In this document: positions 1 through 64,000 of the stretch, piece by piece
Numbering within the stretch: position 1 is the first letter of the stretch
Layout: each line of letters begins with the position of its first letter
Source of the DNA: Alphaproteobacteria bacterium
GTDB lineage: Bacteria > Pseudomonadota > Alphaproteobacteria > UBA828
Assembly: GCA_963667785.2 (NCBI GenBank)
Contig: CAXXMU010000006.1
Location: forward strand, 288,001 to 352,000
Direction of reading: 5' to 3'
Length of the DNA: 64,000 nt
Made by a program: the position numbers and the translations under genes
The notes under the pieces: generated by a model
Database searches by the model: none
Told to the model about the DNA's origin: nothing
Seen by the model: the letters and a program-made list of their open reading frames with translations, nothing else

Positions 1-819
1 CGCCTTGCGCAGCGTCTCCCAAGTGAGCGTCCCCTGTGCGGCGCTCACGATCAGCGCACCCAGCACGCCGACCGCGGCGGCCTCGGACGGGCTCGCGATC
101 CCGCCGTACATCGAGCCCAGCACCGCGAGGATCAGGAACACCACGGGGCCCAGATGCCGCAGGCCGAGCAGCTTGTCGGCGAGGCTCATGCTCTCCGCCT
201 CGTCCGGTGCGAGCGAGGCCTTCCAGCTCGTTCGGATGCCGAGCCAGGTCATGTAGAGGATCGCGAGCATGAGCCCCGGAATGATGCCGGCGAGGAAGAG
301 CTTGAGGATCGAAGTCTCCGACAGCACGCCGTAGATGATGAGGATGATGCTCGGCGGGATCAGGAAGCCCAGCGTACCGGCGCCGGCGAGCGAGCCCATC
401 GCCAAGTCGCGGTCGTAGCCGCGGCGCAACAGCTCCGTCAGCGTGATGCGGCCGACTGTCGCCGTGGTCGCGGCCGAGGAGCCGGAGATGGCCGCGAACA
501 TGGTGCAGCCCAGCACGTTCACGTGCAGCAGGCGCCCCGGCAGGTGCGTCGTCCACGGCGCGAGCCCGGTGAAGAGCGAAGCGGAGAGGCGGGAGTGGAA
601 CAGGATCTCCGCCATCAGGATGAAGAGCGGGAGCGCGATGAGCTCGGGCGTGGTCGTCGCATTCCAGGTGAGCTGCGCGAGCAGCTTCTCGACCGGCAGG
701 TCGCGGAAGATGGCGAGGCCGGCGAGGCCCGGCGCGTAAAGGGCGAGCCCGACCCAGACGCCGAGACCCAGGGTCAGGGCGAGCACGCCGAGAACGGCGC
801 CGGCGGCTGCGACGGTCAT
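1..819 (-). CDS. TRAP transporter large permease (DctM), 3' end runs off the window
   Basis: Minus-strand frame from ATG at 819 reads MTVAAAGAVLGVLALTLGLGVWVGLAL...ELIALPLFILMAEIL...GTLGFLIPPSIILIIYG, typical of DctM; follows dctP and dctQ. Confidence 0.9.
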   Translation of the reverse strand, partial: MTVAAAGAVLGVLALTLGLGVWVGLALYAPGLAGLAIFRDLPVEKLLAQLTWNATTTPELIALPLFILMAEILFHSRLSASLFTGLAPWTTHLPGRLLHVNVLGCTMFAAISGSSAATTATVGRITLTELLRRGYDRDLAMGSLAGAGTLGFLIPPSIILIIYGVLSETSILKLFLAGIIPGLMLAILYMTWLGIRTSWKASLAPDEAESMSLADKLLGLRHLGPVVFLILAVLGSMYGGIASPSEAAAVGVLGALIVSAAQGTLTWETLRKA

Positions 820-823
820 GCGC

Positions 824-1429
824 TCATCCCGCGCTGAACTCGTCCTTCGCGGCTTCGTCCTCCGGCGGCTCGCCGATCAGCAGGCGCAGCGCCCGGGCAA
901 CGAGCTGCAGCGTGAGCAGGGCCGCGCCGAAGGCCATCGCCGCCTGGGGGTAGACCAGAGGCGTCTCGTCGATGGTGGGCGACGTGCTGCCGCTCACCCA
1001 TGACCGCGCGGCGAAGGCGGTGAGCGCCCACGCGAGGAACCCGGCGATCATCGTGCCGACCGCCGTGGCGGCGGCGTCGAGCCAGTAGGCCAGCCGGGGC
1101 GGAATGCTCTGCGAGAGCAGCATCACCCTGACGTACCCGCCCGTCCTGAGCGCGAATGCTGCGGCGAGGAAGATCGAGACCGCGAAGAAGTACGCCGCGT
1201 ACTCCCAGGCGAAGGAGAGGCTGACGTTGAGGACGGTGCGGCAGAAGATCTCCGCGAGGATGAGCCCGGCGATCCCCAGAACCAGCACGGCCGCGACGTA
1301 GCCGCAGACGCGCGACAGCGTGTCTATGCCTGCGAGAACCCGTGCAAGAACGGACAAGGGGCCGGCCTCCTCTGCCCGCTCCGGGCCATCCGGACCGGAG
1401 CCCGGTGCCGACGACGCCCCGCCGGGCAC
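824..1429 (-). CDS. TRAP transporter small permease (DctQ)
   Basis: About 4 TM segments; lies between dctP and dctM; start uncertain. Confidence 0.85.
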   Translation of the reverse strand: MPGGASSAPGSGPDGPERAEEAGPLSVLARVLAGIDTLSRVCGYVAAVLVLGIAGLILAEIFCRTVLNVSLSFAWEYAAYFFAVSIFLAAAFALRTGGYVRVMLLSQSIPPRLAYWLDAAATAVGTMIAGFLAWALTAFAARSWVSGSTSPTIDETPLVYPQAAMAFGAALLTLQLVARALRLLIGEPPEDEAAKDEFSAG

Positions 1430-1444
1430 CGGAGCCGCGCCCGG

Positions 1445-2449
1445 CTAGCGCTCGATGTCTTGCAGGAAGCCGTCGATGATCGCCTGGCCTTCGTCCCCCA
1501 GCTCGGCCAGCGCCTCGGCCAGCATCGGCTCGGTCGCGGCCTGCATGTCGGCCAGCATCGCCGCAGGCACCTCGCCCATCGCCACGCCGCGCTCGTTCAG
1601 GATCTTCGACTTGGCCGCGTCCTCCGCCTTGCTGACCTGCCAGAACACCGGCTCGAGCATCCGCGCCGCCCCCTCGATGGCGTCGCGCTGGCCCTCGGTA
1701 AGCTCGTTCCAGGCATCCAGATTGACCGAGACCATGTTCGACGACCAGACGTGACTCGTCGGGTACATGTGCGTGAGGAACTCCCAGAACTTCCCGTCCA
1801 CGCCGGAGCTCGCCGAGGTCGTGACCGCGTCGATGGTCCCCGCCGCGAGCGACGGCACCACCTCGCCCCAGGGAAGCTGCACCGAGGTCATGCCGATGCG
1901 GTTGAACATCTCGGTCGTCGTGTCGTTGTAGGTGCGGATCTTGATGCCGGCGAGGTCCGCTACCCCCGCCGCCTCCACCTTGGTGTAGACGTACTGGCGC
2001 GGCCACGGCACGACGTAGAGCGCCTTCTGGTTGTACGCCGCCGCCACCCTCTCGATGGCCGGGCGAAAGTGCTTGTGGAAGATCGCGAGCTCATCGAGGT
2101 CCTCGATGATGTATGGCTGCGTCTCCAGCCCGAGGATTTTCCGCTCTCCCACCTGCTGGTTGAGCAGCATCTCGCCGATGGGCACGAGGCCGTCGCCGAC
2201 CGCGTTCAGCATCTCCGGCCCCTTGAAGCCGAGGGAGCCGCCCGGGTGAATGTTGATGACGACCTCTCCGCCGGTCACCTGGCTCACCACCTGGGCGAAG
2301 GTCCTGGCGTTCTCGACGTGGAAGTTGCCGTCGGTCCACGCGAGCGGCAGGTCCCACTCGGTCTCGGCGACGGCGGTCGCGGTCAGGGAGACCGAGAGCA
2401 GCGCCGCCGAAGCAAGGGCGACGGCTGCGCGTTTCGCGGAATGCATCAT
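1445..2449 (-). CDS. TRAP transporter substrate-binding protein (DctP family)
   Basis: Signal peptide; DLAGIKIR and LPWGEVVPSLAAGTID motifs. Confidence 0.9.
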   Translation of the reverse strand: MMHSAKRAAVALASAALLSVSLTATAVAETEWDLPLAWTDGNFHVENARTFAQVVSQVTGGEVVINIHPGGSLGFKGPEMLNAVGDGLVPIGEMLLNQQVGERKILGLETQPYIIEDLDELAIFHKHFRPAIERVAAAYNQKALYVVPWPRQYVYTKVEAAGVADLAGIKIRTYNDTTTEMFNRIGMTSVQLPWGEVVPSLAAGTIDAVTTSASSGVDGKFWEFLTHMYPTSHVWSSNMVSVNLDAWNELTEGQRDAIEGAARMLEPVFWQVSKAEDAAKSKILNERGVAMGEVPAAMLADMQAATEPMLAEALAELGDEGQAIIDGFLQDIER

Positions 2450-2748
2450 GGCTCAATACCTCTTCGTCAAATCCGGCTTCAACGATCCTGCCCTCGTTCC
2501 GGGCGCAGCCCGCATGTCGCGCTCTCTCATTGTTCGGAGAGGAAGACCCCCGGACAACGAATTCCTACCCGATGGCAACGGCTTGCGCTACGTCCGCCAC
2601 CCCACGATCCGATCCGACGCCAATAATCCGGGCTAGGTATACACCTCCGATGACACGCGCGACGACCCCACGGCGTCACCGATACAGTGCGCCCCGCAGC
2701 ATCAGGCCGCGCCTGGGCCGAGCTTCTGGACGTGAGCCCCTTCGATCC

Positions 2749-3783
2749 TCAGCGGCGGCCGGCGCCGAGCAGCTTCTCCGCCTCTACCTGGAAGTCGTCG
2801 AAATAGTCGAGCGCGTCGTGACCGCGCAGCGCGTCACGATGCTTGAAGCAGTTGACGGTGTGCCCCTGGGCGACCGTGTCTTCCGGCGGCATCTCGCTGC
2901 GGCACCGATCGTCGGCAAAGGGGCAGCGCCCGGCGAGGTAGCAGCCGGTCGGAAGGTCGATCGGGCTCGGAATCTCGCCTGCGAGGTCGACGGCGCTTTC
3001 CCGCTTGAGGTTCGGGTTGGGCAGCAGGACGGAGGAGAGAAGGCCGACGCTGTAGGGATGGCGCGGGTGGCTGAAGAGCTCCTTGGCGGTGCCGAGCTCC
3101 ACGATCATGCCGAGATACATCACCGCGACGCGGTGGCTCAGGTAGCGCACCGTGCTGAGGTCGTGGCTGATGAAGAGGTAGGCGGTTTCCAGTTCCTGCT
3201 GCAGGCGGATCAGGAGGTCGATGATCTCCGCCCGCGCCGTCGGGTCGAGGGCCGAGGTGGGCTCGTCCAGCACGATCAGCTCGGGATCGGTGACGATGGC
3301 GCGGGCGATACCCACCCGCTGCTGCTGGCCCGCGCTGAGCTCGGCCGGGAACTGCTCCAGCGTCGAATCGCGCAAGCCCACCCGGCGCGCGACGTCGCGC
3401 ACCCGCCGGCGCTGGTCGGGGCGGGAGACTCCCATGGAGCGCAGCGGCTCGGCGATGGTGTTGCCGATCCGCACCTGCGGGTCGAGGGATTCGGCGGGCT
3501 CCTGGAAGACCAGCTGCAGCTTGCCGCGCAGCTCGCGCGTGCGGATGTTGCGCCGCCGGTCGATGGGCTTTCCGTGGAAGCCGATGGCGCCGTCCGTCGA
3601 CTTGATGAGGCCGAGGACGCAGCGGCCGACCGTTGTCTTGCCCGAACCGGACTCGCCCACCAGCGAGAGCGTCTCGCCCCTGGCGACGGAGAAGCTCACC
3701 CCGTTCACCGCCTGCACCACCGAGCGCGAGCCCGCGATGGGGAAGTGCTTGACCAGCCCGTCTACGGTGAGGACGGCGCTCAT
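2749..3783 (-). CDS. Oligopeptide/dipeptide ABC transporter ATP-binding subunit (DppF/OppF-like)
   Basis: [28 protein letters not shown] and C-terminal Cys cluster; start set to ATG at 3783 (MSAVLTV), coupled to the upstream stop. Confidence 0.92.
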   Translation of the reverse strand: MSAVLTVDGLVKHFPIAGSRSVVQAVNGVSFSVARGETLSLVGESGSGKTTVGRCVLGLIKSTDGAIGFHGKPIDRRRNIRTRELRGKLQLVFQEPAESLDPQVRIGNTIAEPLRSMGVSRPDQRRRVRDVARRVGLRDSTLEQFPAELSAGQQQRVGIARAIVTDPELIVLDEPTSALDPTARAEIIDLLIRLQQELETAYLFISHDLSTVRYLSHRVAVMYLGMIVELGTAKELFSHPRHPYSVGLLSSVLLPNPNLKRESAVDLAGEIPSPIDLPTGCYLAGRCPFADDRCRSEMPPEDTVAQGHTVNCFKHRDALRGHDALDYFDDFQVEAEKLLGAGRR

Positions 3784-4802
3784 GCCACCCGCTCCACCGG
3801 GAAGTGACAACGCACGAGGTGGCGGGTGCCAAGCTCGCGCAGGTCGGGGTGACGCGCGTCGCACTCGTCCTCGCGGTGGACACAGCGAGGCGCGTAGAGA
3901 CAGGCCCTGCCTGCCTCCGCCTCGGTCGAGGCGAGCGGCTTGTGCCACTTGTTCCGGAGCGCCGGGTTGTGGGCGAAGGCGGCGAGCAGCATGACGCTGT
4001 ACGGGTGCTGAGGATTGTCGAAGAAGTCAGCGGTCTTCGCGAACTCCACGATCTCGCCGCGATAGATCACGGCAACCCGGTCGCAGAAGTGAGCGGTGAT
4101 GCCAACATCGCGGGTGATGAAGAGCATCGAGGTGTCGTGCTCCCGCACGAGCGTGCGCAACAGGTCGAGCACCTGGGCCTGTACCGTCACGTCGAGGCCG
4201 CTGGTGGCGTCGTCCGAGATCACGAACTTGGGCGAGCAGACCAGCGAGATCGCCATCACGACCCGCTGCGCCATGCCGCCACTGAGCTCGTGCGGGAAGG
4301 CGCGGAAGCGCCGCGCAGGATCCGGGATGTGCACCGCCTTCAGCATGTCGAGCGCCATCTTGTCAGCCTCGGCGCGGCCGATGTCGAGATGGGCGCGGGC
4401 AACGGCGGCGATCTGCTTGCCGACCGGGATCAGCGGATCGAGCTCGCTGCGCGGGTTGGGGATCACCATGGCGATGTCCCTGCCGCGGATCGCGCGCAGC
4501 TGGTTCTCGGAGAGCGTCCGCATGTCCTTGCCGTCGAACTGGATCGAACCGCTGTCGATGCGTCCGGGCTGGGTCAAGAGCCCCATCACGGCGCGGGCCA
4601 GCGTCGTCTTGCCCGAGCCCGATTCGCCCACCAGCCCGACGATCTCGCCGCTGCGCACGCTGAGGTCGAGGTCCCGCACCGCGCGCACCGGCTCCTCTTC
4701 GTAGACCGGGTAGGAGACGTTGAGTCCGGCGATGTCGAGCATCGTCGTGCCCGGCGCGCCCGCCTGCGGTGCCATGGTCGTGTCGGTTGCGGCGGCGGCC
4801 AT
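3780..4802 (-). CDS. Oligopeptide/dipeptide ABC transporter ATP-binding subunit (DppD/OppD-like)
   Basis: C-terminal part of ORF 3780..7004: [23 protein letters not shown]; start at ATG 4802 (MAAAATDT). Confidence 0.9.
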   Translation of the reverse strand: MAAAATDTTMAPQAGAPGTTMLDIAGLNVSYPVYEEEPVRAVRDLDLSVRSGEIVGLVGESGSGKTTLARAVMGLLTQPGRIDSGSIQFDGKDMRTLSENQLRAIRGRDIAMVIPNPRSELDPLIPVGKQIAAVARAHLDIGRAEADKMALDMLKAVHIPDPARRFRAFPHELSGGMAQRVVMAISLVCSPKFVISDDATSGLDVTVQAQVLDLLRTLVREHDTSMLFITRDVGITAHFCDRVAVIYRGEIVEFAKTADFFDNPQHPYSVMLLAAFAHNPALRNKWHKPLASTEAEAGRACLYAPRCVHREDECDARHPDLRELGTRHLVRCHFPVERVA

Positions 4803-4804
4803 CG

Positions 4805-5815
4805 TCAGCCCCTGATGCGCGGGTCGATGGCGAAATAGATCAGGTCCACCAGCAGGTAGATGATCAGCGAGAGAATCGCCGAGAAGAGCACGAAACCCAG
4901 CACCGGATTGATGTCGGCGTTGAGCACGCCCTGCACGGCGTACTGCCCGGCGCCGCCCCAGCTGAAGACGATCTCCACCAGCACCGCGCCGCCGATGAGG
5001 AAGCCGTAGAGCACGCTCACGATGGTGACCACCGAGGGCAGCGAGTTGCGGAACGCCTTGCGGATCACGACCCGCTTGGGCAGCCCGCACATCTCGGCGT
5101 AGCGGATCAGGTCGGATTCCAGCATCCGCTCCATGGTGGCCTGGGTCATCTTGAGGATCGGCCCGGCGTTGATGACGGCGAGCGTGACCACCGGCAGCAC
5201 CAAGTGGCCCAGCGTCGACCAGAGCGCCTGCCAGTTGCCGGCGATCAGGCTGTCGATGATCAGGAAGTTGGTGACCGGCGTCGGCGGCAGCACCGCGAAG
5301 TCGATGCGCCCGAGCGGCGCCGGGGCCACCTGCATGATCGTGTAGAACAGGTAGATCAGGATCAGCCCCAGCCAGAAGTCCGGCAGCGAGCCGGCGAGCA
5401 GGCCGTAGTAGTCGGAGAACTTCTTGACGATCGAGCGCTTGAAGTAGGCGGCGGCGACGCCGAGGGGAATACCGATCAGCAGCGCGAGCAGGAGCGAGAG
5501 GGTGATGAGCTCCAGCGTCGCGGGGAAGCGGATGGCGAGATCGTCGAAGACGGGCTTCGTGGTCTGCCACGAGGTGCCGAGGTCGCCCTGCACCAGGTTC
5601 TGCAGGTAGATCCAGAACTGGTCGATGATCGTGCCGTCGAGCCCCATCTCCGCGTTGAGCATGGCGAGCTGCTCTTCGGTCGCGAAGGGGCCCAGCATCA
5701 TCACGGCCGGGTCGCCGGGGATCAGCTTCACCAGCAGGAAGCTCACCAGGATGATGCCGAAGAGCTGTGGCCCGATGAAGAGGAAGCGGCGGCCGACGTA
5801 GCGGAGGATGCGCAT
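4805..5815 (-). CDS. Peptide ABC transporter permease (DppB-like)
   Basis: IPGDPA, GDLGTS, FPATLEL, VEIVFSWGG, DPRI. Confidence 0.92.
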   Translation of the reverse strand: MRILRYVGRRFLFIGPQLFGIILVSFLLVKLIPGDPAVMMLGPFATEEQLAMLNAEMGLDGTIIDQFWIYLQNLVQGDLGTSWQTTKPVFDDLAIRFPATLELITLSLLLALLIGIPLGVAAAYFKRSIVKKFSDYYGLLAGSLPDFWLGLILIYLFYTIMQVAPAPLGRIDFAVLPPTPVTNFLIIDSLIAGNWQALWSTLGHLVLPVVTLAVINAGPILKMTQATMERMLESDLIRYAEMCGLPKRVVIRKAFRNSLPSVVTIVSVLYGFLIGGAVLVEIVFSWGGAGQYAVQGVLNADINPVLGFVLFSAILSLIIYLLVDLIYFAIDPRIRG

Positions 5816-5824
5816 CGCTCGTCC

Positions 5825-6775
5825 CTACGCCGTCTTCTTCTTCTCGCGCAGCGTGCCGGCGAGCGCGCGCCTGCGCGCCGGGTCCGCCAGCACCTCGACG
5901 CTCGCGCCGACCAGCGCGAAGCCGAACACGGTGACCGCGAGCGCGATGCCGGGGAAGACCGAGGGCCACCACTGGCCGGTGATGATGTTCTGGAAGCCCA
6001 TGGCGATCATGCTGCCCCACTCGGGCGTGGGCGCGACCACGCCGGCGCCGACGAAGCTCAAGGCCGCCGTGAGCAGGATCGACCAGCCGATGTTGACCGA
6101 TAGCTGGGCCAGGATCGGCGCCATCGAATTCGGGATGATGTGGCGCAGCATGATCATCAGGTCGGAGGCGCCCGAGACGTAGGAAGCCTCGACGTAGCGC
6201 ATGTTGCGGATCGCCAGCACCTGGCTGCGCATGAGCCGCAGGTAGATCGGCGCGTTCACGAAGGCGATGGCGGCGATGATGCTCTCCAGGCTCTGGCCGA
6301 AGATCGCCACCAGAGCGATGGCGAAGACGAAGACGGGGAAGGCCTGCAGCACGTCGGCTGCGCGCATCACGAAGCCCGCGCCGAAGGAGCCGAAGCCGCC
6401 GCCTTCCTGGTAATAGCCGACCACCGCACCGATGAAGGAGCCGACGACGGCCGAGATCATCGTGCCCGCGAGCGCGATCGTGAGGTCGATGCGCGGCGCG
6501 TAGACGATGCGGCTGAAGATATCCATGCCGGTCGCATCGGTGCCGAAGAGGTGGCGCCAGCTCGGGCCCTGCAGGAAGTCGGCCGGGTTCGCGACCTCGG
6601 GTTCGTAGGGCGCGATCAGCGGCGCGAAGATGGCGAGCACGATGACGAGCAGAACGATGACGTAGCCGAGCGCAAAAAGGGGCCGCGCCCGCAGCACCGC
6701 GAACAGGAAGCGGAGGGCGAAGAGGGTGGCGTCCCAGCGGCTGCGCTCGGAAGAGCCGGCGGCGATGTCCGTCAT
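5825..6775 (-). CDS. Peptide ABC transporter permease (DppC-like)
   Basis: HLFGTDATGMDIFSR, RHIIPN, PTPEWGSMI. Confidence 0.92.
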   Translation of the reverse strand: MTDIAAGSSERSRWDATLFALRFLFAVLRARPLFALGYVIVLLVIVLAIFAPLIAPYEPEVANPADFLQGPSWRHLFGTDATGMDIFSRIVYAPRIDLTIALAGTMISAVVGSFIGAVVGYYQEGGGFGSFGAGFVMRAADVLQAFPVFVFAIALVAIFGQSLESIIAAIAFVNAPIYLRLMRSQVLAIRNMRYVEASYVSGASDLMIMLRHIIPNSMAPILAQLSVNIGWSILLTAALSFVGAGVVAPTPEWGSMIAMGFQNIITGQWWPSVFPGIALAVTVFGFALVGASVEVLADPARRRALAGTLREKKKTA

Positions 6776-6834
6776 GGATCGCGCGGCATGCGCGTGGCGC
6801 GAGTGAGTGTTCGCTCAGAACGGAGGGATGCGGG

Positions 6835-6868
6835 CGGGCCGCGCCGCCGCGGGTGGCGACGCGGCCCG
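6835..6868 (-). terminator. GC-rich stem-loop after the binding-protein gene (attenuator or mRNA stabiliser)
   Basis: Arms cgggccgcgccgcc / ggcgacgcggcccg pair over 14 bp with one G-U on the minus strand; no U-tract. Confidence 0.5.
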
Positions 6869-6879
6869 GAGAGCATCCC

Positions 6880-8547
6880 TTACGCCTCCCGACTGAAGTC
6901 CTGGAAGCGGATGTTGTTGGAGGTGTAGTAGGTCCACCCCTTGATGTCGGAGCGACGCGCCATCGAATAGTTCGTGAAGGCGACGAACACCCACGGCGCC
7001 TCACGCATCACGATCTGCTGCACCTCGTCCATCATGGCGAGGCGCGCATCCATGTCGCTCGTCCTCGCCGCATTGTCGATGAGCTCGTCCACCCGTGCGT
7101 TCTCGTAGTTCGAGTAGTTGATGAACGACTTGGAGTGGAAGTAGAGGTTCATCGAGTAGCCCGGATCCGGGCACCACGGCGAATCGTAGTAGAAGATCAT
7201 CGGCTGCTTGCGCTCGGAGACGTTGTTGTAGAACGTCGATGCCGGAATCTTCTTGAGCTGGAGGTTGACCCCGATCTCCTTGAGCGCGCTCTGGAAGAGG
7301 ATCGCGGTGGTCTCCTGCGTCGTCACCGCGGCGTTGTAGCCGAGCGTGGTCTCGAAGCCGTCGCCGTATCCGGCCCCCTTGAGCAGCTCCCGCGCCAGGT
7401 CGAGATTCTGGGTCTCGTATTCCGAATAGTCCCCGTTGAAGCCCGGATAGATGTCGGGCATGCAGCCGGTGAGCGGGCTCGCCAGGTTCTGGAACACGGT
7501 GGAGATGACCTGCTCCTGCGGGAACGCGAAGTTCATCGCGCGGCGCACGTCGATGTTGTCGAAGGGCGGGATCTTGGCGTTGAGCTCGATGAGCAGCTTG
7601 AAGGTCGCGCGGACCGTGTCGACGCTCACGCCCGGCGCGTTCGCGAGCTGCACCAGCTCGAGCGGCTGCAGGTATTGCGCGATGTCCACCGCGCCGCCTT
7701 GCAGAAGCTGGGCCCGGTTGGCAGACGTGGGCACCTCGCGCAGGATCACCGTGTCCATGGCCGCCTTGCCGCCGTAATAGTCGTCGCGGGCCTTGTAGAC
7801 CGCCTGGGCGCCCCGCGTGAGCTGCTCGATGCGGTAGGGGCCGAAGCCGGCGGTCTCGTTCTTCAGGAACTCCTTGGCCCACGGGTCGTCCGAGCCGCCG
7901 GCTGCCTGGCACTGCGTGGAATCGTAGATCGGATTGTAGAGGTTCGGCTGCAGCTTCAGCAGCAGCGGGTTCGGATGATCGAGGTTGAAGGAGACGACGT
8001 ACTTGTCCTCGGCCTTGATCTGCTCCTTCCGCTTGAGGCTGATGGTATTGGCGAAGAAGCCGCCGATGGCGCCCAGCTCCAGCTTGCGATGCCAGGTCCA
8101 GACCACGTCTTCCGCCGTCAGCTCGTTGCCCCAGTTGCTCTTCACGCCTTCGCGCAGCTTGAAGCGGATCCACTGGCTGTTGGGGTCGATGTCCCAGCTT
8201 TCGGCGAGCTTGCCCTTCATGTTCACGCGGCCGGGGCGGTCCGGGTAGTCCTTGATGTCCTCGCGCAGGGCGTCGGGGTCGTCAGGGTCGGGGATCTTCT
8301 CGAATTCGACGAGCGAATCGTAACAGGCGGCCACCGATTCGAAGGTCCCGAGGCTCACGTCATACTCGCTGTCGAGGCTCTGCGGGGTCGCGGGTGCGGC
8401 GATCACCAGCGTCGATGCCCGGTCCTGCGCCAAGGCGTCGCGGCTCGCGATCGCCCCCGGCACCGCCGCAGCCGCGGCTGCCGCGGTCGTGCCCTTGAGG
8501 AAGGTACGCCGGTCCAGCGGCCAGCGATTGCCCGTCGAATTCGTCAT
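6880..8547 (-). CDS. ABC transporter substrate-binding protein, family 5, Tat-exported
   Basis: Twin-arginine motif DRRTFLKG; LAESWDI..FKLREGVK..AEDVVW; start at ATG 8547 after a GGGAG RBS. Confidence 0.9.
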   Translation of the reverse strand: MTNSTGNRWPLDRRTFLKGTTAAAAAAAVPGAIASRDALAQDRASTLVIAAPATPQSLDSEYDVSLGTFESVAACYDSLVEFEKIPDPDDPDALREDIKDYPDRPGRVNMKGKLAESWDIDPNSQWIRFKLREGVKSNWGNELTAEDVVWTWHRKLELGAIGGFFANTISLKRKEQIKAEDKYVVSFNLDHPNPLLLKLQPNLYNPIYDSTQCQAAGGSDDPWAKEFLKNETAGFGPYRIEQLTRGAQAVYKARDDYYGGKAAMDTVILREVPTSANRAQLLQGGAVDIAQYLQPLELVQLANAPGVSVDTVRATFKLLIELNAKIPPFDNIDVRRAMNFAFPQEQVISTVFQNLASPLTGCMPDIYPGFNGDYSEYETQNLDLARELLKGAGYGDGFETTLGYNAAVTTQETTAILFQSALKEIGVNLQLKKIPASTFYNNVSERKQPMIFYYDSPWCPDPGYSMNLYFHSKSFINYSNYENARVDELIDNAARTSDMDARLAMMDEVQQIVMREAPWVFVAFTNYSMARRSDIKGWTYYTSNNIRFQDFSREA

Positions 8548-8642
8548 GGTGATCTCCCTTGATGAACGGTGCGGGGCCGGTGGCCCCGCAGTCCGCGCCA
8601 ATATAGGCGAACGCGCTGCCCGACGCGACGATCATCCAGCGA

Positions 8643-9665
8643 TCATCGGGCGAAGGCGGCGATCATCGCTTCGTGGTTGGCACGTGTCTCCTCCGGGTCG
8701 TCGGGGAAGATCGGGCATGTCAGAATCACGGTGTCGACGAGGCCCTCGAAGGGCGCGAGCTGCGCGCGCACCTCGTCGGCCGTTCCCGCCAGCACCAGCG
8801 CATCGATCATGTCCTCCGTCACCGCGTCCAGCATGGCCGGAAAGTCGTTTCGCGCATGGGCCGCGCGAATGCGCTCCTTCTGCTCGGCAAACCCCGCCGG
8901 ATCGAGAACGATGTCGAAGTAATCCAGCGTCGCGTAGAAGGCGATCGCATGCCTGGCGAGCGCACGGGCCCGCGCCCGATCCTCATGCACGGTACAGGCC
9001 TTGAGCGTCGCGATCTCGAAGGGGGCACCGGCGCGATCGGCCTTCGCCATGCCGGCGGCGATTCGCGGCCGCACGATGTCGCGGAAATAGGCCGGCGTGT
9101 TCAGCGTGTTGGCCAGCAGGCCATCACCGACCTCGCCGGCCAGCTCGAGCATCCGTTCCCGCACGGCCGCGAGGTAGATCGGCACCGGCGGGCAGGGCGC
9201 GGGGATGAAGCGCCGGTAGCCGCGAACGCTGACGAACTCACCGTCATGGTCGATGGCTTCCGTCGGACTCGCGGTCCACATCTTGCGGATGCACCCGACG
9301 TACTCGCGCATGCGCGCAACCGGTTTGTAGTCGGCGAGCCCATGCCAGTCCCTGTTCCACTCCCGGGGCGCGGTGCCGAGGCCCAACACGAATTTCCGGC
9401 CGGTGAGCTCGGCCATGGTCATGGCCGCGGTCTCGGTGTGCATCGGCGGGCGCGCGAAGGTGGCGACGGCGGTTCCCAATCGCACCGACTCGACGACGCC
9501 GGCCATGGCAGCGAGCGGCGTGAAGGCATCGCGTCCCAGATCGCTCGACCAGAGACTGTCGGCGCCGGCCTCGTCGGCCATGCGGGCGTAGCGGAGAATC
9601 TCGTCCAGCGACAGGTTGTCGCCATTGAAGAGAACGCCCCACTTGATCCGGCGTTCGGCGGCCAC
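8643..9665 (-). CDS. LLM-class (luciferase-like) flavin/F420-dependent oxidoreductase
   Basis: VRLGTAV, GRKFVLGLG, PIYLAA..MLELAGEVGDG; GTG at 9665 with a GGAGG RBS. Confidence 0.85.
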   Translation of the reverse strand: MAAERRIKWGVLFNGDNLSLDEILRYARMADEAGADSLWSSDLGRDAFTPLAAMAGVVESVRLGTAVATFARPPMHTETAAMTMAELTGRKFVLGLGTAPREWNRDWHGLADYKPVARMREYVGCIRKMWTASPTEAIDHDGEFVSVRGYRRFIPAPCPPVPIYLAAVRERMLELAGEVGDGLLANTLNTPAYFRDIVRPRIAAGMAKADRAGAPFEIATLKACTVHEDRARARALARHAIAFYATLDYFDIVLDPAGFAEQKERIRAAHARNDFPAMLDAVTEDMIDALVLAGTADEVRAQLAPFEGLVDTVILTCPIFPDDPEETRANHEAMIAAFAR

Positions 9666-9916
9666 GTCCCCACCTCCTCTCATCGGCTTTCAGCGAAGCG
9701 GCAGGTCGTCGCCGCGACCGCGACCGCGCCTCGCGGGCAATCAACGCATTAACCCGCACTTCTCGCCACGGTCATGGTCCGTGCGGCGGCGAAACACACT
9801 TGCGCCGCCGCGCCCGCTGACGGCAAGCTTCCCACGCGGCAGTCGGGGGAGGATCGTCAGAAGCGGCGCGCCTCGCAATCAACGGTAGAAGGCTGTCGCG
9901 CAGGGAGGGACCGACA

Positions 9917-11605
9917 ATGCACATTTCATGGCTGCATCGCCTGCTCGTTGCGTTCGTGGCTGCCATCGGCATGGCCGGTGCGGCGCAGGCCAAGGACCTG
10001 CTGGTCCTGGCGGACGACATTCCCGCCGGTCTCGACTACGACGGGCCGACGGCCTCGCTGATCCCGACCTACGGCGGCATCGCGAACCTGCTGGAGCCGC
10101 TGGTCTACTACGCCCACGGCGAGGTGAACGAGGAGGGCGTGCAGCTGCTCGACTTCGACAAGTTCGAGGGAAGGCTCGCGGAATCCTGGACCTACGACCC
10201 CGAAACCTTCACCTGGACCTTCACGCTGCGCCAGGGCGTCAAGGGCTGCAACGGCGCCACCTTCAACGCCGATGACGTGGTCTACACCTTCGCCCGCGCC
10301 AAGTCGGTGAGCGGGGCCGCGCCGATCGGCTGGTTCCTCTCCAACGTCGGCTCGATAGATGGTTTCACGCCGGCTGTCTTCGCGCAGGACGAATCCGGTG
10401 CTGCGGCGCGGACGCTCGGCGACGAGGTCAGGAAGATCGACGACTACACGGTCCAGATCCGCCAGTCGGGACCGAATCAGTTGTTCCTCCGCGTGCTCAC
10501 GATCTTCGGCCTCTACATCTACGACAAGGAGACCATGGAGGCCAACGCGACCGAGGAGGACCCCTGGAGCCATACCTACAACAACAACGTCAATGCGCCG
10601 GGCTTCGGCCCCTGGTGCCTCGACGACTGGGACAAGGGCGCGGGCTTCACCGTGAAGGCGAACCCGGACTACTACCTCGGCGCGCCGGCTTACGACCGGG
10701 TGGTGCTGAGGAAGGTGCCGCAGAGCGCGAACCGCGTCGCCATCCTGCAGTCGGGCCGGGCGCAGATCGCAGAGCGGCTGACGCCGAAGGAATACGACAG
10801 CCTCAGCAAGATCGACGGCGTCAAGGTCGTCAGCGCCTACGGCAACGAGAACCTGTTCCTTTACGTGAACTACCAGGTGCCGCCCTACGACAATCTGGCG
10901 ATGCGCAAGGCGCTGGCCCATGCGGTGCCCTACGACAAGGTCATCTCGACCAGCTACTTCGGCAAGGCACGCAAGTGGCCGGGGATGATCCCGACGACCT
11001 ATCCGGGCTACCACGAAGCCTCGGTCCAGTACGCCGAGGATCCGGAGAAGGCCCGCTCCTACCTCGCCGAAGCGGGCTATCCAGAGGGCCAGGGCCTGGA
11101 GGCCTTCCCCGACGCGCTCCGGATCACCTACATCGCCGAGAAGGAATCGGCCCTCGGCCCCACGGCGACAGTGCTGCAGACGGCGCTCCGCGACGTGGGC
11201 ATCCCGATGGAGCTCGATCCCATCCCGCAGACCCAGTACGGCGAGCGCGAGCTGGTCAAGAAGGACATGCCGCTCGGGCTCACCGACCACGTGAAGCCCA
11301 TCGGCGTCGACGCCGCCTACGGCATCCTGCTCAGCTACGTGACGGCGGCCAAGGGCGGGATCATGAACGCCATGAACTACAGCAACGAGGCGGTGGACAA
11401 CGCTCTCTTCTCGACCCTGAACGAGGCGGACGATGCCAAGCGCGCGGCGACGCTCGTGGACATTCAGGAGACGCTGATGGAGGAGCTCGCGATGGTGCCG
11501 ATCCTCGAATACAAGACCCACTGGGCGACGTCGGCGGACGTCACCGGGGTCGTCTGGCACCCGGACAACGCGCTCCACTATTACGACTTCCGCCCGGCCG
11601 AGTAG
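9917..11605 (+). CDS. ABC transporter substrate-binding protein, family 5
   Basis: Signal peptide; LAESWTY..FTLRQGVK..FNADDVVYTF; paralog of 6880..8547. Confidence 0.9.
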   Translation: MHISWLHRLLVAFVAAIGMAGAAQAKDLLVLADDIPAGLDYDGPTASLIPTYGGIANLLEPLVYYAHGEVNEEGVQLLDFDKFEGRLAESWTYDPETFTWTFTLRQGVKGCNGATFNADDVVYTFARAKSVSGAAPIGWFLSNVGSIDGFTPAVFAQDESGAAARTLGDEVRKIDDYTVQIRQSGPNQLFLRVLTIFGLYIYDKETMEANATEEDPWSHTYNNNVNAPGFGPWCLDDWDKGAGFTVKANPDYYLGAPAYDRVVLRKVPQSANRVAILQSGRAQIAERLTPKEYDSLSKIDGVKVVSAYGNENLFLYVNYQVPPYDNLAMRKALAHAVPYDKVISTSYFGKARKWPGMIPTTYPGYHEASVQYAEDPEKARSYLAEAGYPEGQGLEAFPDALRITYIAEKESALGPTATVLQTALRDVGIPMELDPIPQTQYGERELVKKDMPLGLTDHVKPIGVDAAYGILLSYVTAAKGGIMNAMNYSNEAVDNALFSTLNEADDAKRAATLVDIQETLMEELAMVPILEYKTHWATSADVTGVVWHPDNALHYYDFRPAE

Positions 11606-11622
11606 GGCGCCGAGCGGGAGGC

Positions 11623-12249
11623 ATGACGGTGGAGATGGAGCTCACCAAGGAGCGCACGGCGCTCGTCGTCATCGACATGCAGCGGGCCTTCCTCGAGGAC
11701 GAGGGCTCGCTGGCGAAGGCGGGAATCGACATCACCGGGCTGAAGGCGGCGCTCGAGCCGTGCCGGCGGCTCCTCGCGTCGGCCCGCCAGGCCGGGGTGC
11801 CGGTGATTCACACCCGCTACGTCTACCGGCCGGACTACGCCGACGGCGGCATCCTCGTGAACTACATCATGCCGCAACTCCGAGAGGTGGACTCGCTCGC
11901 CGCCGGCACGCCGGACATCGAGATCGTCGACGAGCTCGCGCCGGTGGACGGCGAGACGGTGATCGACAAGAACCGGCCGAGCGCCTTCTACGCCACCAAC
12001 ATCGAGCCTCTGCTGAACGGCCTCGGGGTCGACAGCCTCGTCGTCTGCGGGGTGACCACCAACATCTGCGTCGAGACCACGGTGCGCGACGCGAGCCAGC
12101 GCGACTACAAGGTCTTCGTGCCGAAGGATGCGACCGGCGAGCTCGAACAGCTCCGCTACGACGGCGCTCTCGCCGGCATGGCCTGGGTGTTCGCCAAGAT
12201 CGTGGACACCGACGACGTGATCAACGTCTGGGGCCAGGGCAACCAGTGA
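11623..12249 (+). CDS. Isochorismatase-family cysteine hydrolase (RutB-like)
   Basis: ALVVIDMQ, K-NRPSAF, GVTTNICVETTVRDA (Asp-Lys-Cys triad); ATG at 11623 after GGGAGG. Confidence 0.88.
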   Translation: MTVEMELTKERTALVVIDMQRAFLEDEGSLAKAGIDITGLKAALEPCRRLLASARQAGVPVIHTRYVYRPDYADGGILVNYIMPQLREVDSLAAGTPDIEIVDELAPVDGETVIDKNRPSAFYATNIEPLLNGLGVDSLVVCGVTTNICVETTVRDASQRDYKVFVPKDATGELEQLRYDGALAGMAWVFAKIVDTDDVINVWGQGNQ

Positions 12250-12299
12250 GCGAGCGGCCGGCGGCCCGGCGGCGGCCGGCGGCTATACGGTGATTTCGA

Positions 12300-12510
12300 C
12301 CCCAACCCACCTCCCCCTGTCCCCCTCCCCCCTGAAGGGCGGAGGGGGAACGCAAGCAGCGCCGCCCGTTACTCCCTCTCCTCCCCCTCGCGCCGCAAGG
12401 CGCGGTAGCCAAGCTCGCGGAGCGAGCGCGTCGCGCGGAAACGCGCGCATGAGCGCGCGATGCGACTGAGGGATACGCAAAGAGGGGAGGAGAGGGCCGG
12501 GGTGAGGAGG
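12300..12510. repeat. Composite palindromic intergenic repeat (REP/RIME-like) with a nested multi-hairpin insert
   Basis: ccccctcc/ggaggggg hairpin, then ccctctcctcccc (12374-12386) pairing with ggggaggagaggg (12484-12496) followed by ccggggtgagg; about 97 nt of short hairpins between them. Confidence 0.7.
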
Positions 12511-12536
12511 GGGCGGTTCCGCCCGGTCTGCGCGGG

Positions 12537-13568
12537 ATGATCGGCCGCTTCGTCATCCGCCGCCTCGGGATCGCCGTCCTCCAGCTTCTCGGCGTGGCGC
12601 TCGCCGTCTTCTTCCTCATCAGGCTGCTGCCGGCCGATCCCGTCGCCCGGCTGGTCGGGCTCAACGCCAGCGAGGAGGCGTATGCCCAGGCCGAGCGCAC
12701 CCTCGGCCTCGACCGGCCCGTCGCCGATCAGCTGCTGAGCTTCCTCGGGCTTTCTTCCGGTAGGGGCGCAGACGGGCTGGCCGACGGCAGCCTCGGCCTC
12801 TCCTGGGTGACAGGCGATCCGATATTCCTCGAAATCGGGCGCTTCCTGCCGGTCACGCTGGAGCTGGTCACGCTCGCGCTCCTGATCTCGTTCCTGATCG
12901 CCATCCCGCTCGGCATGGCGAGCGCGACCAAGCCGGGCGGCATCGCCGACCGCATCGCCTTCGTCTGGGGCCTCTTCGCCGGCGCCCAGCCGGACTACTG
13001 GTGGGGCCTGCTGTTCGTCTTCCTCTTCTTCTTCATTCTCGGCATCGCGCCGCCGCCGCTCGGCCGCATCGACCCGCTGCTCATCGAGCCGAGCGTCATC
13101 ACGGGCTTCCTCACCGTCGATTCGCTGCTGCAGGGACGCCTCGACACGTTCGTCTCGTCCCTCCATCACCTGATGCTGCCGATTCTGACCCAGGTGTTCG
13201 TGGTCTCCGGCGCCATCACCAAGATGGTGCGGCAGAACATGGTCCGCGCGCTGCAGTCCGACTACATCCTCTACGCCCGCTGCTGCGGCCTCTCCAAGCG
13301 GGAAGTCGGGCGCTACGCGCTCCGCGCCGCGCTGACGCCGGCAGTCACGCTGGTCGGCATCTTCTACGGCGTGCTGCTGAGCGCCGCCGTCACCGTGGAG
13401 CTTGTGTTCTCGCTGGGTGGCATCGGCGAGTACGCGATCCGCTCCATCCTCTCCTTCGACTACCCGGCGATCCAGGGCGTGGTGCTGATCGTCGCGCTGG
13501 TGTCGCTGCTCATCTATCTGCTGCTCGACATCATCCACGCCTACCTCGATCCCCGGGTGAAGTACTGA
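12537..13568 (+). CDS. Peptide ABC transporter permease (DppB-like)
   Basis: LPADP, LPVTLEL, VELVFSLGGIG, DYPAIQG, LDPRVK. Confidence 0.92.
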   Translation: MIGRFVIRRLGIAVLQLLGVALAVFFLIRLLPADPVARLVGLNASEEAYAQAERTLGLDRPVADQLLSFLGLSSGRGADGLADGSLGLSWVTGDPIFLEIGRFLPVTLELVTLALLISFLIAIPLGMASATKPGGIADRIAFVWGLFAGAQPDYWWGLLFVFLFFFILGIAPPPLGRIDPLLIEPSVITGFLTVDSLLQGRLDTFVSSLHHLMLPILTQVFVVSGAITKMVRQNMVRALQSDYILYARCCGLSKREVGRYALRAALTPAVTLVGIFYGVLLSAAVTVELVFSLGGIGEYAIRSILSFDYPAIQGVVLIVALVSLLIYLLLDIIHAYLDPRVKY

Positions 13569-13584
13569 GCGGGGCGGGCGCGGC

Positions 13585-14511
13585 ATGACCGATCTCACGG
13601 GCACTCCGAACTCCGCACTGCCGGCGGTGGATCGGCGCAGCCTCCTCGCCCGGCTGCGCAGCGACCGCTTCTTTCTCGTCGGCGCAGTGATCGTCGTGCT
13701 CTCGCTCTTTCTCGCGGCCTTCGGCCCGCTCATCAGCCCCTACGACCCGCTGCGCTCGACCGGCGAGATCTCGGCACCACCGCCGCCCATCGAGACCTGG
13801 CCGCGCCTTCTCTACGAGACGGTGAGCGGACAGCGCGAGGCCCCGCCGCACTGGTTCGGCACCGACCAGTCCGGCCTCGACGTGTTCTCGCGCGTCATCT
13901 CGGCGCCGCGCGCGGACATGACCATCGCGCTCGGCGGCGCGCTGATCTCGCTGGTGATCGGCACCTTCCTCGGTCTGCTCGCGGGCTTCTATCGCAACTG
14001 GGCGACCGAGTTCATGATGCGAATCTCGGACGTGCTGCAGTCCTTCCCGGTCTTCATCACCGCGATGATCCTGGTCGCCCTCTCGGGCCGCCAGACAGGC
14101 AACCTGGTGCTGGCGCTGGCGCTGGTCTACACGCCGATCTTCGTCCGCCTCACCCGCGCCGAGGTGATGGCGCAGAGTTCGCGCGGCTACGTGCAGGCGG
14201 CGCTCGCGGTCGGCAACTCGCGCTGGACCATCGCGATCAAGCACGTGCTGCCCAACTCGCTCGTGCCCTCGCTGGTGCAGATGTCGGTCACCATCGGGTT
14301 CGCGATCATCCTGACGGCCGGGCTGAGCTTCGTCGGCGCAGGCGTCCGCCCGCCGACGCCCGAATGGGGCAGCATGATCTCCATCGGCGCGCAGCAGCTC
14401 ATCCTCGGCGAGTGGTGGCCCTCGGTCTTTCCCGGCGTCGCCATCTCGCTGACGGTGCTGGGCTACGCCTTCGTCGGCCACACCATCGAAGCCGAGTTCC
14501 GCGAGACATGA
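13585..14511 (+). CDS. Peptide ABC transporter permease (DppC-like)
   Basis: HWFGTDQSGLDVFSR, KHVLPN, PPTPEWGSMI. Confidence 0.92.
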   Translation: MTDLTGTPNSALPAVDRRSLLARLRSDRFFLVGAVIVVLSLFLAAFGPLISPYDPLRSTGEISAPPPPIETWPRLLYETVSGQREAPPHWFGTDQSGLDVFSRVISAPRADMTIALGGALISLVIGTFLGLLAGFYRNWATEFMMRISDVLQSFPVFITAMILVALSGRQTGNLVLALALVYTPIFVRLTRAEVMAQSSRGYVQAALAVGNSRWTIAIKHVLPNSLVPSLVQMSVTIGFAIILTAGLSFVGAGVRPPTPEWGSMISIGAQQLILGEWWPSVFPGVAISLTVLGYAFVGHTIEAEFRET

Positions 14512-16352
14512 GCGCCGAGGCTCCGCACGCCGCTGCCGGCGGCACCGACCGGATTCTCTCGGTGCACGGCCTCACCGTGGCGTTCGCCGGGAGCCAAGGC
14601 GCCGAGCACGTCGCGGTGAAGGACTTTTCGCTCACCATCGGCGCGGGCGAGTTCGTCGGCGTGATGGGCGAGCCCGGCTGCGGCAAGTCAACGGCGGCGA
14701 TCGCCATGATGGGTCTGGTGCGCCCGCCGGGCCGCATCGTCTCGGGCGAGGTGCACTATCTGGGCCGCGACCTGCTGGCCATGAGCGACGCGGAGCTCGA
14801 TTCCATCCGTGGCAAGGACATCGGGCTCATCGTGCAGAGCCCGCGCACCTCGCTCCACCCCATGTTGACGGTCGGCCGGCAAATCGAGAACGTCTACCGC
14901 GCGCACAACCGCGTGAGCCGCAAGGCCGCGCGAGCGCGCGCCATCGAGATGCTGCAGCTCGTCGGCATCAACGACCCCGAGCGGCGCGTGAAGTCCTACC
15001 CCCACGAGCTCTCCACGGGCATGACCCAGCGCGTGCTCATCGCCATGGCCATGAGCTCCGGCCCCAAGCTCCTGATCGCGGACGAGCCCACCAGCGGCCT
15101 CGACGTGACGATCCAGGCGCAGTTCCTCGACCAGATGTGGGAGGCAGCGAACCGCACCGGGTCGGCGGTGCTGGTGGTGACGCAGGACCTCGGCATCGTC
15201 GCGAACTACTGCGACCGCGTGGTCATCATGGAGCGCGGCGAGATCGTCGAGGCCAGTGCCGTGCGGGACTTCTTCACGGCGCCCGCGCACGACTACAGCC
15301 GGCGCATCCTTTCTCTGCAGCGCGAGAGCGCGGCCAGCCTGGCGGATACACCCGAAGCGCAACAGGCAACCGCTGAGCCGCTGGTCCTGGTCGAGGGTCT
15401 CGCCAAGGACTTCGACATCCGCGGCTCCAAGGACAAGGTCCACGCCGCCGACGATGTCTCCTTCGCCGTCCATCGCGGCGAGGCGATCGGCCTCGTCGGC
15501 GAGAGCGGCTCGGGCAAGACCACGGTCGGCCGCTGCATCGTGCGGTTGGAGGAGCCGACCCGGGGCACGGTCCGCTATCGAGACGAGATCGTCAGCGACC
15601 TCGCGCAGCGGGAATTCACGCCGTTCCGCAACGACATGCAAATCGTCTTCCAGGACCCGACGGATTCGATGAACCCGCGCTGGAGCGTCGAGCAGGTCCT
15701 GACGGAGCCGCTCGACCTGCACACGACGCTGTCCGCGGCGGAGAAGCGCAAGCGCGTGACGGCGCTGATGAGGATGGTGGGGATCGATCCGGCCGTGCGC
15801 GAGGTCAAGCCGCGCCAGCTCGGCGCCGGCCGCCAGCAGCGCATCGCCATCGCCCGCGCGCTCGCCACCGAGCCTGCCTTCATCGTGCTCGACGAGCCGA
15901 CCTCGGCGCTGAGCCCGGAGACCCGCGCCGAGATCATCGAGCTCCTGATCCGGCTCTCGCGCGAGCTCGACATCGCCTATCTCTTCATCTCCCACGATCT
16001 GACCACGATCGAGCGCGTCTGCGACCGCATCGTGGTGATGTACCTCGGGCAGGTGGTCGAGACCGGCACACGCACGGAGGTGTTCCGGGCGCCGCTGCAT
16101 CCCTATTCTCGGGTGCTGCTGGCTTCGCACCTCTTTCCCGACATCGCCGACCGGCGGGTCGACCGGCCCGAGCGCGTGACGCTCAAGGGCGAGATACCGA
16201 GCCCGGTCTCGCTGCCGGAGGGCTGCTATCTTTACGGGCGTTGCCCGAACCAGGTGGAGCGCTGCCGCGCCATGCCGCAGACGCTCGAAGAGGTGTCGCC
16301 GGGCCGCTCGGTGCGCTGCTGGCGTGCGGTGGCAGGCGAGCTTCCGGGCTAG
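14508..16352 (+). CDS. Peptide ABC transporter ATP-binding protein with two fused NBDs
   Basis: Two Walker A motifs ([16 protein letters not shown]) and two DEPT motifs; ATGA overlap with the permease stop. Confidence 0.9.
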
Positions 16353-16388
16353 GATCGAGAAAGGACACAAAATGCAGGGGCAGTTGCG

Positions 16389-17261
16389 ATGAAGGCAATC
16401 GATATCGTCGTCAACCCGTACACGCCGCAGGAGGTGGAGCAGGGCCAGACCGGCATCGATGCGGTTTTCCAGGACCAGATCAGGATGCCGGCGGAAATGC
16501 GCGGCGGCGTCACCGTCGACGACTATGTCGAGAAGATGAACCGCGCCGATATCGAGCTTTCGCTGATGATCGCCGTGCGCGCCGGCGACATGCGGCTTGC
16601 CGGCTCGTTCGAGATTTCCTACGAGCGGGTCCACGAGATCTGCCAGAGCCACCCGACCCGCTTCGCCGGGCTCGCGGGCGTCGACCCCTATCGCGGCATG
16701 CAGGGCCTGCGCGATCTGGAGTACGGGGTGAAGGAGCTGGGCTTCGTCGGTGCCCACCTCTACCCGCACTGGTTCGAGCTCGCGCCCGACGACGCCAAGT
16801 ACTATCCCTACTATGCCAAGTGCTGCGAGCTCGACGTGCCCATCATGATGCAGGTGGGCCACAGCCTGGTGTACCAGCGCGAGCGCCGCATGCGGAGCGT
16901 GGGACGCCCCATCTGCCTCGACCAGGTGGCCTGCGACTTCCCCGAGCTCAAGCTGCTCGGCATCCACATCGGCATTCCCTGGACCGACGAGATGATCTCG
17001 ATGGCGTGGAAGCACCAGCACGTCTACATCGGCGTCGATGCCTACGCGCCGCGCTACTGGCCGCCGCAGCTCATCCACTATCTGAACACCTACGGCCGCC
17101 GGAAGGTGCTGTTCGGCACCGACTGGCCGGTGATCGACCCGGAACGCGCGGTGGCCGAGATCGCCGAGCTCGACCTCCGCCCGGAGGCCTACAAGGCGCT
17201 GATGCGGGAGAACGCGCTCCGCGTCTTCAGGCTGCCGCAGGTGGCGGCAGAGGGCGGCTGA
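16389..17261 (+). CDS. Amidohydrolase_2 family protein
   Basis: YPYYAKCCELDVPI, DFPELKLLGIHIG.PW, KVLFGTDWP. Confidence 0.85.
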   Translation: MKAIDIVVNPYTPQEVEQGQTGIDAVFQDQIRMPAEMRGGVTVDDYVEKMNRADIELSLMIAVRAGDMRLAGSFEISYERVHEICQSHPTRFAGLAGVDPYRGMQGLRDLEYGVKELGFVGAHLYPHWFELAPDDAKYYPYYAKCCELDVPIMMQVGHSLVYQRERRMRSVGRPICLDQVACDFPELKLLGIHIGIPWTDEMISMAWKHQHVYIGVDAYAPRYWPPQLIHYLNTYGRRKVLFGTDWPVIDPERAVAEIAELDLRPEAYKALMRENALRVFRLPQVAAEGG

Positions 17262-17270
17262 GGCCACGCC

Positions 17271-18818
17271 ATGACCGGGGGCGACGGCGGCCGGCCCGCG
17301 ACCTACCGCTCAACCACCATCGCAACGGGTATCCGCACGGCAGCGCAGCGCACGCCGGACAAGACAGCGCTCCGCGAAGGGGAGCGCACGCTCACCTACC
17401 GGCAACTGGTCGAGCGGATCGACCGGGTGAGCGCCGGCGCCCGGCACGATCTCGGCCTCGTCCCCGGCGACCGGGTGATGCTGCTCGCGCTCAACCGCCT
17501 CGAATACATCGAGGTCGTGGCCGGGTTCTCGGCCATGGGCGCGGCAGTCGCCACCATCAACACCCGGCTCTCCGTGAAGGAACTGGAAGCGATCTGCCAG
17601 GATTGCGGGCCGCGTGTACTGGTGGTCGATCAGAACTGCGAGGAGCTTGCCCGGAGCGCCGCGCTGGAGGGGATCGAGCGGGTGCTGACGCTCGGCGGGA
17701 GCTACGACGAGTGGCTCGCCCGTGCCGCACCCCAGGAGCCGGACGAGACGCCGGAGGAGTGGCAGCCCTTCGCCATCTCCTACACCTCGGGCACCACGGG
17801 CACGGCCAAGGGCATCGTGCTCTCCCACCGCTCTCGGGTCATCACCTGCTTCGGCATGGCCTCGGAGTACGGCTGCTACGGGCCGGACGACACCCACCTC
17901 GCCTTTGCGCCGCTGTTCCACGGCGGCGGCTTTGCCTTCGCGCTGGCCGCCGTCTTCTTCGGCGGCCATTGCGAGCTCCTGCCCCGCTTCGACCCGGAGC
18001 TGGTGATGCAGCGGCTCTGCGACGGCCGCTTCACCGGCACCTTCATGGTGCCGACGCACTTCCACGCCATCCTCAACCTGGGCGAAGGCGTGCTTTCGCG
18101 CTATCGCGACCACGGGCTCACGGCGCTGGTCTCCAATGCGGCGCCGCTGCCGCAGGTCACCAAGGAGAAGATCGTCGCCCAGTTCGGCGCGGGCGTGCTG
18201 CACGAGACGTACGGCTCGACCGAGGCCGGTATCGTCACCAACCTGCGCCCGCCCGATCAGCTCCGCAAGAAGAGCTGCGTGGGCCTCCCCTTCGTCGGCA
18301 ACCGCATCCGCCTGCTCGACGACGAGGGCAACGAGGCCGCGCCCGGCGAGGTGGGCGAGCTCTTCAGCACCTCGCCCTATCTCTTCAACGGCTACTGGAA
18401 CAAGCCCGAGGAGACCGCGGCGACGATGCGGGGCGGCTGGGTCTCCGCCGGCGACATGGCACGGCGCGACGAGGAGGGCTACATCTATATCGTCGACCGC
18501 AAGAAGGACATGATCATCTCCGGCGGGGTCAACGTCTATCCACGCGAGGTGGAGGACGCGCTCTCGCGGCATCCGGCGGTGCGCGAGGTGGCCGTGGTCG
18601 GCGTGCCGGACGCGTACTGGGGCGAGCGGATCAAGGCGTTCGTCGTGCCCCATCCGGACGCGCGGCCTTCGCCTGATGAGCTGATCGCCTACGGGAAGGA
18701 GAGCCTCGCCGCCTTCAAGGTCCCAAAGGAGGTCGACTTCATCGACGCCCTGCCGCGCAACCCCGGCGGCAAGGTGCTGAAACGGGTGCTCAGGGAGCAG
18801 GGCGCGGGGTCGGCATGA
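17271..18818 (+). CDS. Acyl/aryl-CoA synthetase (AMP-binding)
   Basis: YTSGTTGTAKG, YGSTE, GD..DRKKDMIISGGVNVYP, GKVLK. Confidence 0.92.
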   Translation: MTGGDGGRPATYRSTTIATGIRTAAQRTPDKTALREGERTLTYRQLVERIDRVSAGARHDLGLVPGDRVMLLALNRLEYIEVVAGFSAMGAAVATINTRLSVKELEAICQDCGPRVLVVDQNCEELARSAALEGIERVLTLGGSYDEWLARAAPQEPDETPEEWQPFAISYTSGTTGTAKGIVLSHRSRVITCFGMASEYGCYGPDDTHLAFAPLFHGGGFAFALAAVFFGGHCELLPRFDPELVMQRLCDGRFTGTFMVPTHFHAILNLGEGVLSRYRDHGLTALVSNAAPLPQVTKEKIVAQFGAGVLHETYGSTEAGIVTNLRPPDQLRKKSCVGLPFVGNRIRLLDDEGNEAAPGEVGELFSTSPYLFNGYWNKPEETAATMRGGWVSAGDMARRDEEGYIYIVDRKKDMIISGGVNVYPREVEDALSRHPAVREVAVVGVPDAYWGERIKAFVVPHPDARPSPDELIAYGKESLAAFKVPKEVDFIDALPRNPGGKVLKRVLREQGAGSA

Positions 18819-20455
18819 TCGAGCATCGCTTCGTCATTTGCGGCGCGCGCCGGGTCATGGTGCGCCGCGCCGGGAGCGGCCCGCCGGTCCTGCTGCTTCA
18901 CGAATCGCCGGTTTCCTCGGCCGCGTTCGTGCCCTTGATCGGGTCGCTGGCCGAGCGCTTCACCGTGATCGCGCCCGACACGCCGGGCTATGGCGGCTCC
19001 GACCCGCTGGCCCTGCACCGGCCGCAGATCCCCGACTATGCCGACGCGCTCAGGGAGGTGGTCGACGGCCTCGGTCTGGAGCGTGTGGCAGTCTTCGGCC
19101 GCCACACCGGGGCCGCCATCGCGATCGAGTTCGCGAACCTCCATCCCGAGCGCGTCAGCGGCGTCGTGCTCGACGGCTGCCCGGCCTTCACGCCGGAAGA
19201 GATGGAGGAGCTCGTGGCGAGCTACCTGCCGCCCTTCCGCCCGGACTGGAGCGGTAGCCACGTCGCCTGGCTCTGGTCCCGCATCCGCGACCAGTTCAGC
19301 TTCTTTCCCTGGAACCGCCAGGGGCCCGCGTCACGGCTCGCCATCGACATGCCCCGGCCCTCGATCCTGAACCGGATTGCGACGGACCTCCTGCTGGCGG
19401 GCGACGGCTACCGCATCGCCTACGAGGCGGCGTTCCGCTACGACGGCGCCGCGGCAGCGGCGGCCGCGCGCGTGCCCGCCCACTACATGGCGACCGAGAC
19501 CGACGTTCTCTTCCCCCACCTCGACCGCCTTCATTCGCTGCCGGACGACGCGCATATCCACCGGCTGACGGACGCGGAGCGCGTGACCGCCATCGGCGAT
19601 CTGCTCGCCGCCTGTGCCGACGGATTGCCGCCGGCGCCGCGTGCGCCGGAGGAAACGGGCGCGCGTCGCTTCATTCAGGCAGACGGCGCGTCGCTGCTGG
19701 TTCGCCAGTGGGGAGATGACGACGCGCGGCCGCTGCTTCTCGTGGCCGATCTGCCGGGATCCACGCGAGGGCTCGACCCCGTCGCCGCCCATCTGGCCAG
19801 GGAGCGCCGGGTCGTCGCCATCGATCCCCCCGGCCACGGCCTCTCCTCCCCCGCTCCGGCCGACATGGCCGACGGCGGCGTCGAGCTTGTGGCCCGCGCG
19901 GTGGCGTCGCTGGGGCTCGGGCAGGTCGATGTCGCCGGGATCAACGCGGGCGCCTGCTGGGCGGCGCATCTCGCCGGGCGCCTTGGGGCGGATTGCGGCC
20001 GTCTGGTGCTGGTCGACCCCCCGCCCGATCCGCAGGCGCTGGCCGAATGCCTGCCGGCAGCCGCGCTTGTGCCCACTTGGAGCGGCGCCCACCTGCTCAC
20101 CGCCTGGCACCTTGCGCGCGAGGCCCTGCTCTACCGGCCCTGGTTCGTGCCCACGGCTGCCACCCGGATGCCGGTGGAGATCGGGCTCGACGTGGACCTC
20201 CTGCACCGGCGCTTCGTCGACACGATCGTCGCCGGTGTGGCCTTCCCCGAGACGCTCCGCGCAGTATGCGAGCGGCCCTGGCCGGCTCTGCTCGGGCCGC
20301 TGGCGGACAGGGTCGCGGTCGTCACCGGCCAGGGCATGCCGGACGCGGCGGAACAGGCGGCGCTTGCCGCAGATGCTTCCGCTCCGGTCACCCGTGCCGT
20401 CCCCGACGCGCGGGGCTACGCCGGCGCGATCATCGCGACAGTGGCGCGAGAGTGA
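18815..20455 (+). CDS. Tandem two-domain alpha/beta-hydrolase-fold protein
   Basis: Two repeats of the alpha/beta-hydrolase core (APDTPGYGGS; AIDPPGHGLS); elbows GRHTG and GINAG. Confidence 0.8.
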   Translation: MIEHRFVICGARRVMVRRAGSGPPVLLLHESPVSSAAFVPLIGSLAERFTVIAPDTPGYGGSDPLALHRPQIPDYADALREVVDGLGLERVAVFGRHTGAAIAIEFANLHPERVSGVVLDGCPAFTPEEMEELVASYLPPFRPDWSGSHVAWLWSRIRDQFSFFPWNRQGPASRLAIDMPRPSILNRIATDLLLAGDGYRIAYEAAFRYDGAAAAAAARVPAHYMATETDVLFPHLDRLHSLPDDAHIHRLTDAERVTAIGDLLAACADGLPPAPRAPEETGARRFIQADGASLLVRQWGDDDARPLLLVADLPGSTRGLDPVAAHLARERRVVAIDPPGHGLSSPAPADMADGGVELVARAVASLGLGQVDVAGINAGACWAAHLAGRLGADCGRLVLVDPPPDPQALAECLPAAALVPTWSGAHLLTAWHLAREALLYRPWFVPTAATRMPVEIGLDVDLLHRRFVDTIVAGVAFPETLRAVCERPWPALLGPLADRVAVVTGQGMPDAAEQAALAADASAPVTRAVPDARGYAGAIIATVARE

Positions 20456-22011
20456 GCGGCGGCCTCGCGGCGCGCCTCGCCGATCTGGTCGGCGCGGTGA
20501 ACGTCATCGACGATCCGGCGGAGCGCGCCTACTACGCCCACGACATCGCCGGCCCTGCGCCGCACCCGGCGCACCTCGTTGTCCGCCCGCCGAGCGTGGA
20601 CGCCACCGTCGCCAGCGTCGCGGCGATCACCGGCGCGGGCCATGCGCTTACCGTGCGGGGCGGTGGGCATTCCTACACCGGCGGCTACGGGCCGACGCGG
20701 CCGGGAACGGTCATCCTCGACATGAGCGCGCTCGACCGGGTGGTCGAGATCGACGAGGCCGACGGCTGGGTGACCGCCGAGGCCGGCTGCACATGGCGCA
20801 CGCTCAACGACGCGCTTGCCGAGGTGGGGCGTCGCACGCCGTTCTTCGGCCCGCTCTCCGGCATCGTGGCGACGGTCGGCGGCACCGCGTCGCAGAACGC
20901 CGCGTTCTTCGGCTCGGCTCGTCACGGCCCGATGTCGGAGAGCGTGCTCGGCCTCGACGTGGTGACGGCGGACGGGTCCCTGATGCGGCTCGGGCGCGTC
21001 GGCGATCAGGCGTTCGCGCGGGACTTCGGGCCCGATGCCGCGGGGCTCTTCCTAGGCGACGGCGGCGCCCTCGGCGTCAAGGTGCGCATCGCCCTGAGGC
21101 TCGTTCCCGTGCCCGAGGCAGTCCGCTTCGCCTCCTTCGCGTTCGAGAGTTTTGGGGCCGCGATCGACGCGCAGATCGCGCTCGCGGGCAGGGACGCGAT
21201 CAGCGAGAGCTACGGCTTCGACGCCGAGACCCACGAGAACCTGCGCCGGGCCGGTTTCAGCATCGGCGAGGGGGCGACGGCGCTTCGCGACGTGGCGCAG
21301 GCGGAGGGTGGGCGGGCGAGCGGCATTGCGGCGGCGGTCAGGACCGCAACGGGCGTGCGCCGCGCCATGGGTGAGACGCGCAACTCCCTCCACCTCGTGA
21401 TCGAGGGCGCGAGCGAAGCGGCAGCGGCGGAGGCCTGCGACGAGGTCGCCGCTTGCGCCCGCCGCCACGGCGGCGCCGAGATCCCCGACACGATCCCGCG
21501 CATCACCCGCTCGCGGCCCTTCCGCCCGCTCAAGGCGCTACTCGGGCCGGAGGGCGAGGCCTGGCTGCCGATGCACGGCCTGCTGCCGCTCTCCCGTGCG
21601 CGGGCCGGCCTGCAGGCGGTGGAAGACTGCCTCGCGACCCACAGGGGCGAGATGCAGGCGCTCGGCATCCGCGTCACGCGGCTCACGACCATGGTCGGCG
21701 ACCGGCTGCTGCTGGAGCCGCAGTTCTTCTGGCCGGATGCGCTCTCGCCCTTTCATCTGCGCGCCGTTACGGACGCGCAACGAGCGCAGTACGCGGATCG
21801 ACCACCGAACGAGGAGGCGCGGGCGCAGGCGCGCGCCTTGCGTGCGGCCCTGGTCGAGGCGCTCGCCACCCACGGCGCGACCCACTACCAGATCGGCACC
21901 TACTATCCTTATCTGGAGCGCATCGATCCGGGCCAGCGGTGGCTCATCGAGTCACTGAAACGGACACTCGATCCGAAGAATTTGATGAGTCCCGGCGTCC
22001 TGGGGCTTTAA
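20452..22011 (+). CDS. FAD-binding oxidoreductase (VAO/PCMH, D-lactate/glycolate oxidase-like)
   Basis: VRGGGHSYTGG, ATVGG, LKRTLDPKNLMSPGVL; GTGA overlap with the upstream stop. Confidence 0.88.
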   Translation: MSGGLAARLADLVGAVNVIDDPAERAYYAHDIAGPAPHPAHLVVRPPSVDATVASVAAITGAGHALTVRGGGHSYTGGYGPTRPGTVILDMSALDRVVEIDEADGWVTAEAGCTWRTLNDALAEVGRRTPFFGPLSGIVATVGGTASQNAAFFGSARHGPMSESVLGLDVVTADGSLMRLGRVGDQAFARDFGPDAAGLFLGDGGALGVKVRIALRLVPVPEAVRFASFAFESFGAAIDAQIALAGRDAISESYGFDAETHENLRRAGFSIGEGATALRDVAQAEGGRASGIAAAVRTATGVRRAMGETRNSLHLVIEGASEAAAAEACDEVAACARRHGGAEIPDTIPRITRSRPFRPLKALLGPEGEAWLPMHGLLPLSRARAGLQAVEDCLATHRGEMQALGIRVTRLTTMVGDRLLLEPQFFWPDALSPFHLRAVTDAQRAQYADRPPNEEARAQARALRAALVEALATHGATHYQIGTYYPYLERIDPGQRWLIESLKRTLDPKNLMSPGVLGL

Positions 22012-22026
22012 CGTTCGGAATCCGGG

Positions 22027-22608
22027 CTACGCCGCCGCACGCGGCCCGATCGGGCAGTGCGCCTCGCGCTCGACGAGGTCGTAAACGAAGAGGAACTTGG
22101 CGATCCCGGTGAGCACGGCCGCCACCATGCCGAGCTCGAATATTTCGCCATCGTCGAAATGCGCCGAGAGATCGGCGTAGAGGGCGGGCGAGAGCTGCCC
22201 CTCCATGTTGGGGAGCGCCATCTCGGCGGCGAGACGTAGCACCGCGCGCTCCTTCGCGGAGAAGGCGTCGTTCTCCTCGTGCATGATGGCATCGAGCTGG
22301 GCGTCGCCGACTCCGGCGCGGCGCGCGGCCTCGACGTTCCCCTTGTTGCAGAAGGCGCAGCCGTGAGTCATCGAAAGCCGATAGCGCAGCAGTTCCTTGA
22401 TCCTGACGTCCACCCGGCCGCCGTAGAAGACGCCCTCGTAGAAACTCTTGAAGTACCATTCGAGCATGTGGGGCGCGTTGGCGCCGATCTCGTAGAAGGT
22501 CGCATCGCCGCCCTTGCTCTCCTGCAGCGCGCGGCTCTGCCGATAGGCGTCTTGCAGCCAGTCGCCCATGGCGTCCGGCCCCACCCTCCGCAACAAGGGA
22601 TTGGGCAT
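22027..22608 (-). CDS. Carboxymuconolactone decarboxylase/AhpD-family protein
   Basis: KELLRYRLSMTHGCAFC (CxxC), FSAKERAVL, HFDDGEIFEL; ATG at 22608 after GGAGG. Confidence 0.8.
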   Translation of the reverse strand: MPNPLLRRVGPDAMGDWLQDAYRQSRALQESKGGDATFYEIGANAPHMLEWYFKSFYEGVFYGGRVDVRIKELLRYRLSMTHGCAFCNKGNVEAARRAGVGDAQLDAIMHEENDAFSAKERAVLRLAAEMALPNMEGQLSPALYADLSAHFDDGEIFELGMVAAVLTGIAKFLFVYDLVEREAHCPIGPRAAA

Positions 22609-23277
22609 ATCCGCCTCCCCGGATCGTGAACATCCCGCGACGGCGAGAGTGGCACGAAACCGCTCCTCCCGCCACGCCCACGCACACACGGGCAACGCCG
22701 ATGCGCATTCCAGAAGCCCTCGTACTGAGCTGCATACTCGGCTCCGGAAGCCCGCTATGCTCCGTCTGGGTGTGTTGGGCCAACTGTGGGGCTGGCGAGA
22801 AGACGCCCCTGGGACGTGGTGTGTATCAATAGGTCATGCGAGGGTGCGCATCCTCGTCCCTCCGCCAGCCTCGCTCCACGCAACATCGGCATATGCCGCT
22901 ACCCCCCGGAATACGACGGCTTTCATGTCTCTGACGCGAGCGCGCCGGGCCCGGCTGGCGGGTCGCGGCCGCGGCGATGACAGCCGCGCCTATTCCGATC
23001 TTCTCCCTCCTCGTGTGGCGCTATATCGTGCGGGCATCCGACGCGGCAGCCGCAGGACGAACGACATGGCAATGCCCGAATCCGACGACTCGGGCCGGGT
23101 TTCGCGCGTCTGCGCGCGCGACTCCGCGAGAGGCCGCGTGCCGGCGCGAGCGTTCGACCGCAGTGGCCGGGCGGCACCCCTCATAGCCCTGAGGACGCGG
23201 GATACCTGAGACCTCTATCGAATGCGGGCTAGAATGCGCGGGCCCGCCACGCTGCCGAACGGTGAAAGGACCGAGCG

Positions 23278-23946
23278 ATGGAACTGTACGAGGCGATGCG
23301 CACGACGTTTGCCGCGCGCGACTTTACCGACGAGCACCTGCCCGACGAGGTGCTCTACGAGATGATCGAGAATGCCCGCTTCTCGCCGAGCGGGGGCAAT
23401 CGCCAGGGCAACCGGGTCATCGTCGTGCGCGACATGGCGACGCGCGAGCGGATCGCCGAGCTGACGGTGCCGGTCGCCAAGCGCTACCGCGCCCAGATCG
23501 ACGCGGGCGAGAGCCCCTGGAGCGCGCACGTGCCGACCAAGGTCCCGCCCGAGCAGATCGAGGCGACCCCCGCGCCGGCGATGCTGACCGAGCCCTACAC
23601 GCAGTCCTCGGTCGTGCTCGTCGTCTGCGTCGACCTCAAGGTCGTCGCCGCAACCGACCAGTATCTCGACCGGGTCGGGGTGATCAGCGGCGCCTCGATC
23701 TACCCCTTCGTCTGGAGCCTGCTGCTGGCGGCGCGTCAGAACGGCTTCGGCGGCACCATCACGACGCTCCCCATCGCCCACGAGCCCGAGATCAAGGCGC
23801 TCCTGAACATTCCGGACGATCACGCCGTCTGCGCCGTCGTGCCCCTCGGCCGACCGCCCAAGCAGCTCACCAAGCTGAAGCGCCGCCCGGTGGAGGAGAT
23901 CGCCACCCGCGAGCGCTTCGACGGCGCGGTGTTCACGCTGGACTGA
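23278..23946 (+). CDS. Nitroreductase-family protein
   Basis: MELYEAMRT..ARFSPSGGNRQ, LLLAARQNGFG, VPLGRP. Confidence 0.88.
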   Translation: MELYEAMRTTFAARDFTDEHLPDEVLYEMIENARFSPSGGNRQGNRVIVVRDMATRERIAELTVPVAKRYRAQIDAGESPWSAHVPTKVPPEQIEATPAPAMLTEPYTQSSVVLVVCVDLKVVAATDQYLDRVGVISGASIYPFVWSLLLAARQNGFGGTITTLPIAHEPEIKALLNIPDDHAVCAVVPLGRPPKQLTKLKRRPVEEIATRERFDGAVFTLD

Positions 23947-23994
23947 CGTACGCCCGCCTGAGACGACAGGGCGGACAGCCGGGGGCAAAGACAA

Positions 23995-24028
23995 CGAGAC
24001 CCCGCAGGCATTGCCCGGCGGGGTCTCG
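23995..24028 (+). terminator. Stem-loop downstream of the nitroreductase gene
   Basis: cgagaccccgc ... gcggggtctcg, perfect 11-bp inverted repeat. Confidence 0.55.
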
Positions 24029-24092
24029 CGCCGATCGTGGGACCGCACAGCGCCCGCACGGCGCGTGCAGCCGGTGTGACTCGCAAAAATAC

Positions 24093-24147
24093 TCTACCGA
24101 AGGGTTGAACATTTGCCGGGAGCCGGTATGTTCAACCACATGGTTGA
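24093..24147. promoter_or_regulatory. Putative ArsR autoregulatory operator
   Basis: Perfect TCAACCA-ca-TGGTTGA at 24132-24147 overlapping the ArsR start, plus a degenerate copy TCTACCG-aa-GGGTTGA at 24093-24108. Confidence 0.65.
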
Positions 24148-24481
24148 GAATGATCTGAATCGAGTCTTCCACGCGCTCGGCGATCCCACCCGCCGCGCCA
24201 TCCTCGATCGTCTGGCCGAGGGGGAAGCGACCGTCAGCCACCTCTCCCGGCCTTTCGACCTCTCGTTCGCCGCGGTGTCGAAGCATCTCGGCGTGCTCGA
24301 ACGGGCCGGCCTCGTGACGCGCGAAACGCGGGGACGGGAACGGGTGTGCCGGATCAACCCGGCCGCGCTCGAGGACGCCCGCTCATGGCTCGAGTTCCAC
24401 GAGCGCTTCTGGACGGACCGCCTTGAGGCGCTCGAGGCCCTTGTCGGGGCCGCCCCGGACAGACCGGACGAATCGCGATGA
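24128..24481 (+). CDS. ArsR/SmtB-family transcriptional regulator
   Basis: VFHALGDPTRRAIL..AVSKHLGVLERAGLV; start at 24128 or 24140. Confidence 0.9.
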   Translation: MFNHMVENDLNRVFHALGDPTRRAILDRLAEGEATVSHLSRPFDLSFAAVSKHLGVLERAGLVTRETRGRERVCRINPAALEDARSWLEFHERFWTDRLEALEALVGAAPDRPDESR

Positions 24482-24939
24482 CCGAGCTCAAACCATCAGC
24501 GGCAGACACCGAACGAAACATCTACTTGACGCTGCATCGCGTGATCGACGCGCCGGTCGAGGCGGTCTACGCCGCGTGGACCAAGCCGGAGATGCTGCGT
24601 CGCTGGCTGGCGCCCGGCGATACAACGGTCGTGCGCGCGGTCGCCGAGCCCGAGGTCGGCGGAACGTTCCTGGTCGAGATGCGGGGTGCGGACGGGCGGA
24701 AATGGCTCACCCGTGGCCTCTATCGAGAAGTCGTGCCGCACCGTCGGCTGGTTCACACCTGGCGCTGGGAGGGCGCCGAGGTCGAGACGCTGGTCACCGT
24801 CGAGTTCGAGCCGGAGGCGCCCGGCAGGACGCGCCTGACCCTGACTCACTCCCGGTTCGCGGACGACGAGGCGCGCGACGAGCACGTGCGGGGCTGGAGC
24901 GGCTGCCTCGCGAAACTGGAGGCGTTGTGGGCGGGATGA
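24478..24939 (+). CDS. SRPBCC/AHSA1 (START-like) ligand-binding protein
   Basis: RVIDAPVEAVYAAWT.PE..RW, TRLTLTH, HVRGW; canonical partner of ArsR. Confidence 0.88.
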   Translation: MTELKPSAADTERNIYLTLHRVIDAPVEAVYAAWTKPEMLRRWLAPGDTTVVRAVAEPEVGGTFLVEMRGADGRKWLTRGLYREVVPHRRLVHTWRWEGAEVETLVTVEFEPEAPGRTRLTLTHSRFADDEARDEHVRGWSGCLAKLEALWAG

Positions 24940-25856
24940 ACCGGATCGCGCCGGCCCGTCGTCCAGACTGGGTGTCGGACGACATGTATCCCTTCGAGAG
25001 CAGGTTCTTCGCCACCGAGTCGGGGCACCGGATGCACGTCGTCGACGAGGGCGAGGGCGAGCCGATCGTGTTCGTGCACGGCAACCCGGCCTGGTCGTTC
25101 GAATTCCGTCATGTAATCCGGGAGCTTCGTGCGGAGTTTCGCTGCGTCGCGCCGGATCATATCGGCTTCGGCCTGTCGTCGCGCAGCAGCCAACGCGAGG
25201 ACCATCATCCGGAAAGTCACGCGCAGAGGTTCGCCGCCCTGCTCGACCGTCTCGACCTTCGCGACATCACGCTCTTCATGAACGACTGGGGCGGGCCCAT
25301 CGGCCTCGACTTCGCGCGCAGGCATCCGGAGCGCGTCCGTCGTCTCGTCATCGCGAATACCTGGTGCTGGCCGGTCGGCGACGACTTCCACTTCAAGGCG
25401 TTCAGCTTCCTGATGTCGAGCTGGATCGGCCAGTACCTCATCCGGCGCCGCAACATGTTCGTGAACAGGGTGATGCCGAAGGCGGTGGGGGATCGAAGCA
25501 TCCTGACGCCGGAGATCATGGCGCATTACCGCAACGCGCAGCCGACGTCCGATACGCGGGCCGCCATGGCAGCCTTCCCGGGTCACATCGTCGGCGCGGG
25601 CGACTGGCTGCGCTCGATCTGGGAGGACCGCGCGGCCTTTGCCGACAAGCCGGCGCTCCTTCTCTGGGGCCTGAAGGACATTGCGTTCCGAAGGAAGGAA
25701 CTCGAACGGTGGACGTCCGTTCTGCCGGACCATGAGCTGCACGAGTTCGAGGACTGCGGGCACTTTCTCGCGGAAGAGACGCCCGACAGGGTCGCATCCG
25801 CGCTCCGGGACTTCATGGAGCGAGCGGGATTCCGGCCCGGCGAGCGAGAAGGCTGA
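24936..25856 (+). CDS. Haloalkane dehalogenase/OleB-like alpha/beta hydrolase
   Basis: HGNPAWS, nucleophile elbow NDWGG, WGLKD, CGHF; ATGA overlap. Confidence 0.82.
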   Translation: MNRIAPARRPDWVSDDMYPFESRFFATESGHRMHVVDEGEGEPIVFVHGNPAWSFEFRHVIRELRAEFRCVAPDHIGFGLSSRSSQREDHHPESHAQRFAALLDRLDLRDITLFMNDWGGPIGLDFARRHPERVRRLVIANTWCWPVGDDFHFKAFSFLMSSWIGQYLIRRRNMFVNRVMPKAVGDRSILTPEIMAHYRNAQPTSDTRAAMAAFPGHIVGAGDWLRSIWEDRAAFADKPALLLWGLKDIAFRRKELERWTSVLPDHELHEFEDCGHFLAEETPDRVASALRDFMERAGFRPGEREG

Positions 25857-26039
25857 CCTGCGCGTGTGTGGGGAGCGGCGAAATCCATCCGCTCGAGAGC
25901 GGCGCCCGACGGGATAAGAACGAGTCAGCGCGGCGGAAGTTGCCGACGACTGCGACGCGTTGCGCAGGGATAGGCGGTCAGGGATGTCCGCCCGGAGTCC
26001 ACGGTCGCCAGGACCGCCGCGACATCGATATGGAGCGAC

Positions 26040-27071
26040 TCAGCCGGGCTTGCGGGCGACGAAACAGTAGAGCGGCGTGAATATGCCCATCTTGCCGCCC
26101 GCGACGTAGGCGTTGGCCGTTCTGTCCATCAATTGAATAAGGTCCGCAGAACCCTTCGGAAAGAACCGGAACGCCTCCGCCAATCGCAGACCCGCGAATA
26201 TCGCCTTGCGGCCCAGGGGCGTCCTGCGAAACGCATTGCGCAACGTGCCGCTCTGACCTTCCATGGGTCGATACCACCCTACGCCCTGGCCTTCCCTGTC
26301 GTCCCTGTCCGCCGCTTCGATGACGTCGTATCCCGCAGCCTCAAGCGCGCGATTCACCTCGGCGAACGTGGCGATCTCTTTCAGGGCGATCCCCAGCTTG
26401 AGTTCATGCTTGGCGGTGCGGTGAAGGCTGTCGTCGGGGTCGAACTTTTCTGTCATGCACATCTCCTGACCCCACAGCCGGGCTCCCGGTTTCAGCACAC
26501 GATAGATCTCCGCAAACGCGCGCTCCTTGTCCGGCGCATGGCACGTCGACTCGATCGCATAGCCCGCATCGAACGAGTCGGCTTCAATCGCGCTCATATC
26601 CATGAAGTTGCATTTGACGTACTCGGCCATGTCGTCGAGCCCCGCCTCGACGTTCCTCCGCCTGGCCTCTTCCAGCTGCCGTTCGTTATTGTTGATGCAG
26701 ACGACCCTGACGCCGCTTTCGCGGGCAACCCGCCGCATGGGGCCGCCCACTCCGCAGCCGACATCGACGACCACCATGCCCTCTCGCAAGCCCAGCTTTT
26801 CGATCATCAGGCGCTGATGGCGAATGATCGATTCTTCCAGCGATTCCCCGCGCGTCAATGGCGCAAAGTGCAGGGATTCGCTCCACCCGAATTGCATGAT
26901 GTCGTTGCACAATGAATAGTAATCGTTCACCGTTTCGGTGAAGTCATAACTGCTGCCATCGGCTTCAGCCTGCCTCATTCTGTCAGGCCAACCGTGAAAG
27001 CGTGCGACGCGACTACCGACGTCCCGGCCCTGGCGAACGATCTGCAGGAGTCTGAACGGACTTGTCGACAT
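26040..27071 (-). CDS. Sterol C24-methyltransferase-like SAM-dependent methyltransferase
   Basis: VNDYY..GWSESLHFAP, DVGCGVGGP, YAIESTCHAP, EIYRVLKPG, GGKMGIFTP..ARKP: all the ERG6/SMT-type regions. Confidence 0.85.
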   Translation of the reverse strand: MSTSPFRLLQIVRQGRDVGSRVARFHGWPDRMRQAEADGSSYDFTETVNDYYSLCNDIMQFGWSESLHFAPLTRGESLEESIIRHQRLMIEKLGLREGMVVVDVGCGVGGPMRRVARESGVRVVCINNNERQLEEARRRNVEAGLDDMAEYVKCNFMDMSAIEADSFDAGYAIESTCHAPDKERAFAEIYRVLKPGARLWGQEMCMTEKFDPDDSLHRTAKHELKLGIALKEIATFAEVNRALEAAGYDVIEAADRDDREGQGVGWYRPMEGQSGTLRNAFRRTPLGRKAIFAGLRLAEAFRFFPKGSADLIQLMDRTANAYVAGGKMGIFTPLYCFVARKPG

Positions 27072-27156
27072 GTGCCGTTTGTTGAACCTGTTGCGGTTTT
27101 CTGGTCTCGTTAGTGGCGGCAGCGGCGTGAGAAATGTTTGCCGCCGCTACACTGGC

Positions 27157-27363
27157 TTATTTCCCGACAATAGGGGAGGGATTCACGCGAAGGTGGCGCC
27201 CTTCGCCGCTACCGCCGGGCCTTGCACAGGTCAAGGGCAAAGCCCCTTGATCAACCCGGCCCTTGGCACCGCTGGGCCTGACGCACGAATGGAGCGTGCC
27301 ACCGTCGCCGTACATGCCCGGCTTGGCGAGCGATTTCGCCTTCGCAGTGGTCAGCCGTCCCAT
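27157..27363 (-). pseudogene. Truncated P4-like tyrosine integrase (N-terminal arm-binding fragment)
   Basis: MGRLTTAKAKSLAKPGMYGDGGTL resembles the integrase Arm-DNA-binding N-terminus, then degenerates; about 150 bp from the tRNA 3' end; cccaca direct repeats upstream. Confidence 0.7.
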
Positions 27364-27441
27364 GCAGTCCCCACATCCACACCCACACTCGATCACACAT
27401 TCTGGTGGAATCGAGCGGAACGGACAAGTACGAAAACAAGG

Positions 27442-27467
27442 AAAAAGCCCTGCCGGGGCAGGGCTTT
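27442..27467 (-). terminator. Rho-independent terminator of tRNA-Asn
   Basis: aaagccctgcc/ggcagggcttt stem ending in a T-run on the minus strand. Confidence 0.75.
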
Positions 27468-27511
27468 AGTGGCTTTCCTGAGAACAGGATGGACCTTGTC
27501 GGTCCTTGATC

Positions 27512-27587
27512 TGGCTCCCCGGGCCGGACTCGAACCAGCGACCCAGCGGTTAACAGCCGCTTGCTCTACCAACTGAGCTACCGGGGA
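27512..27587 (-). tRNA. tRNA-Asn (GTT)
   Basis: TCCCCGGTAGCTCAGTTGGTAGAGC..CTGTTAA..GGTTCGAGTCC..GGGGAGCCA, 76 nt with encoded CCA. Confidence 0.97.
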
Positions 27588-27711
27588 TCATGGATTGCCT
27601 TCTGGCCGCTCACCTCCCGGCTGAACGTCCATTCTCGCTCCATATAGCACCAAAGGAGCGCCCGTTCCAGACACCCCGGCCCCGGCAAGCGGAGCCGCCC
27701 CAACCGCGGCG

Positions 27712-28869
27712 CTAACCGCCGCCGGGTACCAGGTTGTGCGGCGCCCGGCTGAGGCTCTCGGCGCCGTCGTCCGTGACCGCGTAGGTCTCGCCGAGGGTCA
27801 TGGCGAGCCCTGCATCGCTGTTCGCGAGGATGATGTGGACGAAGAGGACCATGCCCGGCGCCACGACCTGCGGATTGCCGGTGTAGAACATCGGGCCGTC
27901 CATCCACGAGGGCGCGAAGGTCGCGCCGAGGCTGTAGCCGCAGGCGTTGAGGCGATGCTCGCGATAGCCTGCGCGATCGAGCACGCGGGCGTGGGCGTCG
28001 AAGACCTCGCCGAACGTGCGGCCGGGGTGCAGCGTCTCACGGCAGGCGTCCAGCGCGTCCACAGAGGCCCGGTGCATGGCCGCATGCGCCTCCGAGACCG
28101 GGCCGATCACCAGCGTGCGCATGAGCGCGGCGTGATAGCGGCAGTAGGTGCCCGCGAACTCGATGGTGAGTTGGTCCCGCTCCGCGAGCCGGCGCCGCCC
28201 GGCCTTGTCGCGGCAGAGCAGGGCGTCGGCGCCGGAGCTGAGGATGAAGGGGTTTCCCGGATACTCGCCGCCGCCGCGGAAGACGGCCCCCTGCATCGCG
28301 GCGAGGATGTCGCCTTCGAACGCGCCGGGAGCAGCCAGCCTCTCCGCTTCCGCCAGGGCGTCGTCCGCGAGCGCCGCCGCCCGGCGGACGTAGGCAAGCT
28401 CGCTCTCGCTCTTGACCAGGCGAAGCGCGGAGACGAGGTCCGACGCGTCCTCCAGCGTGCAGAAGTCCCCGAACGCCCGCTCGACCGCGAGCCAGTTCGC
28501 GGCCGTGAGGCCCTGGGTGTCGCGCTCGACGCCGATGCGCGCACCGGCCGCGCCGTGCCCGGCCACCACGTCGCGGAGCGCCGCAGCGGGGTCGGCGCCG
28601 GCCTCGTCGACCCAGATGCGGATGTCCTCGATGATCGAGGTGTGCCGCGCCTGACGGAGGTCCGGCGCGCGGGTAAGCAGCGTCATCCGCCCGTCGTGGC
28701 CCAGCCAGAGGCACTGGAAGAAGCAGAACCCGAAGGTGTCGTAGCCGGTCAGGTAGTACATGCTCTCCTGCTTGAAGAGCAGGATGCCCGCGAGGCCGCG
28801 ATCGGTGAGCGCCCGCACCGCCGCAGCGCGGCGCCGCCCGAATTCGTCAGCCGTGAAATGGGTCGCCAT
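27712..28869 (-). CDS. M24/creatinase-family hydrolase (Xaa-Pro peptidase/ectoine hydrolase-like)
   Basis: QESMYYLTGYD, LRLVKSESE, IEFAG..RYHAALMRT, GYSLG; ATG at 28869. Confidence 0.85.
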   Translation of the reverse strand: MATHFTADEFGRRRAAAVRALTDRGLAGILLFKQESMYYLTGYDTFGFCFFQCLWLGHDGRMTLLTRAPDLRQARHTSIIEDIRIWVDEAGADPAAALRDVVAGHGAAGARIGVERDTQGLTAANWLAVERAFGDFCTLEDASDLVSALRLVKSESELAYVRRAAALADDALAEAERLAAPGAFEGDILAAMQGAVFRGGGEYPGNPFILSSGADALLCRDKAGRRRLAERDQLTIEFAGTYCRYHAALMRTLVIGPVSEAHAAMHRASVDALDACRETLHPGRTFGEVFDAHARVLDRAGYREHRLNACGYSLGATFAPSWMDGPMFYTGNPQVVAPGMVLFVHIILANSDAGLAMTLGETYAVTDDGAESLSRAPHNLVPGGG

Positions 28870-29050
28870 TGCACAGGCACCTTTCGCCAAGTCCCGCATC
28901 CCCTGGCTGCGGACGATAGGGCGCGCCCACGCGGGCGTAAACCGCGCCGATCCCGCCCGCTTGCGCCGCCCCGAGACTACCGCTTCGCGGCGTTTACCGA
29001 TAAGGAAGGCGTCCGTGACCAACGCACCATGTCGAGGCGGGGAAGGCGCG

Positions 29051-31750
29051 ATGCCCGATCGTTTCCAGTTCGGCCAGGTGGCCCGCGTTCCGGCGGAGGC
29101 AGACAATGTCGCGATCGCGACGCGGCGCCTCGAAGCCGGCACCCTCGTCGCCGACGGAGCCGGCGCGTTCCGCCTCCCCCACACGATCCTGGAGGGACAC
29201 CGCTTCGTCCGCGTGCCCGTTGCCGAGGGCGCGCGCCTCACCTCCTGGGGGCTCCCGTTCGGCATCGCGGCCCGCGCGCTGCAGCCGGGCGAGTATGTCT
29301 GCAACGAGAGGATCCTCGCCGCGCTGGCGGAGCGCGACATCGACTTTCCGCTGCCGGACGCCGCCAACTTCGGCGACACCATGGAGACCTACGCGCTGGA
29401 CGAAGCGACCTTCAACGCGGGAGAGCAGGTGGCGCCCGCCGAGGAGCCTGCGACCTTCGCCGGCTTCCGCCGCCCCGGCGGGCGCGGCGTCGGCACCCGG
29501 AACTTCGTCGTCGTGCTGGCCACCACCTCGCGCGCCAACGGCTTCGTGCGCGAGGTCGCGGGCCGGGCCGCGGGACGCGCGCCGGCGGGCGTCGACGGCG
29601 TCGTTGCGGTCACCCATACCGAAGGCGGCGGCAGCGCGCGGCCCAACAATCTGGACCACGTGCTGAGGGTGCTGGCCGGCTTCATCGTGCATCCCAACGT
29701 GGGCGCGGTGCTGGCGGCCGACGACGGCACCGGCGCCTACGCCAACGACGACCTGCGGCGCTTCATGGAAGGCCGCGACGACCCGCTCGACCACGTGCCC
29801 CACGCCTTCTTCCGCATCGAGGGAGAGCACGAGCGGGAGGTGGTGCGCGCGGCGGCGCTGATCGAAGGCTGGCTGCCGGAGGTCGCCGCCCAGCGCCGCA
29901 CGCGCGAGCCCGTGGGCGCGCTGCGGCTCGCGCTCCAGTGCGGCGGCTCGGACGCGTTCTCCGGCGTCTCCGGCAACGCGCTCGCCGGCTGGGTGGCGAG
30001 GGAGGTCATCCGCCACGGAGGCGCGGCCAACCTGGCCGAGACCGACGAGCTCATCGGCGCCGAGCCCTACGTGCTGGAGAACGTGCGCGACGCGGGCACG
30101 GCACGGCGGTTTCTCGGGAAGATCGAGAACTTCAAGCGCTACGCCGCCAACCACGGGGCCACGGCCGAGGGCAACCCCACCGGCGGCAACAACTTCCGCG
30201 GCCTCTACAACATCACGCTGAAGTCGCTCGGGGCCGCCCGCAAGAAGGCGCCCGACGTGCGGCTCGACCACGTCATCGACTACGGCGAGCCCATGCGCGC
30301 GCCCGGCTTCTACTTCATGGACAGCCCCGGCAACGACCTGGAGAGCATCGCGGGCCAGGTGGCGGCTGGCTCCACCCTCATCCTCTTCATCACCGGGAAC
30401 GGCTCGATCACCAACTTCCCCTTCGTGCCGACGCTCAAGTTCGTGACCACCACGGGCCGCTTCGAGCTGCTCGCGAACGAGATGGACGTGAACGCGGGCC
30501 GCTACAACGACGGCATGGAGATGGATGCGCTCGGCGCGGAGACCTTTGAGCTCGCGCTCGACGTCGCCTCCGGGCAGCGCAGCAAGGGCGAGCGCGCGGG
30601 CCACGCCCAGGTCTCGGTCTGGCGCGACTGGCCGCGCACCGGGACGGACGGGCTGGAGGAGATACGCCTGCGGCCGGCACCGGCCGGGCGCCCGCTCGCG
30701 GTGCAGGCAGCGGCTCCCCTCGAGCTTGCCTTCGACGCCGTGGTCACGGGCCAGGGTATCGCCTCCGACCAGGTCGCGCTGGTGATGCCGACGAGCCTTT
30801 GCTCCGGCCAGGTGGCGCGCCTCATCGCCGACGACCTCACGCGGAACCCGCCCGCGTGGAGCGACGTCTCGCGCTTCGTTGCCCTCGTGCATACCGAGGG
30901 CTGCGGCTCGGCCAACGGGGCCGGCCTCTATCTCGACACGCTCACGGGCCACCTCGCGCATCGCTGCGTGCGCCATGCGGTGCTGCTGGAGCATGGCTGC
31001 GAGATGACCCACAACGACGCGGTCCGCCACCATCTCGCCGCGCGCGGCCTGGAGGCGGAGCGCTTCGGCTGGGCGAGCGTGCAGCTCGACGGCGGCATCG
31101 CCCGCGTTCGCGCCAAGGTGGCGGGCCAGCTCGAGGCCATGGCCCGGACCAGCGCCGCGGCGGGGCCCGAGAGACGGCGGGTGGGCGCCGCCGAGATGCG
31201 CCTGGCACTCGCCGCGGACGGGCCCGTGCCGGATTCGATCGGGGCGGCCTTCGGCCGGCTGGCCGCCGGCCTCGTCGCAGCCGGCGCGACCGTGGTCGTA
31301 GCGAGCAGCGGGGGCCTGCTTGGGAATAACGGCTTCCGCCGCGTCCTCCTTCCGGCGGGCGCAGTGGCTGCGGCCTCTCTCGCCTTCGCCCAGCCGGCAG
31401 CGGGCGCGGGGTTCCACGTCATGGAGACGCCCACCGAGAACGCGGTGGAGACCTTCGCCGGGCTGGGTGCTACCGGGGTCGAGCTGATGCTCTGCCACGT
31501 CGGGCGGACCCCGCTGCAGGGCCACCCCATGCTCCCCCTCCTCCAGGTGACGGCCGACGAGGCGGTGGCCGCGCGCTACGGCAGCGATCTCGACCGGGTC
31601 TTCGCGCCAGGGCACAACATTTCCCCTATCGCCGCAGCACTTGCGGCGCTCGTCGCGGAGACGGCCTCCTGCCGCTACCGGCCGGCGCTCTGGTCGCGCG
31701 GAGTCACCGAATTCCAGCTCACCCGCGGCCTGCTCGGCCTCTCCATGTAA
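29051..31750 (+). CDS. UxaA/GarD-family dehydratase with SAF domain and a duplicated C-terminal region
   Basis: DNVAIA, GVGTRN, HPNVGAVL, LQCGGSDAFSGVSGN, NPTGGN..GL.NITLKSLGA; second HTEGCG/LEHGCE block. Confidence 0.8.
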   Translation: MPDRFQFGQVARVPAEADNVAIATRRLEAGTLVADGAGAFRLPHTILEGHRFVRVPVAEGARLTSWGLPFGIAARALQPGEYVCNERILAALAERDIDFPLPDAANFGDTMETYALDEATFNAGEQVAPAEEPATFAGFRRPGGRGVGTRNFVVVLATTSRANGFVREVAGRAAGRAPAGVDGVVAVTHTEGGGSARPNNLDHVLRVLAGFIVHPNVGAVLAADDGTGAYANDDLRRFMEGRDDPLDHVPHAFFRIEGEHEREVVRAAALIEGWLPEVAAQRRTREPVGALRLALQCGGSDAFSGVSGNALAGWVAREVIRHGGAANLAETDELIGAEPYVLENVRDAGTARRFLGKIENFKRYAANHGATAEGNPTGGNNFRGLYNITLKSLGAARKKAPDVRLDHVIDYGEPMRAPGFYFMDSPGNDLESIAGQVAAGSTLILFITGNGSITNFPFVPTLKFVTTTGRFELLANEMDVNAGRYNDGMEMDALGAETFELALDVASGQRSKGERAGHAQVSVWRDWPRTGTDGLEEIRLRPAPAGRPLAVQAAAPLELAFDAVVTGQGIASDQVALVMPTSLCSGQVARLIADDLTRNPPAWSDVSRFVALVHTEGCGSANGAGLYLDTLTGHLAHRCVRHAVLLEHGCEMTHNDAVRHHLAARGLEAERFGWASVQLDGGIARVRAKVAGQLEAMARTSAAAGPERRRVGAAEMRLALAADGPVPDSIGAAFGRLAAGLVAAGATVVVASSGGLLGNNGFRRVLLPAGAVAAASLAFAQPAAGAGFHVMETPTENAVETFAGLGATGVELMLCHVGRTPLQGHPMLPLLQVTADEAVAARYGSDLDRVFAPGHNISPIAAALAALVAETASCRYRPALWSRGVTEFQLTRGLLGLSM

Positions 31751-31879
31751 GGGAGACGGGATACGCGGGCGGGCGCCCGGTTGCGCCCCCGGCTGAATCG
31801 TGGCACATCACCGGCGCGGCGCGACCGCCGCCGGCGAGGCCCCAAGCGGGTTGCCCGCGGCTTTCTCTCCGCCGCGTGT

Positions 31880-31954
<75 letters not shown>

Positions 31955-31955
<1 letters not shown>

Positions 31956-31991
31956 AAATCCCCTCTATATCAATGCATTAGAGGGGATTTT
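31955..31991 (+). terminator. Terminator hairpin after tRNA-Lys
   Basis: aaaatcccctcta/tagaggggatttt 13-bp stem. Confidence 0.7.
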
Positions 31992-32097
31992 CATTTGGTG
32001 TTCCAGGCTCTCTTTCTTCAGGCACCCTATAGGCACCACTGTTTCGTAACCTCCCGGCCGCTCCAGACCACGGCGAAGGTGAGGGTTCGGGTAAGTT

Positions 32098-32225
32098 CGG
32101 GTGGTGCGGGGCGATGCGACCTCGCACACCTACGAGCGCACGATCCAGCCGCTGCCGAAGCTTGGGCCGTGGGTGGACGAGCTCAAGCGCCGTCTGGAGG
32201 CCAACGAGAGGACGAAGCGCCGGAG
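32098..32225 (+). pseudogene. IS21-family IstA transposase fragment
   Basis: VRGDATSHTYERTIQPLPKLGPWVDELKRRLEANE resembles the post-HTH segment of IstA; no full ORF. Confidence 0.6.
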
Positions 32226-32433
32226 GTTCCTGTCGGCCCACCGGGGCAACCGGGTTGAAGGCGAGGTCGGTGCCGGCGACGTGAAGGCAAACGGCACGGG
32301 CGCTCAACTGCGTATAACAAGAGATAATAGTAAGGCCTCCGGCTCGCGTATTTCTCATTGCTTGACCGCGTCCTTTCGCTAAGGACAATTGAGTCCGCTG
32401 GTGCAGAGTCACTTGACCATGTGAGAAGCCGAC

Positions 32434-34881
32434 ATGGCTGAGGTTGGGGCCGATCCAGGCGGCTTGGGCGCCGGAGCGGCCGCGGGCGGCAGGCCGCTCC
32501 AGCCGTCGCTCTGGAGCGCCCTCCCCCACTTCCTGCCGCTTCTGATCTTTCCGCTGATCGTCAACGCCGCGCTGCAGGGCAGCTGGTGGATCGCGGCGCC
32601 CTTCGTCTTCTTCATGCTTGCGGGTCCCCTGGATGTCGCGCTCGGCGCGGACGAGAAGAACATGGACCCGGCGAAGACGCCCGAGAGGCGCCTGTTCTGG
32701 CACAATCTGCCGGTCTGGGGGTGGGCGTTTCTCTGGCCCCTGACCTTCGCCTTCACGCTCTGGCAAGTCCTCGTCGTCGGCCATCTGGCCCTTTGGGAGA
32801 CCGCGTTGATGGCGGTGGTGCTCGCGACCGAGGCCCAGGCGGTCTTCATCGTCGGCCACGAGCTGGTCCATCGGCGGCACGCGTGGGAGCGCCGCCTCGG
32901 CGAGTTTCTGCTCGCGTCGGCCTCCTACCCGCACTACGCCACGGAGCACATCTACATTCACCACGCCCTCGTCGGCACGCCGCTTGACGTGGGGTCTGCG
33001 CCCAAGGGCGAGAGCCTCTGGCGCTATTTCCCGCGCGAGCTGGCGAGCAACATCCTCGGCGCCTGGCGCGTCACCCGCGAGCGGCTGGCCCGCCGCCGCC
33101 TGCCCATGTGGCACTACAGCAATCCCTTCTGGCGGTACGGCTTCGAAACCGCTCTCTGGTACGCGCTGATCTACTGGATGGGCGATTGGTGGGCAGTCTT
33201 GATCTACGCCGTACTCTGCCTCGGCGTCGTGCTCTCGATGAAGATCAGCAACTACATCCAGCACTACGGCCTGCGCCGCATCCGCATGCCCAACGGCCGC
33301 TTCGAGAAGGTCCGGCCCCGGCATTCGTGGAGCGCCAGCTGCAGGTTCAGCAACTGGATGTTCTACAACATGCAGCGCCATCCGGATCACCACGCGGTGG
33401 CGAGCCGGCCGTATGCACTGCTGCAGCATCGCGGCGAGGACGAATCGCCGCAGTTGCCTGGGAGCTACGGCAAGATGTTCGGCTTGGCGGTGCGACCGAA
33501 GCGCTGGTTCCGGACCATGGACCCGCTGGTCGATCAGTGGCGCGCCCACTTCTACCCCGAGATCGAGGACTGGAGCCCCTACGACAGCGCGGTTGCCGAA
33601 GCCCGGCCGGAGGCCTTCGACGCCATCGTCGAGATCTTCGGCGCAGCGCCGCGGCTCGCCGGGCTGATCGAGCGAAGCCCGGAGCTGCTCGACAGCCTCA
33701 AAAGCCGGGAGTTTACCGATCTCGATCTTCCGGGCGGCTTCGGGCCGGACCTGGAATTCGAGGCGACCGCCCGCAGTGGCCTCACGCGCCTCTACTGGAC
33801 GCACGAGTTCGGCGTCGCGGAGATGACCGAACAGATCGCCGAAGCGCCCGTTCAGGATGTGAGCGACACGGCGGACTCCGTGCGCAACTGGTCGAACGAC
33901 AAGACCTTCCAGATCGGCATCCACACGCTGCGCGGCAATCTCACCCCGATCGAGGCGGGAACGGCGCTCGCGAATGTCGCGGAGGCCGCGATCGCCGCCG
34001 TGCTCGAGGCGGTCGACGAGGAGATCGCCGAGACCCGCGGCCCGCGCGGCGAGGGAGGGATCGCGGCGGTGGCTCTGGGCGATCTGGCAAGCCGGGACGT
34101 GGCGCCCGGCATGGCGCTGGACCTCCTGTTCGTGCATGAGGGCGGCTCCGCCGGCGAGCAGGAGGCGACGTGCCGCCGCTACCGCGATGCGCTCCGCCGG
34201 CTGTCGCGCGGCAGCCTGCTGTTCGCGGACGCGCCGCGCGGTGGAAAGGGACGGGCCGCGAGAGCGCTCTCGGAGTTCGCCGATGGCGGCTGGAGCGCCG
34301 GATCGGCAGACGCGCTACTGGAGCTGACACGCACGCGCTGCGTCTTCGAATCGGGCGAGAGCGGGATCGGCCGGCGCTTCGACGAGGCGCGGCAGGCGCT
34401 GCTCGGCCGCGGCGACGCGCACGCGGCGCTCGTCGCCGAGCTGCGGGGCGGAGCCGGCGGCACGGCCGCACCGGGGCTTGCCGCGCTCGACGAGATGACC
34501 GGCGGCCTCGACGACGTCGAGCGCACTGCCCGGCTTCTCCAGCTGACCGGCCCCGGAGACGCCGTGGACGATCCGGCGCCCAGGGCGGTGGCAGTCTTCG
34601 AAGTCGCGGGGGCGCATGGCGCGATCCCCGACGACAGCGCGGAGGCCTTGATCGAGGCCGCCACGATGTGGCGCACCCTGCGCGGCATTCTGCGGCTGAT
34701 TGCGGACGACGGCGTCGTGGACGGTGCAGCGGCGACCGGGGTCAAGGCCGCCATTGCGCAGGCCGCCGGGCTGGACGATTTCGACGCGCTCGCCAACACG
34801 ATCCGCGATAGGGCATCCCGCGCCGCAGCCGCGCGCGATGCAGTGAACGGAACGCGTGGCCCCGCTGCCGGCACGAGCTGA
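32434..34881 (+). CDS. AlkB-like membrane di-iron hydroxylase/desaturase fused to a degenerate GlnE-like adenylyltransferase domain
   Basis: His boxes HELVH, EHIYIHH, NYIQHYG, QRHPDHH; C-terminus ALGDLASRDVAPGMALDLLFV and GGLDDVERTARLLQL resemble GlnE. Confidence 0.75.
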   Translation: MAEVGADPGGLGAGAAAGGRPLQPSLWSALPHFLPLLIFPLIVNAALQGSWWIAAPFVFFMLAGPLDVALGADEKNMDPAKTPERRLFWHNLPVWGWAFLWPLTFAFTLWQVLVVGHLALWETALMAVVLATEAQAVFIVGHELVHRRHAWERRLGEFLLASASYPHYATEHIYIHHALVGTPLDVGSAPKGESLWRYFPRELASNILGAWRVTRERLARRRLPMWHYSNPFWRYGFETALWYALIYWMGDWWAVLIYAVLCLGVVLSMKISNYIQHYGLRRIRMPNGRFEKVRPRHSWSASCRFSNWMFYNMQRHPDHHAVASRPYALLQHRGEDESPQLPGSYGKMFGLAVRPKRWFRTMDPLVDQWRAHFYPEIEDWSPYDSAVAEARPEAFDAIVEIFGAAPRLAGLIERSPELLDSLKSREFTDLDLPGGFGPDLEFEATARSGLTRLYWTHEFGVAEMTEQIAEAPVQDVSDTADSVRNWSNDKTFQIGIHTLRGNLTPIEAGTALANVAEAAIAAVLEAVDEEIAETRGPRGEGGIAAVALGDLASRDVAPGMALDLLFVHEGGSAGEQEATCRRYRDALRRLSRGSLLFADAPRGGKGRAARALSEFADGGWSAGSADALLELTRTRCVFESGESGIGRRFDEARQALLGRGDAHAALVAELRGGAGGTAAPGLAALDEMTGGLDDVERTARLLQLTGPGDAVDDPAPRAVAVFEVAGAHGAIPDDSAEALIEAATMWRTLRGILRLIADDGVVDGAAATGVKAAIAQAAGLDDFDALANTIRDRASRAAAARDAVNGTRGPAAGTS

Positions 34882-34882
34882 C

Positions 34883-37210
34883 GTGACGGATCGCCCTGCC
34901 CGATCCGGTTCGCGCCGCGGCATCCTGACGACGACATCCGCTGCCGATCACGATCCGATCGAGCGGCCGGCGCTGACGCCGCACCTTGAATTCCGGTCGC
35001 TCGGTGAAGACCGGGCGCTGCTGGTGTCGGACTCCTTCAACACGTTGCTGCACGGGCGGATCCACTGCGATCTGCTGCCCCTTCTCGACGGCCGGCGCGC
35101 GCGGGACGAGATCGTTGCCGCCCTCGCGGGCGTCCATGCGGGCGCCGAGGTGGAGCAGGCGCTGACCTCGCTTGCGGCGAGGGGATACGTCGTCTCCGGC
35201 GCGCATGTCATGGACCGGTCCCGGGCGGCGTTCTGGTCCGCGCTGGGCGCCTCGCCCTGCCGGGCGGAGGAGCGGCTCGGCGCATCGACGGTCGCGGTCG
35301 AGGGCGACGACGGCCGTCTCGCCCGCGGCCTCGGCGCCATGGGCGTGACGGTGGGCGCAGACCGCCCGACGCTCATCGTCGTCGTCTGCGCGGACTATCT
35401 CGACGAGCGGCACGACTCCCTCAATCGCCGCCACCTTGCCGCACGCACGCCCTGGATGCTGGTCCGGCCCGCCGGCCTGCAGCCGCTCTTCGGACCCGTC
35501 TTCCGGCCGGCGGAGCAGGGCCCCTGCTGGGCCTGCCTCGCCTACCGGATGCGCGGCAATCAGGAGGTTCACACCTTCCTGCGCAATCTGGGCGGCGAGG
35601 ATGCGGCCTTCGTGCCCTTCGCCGCCGTGCCTACCGCCCTGGATGCGGTGGCGGGCCTCGCCGCGGCCGAGATCGCCAAGTGGCTGGTCCTGGGAGACGC
35701 GGCGACGCTCCACGAGAGGGCGATCTCGCTGGACCTCGCCAGCCTCGAGAGCGCGCACCATCCGACCATGCGCCGGCCGCAGTGCCCCGTCTGCGGCGAC
35801 GAGGCGCGCCATCGCGCCGACCGGCCGGCGCAGCCGGTGCGCCTCGGCCCGAGCCCGAAGGGCACGCGCAACAGCGGCGGCGTGCGCACCGTCTCGCCGG
35901 AGGAGACCCTCGCCCGTTACCGGCATCTGATCAGCCCGGTGAGCGGGATCGTCACATGGGTGGCGCGCACCACGGCGGAGTCCGACCCCTGGCTGCACGT
36001 CCACTGGGCCGGCAGCAATCTGGCGCTCCGGATCAGGAGCCTGAGCTCGCTCAGGCGCAGCCTGCGGAGCAAGAGCGCGGGCAAGGGGAGCACCGCGCAG
36101 CAGTCCGAGGTGAGCGCGCTCTGCGAGGCGATCGAGCGCTATTGCGGCGCCTTCCACGGCGACGAGATCAGGCGGCCGGCGCGGTTCTCGGATTTTGCGG
36201 CGGCCGGTGGCACGGAGGCGATCCACCCCAACCAGGTTCAGCTCTTCAGCGAACGGCAACTGGACCACGCAGACGAGATCAATGCCCGCGGCCATCCCTA
36301 CAACGTGGTGCCGCCGCGCTTCGATCCCGAGAAGGAGATCGACTGGTCGCCGGTGTGGTCGCTCACGCAAGGCCGGCACCGCTATCTCCCCACATCCATG
36401 CTCTACGGCATGACTCCCGAGCAGCGGGCGCATGCGGACCTCTGGGCGGATTCGAACGGATGCGCCGCCGGCAACACGCTCGAGGAGGCGATCCTGCAGG
36501 GGTTCTACGAGCTGGTGGAGCGCGATGCCGTCGCCATCTGGTGGTACAACCGGCTGCGCCTGCCCGCGGTGGAGCTCGGGAGCTTCGGCGACGACTACCT
36601 GTCCGCCGCGCCCGACTACTACCGGGGCCGCAATCGCGACATGTGGGTGCTGGACGCGACCTCAGACCTCGGCATCCCCGCCTTCGTCGCGCTCTCGCGC
36701 CGCACGGACGTCGAGAACGAGGACATCATCTACGGCGCCGGCGCGCACGCGGACCCGCACATCGCAGCGCTCCGCGCGGTGTGCGAGATGAACCAGTGCC
36801 TGACCTGGGTGCCAAGCCCGGGCGACGGCGACGGCCGCTACGGCGTGGACGATCCCATGTGCCTGTGGTGGTGGAAGAACGCGACGCTCGCGGACCATCC
36901 CTACCTGGCGTCGGCGCCGGATGCCACGCCGCGCCGCCGGGCGGACTATCCGGTTCCCGACGGCGCCGACCTGAGAGAGGACGTGGAGCGTTGCCGCGCG
37001 CTGGTCGAGGCCCGGGGCATGGAGTTCCTCGTTCTCGACCAGACCCGGGCGGACGTCGGGATGCCGGTGGTTCGGGTGATCGTGCCGGGCCTGCGCCACT
37101 TCTGGGAACGCTTCGCGCCGGGGCGGCTCTTCGACGTGCCGGTGGAGATGGGCCGGCGCGAGTCTCCCCTGGCGGAGTCCGACCTCAATCCGGTCCCGGT
37201 CATCGCCTGA
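34883..37210 (+). CDS. srpC: TOMM/proteusin fused E1-like + YcaO cyclodehydratase
   Basis: GPCWACL, RRPQCPVCG, SAGKG, CEAIERY, DSNGCAAGNTLEEAILQGFYELVERDA, C-terminal PVPVIA; probable GTG at 34883. Symbol assigned by recalled similarity to the sponge srp cluster. Confidence 0.92.
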   Translation: MTDRPARSGSRRGILTTTSAADHDPIERPALTPHLEFRSLGEDRALLVSDSFNTLLHGRIHCDLLPLLDGRRARDEIVAALAGVHAGAEVEQALTSLAARGYVVSGAHVMDRSRAAFWSALGASPCRAEERLGASTVAVEGDDGRLARGLGAMGVTVGADRPTLIVVVCADYLDERHDSLNRRHLAARTPWMLVRPAGLQPLFGPVFRPAEQGPCWACLAYRMRGNQEVHTFLRNLGGEDAAFVPFAAVPTALDAVAGLAAAEIAKWLVLGDAATLHERAISLDLASLESAHHPTMRRPQCPVCGDEARHRADRPAQPVRLGPSPKGTRNSGGVRTVSPEETLARYRHLISPVSGIVTWVARTTAESDPWLHVHWAGSNLALRIRSLSSLRRSLRSKSAGKGSTAQQSEVSALCEAIERYCGAFHGDEIRRPARFSDFAAAGGTEAIHPNQVQLFSERQLDHADEINARGHPYNVVPPRFDPEKEIDWSPVWSLTQGRHRYLPTSMLYGMTPEQRAHADLWADSNGCAAGNTLEEAILQGFYELVERDAVAIWWYNRLRLPAVELGSFGDDYLSAAPDYYRGRNRDMWVLDATSDLGIPAFVALSRRTDVENEDIIYGAGAHADPHIAALRAVCEMNQCLTWVPSPGDGDGRYGVDDPMCLWWWKNATLADHPYLASAPDATPRRRADYPVPDGADLREDVERCRALVEARGMEFLVLDQTRADVGMPVVRVIVPGLRHFWERFAPGRLFDVPVEMGRRESPLAESDLNPVPVIA

Positions 37211-37220
37211 GAGGCCGACA

Positions 37221-38522
37221 ATGAAGAGCCCCATCGACGCAGCAGAATTTCTCGTGTCGAAAGCCGGCGACGACGACGCGTTTCGTGACCGTCTGCGCGC
37301 AAACCCCACGGAAACGATCGAAACGGAGCTGGGCGTCACCCTTGACGAAGGTCATCGGATTCACGTGCACGAAGACAGCTATTCGGCGACCCATCTCGTG
37401 CTTCCGCCGCGCGAGAAATACACTCGAGAAGAACGGGAGGAAGCAAGAGGCGGTGCGGCGTCGCTCGAGTTTCTTCGCAAGACAATGCACGACCCCGCGC
37501 CTCCCCGTCGTCCGCCTGCGCCCGGACGGTCGCGCTCCCGAGAGATCGTTCCTACCGCCGAGGCACTGGCGAGAGAGGCCGAAGAAAGCATCGGTCTCGG
37601 TCTCGAATTCCTGACATCGACCATCGACGAATTCGGAGCCTGGCACTGCATCCGCTTCAACACCGCCGACCCGGACATTCCCCGGCACTTCGAAAGACCC
37701 CCCTTCGTTTCGGCTCTCTGCGTGCTTGCCTTGGAGCGTTGCCGTGACGCGCGCGCAAAGGCCGTGTGCGCTGCCACAAGGGCGTATCTCGTCGGCACGA
37801 TCGAATATCCCGGGCTATGGCGCTACTACCGCCATTTGCCGCAAGACCTCGACAGCACGGCGCTCTGTTCGCTCGTCCTCCGGGCTCATCCCTGGATTTT
37901 GCTGGGCAGAAACGTTCCGAAAATACTGGCCAATCGCGACGAGGAGGGTCGTTTCCTGACATGGCTCCTGGCGGAAGACGAGCCCACCGTCGTGTCGACC
38001 TTTCGCATCGAAGCCGACCCCGTGGTCAATGCGAACGTCATCGCCTATCTCGGCGACCACCCCGAAACCGAACCCGCCCAACGCTGGCTGGAAGCCCTGC
38101 TTGGCGAAGGCGGCGAGACGAATTCGTCCAAATGGTATCCGGATACCGTCGCGATCTACTATGCGATCAGCCGCGCCGTGGTTCGCGTGCAGCCTGCTCT
38201 CGATCGCCTGCGCCCGGTGCTCGCGGAGCGTATCCTGGGTTTGCGCGACGGGGCGGGAGAATTCGGCAACGTTCTCCAGACCGCCCAGGCCGCGTCGGCG
38301 CTCCACAACGTCGGACGCCTCGAAAACGATCACGCCAAACGCCAGGCGGAAACGTTGATCAGTTTGCAAGGTAACGACGGTAGCTGGCCGGAGCTTCTCG
38401 CCTTCGGCGACCAGTCCGTCAAGTGGGGTACGGCAGGCCGGATAGGGCACGGCTCCGAAGCCGTGACGTCCGCGTTCTGCATCGAAGCTCTGGCGCGTCT
38501 CGTCGAGATATTGCGGACTTGA
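37221..38522 (+). CDS. NHLP-leader domain fused to a prenyltransferase/squalene-cyclase-like alpha-barrel domain
   Basis: Residues 1-78 align without gaps to the precursor leader (FR..L.A.P, ELG, VHE, HL.LPP, GG); later PQDLDSTA, DPVVNANV, LQGNDGSWP (QW repeat). Confidence 0.7.
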   Translation: MKSPIDAAEFLVSKAGDDDAFRDRLRANPTETIETELGVTLDEGHRIHVHEDSYSATHLVLPPREKYTREEREEARGGAASLEFLRKTMHDPAPPRRPPAPGRSRSREIVPTAEALAREAEESIGLGLEFLTSTIDEFGAWHCIRFNTADPDIPRHFERPPFVSALCVLALERCRDARAKAVCAATRAYLVGTIEYPGLWRYYRHLPQDLDSTALCSLVLRAHPWILLGRNVPKILANRDEEGRFLTWLLAEDEPTVVSTFRIEADPVVNANVIAYLGDHPETEPAQRWLEALLGEGGETNSSKWYPDTVAIYYAISRAVVRVQPALDRLRPVLAERILGLRDGAGEFGNVLQTAQAASALHNVGRLENDHAKRQAETLISLQGNDGSWPELLAFGDQSVKWGTAGRIGHGSEAVTSAFCIEALARLVEILRT

Positions 38523-38624
38523 GGGAGGCGCCTTTGCGACGCGCTCGCCGGCACGGGCGTTCGCAAGCGCCCTCTCGTTGAAGCCGATTCGACTCCTGCA
38601 CCCGTTGTCGCGTGAGGAAGCACC

Positions 38625-39743
38625 ATGGACGTTGACGAGGCAGTCACGCTTACCCAGGACCGTCTTGCCCGAGAGGGCGGCACCATGGCCGACCTGCTCG
38701 GGCACTTTCGAAGCGGGATCTCGCCGGTTCTCATCGGCGATCCGGAATGGGAGGACATACTCGACTGCGCCGGGAAACTTCCCATCACCATGGGCGCTCT
38801 GCCGTTCGGCTTTGAACTGCCGCTGCATGCGCGCAGGCCACAGGCCGATTTCGGTGTTTCGCTCGCGAGCGGAACCAGAACGGCGGCGTTTTTCGAGGAA
38901 CGCGCTCGGACCGACCGGTCGGATGGAACCGCGAAAGCGATCATGCAGTTGTTCAGACAAATGGATGACGAAGACTCACCGCTGCGTGACATTGTCGGCC
39001 GCAAGTTGATGCTGGAATTCGACATCGGCTCGGCGCGGGAAGGCAAGACATCGCTTCCGGGCATGTTCCTGCGGCCGGGCGAACGCCCCATCATCGGCGC
39101 CCGTGGTCAGGCGGACGATGTCGCCATGGTGGTCGACGCGCTCGCTTCCTGCGTCGGCTGGGAGGTGACCGACGCCGAGCGGGCGACCGTCGAACGCGTT
39201 TACCTGGCGCAGCCGGGAGAGACGCGCATGGATTCGTTCGGTGTGTTCCCGTCTCGCTCGCGGGCGATCCGCCTGGCGATCATGGGCTTCAGATCGGGGC
39301 AGGAAACATGTTCCTATCTTGAAGACACGGGCTGGCCGGGCCGAATCCAGACCGTCGCCTCCGTGATTGCGCGCTTCAGGGAGCGCGCGAACATCGTCAG
39401 GATCGGGGCGAACATCGACGTGCAGGAAGAGGGTCTCGGTCCAACGCTCGGCCTCACGCTCATCGTCAAGCAGAGATACACGAAGGATTCGCGCTATTGG
39501 CTCGACGGCCTGACCGATTGGGACCCGTTCCTGGCGGCACTGAGCCACGAGGACCTCGTCGTTCCGGAGAAGCTTGCGGCGCTTGCTGACTGGGTCTCGA
39601 AACCGACAACGCTTTTTGCGAAGTCCGGGCAGTATGTACTGCTGCGCGGCATTCACCACATAAAGCTTGTCATATCCGGAAATCGGCTCCGACACGCGAA
39701 AGCCTACGTGTTCATGGTGCTTTCCGGAGCGGTCTCGGCTTAG
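38625..39743 (+). CDS. Hypothetical protein, putative ABBA-type peptide/aromatic prenyltransferase
   Basis: FGFELPL..ADFGV, LMLEFD, IRL, GPTLGL, HHIKLV..AKAY pattern recalls prenyltransferase domains seen with RiPP terpene cyclases; unverified. Confidence 0.45.
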   Translation: MDVDEAVTLTQDRLAREGGTMADLLGHFRSGISPVLIGDPEWEDILDCAGKLPITMGALPFGFELPLHARRPQADFGVSLASGTRTAAFFEERARTDRSDGTAKAIMQLFRQMDDEDSPLRDIVGRKLMLEFDIGSAREGKTSLPGMFLRPGERPIIGARGQADDVAMVVDALASCVGWEVTDAERATVERVYLAQPGETRMDSFGVFPSRSRAIRLAIMGFRSGQETCSYLEDTGWPGRIQTVASVIARFRERANIVRIGANIDVQEEGLGPTLGLTLIVKQRYTKDSRYWLDGLTDWDPFLAALSHEDLVVPEKLAALADWVSKPTTLFAKSGQYVLLRGIHHIKLVISGNRLRHAKAYVFMVLSGAVSA

Positions 39744-39752
39744 AGACGAAGG

Positions 39753-39780
39753 TGCCCCCCGGCGTTCGCGAAGGGGGGCA
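39753..39780. terminator. Hairpin between convergent genes
   Basis: tgcccccc ... ggggggca inverted repeat. Confidence 0.45.
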
Positions 39781-39849
39781 GTTCAGGCCGCGCACGAACG
39801 CGGATTCGGAATGTTCCGCTTGTGACCGGCTACACGCCGGCCATGGGAT

Positions 39850-40101
39850 CTACCAGCAGCAGCACAGCCCGGCCGAGATGGCCTCGAGCTGCTCCTCGCT
39901 GATGTTTGGGTCCGGCGGCAACGCGAGATGCACCGTCTGCATGTCGCTCTCATGGACCTTAATCGTCATCGACTCGGGAATGGTGATGCCCAGCTCCTCG
40001 GAGATGGTGCTCTTCGGATCTGCGAGAAGCTGCTGCCTGAAATCCGCATCCAGAGCAGACTTCTCGACTATCTGCTTCAGCATTTCGTCGCCACTTCTCA
40101 T
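39850..40101 (-). CDS. srpE: Proteusin/NHLP RiPP precursor, 78-aa leader plus core LCCCW
   Basis: DADFRQQLLADPK..ELG..VHE..HLALPP..EQLEAISAG|LCCCW; ATG at 40101 after AAGGGAG. Symbol from recalled sponge srp precursor with core LCCCW. Confidence 0.93.
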   Translation of the reverse strand: MRSGDEMLKQIVEKSALDADFRQQLLADPKSTISEELGITIPESMTIKVHESDMQTVHLALPPDPNISEEQLEAISAGLCCCW

Positions 40102-40255
40102 GGCAATGCTCCCTTGGTTCACGCACGATACCGAGTAACACGATCATTTTTCCCGGTCAAGCGCCTGAAGTAACGGAATTTATTATGGTATCGGCAAGTT
40201 TATCTTATGACGCCGGAATGCCTGGTGTGGCGTACGGCGGCCGCGCGCCGGCTTC

Positions 40256-42598
40256 TCAGGACTCGGTCGCGGCCCGCTTCGCAGATCGCCGGTCGAGCGC
40301 CGTCAGCAGCGCCGGCAAGAGCGTCAGGTCGGCAACGAGCGCAAAGGCGATGATCAGCGCGGTAAGGACCCCGACCTGCGCGGTCGGAACGAACGGAGAG
40401 AACACGAAGATGAGAAAACCGGCGACGAGCACGACCGTCGTCGTGAACAGGGCACGGCCGCTCGTGTCGAAGGCGTAGCGCACCGCCTCGTCCGGGTCAT
40501 GGCCGAATTCATGCCGCGCACGGCGGTACTTGCTGAGGAAATGCACCGTATCGTCGACGACGATGCCTATGGTCATGGCCACCACGACAGACAGCGAAAG
40601 ACCGACCTGTCCGACCGCCAATCCCCAGACGCCGAAACCCAGCACGGCGGGAAGCAGGTTGGGAACGATGCTTATCAGGCCCAGCCGCAGCGAGCGTAGA
40701 GCGAAGAGGAGAATGGCGGAGATGGCCAGGAGCACGACCAGCGTCCCGATCAGCACCGCCTGGATGTTGCGCTGCCCGATGTAGGCGAACAGCGCCGAGG
40801 GCCCGGTGCTGTTCACGCTGGCGACATGCGGCGCGTTTTCCTTCAGCCAGGTCTCGGCACGTTCGTTCAGTTCGAGCACATCCTTCGAATAGAGGGTCTC
40901 GGTCGATACCGACATGCGCGTGGCCGACCTGGACCGGTCGATCTGGTTGTTCACGTCGAGACCGTCCGGCAGCGAAAGCTCGTAGAGGAGCAGATATTGC
41001 GCTGCCAGCTCCCGGCTTTCCGGAATCCCGTAAGCGCCCGGGTCGTCGCCGTGCATGCTCTTGTTGAGTTGCCGGAAGGTATCGGTGATGACCGACACGT
41101 GGCGTACCGGTGCCTGCTCCCGGTACCAGTCGGCGAAGTTCGCGACGTCGGCGAGGAAAAGCGGATCCGTGGCGCCGCCTTCGCTGGATGCATGCAGCGA
41201 GTATTCGAGCAGGGTATTCCCGCTCAAGCGCTCATCCATGAAATCCGTGTCCTGCCTGAACTCGACGCTCTCGTCGAAGAAATGGACCAGAACGTCATTG
41301 AGATCGTTGCGCGGAATGCCCAGAGCCATCGCCACCACGACCACCAGCCATCCCGCGAACAGCGCCTTCCTGTGGTGCAGCACGAAATCCGCCACGCGGT
41401 TCATCGAGAGCCCGCGGAAGAGCCGGCGCTCCTTCGGCGCACGCATGGGGAGAAGCGAGAGGATGGCCGGCAGGAAGGTGACGGAAAGTATGAACGACGC
41501 GCCAATGCCGATGGCGACGAAGTTGCCGAGATGGCGGTAGGGCGGAACCTCGGAAAAGTTCATGCTCAGGAAGCCGAGCGCCGTCGTGAGACTCGCCAGA
41601 AACACCGGATGCAAGTTGAGCCGGACGGCTTCGACGATGGCATCGCGCTTGGAATCCCCGGCTCGGAGACGCTGCTGCAACGCCACCAGCAGGTGCACGC
41701 AGTTCGCCACGACAATCATCAACACGATGGTGGGGGCCGGGGAGACGGGCGGCGAAAAGGGCAGGCCGAACCACACGCCGAGGCCCACCGACACGAAAAT
41801 CGAGAAGACGATCACCATCCCGGTCGTCGCCACCCCCGCCCAGCGCCGTGTCAGGAGGCCGAGGATCACGGCCATGAGCAGAAGGCTCGCGGGAAGAAAG
41901 ATCATCTGGCTGCTGAGCGAGGCTTCCACGAAGGTCTGGTTGACCATGACCGTCCCGACGACGCGGAGGTCCATGCCCGGGAATCGCTCTTCCGCCTCCG
42001 CCGCGATCGATCTGGCGAATTCGGCAACCTCGGCGACGGCCTCCAGCAGGCCGTCCTCCGGCAGCTCGACGGTGACGTTCACGACGCTGACATCGCCGTT
42101 CAGGGCCAGGATGCTGCCCGCGATGCGCGGGTCGGACAAAGCGATGGCACGGACGTGCTCCCGCGCTTCGGCTCGGGTCAGCTCCTGGGGATCGACGAGG
42201 TCCCGCACGTACAGGTCGTCGCCGTCGGCGGTCGTGTATTGAAAATTGGCGAGTGAGTCGACGCGCCGGGAATAGGGTGTCTGCCAGGCGGCCTTCGTCA
42301 GCCAGACGGCCGCAGAGAGTGCGTCTTGCGAGGTGGCGTCGCCATCGTCCGGCACGATCAGGAAGGCGATGTTCTCGTGCTTGCCGTACGTATTCTCCAG
42401 CTCCTCGAGCGCCAGAAGCTGCGGATTGTCTTCGTCGAAGAAGATTCGATAGTTGGCAGAGAACTCGAGCTGGGTAACGCCCAGCGTCGCGACCGCAACC
42501 ACGAACACCGTGGCCGCGATGACCCACCAGCGAGCCGCAAGCACCCGCTCGGCAAATCGCTTAGCGAATTGCTCTCTTGCTATCTCGGGCTTATCCAC
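40256..42598 (-). CDS. MMPL/RND-family exporter
   Basis: Two TM bundles with periplasmic loops; ASLTTALGFLS, TIGIVVDDTVHFL, ADLTLLPAL. Confidence 0.88.
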   Translation of the reverse strand: MDKPEIAREQFAKRFAERVLAARWWVIAATVFVVAVATLGVTQLEFSANYRIFFDEDNPQLLALEELENTYGKHENIAFLIVPDDGDATSQDALSAAVWLTKAAWQTPYSRRVDSLANFQYTTADGDDLYVRDLVDPQELTRAEAREHVRAIALSDPRIAGSILALNGDVSVVNVTVELPEDGLLEAVAEVAEFARSIAAEAEERFPGMDLRVVGTVMVNQTFVEASLSSQMIFLPASLLLMAVILGLLTRRWAGVATTGMVIVFSIFVSVGLGVWFGLPFSPPVSPAPTIVLMIVVANCVHLLVALQQRLRAGDSKRDAIVEAVRLNLHPVFLASLTTALGFLSMNFSEVPPYRHLGNFVAIGIGASFILSVTFLPAILSLLPMRAPKERRLFRGLSMNRVADFVLHHRKALFAGWLVVVVAMALGIPRNDLNDVLVHFFDESVEFRQDTDFMDERLSGNTLLEYSLHASSEGGATDPLFLADVANFADWYREQAPVRHVSVITDTFRQLNKSMHGDDPGAYGIPESRELAAQYLLLYELSLPDGLDVNNQIDRSRSATRMSVSTETLYSKDVLELNERAETWLKENAPHVASVNSTGPSALFAYIGQRNIQAVLIGTLVVLLAISAILLFALRSLRLGLISIVPNLLPAVLGFGVWGLAVGQVGLSLSVVVAMTIGIVVDDTVHFLSKYRRARHEFGHDPDEAVRYAFDTSGRALFTTTVVLVAGFLIFVFSPFVPTAQVGVLTALIIAFALVADLTLLPALLTALDRRSAKRAATES

Positions 42599-42620
42599 TG
42601 GACTGGCGCCACCTTTCCGC

Positions 42621-45563
42621 TCACGCGATCTGCCTCCTGACCAGTTCCCTGAATACGCCGTCGGCCTCCATGAGTTCGGCGAAGGAGCCGCTCTGCACGA
42701 CTCTTCCGGCCTGCAATACGTAGATTCGGTCGGCCTGTTCCAGCGTGGACAGGCGGTGGGCGATGACGAGCCGGGTGGACGTCAGGGCGGCGAGGTTGCG
42801 CATGACCTTGGCCTGGTTCTCGTTGTCCAGCCAGTTGGTGGCCTCGTCGAACAGCATGATCCGCGGGCTGCCAATGACCGAGCGGGCGATCGTCAGGCGC
42901 TGGCTCTCGCCGCCGGACAGCACCGCCCCGCTGGTGCCGACCATGGTCATCATGCCCATGGGCATGCTCTTGATTTCGGCCTCGAGCTCGGCGATCCGGA
43001 CCGCCGTCCAGACCTCCTCGCTGGCCACGTCGTCGTGGTGGCCGACCAGGTTATCCCAAAGATCCTGTGGATGGAGTCCGACCGATTGCGGTACCGCGCC
43101 GATTCTCCGGCGCACCTGCCTCAGGTTCAGGTGCCTCAGATCGCGGCCGTCGTAATACACCGCGCCGGCGGTAGGCCGGTCTATGCCAAGCGCGAGCCGG
43201 AAGAGCGTGCTCTTGCCGGCCCCGGACTCGCCGGCAATCGCGACGAATTCCCCGGCACGGGCGCGAATGGTGACGTCGTCGAGAACCAGCGGGCCATCAG
43301 GATCGTAACGGAAGGAGATGCGGTCGAACAAAATGTCGCCGCCCAAGTACTCGACCGGCTCTCCTTCGAGCTCGGTTTCAGGAGCCGCGGCGAGCAGCGG
43401 ACGCATCTGATCGAACGCCGGCAGCATGGCGACAATGGTGCCGAAGGACTCTCCGAGGCGGGCGATGGCAGACTGGAACGTGATGAAGACGATGTAGACG
43501 ACGAGAAAATCGCCGACCGGAACGGCCCGATCGCCCACCGCGATCACCGCGAAGAGTAGCACCCCGCCGGCGAGAAACGGGAGCGCGGCACCGAACGCCC
43601 GTGAATGCCCCTCCAGCGCATTCAGCTCCAGCTCCGCCCGCTTCTGCTCGCGATAGTCTCGCGCCCAGATCGCGAACGCCGATCCTTCCGCGTTTTCCAC
43701 ACGCAGCTTGGCGATGCCGCCCACGATCTGGAACAGCCGGCCGGCGACGCGACGCGCCGCACCGATCATCCGCCCATAGGGCGAAATCTGGCGCAACCCG
43801 AGGAGGACGGTGACCAGCAGCGACGCCAGGCTGAAGGCGAGCGCAATGGCTCCGAGAGTCGCATCGTAGAAGAAGATGACGCCGAAGACCGGAAGCAGGA
43901 AAACGATCGACAGCAGGCTGTCGGCGACGATTCCCTGCACACCGTCGCGAAGGGTCTGGAACGTCATTCCCGACATGGCCAGATCGCCGGCCGGATGGCG
44001 GCGCAGGACGCTCGGCGGCAAGCGCATGAGGCGGTCCCACACGGCAGCTTCGACCCGCGACGCCGAGCGCCCCTCGAGCCGCATCATGGCCGTGCTCTGA
44101 GCCATGTGCAGCAGTGCACCGAGCAGGCCGAACACCGCCACCACCACGGCAACAACGTAGAGCGCTCCGACGTTTCCGCCCGTCGCGACGTGACTTGCGA
44201 CGAAGCCAAGCGCGATCGCCGGCAGCAGCTTGATCAGGCCGCCCGGAAGACCGGCAATCACCAGCCGCGCCAGATCCGGGGCCGATCCATGCAGGGCGAT
44301 ACCCAGCAGGTCTGCCGGTTTCACGTTCCCCGACGGCAATGGCCGATAGAACATCCAGGCTTCGTCGCCCAGCGCATCGGCGCGCTCCGCCGTCATCCGA
44401 ACGCTGCGCTTGCTGACCGGGTCGACTTCCCGGTAGCGCCCGAGCATCCCCGGCAATAGCGCTACGGGCCGGCCGTCTTCGGCGCGGAATGCCAGCAACG
44501 CGTTGCTGTCGCCGCGCCACCAGTCGCCCTCGTCCTTGAGCCGCACGCGCCGGGCACGCACGCCCGACGCATCGAGAACGTCAACGAGGCCGATCGGAGA
44601 TTCGGACGGTCCCGAGCGCGCCGGAATCCTGAAATCGATGCCCTCACGGCGGCCGATGATGTGCAGGGCATCCGTGAGGGACGTGTCCTCGACGCTTGCA
44701 TCCCGTTCGATCGGACGATCGTAGATGTTGTAGAGCCGCTGCCGCGCAGCTCGTTCTGCCGTCCGGCGGCTGGTGGTTCGCGCGCGTTCGAGATTCGCCT
44801 CGTCGACCATCGCCAGCCGGCGGTTGAGGCGCTCCAGGGCGAGAGCAACCGCGTGAAAGGAGGCGAGCGCGGGCAGCAGCTTGCCCGTTCGCGCCAGAGC
44901 CTCGGTCGACTTGCCGGAAAGAGTCGCCTCGTCGAACAAGGTGAGCCAGCTCGTCCTCGTCAGCGCTATCACGGCGTCGTGCGGACCGCCGGTCCCGGCA
45001 AGCTCCGACTGGTCGACGACATCCATGAACAGGCTCGTGCCGGGTGGCGGTTGGGATACCCACACCACGCCGCGCCGCACCGACAGCGTGCAGGGGGCGA
45101 GCGCCCGTGTCATGCCGGGCTCGGCCAGCGCGGTCGGACGCGGGAGGCGACCCGCGAAACGCGACAACGTCTCGGTAATGGCGTTCAGCCATGTGTTGGT
45201 CTGCTCCGCCAGCTCCGACGGCCGAACCTCCGACAGCAGGGATGTCGGCAGGCGTCTCAGGAGAGTACCGGGCTGTCCCTTGGCGATCAGGCTGAGCGTC
45301 GTGCCTTCGTCGTCGTCTCCTTCATCCGGTGCGACGCCCGGCACCAGCCATCCCGCGTCGCGGCGCAGCAGGTGCTGCGGCGCCGCCTGCTCGACGCCGT
45401 CCTTGAATTCGACCAGGAACAGATTGACGGCACCCTGATCGATGAACCAGACACTGTCCGGGTCGTCGAGCGTCACGGGCAGATTGCCCGCGCAGGGCAC
45501 CGACGTGCCGGCGCGCTCGGCGAGCGCGGCCAACGAGGTATATGCCGTCCCGGCGCCCTGCAT
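42621..45563 (-). CDS. NHLP bacteriocin-system ABC transporter (permease/ATPase, no peptidase)
   Basis: N-terminal cNMP-like region, WWRGD..LLAF, GESGAGKST, LSGGESQR, FDEAT; ATG at 45563. Confidence 0.88.
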   Translation of the reverse strand: MQGAGTAYTSLAALAERAGTSVPCAGNLPVTLDDPDSVWFIDQGAVNLFLVEFKDGVEQAAPQHLLRRDAGWLVPGVAPDEGDDDEGTTLSLIAKGQPGTLLRRLPTSLLSEVRPSELAEQTNTWLNAITETLSRFAGRLPRPTALAEPGMTRALAPCTLSVRRGVVWVSQPPPGTSLFMDVVDQSELAGTGGPHDAVIALTRTSWLTLFDEATLSGKSTEALARTGKLLPALASFHAVALALERLNRRLAMVDEANLERARTTSRRTAERAARQRLYNIYDRPIERDASVEDTSLTDALHIIGRREGIDFRIPARSGPSESPIGLVDVLDASGVRARRVRLKDEGDWWRGDSNALLAFRAEDGRPVALLPGMLGRYREVDPVSKRSVRMTAERADALGDEAWMFYRPLPSGNVKPADLLGIALHGSAPDLARLVIAGLPGGLIKLLPAIALGFVASHVATGGNVGALYVVAVVVAVFGLLGALLHMAQSTAMMRLEGRSASRVEAAVWDRLMRLPPSVLRRHPAGDLAMSGMTFQTLRDGVQGIVADSLLSIVFLLPVFGVIFFYDATLGAIALAFSLASLLVTVLLGLRQISPYGRMIGAARRVAGRLFQIVGGIAKLRVENAEGSAFAIWARDYREQKRAELELNALEGHSRAFGAALPFLAGGVLLFAVIAVGDRAVPVGDFLVVYIVFITFQSAIARLGESFGTIVAMLPAFDQMRPLLAAAPETELEGEPVEYLGGDILFDRISFRYDPDGPLVLDDVTIRARAGEFVAIAGESGAGKSTLFRLALGIDRPTAGAVYYDGRDLRHLNLRQVRRRIGAVPQSVGLHPQDLWDNLVGHHDDVASEEVWTAVRIAELEAEIKSMPMGMMTMVGTSGAVLSGGESQRLTIARSVIGSPRIMLFDEATNWLDNENQAKVMRNLAALTSTRLVIAHRLSTLEQADRIYVLQAGRVVQSGSFAELMEADGVFRELVRRQIA

Positions 45564-47773
45564 CAGCCTGACCTCGCCAGCTTGAAATAGGTGCCGTCCC
45601 GGTCCGCGATCAGCTCCTCGTGCGTGCCGCGCTGCACTTCGACGCCCTTGTCGAGCACGATGATCTCGTCGCAATCCCGCACGGTGCTGAGCCGGTGTGC
45701 GACGATCAGGCAGGTGGTGCCGCGACGCCGCAAGGCGTCGTCCACGCGTTCCTCCGTCGCGGCGTCGAGGGCGCTGGTCGCTTCGTCCAGAATCAGCAGG
45801 GTCGGATTGCCGACCAGCGCACGGGCGATCTCCAGCCGTTGCCGCTGACCGCCGCTGAAATTCGCCCCGCCTTCCTCGACGAGGGTCGAATACCCCTGCG
45901 GCCTGACGAGAATTTCGTCATGGATTCCCGCATCCCGCGTCGCGGCGAAGATGGCTTCATCGGGAACAGCCGGGTTCCACAGGGTGATGTTGTCGCGAAG
46001 GGTGGCGGAAAAGAGCACGACGTCCTGATCCACCATGGAAATGGACTGCCGCAGCACTTCCTCCGGAATCTCGTCCCGCACGTGGCCGTCGAACAGAATC
46101 TCACCCGACCAGGGCTGATAGACGCCCGAAACCAGTCGCGCCAGGGTCGACTTGCCGGACCCGCTGGGGCCGACCACCGCAACGCGATGCCCCGGCTTGA
46201 TCACGAGGTTGAAGTCCTTGATCAAGGGCGGCCGGCTCTTGTTGAACCCGAAGGTGATGTTTCGCAGCTCGAGCTGGCCGGCAAGCTGGAGCCGGCCGTT
46301 GAACGTGGGGATCGATTCCGATTCCGGACTGCGGCGCTCGAACACGGGGTCTTCGGCGGCCTTGGAAATGTCGTCCAGGCGCTGCAAGTCGGTTTCCAGC
46401 GCCTGGCGCTTCTCGGCGAACTCCAGGAAGCGCCCGACGGGTGCCAGAAACATCTCCGCCAGTATGTAGAACCCGACCAGCGTCCCCAGCGTCATGTCTC
46501 CGGCCATGACAAGACTTCCTCCGAAGCCCAGGATCGCCGCGCTGCGAAGTGCGGCAATCAGGCCCGGAAGCGCGGTATTGACGGAACCCAGTTCCGAATA
46601 GAGCTGGCGCGCCCGAAGCTCGCGCGCCTGCTGACCGCTCCAGCGCGAAAAGAAGCGGTCATCCGCGCCCGTCATGCGCAGGTTTTCCGCGTGATTCAGC
46701 ATCTGCATGCCGAAGCCGATCAGCAGGCCTTGTTCGCGCCTCATTGCCTGACTTCGAACGGCCCGGAGCCCGTTGAGAAAGTGAGCCAGAATTCCGTGCA
46801 GAAGGGCAAGAAACAACACGATCAGCGTCAGCAGTGCATCGTAGGCGAACATCGCGATGAGCAATATCACGCTCATCGCCATGTCGATGATGAGCACGAG
46901 GAACTGATCCGTCAGATTCTTTGCGACTCTGTCGATGGACGAGACTCGATCGGTGAGGTCGCCGACCAGTCTGTGTTCGAAGAAATCCACCGGCAATCGC
47001 AGCAGCCGGGTCAAGCCCCGACTGTAGCCAATCACTGAAATTCGGACGGCCAGTCGCTTCAGGAACCGGTGCTTGAGCAGCGAGAGAACGTAGACCAGTA
47101 CACCGCCGCCCAGCAACGCCGCCACCACTCCGCCCCACGCCCCGTGGTTTTCCAGAACGTCGTCCACGAACACGCCGAGAGAAGCGGGAACGATGAGCGT
47201 GAGCAGCGTCAACAGGAGTCCGCAGGCAAGAAGTCCCGCAACCACACGCCACGACTCCACGGGCAGGCTGCTCAACTGCCTGACCAGGCCGATGCGCTCG
47301 CCACCGGGCGTGAAGTCGGCACCGCGGCTGAACTGCAACGCTATTCCACTGTAGCTCCGCGTGAACTCTTCTGCGGAAACCCGGCGCCGACCGGTCGCCG
47401 GATCATTGAGATGGAAATAGCGGTCGTCAAACCCTTCGAGAATGACGAAATGGCTGAATTGCCAGAACAGAATCAGGGGTAACTGCAGCCTTTTCAGCTG
47501 CTCGGCCCGCACGCTGAGTCCCCTGCATTCGAGACCGTAATGTCTTGAGGCGCGCAAGATGCTCGCGGCACTGCTGCCGTCCCGGCTCACCTCGCATTTC
47601 TCGCGCAATTCGGTAGGTGGCACCCAGCGTCCGAAGTAGGCCAGGACGCTGCCGAGGCAGGTGGCGCCACATTCCGATGCATGCATCTGCAACAGAATTG
47701 GCGTCGTTACCCTTCGTTTCGAGACGTCCGCGCCGGCCTTGTCGCTTGCCCCCTTGGAGGCGCGCAGGGGCAT
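45563..47773 (-). CDS. NHLP-family C39 peptidase-containing ABC exporter
   Basis: LQMHASECGATCL, SRDGS, FWQFSHFVILEG, NDPATG, GPSGSGKST, FSGGQRQRLEIARAL. Confidence 0.92.
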   Translation of the reverse strand: MPLRASKGASDKAGADVSKRRVTTPILLQMHASECGATCLGSVLAYFGRWVPPTELREKCEVSRDGSSAASILRASRHYGLECRGLSVRAEQLKRLQLPLILFWQFSHFVILEGFDDRYFHLNDPATGRRRVSAEEFTRSYSGIALQFSRGADFTPGGERIGLVRQLSSLPVESWRVVAGLLACGLLLTLLTLIVPASLGVFVDDVLENHGAWGGVVAALLGGGVLVYVLSLLKHRFLKRLAVRISVIGYSRGLTRLLRLPVDFFEHRLVGDLTDRVSSIDRVAKNLTDQFLVLIIDMAMSVILLIAMFAYDALLTLIVLFLALLHGILAHFLNGLRAVRSQAMRREQGLLIGFGMQMLNHAENLRMTGADDRFFSRWSGQQARELRARQLYSELGSVNTALPGLIAALRSAAILGFGGSLVMAGDMTLGTLVGFYILAEMFLAPVGRFLEFAEKRQALETDLQRLDDISKAAEDPVFERRSPESESIPTFNGRLQLAGQLELRNITFGFNKSRPPLIKDFNLVIKPGHRVAVVGPSGSGKSTLARLVSGVYQPWSGEILFDGHVRDEIPEEVLRQSISMVDQDVVLFSATLRDNITLWNPAVPDEAIFAATRDAGIHDEILVRPQGYSTLVEEGGANFSGGQRQRLEIARALVGNPTLLILDEATSALDAATEERVDDALRRRGTTCLIVAHRLSTVRDCDEIIVLDKGVEVQRGTHEELIADRDGTYFKLARSG

Positions 47774-47774
47774 T

Positions 47775-48326
47775 TTATGATCGCCTCATTTGCAGGAAGG
47801 CGACCGGCGACTGTCTGCCGAGCTCGATGACGATCCGGCATTCTCTGCTCGCAAGGGATGCAATATCCAAACCGGCATCGAGCGCAATCTCGATTCGGTG
47901 CATCAGGACCGGCGCCGCACCCTCCAACGTCGCCAGCGAGCCGGACAGCGGTACGGCGGAAACGCTCGCGACCTCTCCGTCCCGGGTGGCCGCCTCTCCA
48001 TCCGCCATGACGAGCTCGATCACTGCCGGCAGTCCCGCCTTGATATTCGGCGCGAATTCGCTCTCGATCCAGACGAGGGCCTGCACGGACTCGCTGTCGA
48101 CGCCCAGGCTTTCGCCGGGCTCGATAAGGACGCCGTCTACCGAATGGCTGCGCGCTACATCGCCAAAGACGAGCCATGCTGCCAGCGCAACCAGCAACAG
48201 GGCGATACCCGCGACGAGCAGGCGCTCCCGCGGTGTGGAAATCGTCAGAAGCCGGTCGAGTTGTTCGCGTTCTTCTTTTGCCTTGGCAACTGTATCATGA
48301 AAGGAGTCAAAGGGATTATTGAACAC
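47775..48326 (-). CDS. Short NHLP secretion accessory protein (HlyD-like, lacking the long coiled coil)
   Basis: EQLDRLLTISTPR plus a TM helix as in NHLP secretion proteins; C-terminal QSPVAFL; GTG at 48326 after GGAGG. Confidence 0.65.
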   Translation of the reverse strand: MFNNPFDSFHDTVAKAKEEREQLDRLLTISTPRERLLVAGIALLLVALAAWLVFGDVARSHSVDGVLIEPGESLGVDSESVQALVWIESEFAPNIKAGLPAVIELVMADGEAATRDGEVASVSAVPLSGSLATLEGAAPVLMHRIEIALDAGLDIASLASRECRIVIELGRQSPVAFLQMRRS

Positions 48327-48614
48327 GACCGCCGTAGCCTCCGCAAAGAAATCGGCCAATTCCAAGAAAAAGCTGATGTGACTTGCGTGGCGCTTTGTCG
48401 AATCCTATACAAGCTCGACCGAAAAAGGTCAAGTCTTGGGACTCCCGGCAAATTCGGCTTGACGTGCTTCGGTTGAGTGCGACCATCCTGCGGCGCGCGC
48501 CGCCACCGTGTCGCGAATCCCATGCAGAGGATGCGTCCTGAAGTTGCCGGATAGTCCGGGACTTCGCCCTTTCCGGGAAGTCAAGGTACAATACGCGGTG
48601 CTCATCACTGGACG

Positions 48615-49493
48615 TTGCGGATGTTCCCTGGGCACGAAACCGGCGACAGGCGCGTTGCCCACCACGGCTGGGCCAGGCGCTTTAGGTTCTCCCTGCGCGC
48701 GTCGTCGGCAGTCCTGATTCTGATGCTGGCGGGCTTATGCCTGCAATTTGTGGAAGCCCTCGCCCAGGACGAAACGCCGGAGGAAAAGGGCCTCAGGATT
48801 GCGCGTGAAGCCAGCGCCCGCAACGACGGTTTCGGCGACTTCACCGCCGAGATGACGATGGTGCTGCGCGATCGCCACGGTCGGGAAAGTGTCCGTCAAA
48901 TGCGCCTCAAGGTGCTGGAGGTGCCGGAAGACGGCGACAGGAGCCTGTTCGTGTTCGATCAGCCGCGAGACGTGCAGGGAACCGCCCTGCTCACCCATGC
49001 CCACGTCAACGCGCCGGACGACCAATGGCTCTATCTGCCGGCCCTGAAAAGGGTGAAGCGCATCAACGCCTCGAGGCGTTCGGGGGCCTTCATGGGAAGC
49101 GAGTTTTCATACGAAGACATGAGCTCGCAGGAGGTGGACGAATACAACTACAAGTACCTTCGCGACGAGCCCTGCGGGGAACTGACCTGTACGGTGACCG
49201 AGCAAATTCCCCTGGACAAGGAGTCCGGATACAGCCGCAGAATCGCTTGGCAAGACACGATCGAGCTTCGAATCTGGAAGATGGAGCTTTACGACCGAAA
49301 GAACTCGCACCTGAAGACCCTTACACTCGTGGGTTATCAGCAGTATCTGGATCGGTACTGGCGGGCGGGGGAGCAGACCATGGTGAACCACCTCACCGGA
49401 GCGAGCACGGTTCTCAAGTGGTCAGGTTTTCAGTTTCGCAACAATCTTAGCGAGAGCGAATTTACCCAGACGGCACTTAGACGCGTGCGCTGA
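48615..49493 (+). CDS. LolA-like outer-membrane lipoprotein-sorting protein
   Basis: PRDVQGTALL..DDQWLYLPALKRVKRI..FMGSEFSYED; true start probably downstream. Confidence 0.85.
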   Translation: MRMFPGHETGDRRVAHHGWARRFRFSLRASSAVLILMLAGLCLQFVEALAQDETPEEKGLRIAREASARNDGFGDFTAEMTMVLRDRHGRESVRQMRLKVLEVPEDGDRSLFVFDQPRDVQGTALLTHAHVNAPDDQWLYLPALKRVKRINASRRSGAFMGSEFSYEDMSSQEVDEYNYKYLRDEPCGELTCTVTEQIPLDKESGYSRRIAWQDTIELRIWKMELYDRKNSHLKTLTLVGYQQYLDRYWRAGEQTMVNHLTGASTVLKWSGFQFRNNLSESEFTQTALRRVR

Positions 49494-50713
49494 TGCGAGT
49501 CGGCGGTGCAATTGCGGCCCTCCTGTTCTTGGCCGCCGCAAGCGCCAAGGCACAAACTCTGGATTACTCGGGCGACCTGAGCCTGGAGGGGCGGTGGTAT
49601 CCGCAATCGCCGGCGTTCCCGGATCAGCGCTCCGGCACCGGCGGACTGGTCGTCAAGCCGACTGTCTACGGCGATTTGGGGGAATCGACCAGCTTTGCTG
49701 TCTCCGCGTTCTATCGGTACGACAGCGCCGATTCGCGGCGCACGCACGCGGACCTGCGCGAGGCGTATCTCCTGACCTACGGAGACTGGGAGGACATTTC
49801 CTGGGAGCTCAGGCTGGGCATTGACCGCGTTTTCTGGGGCGTTGCCGAGCTGACCAACCTCGTGGATATCGTCAACCAATTGGACCTCGTCGAGCATCCC
49901 CGCAATCGACCGAAGCTCGGCCAACCCATGGCGCACCTGACGATATTCGGCGACTGGGGCATCGCCGAGACGTTCGTGCTGCCGTATCATCGCAAGCGCC
50001 CCTCTGCGGGACGTCACGGGCGTCACCGTTCCGGCTTTCTGATTGACGAAAGCGCCTTGTACGAGAGCGGTGCCGGAGAACGTCACGTCGACTTCGCCTT
50101 TCGCTACAGCAACACCGTGGATTTGCTCGATTTCGGCCTGACGGCATTTGCCGGAACAAGCCGCGAGCCGTCTTTTCTCGCCCGCCATCAATCCGAGACG
50201 ATCGGCGCGGCCCTGATTCCGTACTACGAGCAAATCCGGCAATTCGGATTGGACGCGCAGCTCACGACCGAGCCATGGCTTTACAAAATGGAGGCGATTT
50301 ACCGCAGCGGAGCGCACAATCTCCTGGGCCGGGAGGAGGATTACGGCGCCGTCATCGTCGGCACGGAACGCACCCTCTACGCCGTGTTCGATACCCGAGC
50401 CGACCTGACCGTCCTGGCCGAGACGCTCTACGACGGACGCGATCGTCGTGCGACGAGTGCCTGGGCGAACGACCTGTTTGTCGCGGGGTCCGTCGCATTC
50501 AACGACGTGCAGAGCACCACGCTCGTTGCCGGCATCCTGGCCGACCTCCGCCACGATTATCGTGTGTTGAGCCTGGATCTGAAACGTCGGCTGTCGAGCG
50601 GCTGGTCGATGCGCGTGGAGGCCATCGCGAATCTCAGCATGGATCCGCAGGACCTGACTTACGATGGACGGCGCGACAGCTTCCTGGGCGCAGAAGTCAC
50701 GTACAGCTTCTGA
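49493..50713 (+). CDS. Putative outer-membrane beta-barrel protein
   Basis: Signal peptide; DLREAY, LRLGIDRVFWGV, DIVNQ; amphipathic strands; C-terminal YSF. Confidence 0.75.
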   Translation: MRVGGAIAALLFLAAASAKAQTLDYSGDLSLEGRWYPQSPAFPDQRSGTGGLVVKPTVYGDLGESTSFAVSAFYRYDSADSRRTHADLREAYLLTYGDWEDISWELRLGIDRVFWGVAELTNLVDIVNQLDLVEHPRNRPKLGQPMAHLTIFGDWGIAETFVLPYHRKRPSAGRHGRHRSGFLIDESALYESGAGERHVDFAFRYSNTVDLLDFGLTAFAGTSREPSFLARHQSETIGAALIPYYEQIRQFGLDAQLTTEPWLYKMEAIYRSGAHNLLGREEDYGAVIVGTERTLYAVFDTRADLTVLAETLYDGRDRRATSAWANDLFVAGSVAFNDVQSTTLVAGILADLRHDYRVLSLDLKRRLSSGWSMRVEAIANLSMDPQDLTYDGRRDSFLGAEVTYSF

Positions 50714-50852
50714 TGGGCATCCGTGGCCTGGACGTGGCAGCCGCTGCAATCGGCGATGACAGGACGATCATGGTAGCCGGCCCCGCACACCGCCCTTCCA
50801 TGCGTTCCGGCGCGGGGCGGCCGGGCGCCGACCGCTGCGAGGGTCAGTCGCG

Positions 50853-52127
50853 GTGATGCTGCCGGGCATGAGTTCCTTGCGGAGGATCGCGGTCGTCGGG
50901 CGAGGCACCGCAGGGTCCCTGGCGGCCGCGAGCGTGTCCCGGCTTCTCTCGGGCAGCGACCACGAATTGCACCACATATACGATTCGCGCATCCCCGTTA
51001 TCGGCGTCGGCGAAGGCAGCTGGCCGAGCCTGGTACAGGAACTGCAGCGGCTGACCGATTTGCCCCACGAAACGGTCCAGCAGCGCCTGAAGGGAACGCG
51101 CAAGTACGGCGTGGCGTTCGAGGGATGGGGGCGACGCGGCCGCGACTTCACCCACTACTTCACGCCGCAACAGGTGTCCTACGCCTACCACCTGTCAGCC
51201 GACTTGATGGGCGAGCTGTTGCACGAAAGCACGCGCGCTCGCCACATCGACGCAAGGGTGCTCGACATCGCGAGGGTGGAAGGCGGCGCGCAGGTGGAAT
51301 GCGAGGGCCTGGCGCCGGAGCGCTATGATCTGGTCTTCGATGCCCGCGGGTTCCCCAAGGAGCTCGATCCCGACCGCCACATCGACATTTCCTTCATCCC
51401 CACCAACACGGCCGTCATCCGCCGCTGCCCGGCAATCGTCGAGGACAGGCAGGACGGGCCGGTCGTGCAGCATACCTACACCCGTGCGGTCGCGCGTCCG
51501 CACGGCTGGATATTCGTCATTCCGCTGACGGTCCACACGTCCTACGGGTACATCTTCAACCGCGACGTCACCGGCCTTACCGACGTGGAGTCGGACTTCG
51601 ACGCATTTCTCGAAGGCGACGGCGTGTCGGAATTCGAACAACGCGCCGTCATTCCCTTTCCCAACTATGTCCACCGTCAGATATTCGATGGTGCGGTGGC
51701 ACGCGTCGGCAACGCGGCGGCCTTCATGGAGCCTCTCGAAGCGACGGCGATCGTATCCGCCCAGTTGCAGATCGGGATGGTCCCCCACATGCGCCTCAAC
51801 CGTTCGATCGAGCATCTCGAGCGCGACGCACCGGTGGTCAATCGCTTTCTCATCAGCAACATGCTCTGCTACGGCCTGTTCGTCGGCTGGCACTATTCCT
51901 GCGGTTCCCGGTACGACAGCGAGTTCTGGCGCCACGCCCGCAACCACGTCTGGCCTCGACACCGAGAGGCAGCGGACCCCGAGGCGGTGGATTGCACCGC
52001 GCTCCGCAAGTTCGACGACATGATCGAACTGATGAACCGGGCAGTCATCGACAAGGCGGACTGGAACCGGATGTGCGCGGTCCCCCTCACCAGCTACGCC
52101 CAGATGTCGCAGGGGCTTGGCGTTTAG
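50853..52127 (+). CDS. srpI: Flavin-dependent tryptophan halogenase (peptidyl Trp brominase-like)
   Basis: GRGTAG, IGVGEGS, catalytic Lys in TRKYGVAF, GWIFVIP, AAFMEPLEATAI; compact 424 aa. Symbol from recalled srp cluster. Confidence 0.88.
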   Translation: MMLPGMSSLRRIAVVGRGTAGSLAAASVSRLLSGSDHELHHIYDSRIPVIGVGEGSWPSLVQELQRLTDLPHETVQQRLKGTRKYGVAFEGWGRRGRDFTHYFTPQQVSYAYHLSADLMGELLHESTRARHIDARVLDIARVEGGAQVECEGLAPERYDLVFDARGFPKELDPDRHIDISFIPTNTAVIRRCPAIVEDRQDGPVVQHTYTRAVARPHGWIFVIPLTVHTSYGYIFNRDVTGLTDVESDFDAFLEGDGVSEFEQRAVIPFPNYVHRQIFDGAVARVGNAAAFMEPLEATAIVSAQLQIGMVPHMRLNRSIEHLERDAPVVNRFLISNMLCYGLFVGWHYSCGSRYDSEFWRHARNHVWPRHREAADPEAVDCTALRKFDDMIELMNRAVIDKADWNRMCAVPLTSYAQMSQGLGV

Positions 52128-52236
52128 AGCCTATCCGTCTGTGACGGATGCGGGCTGACTCTTTGGTATTCTTCGATTGTAGGGGGGGCGAAGTTACACG
52201 CCGAACGATACCCTGCGCCACATGGCGCGCAATCGC

Positions 52237-53094
52237 TCACGGAGCGGTTGAGCCCTGCCGGCCGGCAAAGAACCGGCAGAGCTCGGAATCCGGCATCTGC
52301 TCTTCCGCATAGCTGAAGGTGCCGTGATCGCGGATCTCCGCGGCCGCCCGCCGGATGAGTCCGAAGGTGGCGCGGGCGAGCGACCCGCCGATGCTGACGC
52401 GCTTCACCCCCAGGTCCTCGAGCTGGTTCACGCTCATCGGGCTGCCGGCGAGACCCATGACCACGTTGACCGGGGCGCCGACTTCCCTCACCAACCGGCC
52501 GATGGTCTCAGCGCCGGCGATACCGGGCACGTAGAGGCAATCCGCGCCCGCGGCCCGATAGGCCACCGCCCGTGCCACCGATTCCCCGAACGGGTCCGGG
52601 TGCCCGACGAGATAGCACTCGGCCCTCGCGGTGAGCGTGAAGGGAAACGGCAGGGAGGAAGCTGCCGCCGCGGCCGCCTCGATCCTCTCCGTCGCCAGCA
52701 CCCGATCGTAGAGATCGCCTGTACCGTAAGCGACCGCATGGTCTTCGATGCTGGCGCCGACCGCGCCGGTCTCCGCCACCCGGCGGATGGTCTCGGCCAC
52801 CTCCTCCGGGGTGTGTCCGTAGCCGTTCTCGGCATCCACGCTGACCGGTATCCGAACCGCACCGGCAATCCGCTGGGTCTCCTCCAGCGCCGCGTCCCGG
52901 CCGAGCGCCCCCTCATAGTCGGGGAGCCCCAGGCAGTACGCGATGCCCGCGCTCGTCGTGCCCACCGCCGGGAAGCCGGCCGCTTCGAGCATGCAGGCGC
53001 TGCCGGCGTTCCACGCGTTCGGCATCACGAATATCCCGTCGGCCGCATGCAGATCCTTGAACGCCGCTCCCTTGGCTTTCTGCGCTTCATTCAT
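52237..53094 (-). CDS. Isocitrate lyase/PEP mutase-family protein
   Basis: PNAWNAGSA, TTSAGIA, VDAENGYG, GASIED, AYRAAGADCLYVPG. Confidence 0.88.
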   Translation of the reverse strand: MNEAQKAKGAAFKDLHAADGIFVMPNAWNAGSACMLEAAGFPAVGTTSAGIAYCLGLPDYEGALGRDAALEETQRIAGAVRIPVSVDAENGYGHTPEEVAETIRRVAETGAVGASIEDHAVAYGTGDLYDRVLATERIEAAAAAASSLPFPFTLTARAECYLVGHPDPFGESVARAVAYRAAGADCLYVPGIAGAETIGRLVREVGAPVNVVMGLAGSPMSVNQLEDLGVKRVSIGGSLARATFGLIRRAAAEIRDHGTFSYAEEQMPDSELCRFFAGRQGSTAP

Positions 53095-53172
53095 GGTCGC
53101 GCTTTCGTTTGCGATCCCGGAAGATGGCGTCCCTGCGACGGACGGATCGGCCCTCGATGCGGCCGGCGCGGC

Positions 53173-53862
53173 TCACGACCCCGAGCCCTCGGAGTTCGGC
53201 TGCTTGCCGTAGGTCTTCATGATCTCCAGGACCTCGGCCATCTTGCGGCTCAGGATGACCGTGGGTTCCCTGCCGGCGGCCGCGCCGATGGCGAGGGTGC
53301 GGCAATAGAGCTCGGCGAGATACTCGACCTCGACCAGCAGCCTGACGCAGGCGTCGGGCGTCTCGCCGATCACCACGGCGCCGTGGTTCTGCAGGAGACA
53401 CGCCTTCCGCCCGTCGAGCGCCTCGACCGCCACGTCCGAGAGCGCCTGGGTCGTGGGCGTGCGGTAGGGCGCGCAACGGATGCTCGTGCCACCTGCGGCA
53501 GCCACCATGTAATGCACCGCGGGGATCTCCAGCCCGAGCACGGCGAGCGCGGTGCAATGGACGGAATGGCTGTGCAGGACCGCGTCCACGTCGGGCCTGG
53601 TGGCCAGGATGTCGCGATGCAGCCGCCACTCGCTGGTGGGGCGGAGCGGGCTCTCGTGCCCGCCGGCGAAATCCATCTCGACGATGTCGCCCGGCGTCAT
53701 GGTCTCGTAGTCGCGCCCGGAGGGCGTCACGAGAAAGCGCTCGCCGGCCCGGAACCCGATATTGCCCGAGGTGCCGTGATTGAGGCCGAGCGCGTTCATC
53801 CTGCGGGCGGCATCGAGGATGGCGCGCCGCGCCCGGAGGTTCGTGGTTCGCTTCCGGGCCAT
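53173..53862 (-). CDS. Class II aldolase (L-fuculose-phosphate aldolase-like)
   Basis: GTSGNI, TPSG, PTSEWRLH, HSHS, LLQNHG. Confidence 0.88.
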   Translation of the reverse strand: MARKRTTNLRARRAILDAARRMNALGLNHGTSGNIGFRAGERFLVTPSGRDYETMTPGDIVEMDFAGGHESPLRPTSEWRLHRDILATRPDVDAVLHSHSVHCTALAVLGLEIPAVHYMVAAAGGTSIRCAPYRTPTTQALSDVAVEALDGRKACLLQNHGAVVIGETPDACVRLLVEVEYLAELYCRTLAIGAAAGREPTVILSRKMAEVLEIMKTYGKQPNSEGSGS

Positions 53863-53905
53863 GAGGGTGCAAGCGGCGGACTCTAGGAGCCGCCCGGGCC
53901 TCGCG

Positions 53906-54549
53906 TCATTGCTCGAGGGCGGCGACGATGTCCGCCGTGATCGCGTCGATATCGCCGCCGCCGTCCACCCGCGCGAAGCGCCCGCCGGCCTCGTAGTGGG
54001 GGATGATCGGCGCGGTCTGCTCGCGGTAGGCGGCGAGCCGGGCGATCATGGTCTCGCGGTTGTCGTCCGCGCGCCGGGTGAAGTTCGTGCCCCCGCACTG
54101 GTCGCAGACGCCCTCGGTCGCCGGCAGGTTGAAGCGCTCGTGATAGCCGGCACCGCAGTCAGCGCAGGAGAAGCGGCCGACGATGCGCTCGATCAGCGCC
54201 TCCTCGTCGACCTCGATGGCAACCACCCTGTCGAGCACGAGGCCGCGCTCGGCCAGCATCTCGTCCAGCGCCGCGGCCTGCGCCACCGTGCGCGGGAAGC
54301 CGTCGAGGATGAAGCCGTTGGCGCAGTCCGGCGCCTCGATCCGCTCCGCGATCAGCGCCACCATCAGCTCGTCCGGCACCAGCTCGCCGGCCTCCATGAT
54401 CGCCTTCGCCTGGGTGCCGAGCGCGGTGCCGGCCTTGACGGCGGCCCGCAGCATGTCGCCGGTGGAGATCTGGACGATGCGGAAGCGCTCGACCAGCCGC
54501 TGCGCCTGCGTGCCCTTGCCCGCCCCCGGTGGGCCGAGAAGGATCAGGT

Positions 54550-54553
<4 letters not shown>
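53906..54553 (-). CDS. adk: Adenylate kinase with Zn-type LID
   Basis: TTG start overlapping the secY stop; [34 protein letters not shown]. Confidence 0.96.
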
Positions 54554-55893
<1,340 letters not shown>

Positions 55894-55898
55894 GTTCG

Positions 55899-56402
55899 TC
55901 AGGCTTCCTTCGTCGTTGCCTCGGCCTCTGCCTCGGCCTTGGCCGCCACGCTGACGGTCACCGAGCCGCCGGCAGCCTCGACCGCGGCGATCGCCGCCTT
56001 GGATGCGCCGGTCACCTCGACCGCGACCGCGCTCTCGATCCGGCCCTTGGCGAGCAGCCGCACGCCGTGCCGCCCGCGCACCAAGCCGGCCGCAGCGAGC
56101 GCTGCCTCGGTGACGGGCGCGCCGGCGTCGATCCTGCCACGCTCGATCGCCTCCTGCAGGCGGCCGATGTTGACGGTCTCGAAGGTCTTGCGGAAGCGCG
56201 CGTTGGTGAAGCCCCGCTTGGGCAAACGCCGGTAGAGGGGCATCTGGCCGCCCTCGAAGCCCTTGAGGGTGACGCCCGCCCGGGACTTCTGGCCCTTGTG
56301 GCCGCGACCCGAGGTCTTGCCCCGGCCCGAGCCGATGCCGCGGCCGAGCCGCCGCCCCTTCTTGGACGCGCCCGCGCGGTCCTTGAGCTCGTTCAGCCGC
56401 AT
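55899..56402 (-). CDS. rplO: 50S ribosomal protein L15
   Basis: [28 protein letters not shown]. Confidence 0.97.
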
Positions 56403-56623
56403 CACTCCGCCTCCGCCTCCACCGGCTCGGCCCGCACGAGATGCGAAATCTTGTCGATCATCCCGCGCACGGCGGGCGTGTCCTCAAGGACGCGGCTCCG
56501 GTGCATCTTGTTGAGGCCGAGGCCGACCAGCGTCGCGCGCTGCTTCGCCGGACGGCCGATCGGGCTGCCGATCTGGGTGACGCGCACCTTGCGCGCCTTG
56601 GCCTCGGCCGCACGTCCCGCCAT
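56402..56623 (-). CDS. rpmD: 50S ribosomal protein L30
   Basis: [21 protein letters not shown]. Confidence 0.96.
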
Positions 56624-56626
56624 CGC

Positions 56627-57205
56627 CTACTCCTGCCCCTTGTCGGCCGCAGCGGACTCGTCCTGGCCGAAGATCTGGCTCACTGTCCGGTTGCGCTTGG
56701 CCGCGACGGCGCGGGGGGAATGGCAACGCCCCAGCGCATCGAACGTCGCCTTGACCATGTTCTGCGGATTGGAGGTGCCGACCGACTTGGCGACCACGTC
56801 CTTCACGCCCAGCATCTCGAACACGGCGCGCATCGGGCCGCCCGCGATGATCCCGGTGCCGGGCGGTGCGGCGCGAACGATCACCTTGCCCGCCCCGAAG
56901 CGCCCCTGGACATCGTGGTGCAGGGTGCGCCCCTCGCGCAGCGGCACGCGGATCATGCGCCGGCGCGCCTGCTCGGTCGCCTTGCGGATCGCCTCCGGCA
57001 CCTCGCGCGCCTTGCCCGAGCCGCCGCCGACGCGCCCGCGCTGATCGCCCACGACGACGAGCGCCGAGAAGCCGAAGCGCCGGCCGCCCTTCACCACCTT
57101 GGCGACGCGGTTGATGCTGACCAGCTTGTCGAGAAGCTCGGGCTCCTCGCGGTCCCTGTCCCGCTCCCGCCCGCGGCCGCCGCGATCCATGGATGGTCGT
57201 GCCAT
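56627..57205 (-). CDS. rpsE: 30S ribosomal protein S5
   Basis: [22 protein letters not shown]. Confidence 0.97.
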
Positions 57206-57220
57206 AGTGGGCCCTTCCCC

Positions 57221-57571
57221 CTAGAAAGAGAGGCCGCCTTCGCGGGCCGCCTCGGCAAGCGCGCGCACGCGCCCGTGATACTGATATCCCCCGCGGTCGA
57301 AGACCACTTCCTTGTGACCGGCGGCCAGCGCACGCTCGGCGATCAAGGCGCCGACGCGGCCTGCGGCCGCGCGGTCCGCTCCGCTCTGGCTGCGCAGCGC
57401 GCCTTCCACCGTCGAGGCCGCGGCGACCGTCCTGCCCGCTCTATCGTCGATCACTTGGGCGTAAATGTGGCGGTTGGAGCGGAAGACCGAAAGCCGGGGC
57501 CTGCCGCCCGCGGCGGTGCGCAGCTTGAACCGCACCCGCTGCTTCCGCTTATCGAAGTCGCTCTTGCTCAT
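57221..57571 (-). CDS. rplR: 50S ribosomal protein L18
   Basis: [28 protein letters not shown]; ATG at 57571. Confidence 0.96.
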
Positions 57572-57573
57572 GG

Positions 57574-58107
57574 CTACTTCTTCTTGCCCTCCTTGCGCCG
57601 GACGTACTCGCCGACATAGCGGATGCCCTTGCCCTTGTAGGGTTCCGGCTTGCGGAAGGCGCGGATCTCGGCGGCCACCTGGCCGACCGCCTGGCGGTCG
57701 GCGCCGGCGACCCTGATCGCCGTCGGCCGCTCGCAGGTGATCTCGATGCCGTCGGGGATCGGAAACTCGATCCTGTGGCTGTAGCCGAGATCGAGCGTGA
57801 GCGTGCGGCCCGCGACCTGGGCCCGGTAGCCGACACCCTCGATCTGCAGGTCCTTGTGGAAACCCTGGCTGACGCCCACCACCATGTTGTTGATGACGCT
57901 CCGGGCGAGCCCCCACATCTGGCGCGCGCGCTTGCCCTCGCCATGCGGCGTGACCACGACCTTGCCGTCGTCGAGCGCCGCGCTCACCTCCGGCGCGATG
58001 CGCCCGTCGAGGCGGCCGAGCTTGCCCGCCACGGAGACCAAGGCGCCGTCGATCGTCACCTCGACGCCGTCGGGGATCGGAACCGGATTCTTGCCGACGC
58101 GGGACAT
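57574..58107 (-). CDS. rplF: 50S ribosomal protein L6
   Basis: [20 protein letters not shown]. Confidence 0.97.
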
Positions 58108-58108
58108 C

Positions 58109-58504
58109 TCAGAAGACCCGGCAGAGCACTTCGCCGCCCACATTCTGCTGGCGCGCCTCGTTGTCGGAGAGCACGCCGCGCGGCGTGGAGAGAATGGAGA
58201 TACCGAGCCCGCCATAGTAGCGGGGCAGGTCCTTGATGCCTGAATAGACCCGCCTGCCCGGCTTCGACACCCGCTGCAGCTCGGCGATCACCGGGCGACC
58301 CTCGTGGTACTTCAGCTCGATCGAGAACGCCGGCTTGCCGCCGTCCGTCTCCGCCGGCTCGTAGCCGCGGATGTAGCCCTCGCGCTTCAGCACGTCGAGC
58401 ACGGCGCCGCGCAGCCTGGACGCCGGCGACAGGACGGCGGACTTGCGCGCCTGCTGCCCGTTCCGGATCCGGGTCAGCATGTCCGCGAGCGGATCGGTCA
58501 TCAT
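58109..58504 (-). CDS. rpsH: 30S ribosomal protein S8
   Basis: [20 protein letters not shown]. Confidence 0.97.
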
Positions 58505-58514
58505 GGCTTCGGCC

Positions 58515-58820
58515 TCACCAGCTCGACTTGACCATGCCGGGCACCTGGCCCGCCGAGGCGAGCTCGCGGAGCGCGATGCGCGACAGGCCGAACTTGCGAT
58601 AGGTGCCGCGCGGCCGGCCGGTCAGCCCGCAGCGGTTCCGCACCCGCACCTGAGCCCCGTTGCGCGGCAGTTGCGCGAGCTTGAGTTGCGCCGCGAAGCG
58701 TTCCTCCGCCGGGCGCGAGCGGTCGCGCACGATGGCGCGCAGGCTGGCGCGCTTGGCGGCATCCCGCTTGGCGAGGCGGCGGCGCCTGTTGTTCTTCTCG
58801 ATGGTGCTCTTCTTTGCCAT
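58515..58820 (-). CDS. rpsN: 30S ribosomal protein S14 (long, Zn-independent type)
   Basis: [20 protein letters not shown]. Confidence 0.97.
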
Positions 58821-58843
58821 CTCCGTGCCCGGCTCCTCCGCGC

Positions 58844-59404
58844 CTAGTGGCCTGTGAACGGCATTCCGAAGCCGGCGAGCAGAGACCGGCCCTCGTCGTC
58901 GTTCCTCGCCGTCGTGCAGATGACGACATTCATCCCGCGCACCTGATCCACCTTGTCGTAGTCGATCTCGGGAAAGACGATCTGCTCCTTGAGGCCCAGC
59001 GCATAGTTGCCCCGGCCGTCGAACGCGCGTCCCGAAAGCCCGCGGAAATCGCGCACCCTGGGGAGCGCGATGGTGACCAGCCGGTCAAGGAACTCGTACA
59101 TCCTCTCCCGCCTGAGCGTCGCCTTGCAGCCGACCAGCATGCCGGTGCGCACCTTGAACGCGGCGACCGACTTGCGCGCCCGGGTGATGATCGGCTTCTG
59201 ACCGGCGATCAGCGTCATGTCCTGGACCGCCGCCTCGATCTTCTTGTTGTCGGCCGCGCCTTCGCCCACGCCCATGTTGAGCACGATCTTCTCGAGCCTC
59301 GGCGCCTGCATCGCGTTGACGTAGCCGAACCGCTCCATGAGCTGAGGCCTGACCTCGCTTTCGTAGAGCGCCTTGAGCCGGCTCGCGCCGTTGGCTTCAG
59401 ACAT
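58844..59404 (-). CDS. rplE: 50S ribosomal protein L5
   Basis: [18 protein letters not shown]. Confidence 0.97.
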
Positions 59405-59720
59405 CGATCACTTCTCCGGAGCGGGCCGCGGCACGCACCTTGCGCCCGTCCTCGAGGGTCTTGTAGCGGACCCGGGTGGGGCGATCGCTCGCCGGATCGA
59501 TCAGGGCGACGTTGGAGATATGGATCGGCGCCTCGCGCTCGACAATGCCGCCCTGAGGGTCGCCCTGGCTGGGCTTGACGTGGCGCTTGGTCACGTTGAC
59601 GCCCTCAACCAGCACCCGGTCGGTCTTGGTGACGACCCTGAGCACGGCGCCGCGCTTTCCCTTGTCGCGGCCCGTGAGGACGATCACCTCGTCATCCTTG
59701 CGAATTTTTCTCTTGCGCAT
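59397..59720 (-). CDS. rplX: 50S ribosomal protein L24
   Basis: [17 protein letters not shown]. Confidence 0.97.
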
Positions 59721-59726
59721 GGCCGC

Positions 59727-60095
59727 TCACAACACTTCGGGCGCGAGTGAGATGATCTTCATGTACTGGCGGGCGCGGAGCTCGCGGGTCACCGGCCCGA
59801 AGATGCGGGTGCCGATCGGCTCGCCCTGCGCCGTGATGAGCACCGCCGCGTTGCTGTCGAAGCGGATGGCGCTCCCGTCCGGGCGCCGGATCTCCTTGGC
59901 GGTTCGCACGATGACGGCGCGGTGAAGCTCGCCCTTGCGCACCTTGCCGCGCGGGATCGCCTCCTTGACGGTGACCACGATCGTGTCGCCGACCGAGGCG
60001 GTCTTGCGCTTCGACCCGCCGAGCACCTTGACGCACTGCACGCGCCGGGCGCCGGAGTTGTCGGCGACATCCAGATTCGTCTGCATCTGAATCAT
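59727..60095 (-). CDS. rplN: 50S ribosomal protein L14
   Basis: [22 protein letters not shown]. Confidence 0.98.
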
Positions 60096-60128
60096 GGCAC
60101 CCGCTCCTTCCGCTCAGCGCCGGAACGC

Positions 60129-60377
60129 TCAGCCCTGCGCCGCGCCGGCATCGTCGAGGACGATCCAGCGCTTGCGCTTGGAGATCGGCGCGCATTCGCG
60201 AATCTGCACGATGTCGCCCACCTTGCACCTGTTGCCGTCGTCGTGCGCGGCGTAGCGCTTGGAACGGCGCACGACCTTCTTGTAGAGCGGGTGCATGACG
60301 CGGCGATCGACGCGGACGATGACGGTCTTGTCCGCCTTGTCGCCGACCACGGTGCCCCGCATTACACGGCGCGGCAT
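60129..60377 (-). CDS. rpsQ: 30S ribosomal protein S17
   Basis: [14 protein letters not shown]. Confidence 0.97.
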
Positions 60378-60402
60378 GCCGAGCCTCCTTCAGCCATCGT
60401 CC

Positions 60403-60624
60403 TCACCCGTCGCTCCCAGCCGCCGCGCCCTGCGCATGCCTGCGCTCGGCGACGACCGTCTTGATGCGGGCCACGTCGCGCCTGACGGCACGCATGCGCG
60501 CGGTATTCTCGAGCTGCCCCGACGCCCGCTGGAAGCGCAGGTTGAACGCCTCCTTCTTCAGGTCGAGCAGCATCGTCCTGAGCTCGTCGTCGGTCTTGAG
60601 GCGAATCTCCACGCCGTTCATCAC
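60403..60624 (-). CDS. rpmC: 50S ribosomal protein L29
   Basis: [23 protein letters not shown]. Confidence 0.95.
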
Positions 60625-61043
60625 GACGCCCCCTCGCCGAGGCGCGCGATCACCTTGGTCCGCACCCTGAACTTCGCCGACGCCCGCCGGAACGCCTCCT
60701 CGGCGACGCTGCGGGGCACGCCGTCGACCTCGAACATGATGCGGCCCGGCTTCACCTTCGCCACCCAGTATTCCGGCGTGCCCTTGCCCTTGCCCATGCG
60801 CACCTCGGCGGGCTTGGTGGAGACGGGCACGTCGGGGAACACGCGGATCCAGATCTTGCCGGTGCGCTTCATGTGGCGCGTGATGGTGCGCCGGCCGGCC
60901 TCGATCTCGCGCGCGGTGATGCGGCCGGGCGAAATCGCCTTGAGCCCGTAGGCGCCGAAATTGAGCTGCGTGCCGCCCTTGGCATTGCCATGGATGCGGC
61001 CCTTGTGGGCCTTGCGGTACTTGGTCGATTTCGGCTGCTGCAT
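60621..61043 (-). CDS. rplP: 50S ribosomal protein L16
   Basis: [15 protein letters not shown]; ATG at 61043. Confidence 0.97.
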
Positions 61044-61062
61044 GATCCGGTCCTGGCGGGGC

Positions 61063-61740
61063 CTAGCGGGGCGTGGCCTGCTCCATGGCGCGCTTGTCCT
61101 GCGCCATGGGGTCGTGCGCCATGATCTCGCCCTTGAACACCCAGACCTTGACGCCGCAGGTGCCGTAGGCGGTGCGCGCCGTGGCGAGGCCGAAGTCGAC
61201 GTCGGCCCTGAGGGTGTGGAGCGGCACCCGGCCCTCGCGATACCACTCGGTCCGCGCGATCTCCGCACCGCCGAGCCGGCCGCCGCAGTTGATGCGGATG
61301 CCCTGCGCGCCGAGCCTGATCGCCGACTGCACGGCCCGCTTCATGGCGCGGCGGAACGCCACCCGGCGCACCAGCTGCTGGGCGATATTCTCGGCCACCA
61401 GCTTGGCCTCGATCTCGGGCTTGCGGATCTCGACGATGTTCAGATGGACGTCGCTGCCTGTCATCCCGGTGATGTCGGTGCGTAGCCGCTCGATGTCCGC
61501 GCCCTTCTTGCCGATCACCACGCCGGGCCGGGCGGTATGGATCGTGATGCGCGCCTTCTTGGCGGGCCGCTCGATGACGATGCGTCCGATCCCCGCCTGG
61601 CTCAGCCGCTTGAAGAGGAAGCCGCGAATCTGCAGATCCTCGTGCAGCAGCTGGGCATAGTCGTCATCGGCATACCAGCGCGAATCCCAGGTGCGGTTGA
61701 TGCCGAGGCGCAGCCCGACGGGATTGACCTTCTGGCCCAT
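61063..61740 (-). CDS. rpsC: 30S ribosomal protein S3
   Basis: [24 protein letters not shown]. Confidence 0.97.
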
Positions 61741-62120
61741 CAGGCCCCCTTCGCGCGTTCGCGCACGACGATGGTGAGATGACTGAACGGCTTCATCACG
61801 CGCCCGACCCGCCCGCGCGCGCGCGGACGCCAGCGCTTCATCACGAGACCCTTGCCGACCGTCGCCTCGGCGACGACCAGGCGGTCCACGTCCAGCTCGT
61901 GGTTGTTCTCGGCGTTGGCGATCGCCGACTGCAGGCACTTGCGCACGTCGCCGGCGATGCGGCGGCGCGAATGGGCCAGCGTGATCAGCGCCTCGTCCAC
62001 CTTGCGGCCGCGAATGGTGGCGGCGACCAGGCCGAGCTTCTGCGGGCTGATCCGCAGGTTCCGGACCATGGCCTGGGCCTCGGCCTCGCCGAGCCGCCGG
62101 GGACGCGATTCCTTGCCCAT
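61740..62120 (-). CDS. rplV: 50S ribosomal protein L22
   Basis: [21 protein letters not shown]. Confidence 0.97.
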
Positions 62121-62122
62121 GC

Positions 62123-62401
62123 TCAGCCCCGCCGCGCCCTCTTGTCGCCGGCATGGCCGTGGAACACGCGCGTCGGCGAGAACTCGCCGAACTTGTGGCC
62201 GACCATGTTCTCGTTGACCAGCACGGGCAGGAACTTCCGCCCGTTGTAGACCCCGAAGGTGAGGCCGACGAACTGCGGCAGGATCGTCGAGCGCCGGGAC
62301 CAGGTGCGGATGATGTCCTTGCGGCCGCTCGCCCGCGCCTCCTCGGCCTTCTTCAGCAGATAGCCGTCGACGAAGGGGCCCTTCCACACGGAACGTGCCA
62401 T
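62123..62401 (-). CDS. rpsS: 30S ribosomal protein S19
   Basis: [21 protein letters not shown]. Confidence 0.97.
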
Positions 62402-62417
62402 CGACTGTCCCCCTGCC

Positions 62418-63245
62418 CTACTTCTTGCCCCGGCGCCGCATGATGAAGCGGTCGGTTCTCTTGTTGCGCCGGGTGCGTTTGCCCTTGGTCGGCACGCCCC
62501 AGGGTGTGACCGGATGCCGCCCACCCGAGGACTTCCCCTCGCCGCCGCCGTGGGGATGGTCGACCGGGTTCATGGCGACGCCGCGCACCGACGGCCTGCG
62601 GCCCTTCCAGCGCATGCGGCCGGCCTTGCCCTGGTTGGTGTTCTGGTTGTCCGGATTCGAGACCGCGCCGATGGTGGCCATGCAGCGCGCGTGGACCATC
62701 CGCTGCTCGCCGGAAGGGAGCCTGAGCAGGGCGTAGCCCTGGTCCTTGCCGACGAGCTGCACGTAGTTGCCGGCCGAGCGCGCGATCTGGCCGCCCTTCC
62801 CCGGCTTCATCTCGATGTTGTGGATGATTGTGCCGACGGGGATGTTGCTCATCGGCATCGCGTTGCCGGGCCTGATGTCGCAGCGGTCGCCGGAGACCAC
62901 CTTGTCGCCGGGCGAGACCCGCTGCGGCGCCAGGATGTAGGCCTGCTCGCCGTCCTCGTAGCGGATCAGCGCGATGAAGGCGGAGCGGTTGGGGTCGTAC
63001 TCCAGACGCTCCACCGTCGCCGGCACGCCGAACTTGCGCCGTTTGAAGTCGATCTTGCGGTAGCGGCGCTTATGCCCGCCGCCGCGATGGCGCATGGTGA
63101 TGCGGCCGTCGCTGTTGCGCCCGCCCTTCTGGCTGAGACCCTCGGTCAGCGCCTTGACCGGCTTGCCCTTCCACAGGTCGGCGCGGTCCACCAGGATGAG
63201 CTGGCGGCGCCCCGGCGTGGTCGGCTTGTAGTGCTTGAGTGCCAT
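62418..63245 (-). CDS. rplB: 50S ribosomal protein L2
   Basis: [21 protein letters not shown]. Confidence 0.98.
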
Positions 63246-63249
63246 CGCC

Positions 63250-63555
63250 CTAGAGCCCGGTCATCACGTCGATCGAATCGCCTTCGCCCAGCGAGACCGT
63301 CGCCTTCTTCCAATCCGAACGCCTGCCCAGCCGTCCGGCCCGGCCGCGCTTCACCTTGCCCTTGACCATGAGGGTGTTGACCTTCGTCACCTTCACCTCG
63401 AACAGACCCTCGACGGCCTCCTTGATCTCCGGCTTGCTGGCGTCGGTGCGCACCTTGAAGGTGACCTGGTTGTACTCGCTGCCCTGGGTCGACTTCTCGG
63501 TCACCACCGGACCGAGGATCACGTCGTACCAGCGCTCCTTCGGCTCGGCGCTCAT
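63250..63555 (-). CDS. rplW: 50S ribosomal protein L23
   Basis: [20 protein letters not shown]. Confidence 0.96.
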
Positions 63556-64000
63556 GTCAGCCGCGCCTCCAGCGTCTCCACCGCCTTGCGGGTCAGCACC
63601 AGCCGATCCCGGCGGAGGATGTCGTAGACGTTGGCGCCCTGCTGCGGCAGCACCTGGACCTCGGTGAGGTTGCGCGCCGCAAGCGCGAAATCGGCGTCGA
63701 CCTCGTCGCCGTCGATCACCAGCGCCGACGACCAGCCGAGGCCCGCCAGCCGCTCGGCGAGCACCCGGGTCTTGGCCGAGCCGAGCGCGAGGGACTCCAC
63801 GACGGAGAGCTTGCCGTCCGCCTGCTTGGCCGACAGCGCGGACTTCAACGCGAGCCTGCGGACCTTCTTGGGCAGCTTGTGCGCGTGGTCGCGCAGCACG
63901 GGGCCGAAGATCGCCACGCCGCCCCGATGATGCGGCGCCCGCCGCGTGCCGGCCCGGGCGCGGCCCGTTCCCTTCTGCTTGAAGGGCTTGCGGGTCGAGC
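63552..64000 (-). CDS. rplD: 50S ribosomal protein L4, 5' end outside the window
   Basis: [31 protein letters not shown]. Confidence 0.95.

Follow-up and report, generated by a model that had tools for sequence, protein, structure and literature searches.

The srp clusters are sponge-derived RiPP proteusin clusters that encode the precursor SrpE, the YcaO enzyme SrpC and the brominase SrpI (PMC10858898, PMC10286304, bioRxiv 10.1101/2023.06.09.544420). The published core of SrpE is LCCCW (PMC10858898). Three thiazolines are reported as the work of SrpC, and bromination of the Trp (Trp-6) as that of SrpI (PMC10858898; PMC10286304); SrpC by itself modifies SrpE poorly in E. coli (PMC10286304). 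The clusters are reported in sponges with diverse microbiomes, and their precursor genes were the top-transcribed ones within RiPP clusters in two sponge species (bioRxiv 10.1101/2023.06.09.544420). A second described system, NctPC, joins an ABBA prenyltransferase and an MstE-like cyclase in one protein, which attaches a geranylgeranyl chain to a Trp in a ribosomal peptide before cyclising that chain (PMC13290415). Every characterised long-chain peptide prenyltransferase named in the excerpted text of that review targets Trp (PMC13290415).

How does the window, a stretch of 64,000 nucleotides from an Alphaproteobacteria bacterium (GCA_963667785.2 CAXXMU010000006.1:288001-352000), compare with these systems? 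Its cluster resembles the srp clusters in its NHLP precursor with an LCCCW core, its YcaO, its Trp halogenase and its cross-phylum spread in sponge metagenomes. There is no difference in kind; what is added here is a functional reading of conserved unnamed genes. With NctPC and ChrPC, as excerpted descriptions present them, it shares a predicted ABBA-fold prenyltransferase, an MstE-like monodomain class II cyclase, a ribosomal pathway and a core Trp. This likeness is one of description. The two activities form one polypeptide in NctPC/ChrPC but separate genes, D and C, here. Unlike those maturases, the window cyclase carries an NHLP-leader-like domain, and the window adds predicted thiazoline formation, bromination, an AlkB-type oxygenase and lipid-type exporters.

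We lean towards an end product that is a small lipophilic brominated peptide-terpenoid hybrid of the srp-type proteusin pathway. In silico, the reading as a terpenylated peptide draws support from conserved linkage, from folds, from a catalytic motif and from the context of sister clusters whose cores have no Trp. The NctPC precedent also speaks for it, as does an RND protein of hopanoid-transporter type in the company of a LolA-like protein. Why has the srp product been missed? Its lipophilic character may explain why peptide-oriented searches failed to find it. If the reading is true, chemists should look in lipophilic fractions, and the genes to co-express are those named below. Terpene-annelated ribosomal peptides would then reach beyond cyanobacteria into sponge symbionts of many phyla, a prenyltransferase family not yet characterised would join the known ones, and C would be the first tailoring enzyme known to us that is joined to a copy of the leader of its own substrate.

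The srp cluster of the window

Judged by its sequence, the cluster belongs to the srp peptide clusters that are widespread in sponge microbiomes, an identity that follows from the LCCCW core, the match to the published SrpE/SrpC/SrpI chemistry and near-identical precursors across phyla. It lies complete at 32434-52127, bordered by housekeeping genes, and every element named in the preliminary description was recovered. ORF and family searches located the NHLP precursor with LCCCW, the YcaO, the Trp halogenase and the C39/ABC exporters. The three extra enzymes, starting at 32434, 37221 and 38625, are all on the (+) strand, as is YcaO, and the lipid-type export triad comprises RND (MMPL), LolA-like and DUF1302-like proteins by Pfam matches. 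The genes are as follows.

Upstream border: M24 peptidase, galactarate dehydratase
32434-34881 (+): A, predicted AlkB-type membrane di-iron oxygenase/desaturase with a GlnE/GlnD-like domain, 815 aa (FA_desaturase 9.6e-26, GlnE 3.4e-7)
34856-37210 (+): B, fused E1-like leader-binding and YcaO cyclodehydratase, SrpC counterpart (Pfam YcaO 1.9e-97)
37221-38522 (+): C, predicted class II terpene cyclase, 433 aa (no family above cut-off)
38625-39743 (+): D, protein of predicted ABBA (PT-barrel) prenyltransferase fold, 372 aa (no sequence family)
39850-40101 (-): E, NHLP (proteusin) precursor, SrpE counterpart, 83 aa, ending ...ISEEQLEAISAG-LCCCW
40256-42598 (-): F, MMPL/HAE3-type RND transporter, HpnN-related (Pfam MMPL 1e-35, Sterol-sensing 9e-13)
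42621-45674 (-): G, NHLP-type ABC exporter subunit 2 (permease/ATPase), 1017 aa (NHLM_micro_ABC2 TIGR03797 1.6e-201)
45563-47773 (-): H, C39 peptidase-ABC exporter, NHLP ABC subunit 1 (Peptidase_C39 1.1e-32, plus ABC)
47775-48365 (-): short membrane protein, 196 aa, resembling the N-terminal piece of the NHLP HlyD-type secretion protein (TIGR03794 6.9e-6)
48615-49493 (+): I, LolA-like periplasmic lipid/lipoprotein carrier-fold protein (Pfam LolA_like 3.9e-58)
49493-50713 (+): J, DUF1302-like protein (Pfam DUF1302 4.7e-6, 26.3 bits against a cut-off of 23.2)
50853-52127 (+): K, flavin-dependent Trp halogenase, SrpI counterpart (Pfam Trp_halogenase 2.9e-44)
Downstream border: PEP mutase, adenylate kinase, SecY

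The six-frame translation contains LCCCW directly before a stop a single time, on the minus strand at the end of the 83-aa ORF of E (an alternative GTG start at 40122 would give 90 aa). E passes the NHLP leader model TIGR03793 (70.7 bits, cut-off 50.9) and is convergent with the 372-aa gene D, an arrangement that adds to the earlier list. Copies 87-96% identical to E are present in 80 loci, which by their record titles span Pseudomonadota, Acidobacteriota, Gemmatimonadota, Chloroflexota, Binatota and others; among the sequencing runs that contain at least half of the sampled words, two carry the label sponge metagenome. B scores 275.6 bits with TIGR03604 (cut-off 219) and 153.6 bits with the TOMM leader-binding model TIGR03882. 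K carries GxGxxG at residues 16-21, and copies 68-87% identical to it are found in 49 of the 80 loci. The azoline dehydrogenase that had been noted as missing was not detected in the whole 4.09-Mb genome either, where no SagB-type protein (TIGR03605) reaches the cut-off and the best match, on another contig, scores 23.5 bits against 78.4.

The srp background that the preliminary description gave (LCCCW core, Cys cyclodehydration, Trp bromination) agrees with the excerpted text of PMC10858898 and PMC10286304. Its proposal of an undescribed system survives in part: the cluster is the published srp cluster, and what is undescribed is limited to its product and to what these genes do. The order of genes in most loci, together with the published letters C, E and I, suggests that the cyclase is srpA, the AlkB-like gene srpB and the prenyltransferase srpD. 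The literature covered here holds no printed link between srp and prenylation; the original srp and NctPC papers lie outside its scope and may discuss these genes.

Candidate prenyltransferase, cyclase and oxygenase

Fold, motif and gene neighbourhood are the basis of all functional assignments made for A, C and D. In its predicted structure, D looks like a prenyltransferase. Its model (pLDDT 86.6, pTM 0.87) is an ABBA barrel of five alpha-alpha-beta-beta units by DSSP, and the Foldseek matches listed for it are aromatic prenyltransferases throughout. VIA matches agree with the barrel as well, and the best structural matches are indole prenyltransferases. R216, H345, K347, K359 and Y361, conserved in 49 diverse homologues, lie on predicted barrel strands, and the named language-model neighbours of D are Trp_DMAT and PTase_Orf2 clusters. 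At the sequence level D matches nothing in Pfam (even at E 10), NCBIfam or the PDB. It is 7-13% identical to MpnD (4yla), CymD (6os5), 6-DMATS (6zry) and NphB (1zcw), a distance that, with its place outside Pfam, sets it apart from the DMATS-type/ABBA indole prenyltransferases. Assignment to Trp_DMAT, PTase_Orf2 or related Pfam models was rejected, as none matched at E 10. The D family comprises 579 representatives at E <= 0.001; among 49 members scanned against Pfam, 48 belonged to no family and one gave a weak Cu-oxidase_4 match (E 0.0095). A word-limited and therefore weak search found no fused prenyltransferase-cyclase relative of D. Prenyltransferase and cyclase each have a gene of their own in the window, as in the 80 loci, and for that reason they were not assigned to the fused NctPC/ChrPC-type maturases.

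C, as judged from its model and alignments, looks like a class II terpene cyclase whose acid motif is intact. An NHLP-leader-like domain (residues ~5-85) and a Pro-rich linker precede a predicted class II terpene cyclase fold, an alpha/alpha barrel of the beta-domain type. A profile match to AsDMS (E 1.4e-5) places LPQDLDST of C opposite FPDDLDTT, with D211 opposite AsDMS D333 in the HMM alignment; the D333N mutant chain shows N at this position. D209, L210, D211 and S212 are invariant in 30 of 30 sequences. MstE uses DxD, not DxDD, according to the excerpted text of PMC12414744. C is 16-22% identical to MstE (6sbc) and AsDMS (9m7f, 9mhs). No squalene-cyclase repeat was detected in C above cut-off (SQHop_cyclase_C E 0.034, 13.6 bits against 26.1; TIGR01787 E 0.0067). 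Some C homologues have a precomputed PF13243.

The three cyclases differ at the N-terminus: MstE has no partner there, AsDMS (drimenol synthase) has a HAD phosphatase and C has the leader copy. Unlike theirs, the presumed substrate of C is a peptide-bound chain. The N-terminus of C is homologous to precursor E (E 4e-17); its L(X)4L motif is incomplete, the second Leu being absent. The precursor itself uses the L(X)4L motif for YcaO and SrpI.

A combines a predicted oxygenase/desaturase (residues ~30-400) with a nucleotidyltransferase-fold domain (~460-800). FA_desaturase lies above cut-off, and four histidine-rich boxes, which we take to be the AlkB signature, are near-invariant in 49 aligned sequences. 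NCBIfam GlnE models cover residues 473-797, Pfam GlnE scores 30.4 bits against a cut-off of 24, and the atlas neighbours of residues 400-815 are all GlnE/GlnD_UR_UTase clusters. A differs from AlkB-type alkane hydroxylases in its fusion to a GlnE-like domain, the catalytic core of which is poorly conserved. Mean agreement with the window residue is 0.68 in the oxygenase half, 0.54 at 460-600 and 0.38 at 600-815. At the presumed DxD site of the NTase core, located by reading the motif directly, the second position lacks an acid in 14 of 49 sequences and the first is mostly Ala, Val or Gly. From these alignments the GlnE-like half looks catalytically degenerate. No rubredoxin gene was seen in the cluster. 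The elements of the peptide-terpenoid proposal that can be tested in silico, namely the core match, the ABBA fold, the cyclase fold, the histidine boxes and conservation among LCCCW clusters, all came out as predicted.

Conservation, sister clusters and the prenyl acceptor

Conservation was counted in the 55 loci with full 10-kb flanks, out of the 80 precursor loci from many phyla. Within 10 kb of the precursor, C and D are each present in 50 loci, YcaO in 52, the AlkB-like gene in 42 and the halogenase in 36, so that the three extra enzymes are conserved among LCCCW clusters. Lack of such conservation was a refuting condition of the preliminary description, which this count does not bear out. 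YcaO and the AlkB-like gene lie interspersed with D and C, and the arrangement takes at least two forms; the placement of the cyclase between YcaO and the prenyltransferase is peculiar to the window.

Relatives of the D family led to 32 metagenome loci, eight of which have cores without Trp (LCCCT, GRCCC, LCCCGI, LCCCGF, LSCCL). All eight retain a D-like gene, directly after YcaO, whose product is 40-53% identical to D; YcaO was recorded in seven, MMPL in seven and an AlkB-like gene in the fetched DNA of seven (partial in L093 and L106). These Trp-less clusters have no cyclase or halogenase and carry lipid-/isoprenoid-type tailoring enzymes instead. Those scanned encode an Amino_oxidase protein (3.1e-47), MpaB/Lcp rubber-oxygenase domains (9e-15, 7e-16), CMAS/UbiE-type methyltransferases, a GGR-like flavoprotein and FAD_binding_4 enzymes. 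The tree of D gathers every LCCCW locus into a single clade (100/100) whose branch is long (0.58), with the Trp-less D-like proteins outside it. The link of cyclase and halogenase to Trp is therefore a single evolutionary event, not many.

Which group, then, would accept the isoprenyl chain? Since the Trp-less sister clusters retain the prenyltransferase, the acceptor need not be Trp, and their retention of it argues against Trp as the universal acceptor. A tentative variant places the prenyl group on a feature common to CCC cores (an uncyclised Cys sulfur, a thiazoline or the C-terminal carboxylate) and leaves Trp as the bromination site only, perhaps also as the end-point of cyclisation. The persistence of the D-like gene in all eight loci, next to lipid-/isoprenoid-type enzymes, favours it. 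However, the Trp-less proteins are distant from D and stand outside the LCCCW clade, so that specificity may have changed between the two; the long-chain enzymes in the review excerpt all act on Trp (PMC13290415), and the nearest structures to D are indole prenyltransferases. It is conceivable, though we would not assume it, that srp represents a single branch within a larger, undescribed class of ribosomal isoprenoid lipopeptides. Its members would combine a CCC-core NHLP precursor with YcaO, an oxygenase of AlkB type and a prenyltransferase from a new ABBA family. Their acceptor would be Cys, thiazoline or the C-terminus, not Trp. The lipid would be tailored in linear form in the Trp-less branch or cyclised onto a brominated indole in the srp branch, where the leader copy of the cyclase could recruit it to its substrate or to partner enzymes or, less likely, act as a secretion signal for the C39-ABC exporter, with the cofactor-free cyclase working outside the cytoplasm.

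Proposed pathway and export

For the peptide-terpenoid hybrid that we favour, YcaO would convert the three Cys of LCCCW to thiazolines, as shown elsewhere for SrpE/SrpC, and the halogenase would brominate the C-terminal Trp, as shown elsewhere for SrpI. D would take an isoprenyl chain from a diphosphate donor and attach it to the core; the chain would be C10 or longer, probably C15 or C20, and would go either to the Trp indole or to a feature shared with Trp-less cores. Isoprenyl diphosphate synthases are absent from the cluster, and two are encoded elsewhere in the genome. C would act as a cofactor-free class II cyclase in which D211 protonates the terminal double bond and the chain folds into rings, closure possibly ending on the indole. 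Its leader-like domain may dock the cyclase to the pathway or cap the active site. A would oxidise the lipid part at the membrane, the C39-ABC pair would cleave after ...SAG and export the product, and the RND/LolA-like/DUF1302-like triad would carry the greasy molecule across the envelope. The cluster as a whole would move horizontally among sponge symbionts. The predicted product is LCCCW minus 3 H2O, plus Br, plus C15H24 or C20H32, with [M+H]+ of 855.275 or 923.338 (79Br).

Could the product be a brominated tri-thiazoline peptide only, with D and C as non-catalytic helpers (leader-binding scaffolds, chaperones or immunity proteins)? We think this improbable. D does lack a sequence family, the leader-like domain of C may do no more than bind partners in the pathway, the GlnE-like half of A shows that a degenerate-looking domain is present in the cluster, and the reported poor modification of SrpE by SrpC alone in E. 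coli fits a need for helpers (PMC10286304). Against these points, the acid motif of C is unvarying and aligned with the catalytic Asp of AsDMS, basic and aromatic residues are kept on the barrel strands of a large D family, the D-like gene is paired with lipid-/isoprenoid-type tailoring enzymes in the Trp-less clusters, and the exporters are of lipid type. It is very unlikely that D and C are mere fellow travellers that make a small meroterpenoid or terpene of their own, for instance a prenylated indole or benzoate with MstE-like cyclisation. Small molecules are indeed the substrates of the nearest solved cyclases (MstE, AsDMS), and free indoles or amino acids those of the closest solved prenyltransferases (MpnD, CymD, DMATS), but D and C keep within 10 kb of the precursor across many phyla, are interleaved with its YcaO and AlkB-like genes, include a fusion to a copy of its leader, and are accompanied in the cluster by no gene that family searches would assign to an aromatic small-molecule acceptor.

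The export genes match their families to differing degrees. F matches TIGR00921 (2.5e-44) and the hopanoid transporter HpnN (2.5e-37), both below cut-off, and G and H score with TIGR03797 (671 bits, under the cut-off of 709) and TIGR03796 (835.7 bits, under 853), respectively. J is probably located in the outer membrane. The 196-aa gene at 47775-48365 is an addition to the earlier gene list. Its product matches TIGR03794 at positions 6-71 of 421 only, and copies 52-73% identical to it adjoin the C39-ABC gene in 16 other loci.

Gene content and conservation of the srp cluster

Twelve genes lie in the segment 32434-52127. They are arranged in three groups, four on the plus strand, five convergent on the minus strand and three more on the plus strand, and housekeeping genes flank the segment on either side. 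The preliminary description had placed here an NHLP precursor with the core LCCCW, a YcaO protein, a Trp halogenase and C39/ABC exporters, and all of them were found within these borders. The three extra enzymes it had noted (A, C and D) lie on the plus strand like the YcaO gene. It had also reported no azoline dehydrogenase; in agreement with this, a profile search of the whole genome detected no SagB-type dehydrogenase at the cut-off.

Genes of the cluster (window positions, strand, identity). The paired counts are loci with a tblastn match to the window protein at at least 45% identity, among the 55 loci with full 10-kb flanks and among all 80 (the best 80 of 222 relatives of the precursor).
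A, 32434-34881, plus: candidate AlkB-type oxygenase/GlnE-like fusion (FA_desaturase 9.6e-26; GlnE-like domain 3.4e-7); 42/55, 53/80
B, 34856-37210, plus: YcaO (1.9e-97) with TOMM leader-binding domain; 52/55, 70/80
C, 37221-38522, plus: candidate class II terpene cyclase, 433 aa; 50/55, 58/80
D, 38625-39743, plus: candidate ABBA-fold prenyltransferase, 372 aa; 50/55, 72/80
E, 39850-40101, minus: NHLP precursor (leader model 70.7 bits, cut-off 50.9)
F, 40256-42598, minus: MMPL/HAE3 RND transporter; 12/55, 15/80
G, 42621-45674, minus: NHLP-type ABC subunit 2; 50/55, 59/80
H, 45563-47773, minus: C39 peptidase-ABC subunit 1; 23/55, 28/80
196-aa gene, 47775-48365, minus: similar to the N-terminal piece of an NHLP HlyD-type protein (E 6.9e-6)
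I, third block, plus: LolA-like (LolA_like 3.9e-58); 26/55, 33/80
J, third block, plus: DUF1302-like (DUF1302 4.7e-6); 21/55, 25/80
K, third block, plus: Trp halogenase (Trp_halogenase 2.9e-44); 36/55, 49/80

The six-frame translation contains a single LCCCW directly before a stop, at the C-terminal end of E. Passages of PMC10858898 and PMC10286304 describe the same core in SrpE, conversion of its three Cys to thiazolines by the YcaO protein SrpC and bromination of its C-terminal Trp by SrpI. The window cluster is an srp cluster. Such precursors are reported, in part of 10.1101/2023.06.09.544420, to be the top-transcribed RiPP-cluster genes of two sponge species. Among the public runs listed as containing the cluster sequence, none is of RNA.

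How widely is the gene set kept? One genome per prokaryotic species was scanned for relatives of E; 222 were confirmed, and the best 80 were kept. These 80 are 87-96% identical and come from Pseudomonadota, Acidobacteriota, Gemmatimonadota, Chloroflexota, Binatota and others, and AGLCCCW forms the C-terminal end in every one (80/80). The preliminary description had predicted a brominated, thiazoline-containing, terpenylated product, a reading that a lack of conservation of the extra enzymes among LCCCW clusters would have refuted. They are conserved, C and D each in 50 of the 55 fully flanked loci and A in 42. The usual gene order is C, A, B, D and the convergent precursor, against A, B, C, D in the window; the gene set has therefore been kept through rearrangement.

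Candidate prenyltransferase, cyclase and oxygenase

Protein D has no sequence match in Pfam, NCBIfam or PDB. Against solved structures, a profile of its close homologues gave 0 matches at E <= 10, and a diverse profile gave only four chance-level ones (E 0.35-2.6). Its family is of considerable size: searched against 1.8 billion library proteins, it counts 579 representatives at E <= 0.001. The AlphaFold model, built with 30 homologues (pLDDT 86.6, pTM 0.87), contains five alpha-alpha-beta-beta units, and Foldseek returned aromatic prenyltransferases throughout, among the matches listed. Five residues that fall on strands of the predicted barrel, R216, H345, K347, K359 and Y361, are conserved among 49 diverse members of the family. 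Neighbours of D in a language-model atlas include the Trp_DMAT and PTase_Orf2 clusters, at a low recognition value. A search of weak evidential value detected no fused relative of greater length.

Protein C combines two parts. Residues 5-85 match the leader model TIGR03793 (E 5.3e-10, below the cut-off) and are 38% identical to the precursor over 71 residues (E-value 4e-17); judged by sequence, this region is a copy of the NHLP leader. A profile of the remaining, candidate cyclase domain retrieves AsDMS by sequence (E 1.4e-5), with LPQDLDST of C opposite FPDDLDTT, and the Asn of the deposited D333N mutant of AsDMS is aligned with D211 of C. D209, L210, D211 and S212 are invariant in 30/30 aligned homologues. 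MstE, according to a passage in PMC12414744, uses DxD, not DxDD.

What might a leader copy do on a cyclase? The L(X)4L motif of the precursor is used with YcaO and SrpI, as part of PMC12455567 reports. The copy in C lacks the second Leu of this motif, and the Gly aligned to the last leader residue is invariant. The copy may dock to the substrate or to partner proteins, or it may cap the active site of a monodomain cyclase; a role as export signal would be the least likely of these options.

Four boxes rich in histidine (HELVHR, EHIYIHH, NYIQHYG and QRHPDHH) are present in protein A; they are near-invariant in 49 aligned sequences, and we take them to be the AlkB signature. Its C-terminal half has a poorly conserved GlnE/GlnD-type nucleotidyltransferase match; mean agreement with the window residue is 0.38-0.54 there versus 0.68 in the oxygenase half. 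The second position of the putative catalytic acidic pair lacks an acid in 14/49 sequences. We infer that the C-terminal half is probably a non-catalytic binding or scaffold domain.

Trp-less sister clusters and the possible prenyl acceptor

A metagenome scan with an alignment of closer D-family relatives yielded 32 loci. In seven, a precursor was not within reach, and six others, with LCCCW, were not long enough for assessment. Eight have cores without Trp: LCCCT (L086), GRCCC (L087, L089), LCCCGI (L090, L093, L094), LCCCGF (L103) and LSCCL (L106). A gene resembling D, at 40-53% identity to it, is retained in all eight. Within the fetched DNA, YcaO matches (61-76% identity) and MMPL matches are each present in seven of the eight; so are matches to A, at 56-68% where full length, with parts only in L093 and L106 (48% in the latter). 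Neither a C-like cyclase nor a K-like halogenase was found in the fetched DNA of any of the eight (0/8), including the five loci of at least 14 kb (0/5). A cyclase is present in 11/11 LCCCW metagenome loci of at least 14 kb.

A tree of D retained 47 of 99 rows: that of the window, those of the metagenomes in full and every fourth one of the genomes. All LCCCW loci in it group as a single clade (100/100), whose branch is long (0.58), and every cyclase-bearing locus falls inside this clade. Cyclase and halogenase are thus cleanly tied to Trp, yet by a single evolutionary event, because all LCCCW loci share one D clade. One locus, L097, encodes beside its normal LCCCW precursor another NHLP precursor (L097:12679-12924, plus strand) with GMCCCGI at its C-terminal end, and thus both core types can sit side by side.

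The neighbours of the D-like gene were examined by a Pfam scan of 18 frames from six D-branch loci, five of them Trp-less (L086, L087, L089, L090, L094) and one without a precursor in reach (L092). Beside the gene lie an Amino_oxidase flavoprotein (3.1e-47), MpaB/Lcp rubber-oxygenase domains (9.2e-15, 7.3e-16), CMAS/UbiE-type methyltransferases, FAD_binding_4 enzymes and a flavoprotein that matches geranylgeranyl reductase only weakly (2.9e-5, below the cut-off). Four of the frames have no family and two are flanking genes. Sterol/CMAS-type methyltransferases gave two matches each in seven of the eight Trp-less loci and one in L086. The Amino_oxidase, MpaB/Lcp, CMAS/UbiE-type, geranylgeranyl-reductase-like and FAD_binding_4 families are known to act on lipid or isoprenoid chains. 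Their presence in the scanned loci supports the proposal that the D family attaches a lipid, probably an isoprenoid. In the Trp-less clusters the acceptor cannot be Trp.

Which residue, then, would be prenylated in the LCCCW peptide? It could be Trp, given that the cyclase goes with Trp and that there is a precedent in NctPC, a fusion of an ABBA prenyltransferase and an MstE-like cyclase for which a passage of PMC13290415 describes geranylgeranylation of a peptide Trp followed by cyclisation of the chain. It could also be a feature common to CCC cores, because the prenyltransferase is retained where Trp is missing.

For the pathway as a whole, published srp chemistry supplies the formation of thiazolines by YcaO and the bromination of Trp by the halogenase. 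D would furnish the core with an isoprenyl chain; C would protonate the terminal double bond via D211 and then cyclise the chain, cofactor-free; and A would oxidise the lipid part at the membrane. H would cut after the double-Gly-type ...SAG and, with G, export the product, while F, I and J would take this lipophilic product through the envelope. For the brominated tri-thiazoline core the calculated M is 650.080; with C15H24 (+204.188) or C20H32 (+272.250) attached, [M+H]+ would be 855.275 or 923.338 for 79Br, as a 1:1 Br doublet. Cyclisation would leave the mass unchanged, and the action of A would be expected to give +O or -2H variants. The cluster encodes no supply of the donor; two polyprenyl synthases are present elsewhere in the genome.

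The srp cluster is already known, as are ribosomal peptides with a cyclised isoprenoid in cyanobacteria. We found no link between srp and prenylation or terpenes in the full texts searched, including PMC12615548, PMC12715784, PMC12455567, PMC12537861 and PMC10286304, and no description in the literature searched of the srp gene assignment, the leader-fused cyclase or the Trp-less sister clusters; the original srp (PMC8780398) and NctPC (PMC11484575) papers, with their supplements, may bear on this. The proposed pathway predicts a structure, open to test, for the srp product, which is reported as widespread and strongly expressed.

Possible acquisition and neighbouring genes

In the genus of the window genome, the D gene is present in 5/18 other species, in three of them at 81-85% identity, and in 0/12 genomes from other genera of the same order or class. 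Horizontal spread fits this distribution, the gene being patchy within the genus and not found in those 12 genomes. A D-like gene in a congeneric genome (G004:C2:32901-33983, 43% identity) contains one in-frame TGA, which could reflect decay of this copy or a mistake in the assembly. G+C over most of the cluster (36001-52000) is 0.61-0.68 versus 0.71-0.73 just upstream (28-32 kb), with the YcaO region as an exception at 0.74; the lower values fit acquisition from elsewhere.

The 196-aa protein has one membrane helix and matches only the first 70 of 421 positions of the NHLP HlyD model, and in 16 further loci a copy of its gene adjoins C39-ABC. The protein is apparently an adaptor of the ABC pair in strongly shortened form. 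About 330 N-terminal residues of G lie outside TIGR03797 (match 331-1016), and homologues whose alignment starts at residue 1 retain them. ORFs on the plus strand opposite the MMPL gene, among them 40185-40478 and 40826-42256, have no family match and were not counted as genes.

A sterol-methyltransferase-like gene (26040-27071, minus strand; 343 aa, Sterol_MT_C 1.6e-16, CMAS 6.5e-14) lies about 5 kb upstream. It was rejected as a cluster member, as it was found in 0/80 srp loci (best 80 of 222), and is probably unrelated to srp; for a bacterium associated with sponges, such a sterol-type methyltransferase may be interesting on its own.

Follow-up and report, generated by a model that had tools for sequence, protein, structure and literature searches.

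A degenerate NHLP leader copy fused to a predicted class II terpene cyclase in an srp proteusin cluster

Why would an enzyme begin with what resembles the leader of the ribosomal peptide encoded beside it? In the window, by which we mean the whole 64,000-nucleotide stretch that was analysed, the open reading frame at 37221-38522 on the plus strand translates into 433 amino acids without an internal stop codon. The initial annotation had described this frame as an NHLP leader fused to a terpene-cyclase-like barrel, and the observation is confirmed: a natural fusion is borne out by sequence, by Foldseek and by conservation in homologs. The Pro/Arg-rich stretch reported after the leader was found at residues 91-108, and both reported motifs, DLDSTA and LQGNDGSW, are in place. 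The parts of the gene are listed below.

37221-37454, plus strand: NHLP-leader-like module, residues 1-78, a degenerate paralog of the SrpE leader (29/78 identities; TIGR03793 E 5.3e-10, below cut-off).
37455-37514, plus strand: conserved segment AASLEFLRKTMHDPAPPRRP, residues 79-98, where the core peptide would be (dN/dS 0.15, mean majority frequency 0.86).
37515-37556, plus strand: true flexible linker, residues 99-112 (dN/dS 0.94).
37557-38522, plus strand: predicted single-domain (beta) class II terpene cyclase barrel, residues 113-433 and stop codon (AF2 pLDDT 85.9, Foldseek, profile).
37845-37862, plus strand: DLDSTA, residues 209-214, putative general-acid motif with D211 as the middle Asp (alignment to drimenol synthase).
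38364-38387, plus strand: LQGNDGSW, residues 382-389, QW-like motif (conservation, alignment to squalene-hopene cyclase).

The window carries the published srp proteusin cluster; srp biosynthetic gene clusters are reportedly the subject of Nguyen et al., JACS 2021. An NHLP precursor with the core LCCCW (SrpE), a YcaO cyclodehydratase (SrpC) and a Trp halogenase (the brominase SrpI) occur together around the fused gene, in the following company.

32434-34881, plus strand: 815-aa fusion of a fatty-acid-desaturase-like membrane domain (PF00487, E 9.6e-26) and a GlnE-like nucleotidyltransferase (PF03710, E 3.4e-7).
34856-37210, plus strand: SrpC, with wHTH/RRE, E1-like and YcaO cyclodehydratase parts (PF02624, E 1.9e-97; TIGR03604, TIGR03882).
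38625-39743, plus strand: 372-aa ABBA-type aromatic prenyltransferase-like protein (AF2 fold and Foldseek; without a Pfam or NCBIfam match).
39850-40122, minus strand: SrpE precursor, 90 aa, NHLP leader and core LCCCW, joined as AISAG/LCCCW (TIGR03793, 70.7 bits).
40256-42598, minus strand: MMPL/HpnN-like RND transporter (PF03176, E 1e-35; TIGR00921 and TIGR03480 below their cut-offs).
42621-45674, minus strand: second NHLP-type export ABC transporter subunit (TIGR03797, E 1.6e-201).
45563-47773, minus strand: NHLP-type export ABC transporter with a C39 peptidase domain (TIGR03796, E 2.8e-251; PF03412).
50853-52127, plus strand: SrpI-type flavin-dependent Trp halogenase (PF04820 above cut-off at G000:C6:338883-339953, which is 50883-51953 of the window).

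The core LCCCW is that of published SrpE (PMC10858898, in part; here and below, "in part" marks a source available in part). Clusters of this kind are found in sponge symbionts of many phyla, with the precursor among the most highly transcribed genes (bioRxiv 10.1101/2023.06.09.544420, in part), and the window shares with them the core, SrpC, SrpI and the spread across sponge-symbiont phyla. The available text speaks of srp products solely as brominated azol(in)e peptides arising through thiazoline formation and bromination (PMC10858898; PMC10286304, both in part), whereas the window as read here adds genes for a cyclase and a prenyltransferase-like protein. The words "prenyl", "terpen" and "cyclase" are absent from the available part of PMC10858898, and our literature search found no work tying srp or NHLP leaders to a terpene cyclase or to a leader-enzyme fusion; the founding srp paper, srp supplementary figures or Hubrich et al. 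may already label the gene.

A lost stop codon or an assembly error could also yield such a frame, and this candidate was ruled out by homologs, full-length loci, stop-free frames and junction-spanning contigs. The fused protein has 1085 homologs, and the 120 that were listed measure 432-466 aa at 71-76% identity. When genomes were searched with an alignment of 12 rows, each of the 80 best loci matched nearly the full length of the fused protein, under record titles naming many phyla; the match began at query residues 1-10 in 78 of them and at residue 29 in one, and 73 gave complete stop-free frames of 429-435 aa. The initial annotation had proposed checking reads for a lost stop codon, and contigs of three public runs do span the leader/linker/barrel junction without indels, two of them with 0 differences (these runs may be the source sample) and one, from another study, with 29 differences in 831 bases. 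It had also proposed that its reading would fail if homologs kept leader and enzyme as separate genes. Separate genes do occur in distant relatives, which are stand-alone barrels of 28-48% identity, but the 80 best loci all carry the fusion. At one locus (L128) an NHLP open reading frame ends two codons before the barrel frame and in the same frame, a split arrangement that shows the origin of the fusion and not an artefact. In a quick midpoint-rooted tree the fused clade is monophyletic (SH-aLRT 100) and nested in a clade that holds stand-alone cyclases from NHLP contexts. Sister clusters combine a prenyltransferase-like gene, a stand-alone barrel, one or more NHLP precursors and the same ABC exporters, and lack YcaO. 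The 815-aa desaturase-like/nucleotidyltransferase gene accompanies the fused gene in 61 of the 80 loci.

Sequence resembling SrpE was also found within seven longer proteins. The three inspected (P0391, P0394 and P0395) carry the SrpE-like part C-terminally, and their long frames are most likely over-extended gene calls; three proteins of seven are weak evidence either way on the existence of other leader-first enzymes.

What, then, is the enzyme? Sequence and models together indicate that residues 113-433 form a class II terpene cyclase barrel of one domain, its general-acid Asp intact. The Foldseek comparison with terpene cyclases that had been suggested at the outset matched the C-terminal domain to the beta domain of the drimenol synthase AsDMS (E 1.2e-12; 9m7d_B, prob 1.00), to MstE (7.9e-9; 6sbd) and to squalene-hopene cyclase, or SHC (4.6e-6), with target-normalised TM-scores up to 0.72. 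The AF2 model adopts the alpha/alpha-barrel fold of a beta domain, at pLDDT 84-98 in most 10-residue blocks and 63 and 74 in two, and a profile search of PDB sequences met 9mhs_B across the whole barrel (E 7.9e-29). With AsDMS (9mhs, 9m7d) and MstE (6sbb-6sbg) the barrel shares the fold, a single domain without a gamma domain, and a DLD(T/S)T general-acid motif with the same middle Asp. Its identity to them is low (about 20% and about 16%, respectively), they act on FPP or a prenylated benzoate and not on a peptide, and AsDMS is fused to a HAD phosphatase where the barrel of the window is fused to a leader-like module.

The middle Asp, D211 of DLDS (residues 209-212), aligns with D323 of 9mhs in DLD(323)TT; the mutant entry 9m7d (D333N) has Asn there. 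In drimenol synthase D323 is the catalytic general acid, in the motif DXDT (PMC12232559, in part), and by alignment DLDS would be a DXDD-type motif of the same kind. D211 is invariant in 48 of 48 family members, and D209, D211 and S212 are each found in all 74 fused homologs; S212 stands at the third Asp of the classical DXDD, and an active enzyme with Thr at that position exists. One clear copy of a QW-type repeat was seen, in which Q383 and G387 are invariant and W389 is at least 90% conserved among the 48 members, aligned to the QW-repeat region 552-596 of SHC. Cysteine chemistry of the LanC or CaaX type on the CCC core was considered and rejected: the 48-member alignment has no Cys or His in its invariant or 90%-conserved columns, hence no conserved Zn ligands, and neither a LanC nor a prenyltransferase beta chain appears among the best 50 Foldseek matches listed for the barrel.

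It seems very unlikely that the barrel is no prenyl cyclase at all, acting instead as a binder or chaperone for a hydrophobic peptide or in another acid-initiated reaction. Such a role would fit the Ser in place of the third Asp, the available descriptions of srp products as nothing other than brominated azol(in)e peptides, and the want of a prenyl donor gene in the cluster, where no polyprenyl diphosphate synthase was found (the two of the genome lie on other contigs). The general-acid Asp and the QW-like motif are nonetheless invariant, a partner with a prenyltransferase fold is co-conserved, and relatives of the barrel adjoin polyprenyl-synthetase-like and UbiA genes. Among five distant stand-alone loci examined, four have a polyprenyl-synthetase-like neighbour and one a UbiA neighbour. 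Six long relatives were scanned, one of which has a UbiA domain, one a P450 domain and one a weak Trp_DMAT match (E 1.9e-4, under cut-off); the long relatives P0186, P0187 and P0201 (about 650-700 aa) belong to the same family as the barrel.

The co-conserved partner is the 372-aa protein encoded directly downstream, which looks like an ABBA prenyltransferase by its modelled fold. Its AF2 model (pLDDT 87.8) is built of repeated alpha-beta-beta-alpha units, and the best 50 Foldseek matches listed for it are all ABBA aromatic prenyltransferases (best 1.6e-6), at modest TM-scores of 0.38-0.54. At the sequence level it has no Pfam or NCBIfam match, and phmmer against PDB sequences returned 0. The protein atlas names prenyltransferases as its best clusters (Trp_DMAT 0.90), a lead only, as recognition was low (1278). 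A sequence-level tie to the N-terminal halves of the long relatives was sought and rejected, since BLASTP, hhalign and phmmer were all empty (BLASTP against P0186 and P0201, nothing below E 0.6; hhalign against the N-terminal half of P0186, probability 1.3% and no profile match). The prenyltransferase likeness of this gene is missing from the initial annotation. Its family, the predicted prenyltransferase-fold unit, is co-located with the MstE-like cyclase unit in 71 of the 80 loci; the two genes are adjacent in the window, and other genes lie between them in most loci. A prenyltransferase-like neighbour would give the cyclase its substrate. A candidate acceptor, Trp, is present in the core of all 63 srp precursors and all 8 sister-cluster precursors.

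Turning to the N-terminal module, BLASTP pairs its residues 1-78 with residues 8-85 of the 90-aa precursor at 29/78 identities and 0 gaps (E 4e-15), which reproduces the ungapped identity first counted by hand. The NCBIfam leader_NHLP model TIGR03793 matches residues 9-70 of the fused protein (E 5.3e-10, 39.0 bits), under its 50.9-bit cut-off, and the true precursor SrpE passes the same model at 70.7 bits. PF02979 (nitrile hydratase alpha chain) matches at E 8.8e-4, under the gathering score, many fused homologs carry a precomputed PF02979 annotation, and phmmer gives a weak match of the module to 8tb1_A (E 0.12). The structured nucleus of the module is thus homologous to the nitrile hydratase alpha chain and to known NHLP leaders, among them SrpE, to which it is 37% identical, and MprE7 (NMR structure 8TB1). 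Residues common to module and SrpE cluster in this alpha2-alpha3-beta nucleus; the alpha1 helix diverges, and the consensus sequences agree at 27 of 78 positions. The AF2 monomer model is of low confidence at residues 52-67, where pLDDT stays under 50.

Double-glycine leaders require hydrophobic residues at -4 and -7. In the window copy the module ends in GG78 opposite AG of the precursor, with Ala at -4 and Arg at -7 opposite Ile and Leu. Both changes had been pointed out from the window alone, and they prove invariant: G(-1), R(-7) and A(-4) are each present in 74 of 74 fused homologs. The GG end, reported at the same time, holds for the window copy and fails as a family feature; because the -2 residue is Thr in 54 of the 74 homologs and Gly in 2 (Ala in 13), GG belongs to the window copy. 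Unlike NHLP leaders, the module lacks an L(X)4L motif, hydrophobic residues at -4/-7, a conserved double-glycine site and a short core; it scores under the curated cut-off of the family and precedes an enzyme, with linker and enzyme adding a further 355 residues. As R(-7) and A(-4) are invariant and GG occurs in 2/74, the module, judged from these alignments, is not a working leader. The alpha1 face and L(X)4L of NHLP leaders are needed for contact with the YcaO RRE (PMC12455567), L(X)4L is also needed for SrpI, and the two features engage the YcaO RRE, SrpI and C39-type peptidases (PMC12455567; PMC10858898, in part). The diverged sites therefore appear to be exactly the leader features that these three use.

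The same residues bear on whether the module works as a genuine double-glycine leader, exporting the barrel through the C39/ABC system or being cut off after G78, a reading we find scarcely credible. The invariant G78, the N-terminal position, Gly or Ala at -2 in 15 of the 74 homologs and the exporter genes of the cluster are what it can claim. Against them stand the invariant R(-7) and A(-4) and the prevailing T(-2), a cargo that would be a folded 35-kDa barrel, and the lack of any use outside the cell for a cyclase whose prenylated substrate is cytosolic. Past the supposed cut, moreover, residues 79-98 are as constrained as the enzyme.

This constraint was estimated from 400 random pairs drawn from the 74 fused genes, which gave dN/dS of 0.24 for residues 1-78, 0.15 for 79-98, 0.94 for 99-112 and 0.16 for the barrel. 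By this measure the leader-like module is under purifying selection, the segment at 79-98 is held as tightly as the barrel, and the linker evolves neutrally at a nearly fixed length (14 residues in 66 homologs, 13 in 6 and 12 in 2). These values weigh on the reading of the module as a structural relic, in which loss of a stop codon fused precursor to cyclase and the module merely stabilises or solubilises the barrel, with no part in recognition or control. The split arrangement at L128 shows how easily such a fusion arises, stand-alone relatives work without a module, and cis packing on the barrel would be compatible with a module of structural use only. We nevertheless consider a relic unlikely, given that dN/dS is 0.24 among genes from many phyla, that charged residues are invariant at positions once used for recognition, and that segment 79-98 is strongly constrained. 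A structural role of the module is hard to separate from our preferred explanation.

Where the module sits was addressed by complex prediction. With ESMFold2, module plus segment (residues 1-98) and barrel (113-433) scored 0.72 against 0.44 for the best of 3 controls, and one of the three docking runs scored just 0.53; the mark applied lets through 58 of 80 solved complexes against 2 of 110 mismatched pairs, and is a rough guide here because the alignment was our own. The runs share at least 71% of their contacts, with partner pLDDT of at least 77. The predicted interface takes in residues 3-8 and 90-97, and on the barrel side the loops at 220-232 and 276-282, beside the catalytic helix. Conservation hardly sets the interface residues of the module apart, at 0.82 against 0.80 for its other residues. 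The prediction supports docking of the leader-like module on its own barrel. The initial annotation had instead placed the module on the YcaO/halogenase/transporter complex, or seen it as a trans-activator of partners or an export signal, and these proposals do not hold up well, as the recognition features have diverged and complex prediction favours the own barrel.

Of those proposals, docking in trans deserves to be weighed with some care. Here the module would bind SrpC, the brominase or the prenyltransferase as a leader does, and so tether a complex or activate a partner. The NHLP fold has been kept under purifying selection, and SrpC could not be purified alone and gave only partial SrpE modification in E. 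coli (PMC10286304, in part), poor behaviour that would make sense if a partner were lacking. ABBA prenyltransferases are able to hold long leaders by their structured nucleus, as MppC does (PMC12715784, in part), and the covalent joining of the two units in NctPC and ChrPC makes a non-covalent bridge plausible in this cluster. However, the L(X)4L motif and alpha1 face that such binding needs differ from SrpE (PMC12455567; PMC10858898, in part), position -7 is an invariant Arg, and the sole in silico pairing that was run, module with own barrel, passed; on balance we think trans-docking rather improbable. Still less probable is pairing of leader with leader, in which the module would bind the nucleus of the SrpE leader and replace an RRE in substrate recognition by the cyclase. 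Both partners have NHLP folds with their shared residues in the alpha2-alpha3-beta nucleus, and the srp cluster encodes no stand-alone RRE according to the available text of PMC10858898 (in part). Dimerisation of NHLP leaders is, however, not reported in PMC12455567 or in the available parts of PMC10858898 and PMC12537861, where "dimer" refers to enzymes only, and the predicted cis docking takes up much of the module surface.

The reading we prefer, to which we assign about an even chance, is that the fused protein serves the srp pathway as its terpene cyclase, half of a split prenyltransferase-cyclase pair, with a built-in leader docked on its own barrel. The fused protein and the 372-aa protein would be a split form of NctPC and ChrPC, bifunctional prenyltransferase-cyclase RiPP maturases reportedly described by Hubrich et al. 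in Chem in 2024. NctPC consists of an ABBA P domain and an MstE-like C domain and geranylgeranylates Trp before cyclising the chain, and ChrPC does likewise (PMC13290415, in part). As in these enzymes, where the acceptor is a Trp of a ribosomal peptide, the window pair would set an MstE-like class II cyclase to work with a prenyltransferase; the P domain of NctPC, like the 372-aa neighbour, is an ABBA-type barrel with little resemblance to known examples. The window differs in that P and C are not one polypeptide, the prenyltransferase-like protein being a separate gene at 38625-39743, and in that the C protein has an N-terminal NHLP-leader-like module, the pathway adds YcaO and a brominase, and the core is five residues long.

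In the proposed pathway SrpC would form thiazolines and SrpI would brominate the C-terminal Trp, both published steps, before the prenyltransferase puts an isoprenoid chain on the Trp of the LCCCW core. D211 would then protonate the terminal double bond of the chain and start a cationic cyclisation to a polycyclic terpene, and the lipophilic product would leave through the C39/ABC exporter and MMPL/LolA-like proteins. This suggests that the cluster product carries a cyclised lipid. The module itself may have arisen through fusion of a stand-alone cyclase gene with a precursor gene immediately ahead of it, and would since have lost the features for uptake by the YcaO RRE, the brominase and the C39 peptidase, a loss that would leave it neither cleaved nor modified. 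Its likely role, as the models have it, is to fold back beside the catalytic helix of its own barrel as a built-in leader. It could hold the cyclase permanently leader-bound, so that the enzyme works on a five-residue core whose leader other enzymes hold, or it could be a gate that the leader of the substrate displaces. Stand-alone sister cyclases do without such a module, which is thus not needed for the chemistry. Points against the preferred reading are the lack of a donor synthase in the cluster, the prenyltransferase call from fold only, and S212 in place of the third Asp.

Precedents exist for joining leader or core and enzyme in one polypeptide, as in the window protein. Leaders have been fused by engineers to a lanthipeptide synthetase and to a cyanobactin heterocyclase, and the leader in cis can activate the enzyme on leaderless substrates. 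Borosins such as OphMA have the core fused to a methyltransferase, and the enzyme modifies its own tail. In contrast to the engineered proteins, the window fusion is natural and carries a degenerate leader copy, and the cluster still has a separate precursor gene complete with leader; unlike in borosins, nothing suggests that the window protein modifies its own tail. The comparison suggests that nature fused leader to enzyme as engineers did. We further entertain, as a possible if doubtful extension, that this is a natural "leader-in-cis" enzyme, in which a captured leader copy, stripped of all that the exporter and the other pathway enzymes recognise, serves as a permanent intramolecular activator or gate, and that the srp end product is a peptide-terpenoid hybrid with a cyclised isoprenoid on bromotryptophan.

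If the two genes are a cyclase-prenyltransferase pair, one would expect the C-terminal Trp to gain the mass of one isoprenoid chain and the product to be hydrophobic and directed to the membrane, and this reading would also account for the lipid-type exporters in the cluster. As far as the partly available literature goes, only two srp enzymes have been studied so far, and srp clusters are among the most widespread and most highly transcribed of sponge microbiomes; if the proposal is true, their end product differs from the brominated tri-thiazoline pentapeptide studied to date. With its fold kept and its known contact points lost, the module amounts to a rare experiment of nature in the reading of large folded NHLP leaders, and may reveal a third mode of leader-enzyme engagement. 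Should the leader act in cis, the fused protein would be nature's version of engineered leader-enzyme fusions, and it offers a ready design for leader-independent peptide-terpene biocatalysts.

The open frame at 37221-38522 (+) encodes a 433-aa protein and lies in a ribosomal-peptide cluster with the following genes.

32434-34881: fusion of a fatty-acid-desaturase-like membrane domain and a GlnE-like nucleotidyltransferase, 815 aa
34856-37210: wHTH/E1-like/YcaO cyclodehydratase (SrpC)
37221-38522 (+): fused leader-like/cyclase gene
38625-39743 (+): 372-aa protein without a family match
39850-40122 (minus): 90-aa NHLP precursor (SrpE), C-terminus ...AISAG/LCCCW
40256-42598: MMPL/HpnN-like RND transporter
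beyond the precursor: two NHLP-type ABC exporters, one bearing a C39 peptidase domain
48615-49493: LolA-like protein
49493-50713: DUF1302-like protein
50853-52127: tryptophan halogenase

[quoted passage not shown] The MMPL/HpnN-like, LolA-like and DUF1302-like proteins, alongside the peptide exporters, are typical of traffic of lipids or hydrophobic cargo to the outer membrane; their genes are present within the flanks of only 30, 17 and 8 of 80 related loci, respectively. In the 815-aa protein, a di-iron desaturase/alkane-hydroxylase-like membrane domain occupies residues 121-349 and the GlnE-like region residues ~460-800, and its gene shares its last 26 bases with the beginning of the longest SrpC frame; speculatively, it might oxidise the lipid part or the thiazolines. 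A tRNA-Lys (CTT, 31880-31955) lies directly 5' of the cluster, and G+C is 0.60-0.69 over 37-53 kb compared to 0.70-0.74 in the flanks (28-32 kb, 56-58 kb), with the SrpC gene at ~0.74. The G+C dip, the tRNA and the cross-phylum spread of 70%-identical copies fit a horizontally moving island.

The C-terminal part of the fused protein had been called a terpene-cyclase-like barrel in the initial annotation, and structure and profile comparisons bear this out. In an AlphaFold2 model of the protein (pLDDT 85.9) the barrel is confident, and Foldseek searches of it against the PDB ranked class II terpene cyclases first, led by the beta domain of the drimenol synthase AsDMS (1.2e-12) and the monodomain cyclase MstE (7.9e-9), together with two short myxobacterial “squalene-hopene cyclases”, a “prenylcyclase”, drimenyl diphosphate synthase and squalene-hopene cyclase. 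A profile built from 48 members of the family aligned with AsDMS across the entire barrel (E 7.9e-29), placing the family motif on DLD(323)TT, and the available text of PMC12232559 describes DXDT as the general-acid motif of AsDMS, with D323 as the catalytic general acid and a strictly conserved middle Asp. The corresponding D211 does not vary in 48/48 family members or 74/74 fused sequences; the residue following it is an unvaried Ser in the fused clade, whereas AsDMS has Thr. Zinc chemistry of the LanC-like or CaaX type on the three Cys is ruled out, as the family has no Cys or His that is conserved throughout.

The wider family, clustered at 50%, comprises 1173 matching representatives (504 at E <=1e-10), with few fused forms (P0121 at 68%, P0122 at 56%, and fragments). 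Among the 150 representatives listed, most are stand-alone barrels of ~300-350 aa, with 30-48% identity to residues 113-430. Six long relatives were scanned, of which one has a UbiA prenyltransferase domain, one a P450 domain, one a weak Trp-DMAT-like region below the cut-off and one a weak sulfotransferase match; in five distant stand-alone loci with scanned neighbours, a polyprenyl-synthetase-like gene adjoins the barrel in four and a UbiA gene in one. These fusions and neighbours place the barrel family in isoprenoid contexts. In three soil-type loci (L124, L131, L160), the barrel is flanked on one side by a divergent polyprenyl-synthetase-like gene and followed by a conserved 438-448-aa protein lacking any Pfam match. 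The relative P0180 carries a P450 domain, and a sulfotransferase-like domain is fused to, or follows, the barrel in some others (P0173, 642 aa; L141, 1807-2811); such partners hint at further tailoring of cyclised prenyl groups.

The N-terminal part resembles the precursor leader as first described. Residues 1-78 pair without gaps with residues 8-85 of the precursor, 29 positions being identical (E 4e-15), and the NHLP leader model matches residues 9-70 at E 5.3e-10, under the curated cut-off. DLDSTA (209-214), LQGNDGSW (382-389) and the Pro/Arg-rich stretch are likewise all present, and positions -4 and -7 carry A and R in place of I and L, respectively. The terminal GG78 is true of the window copy but not general, as 54 of 74 fused homologs have T at position -2, 13 have A and only 2 have G; G(-1), R(-7) and A(-4) show no variation in this set. 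Consensuses of 64 SrpE leaders and 74 fused modules have 27/78 positions in common, concentrated in the alpha2-alpha3-beta nucleus (D.DFR..LLA.PK.TI..E.G.T...I.VHE...H..LPP), while alpha1 differs and I(-12)...L(-7)...I(-4) of the leaders has become F/L/Y...R...A. PMC12455567 and PMC10858898 describe two contact elements of NHLP leaders, an L(X)4L motif by the cleavage site, through which leaders bind the YcaO RRE, the surface of SrpI and C39-type peptidases, and one face of alpha1 that binds the YcaO RRE and sets leader specificity; SrpI can do without the folded nucleus. As judged from its sequence, the fused module has kept the NHLP fold and lost the features read by the other pathway enzymes and the exporter. 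This loss speaks against the canonical forms of the roles initially proposed for the module, namely docking onto the YcaO/halogenase/transporter complex, activation of partners in trans, or routing of the enzyme for export.

The fusion is real, old and under selection. A search of 5.8 billion proteins yielded 1085 relatives, the best 120 of which are 432-466 aa long with 71-76% identity and at least 99% query coverage. In a locus search taking one genome per species, all of the 80 best loci matched the fused form over nearly its whole length, starting at query residue 1-10 in 78 and residue 29 in one, and 73 provided complete stop-free frames of 429-435 aa. Record titles include Binatia, Nitrospira, Gamma- and Alphaproteobacteria, Bryobacterales, Gemmatimonadota, Latescibacterota, Nitrospinota and others, and one names the sponge genus Spongia. 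Counted within 10-kb flanks, with many contigs ending sooner, the fused gene is accompanied by the 372-aa gene in 71 of the 80 loci, SrpC in 68, SrpE in 63 (core LCCCW in 62, LCCSW in one), the desaturase fusion in 61, the two exporters in 55 and 50, and SrpI in 48. Gene order differs from locus to locus, so the fused gene is a core member of the cluster and not a passenger. In one 332-aa protein (P0394), the first ~240 residues of the desaturase-like protein are joined in frame to a complete SrpE ending LCCCW, which points to a rearranged locus or to an artefact of gene calling or assembly.

Nei-Gojobori dN/dS over 400 random pairs out of 74 genes was 0.24 for the leader-like module (residues 1-78), 0.15 for a conserved segment (79-98), 0.94 for a tether (99-112; length 12-14 residues) and 0.16 for the barrel (113-433). 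The architecture is therefore a constrained N-terminal module, in which a 20-residue segment follows the leader-like fold at the core's place, a neutral tether and an enzyme. A lost stop codon at the junction had been raised as a concern; contigs from three public runs cross it without insertions or deletions, two with 0 differences, which may stem from the source sample, and the third, labelled sponge metagenome and stemming from a separate study, with 29 differences in 831 bases.

The neighbouring 372-aa protein has about 990 close relatives (the best 120 at 78-97% identity); Pfam, NCBIfam and PDB sequences gave no match. The predicted model (pLDDT 87.8) consists of repeated alpha-beta-beta-alpha units, for which the 50 best Foldseek ranks are all aromatic ABBA prenyltransferases, including EpzP, AmbP1, NphB/Orf2, PagF, LimF, IptA, DMATS enzymes, CloQ and PatF (E from 1.6e-6, TM-scores 0.38-0.54); a protein-atlas look-up points weakly in the same direction.

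Simpler sister clusters, in a genome of the same genus (G015) and metagenome contigs L096, L097, L098, L112, L113 and L149, contain a 372-aa homolog (26-39% identity) with a stand-alone barrel directly after it, then one NHLP precursor or two and the same pair of ABC exporters; they have no YcaO. In L097, the stop of the homolog overlaps the start of the barrel. Each of the eight precursors found carries a leader, if not always a proper GG site, and a short Trp-containing core, although some contigs are close kin and independent cases are fewer than eight. Trp cores of six to nineteen residues occur in the YcaO-free clusters of L097 (4668-5226), L098, L096 and L013 (19260-19565), the products of which are candidate prenylated, cyclised peptides. 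In a rapid maximum-likelihood tree, rooted at the midpoint and with SH-aLRT as the only support measure, the fused sequences form one clade (100) nested within a clade (95) of NHLP-context stand-alone cyclases, and the long prenyltransferase-cyclase fusions and the polyprenyl-synthetase- and UbiA-context barrels occupy the other half. Contig L128 represents the split state, with an 87-aa NHLP ORF (362-625) two codons before, and in frame with, the barrel ORF (632-1627), followed by a homolog of the 372-aa protein; fusion needs the loss of one stop codon only. The NHLP ORF ends ...DTRWI, with one stop codon and two codons to the cyclase ORF, and tblastn reads through both at 30% identity to the fused protein; possible readings of the arrangement are a precursor gene, a recent split and a candidate for read-through.

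A precedent for such a pair is NctPC, described in the available text of the 2026 review PMC13290415 (original Hubrich et al., Chem 2024) as a bifunctional enzyme whose ABBA-type prenyltransferase domain bears little similarity to known ones and whose cyclase domain resembles MstE; NctPC geranylgeranylates a Trp of a ribosomal peptide and then cyclises the chain; ChrPC does the same with a trans-IDS-like P domain and C10-C20 donors (PMC13290415). Whereas these enzymes hold P and C in one protein, the srp gene pair would be, by analogy, a P + C system split over two genes, with the Trp of LCCCW as its target. The 372-aa protein would prenylate the C-terminal Trp, the fused protein would cyclise the chain in an acid-initiated reaction, and the lipophilic product would leave via the lipid-type transporters of the cluster. 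We are highly confident in the identity of the parts, and the prenyl-cyclase role of the fused protein is somewhat favoured.

In order to place the module, the complex of residues 1-98 with the protein's own barrel (113-433) was predicted with ESMFold2, using a 41-sequence fused alignment per chain. The score was 0.72 compared to 0.44 for the best of three controls, above a mark reached by 58/80 solved complexes and 2/110 mismatched pairs, counts that are approximate here because a custom alignment was used. A caveat is that the two chains are halves of one protein. Contact agreement between runs was at least 71% and partner pLDDT at least 77, with one run at 0.53. The predicted interface joins module residues 3-8, 11, 33-47, 62-67 and 90-97 to barrel residues 144-146, 154-157, 195-197, 220-232 and 276-282, in loops after the catalytic helix (209-219) and the VVNAN helix. 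Searches found no solved structure resembling the pair, making memorisation by the model an unlikely source of the result; conservation of the module's interface residues barely exceeds that of its remainder (0.82 vs 0.80). The model supports, but does not show, binding of the module to its own barrel, where it may fold back as a built-in leader. As a permanent occupant, it would fill a leader-binding surface inherited from stand-alone ancestors and free the cyclase from the substrate's own leader, which would be an advantage in acting on a five-residue core when SrpC, SrpI, the prenyltransferase and the C39 domain all compete for its leader; as a gate, it would instead be displaced by the substrate's leader. 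Docking in cis as the module's function is tentative, and the case for the parts, the prenyl-cyclase role and cis docking taken together is evenly balanced.

The cluster, the leader family, the cyclase fold and prenylate-then-cyclise chemistry are already known. The words “prenyl”, “terpen” and “cyclase” are absent from PMC10858898, and the available text of the srp papers covered (PMC10858898, PMC10286304 and bioRxiv 10.1101/2023.06.09.544420) deals with thiazoline formation and bromination only. On sequence, models and context, and against the literature covered, two things appear to be new: a tailoring enzyme naturally fused to a degenerate copy of a leader and kept across phyla, and the view of srp as a pathway to a peptide-terpenoid product.
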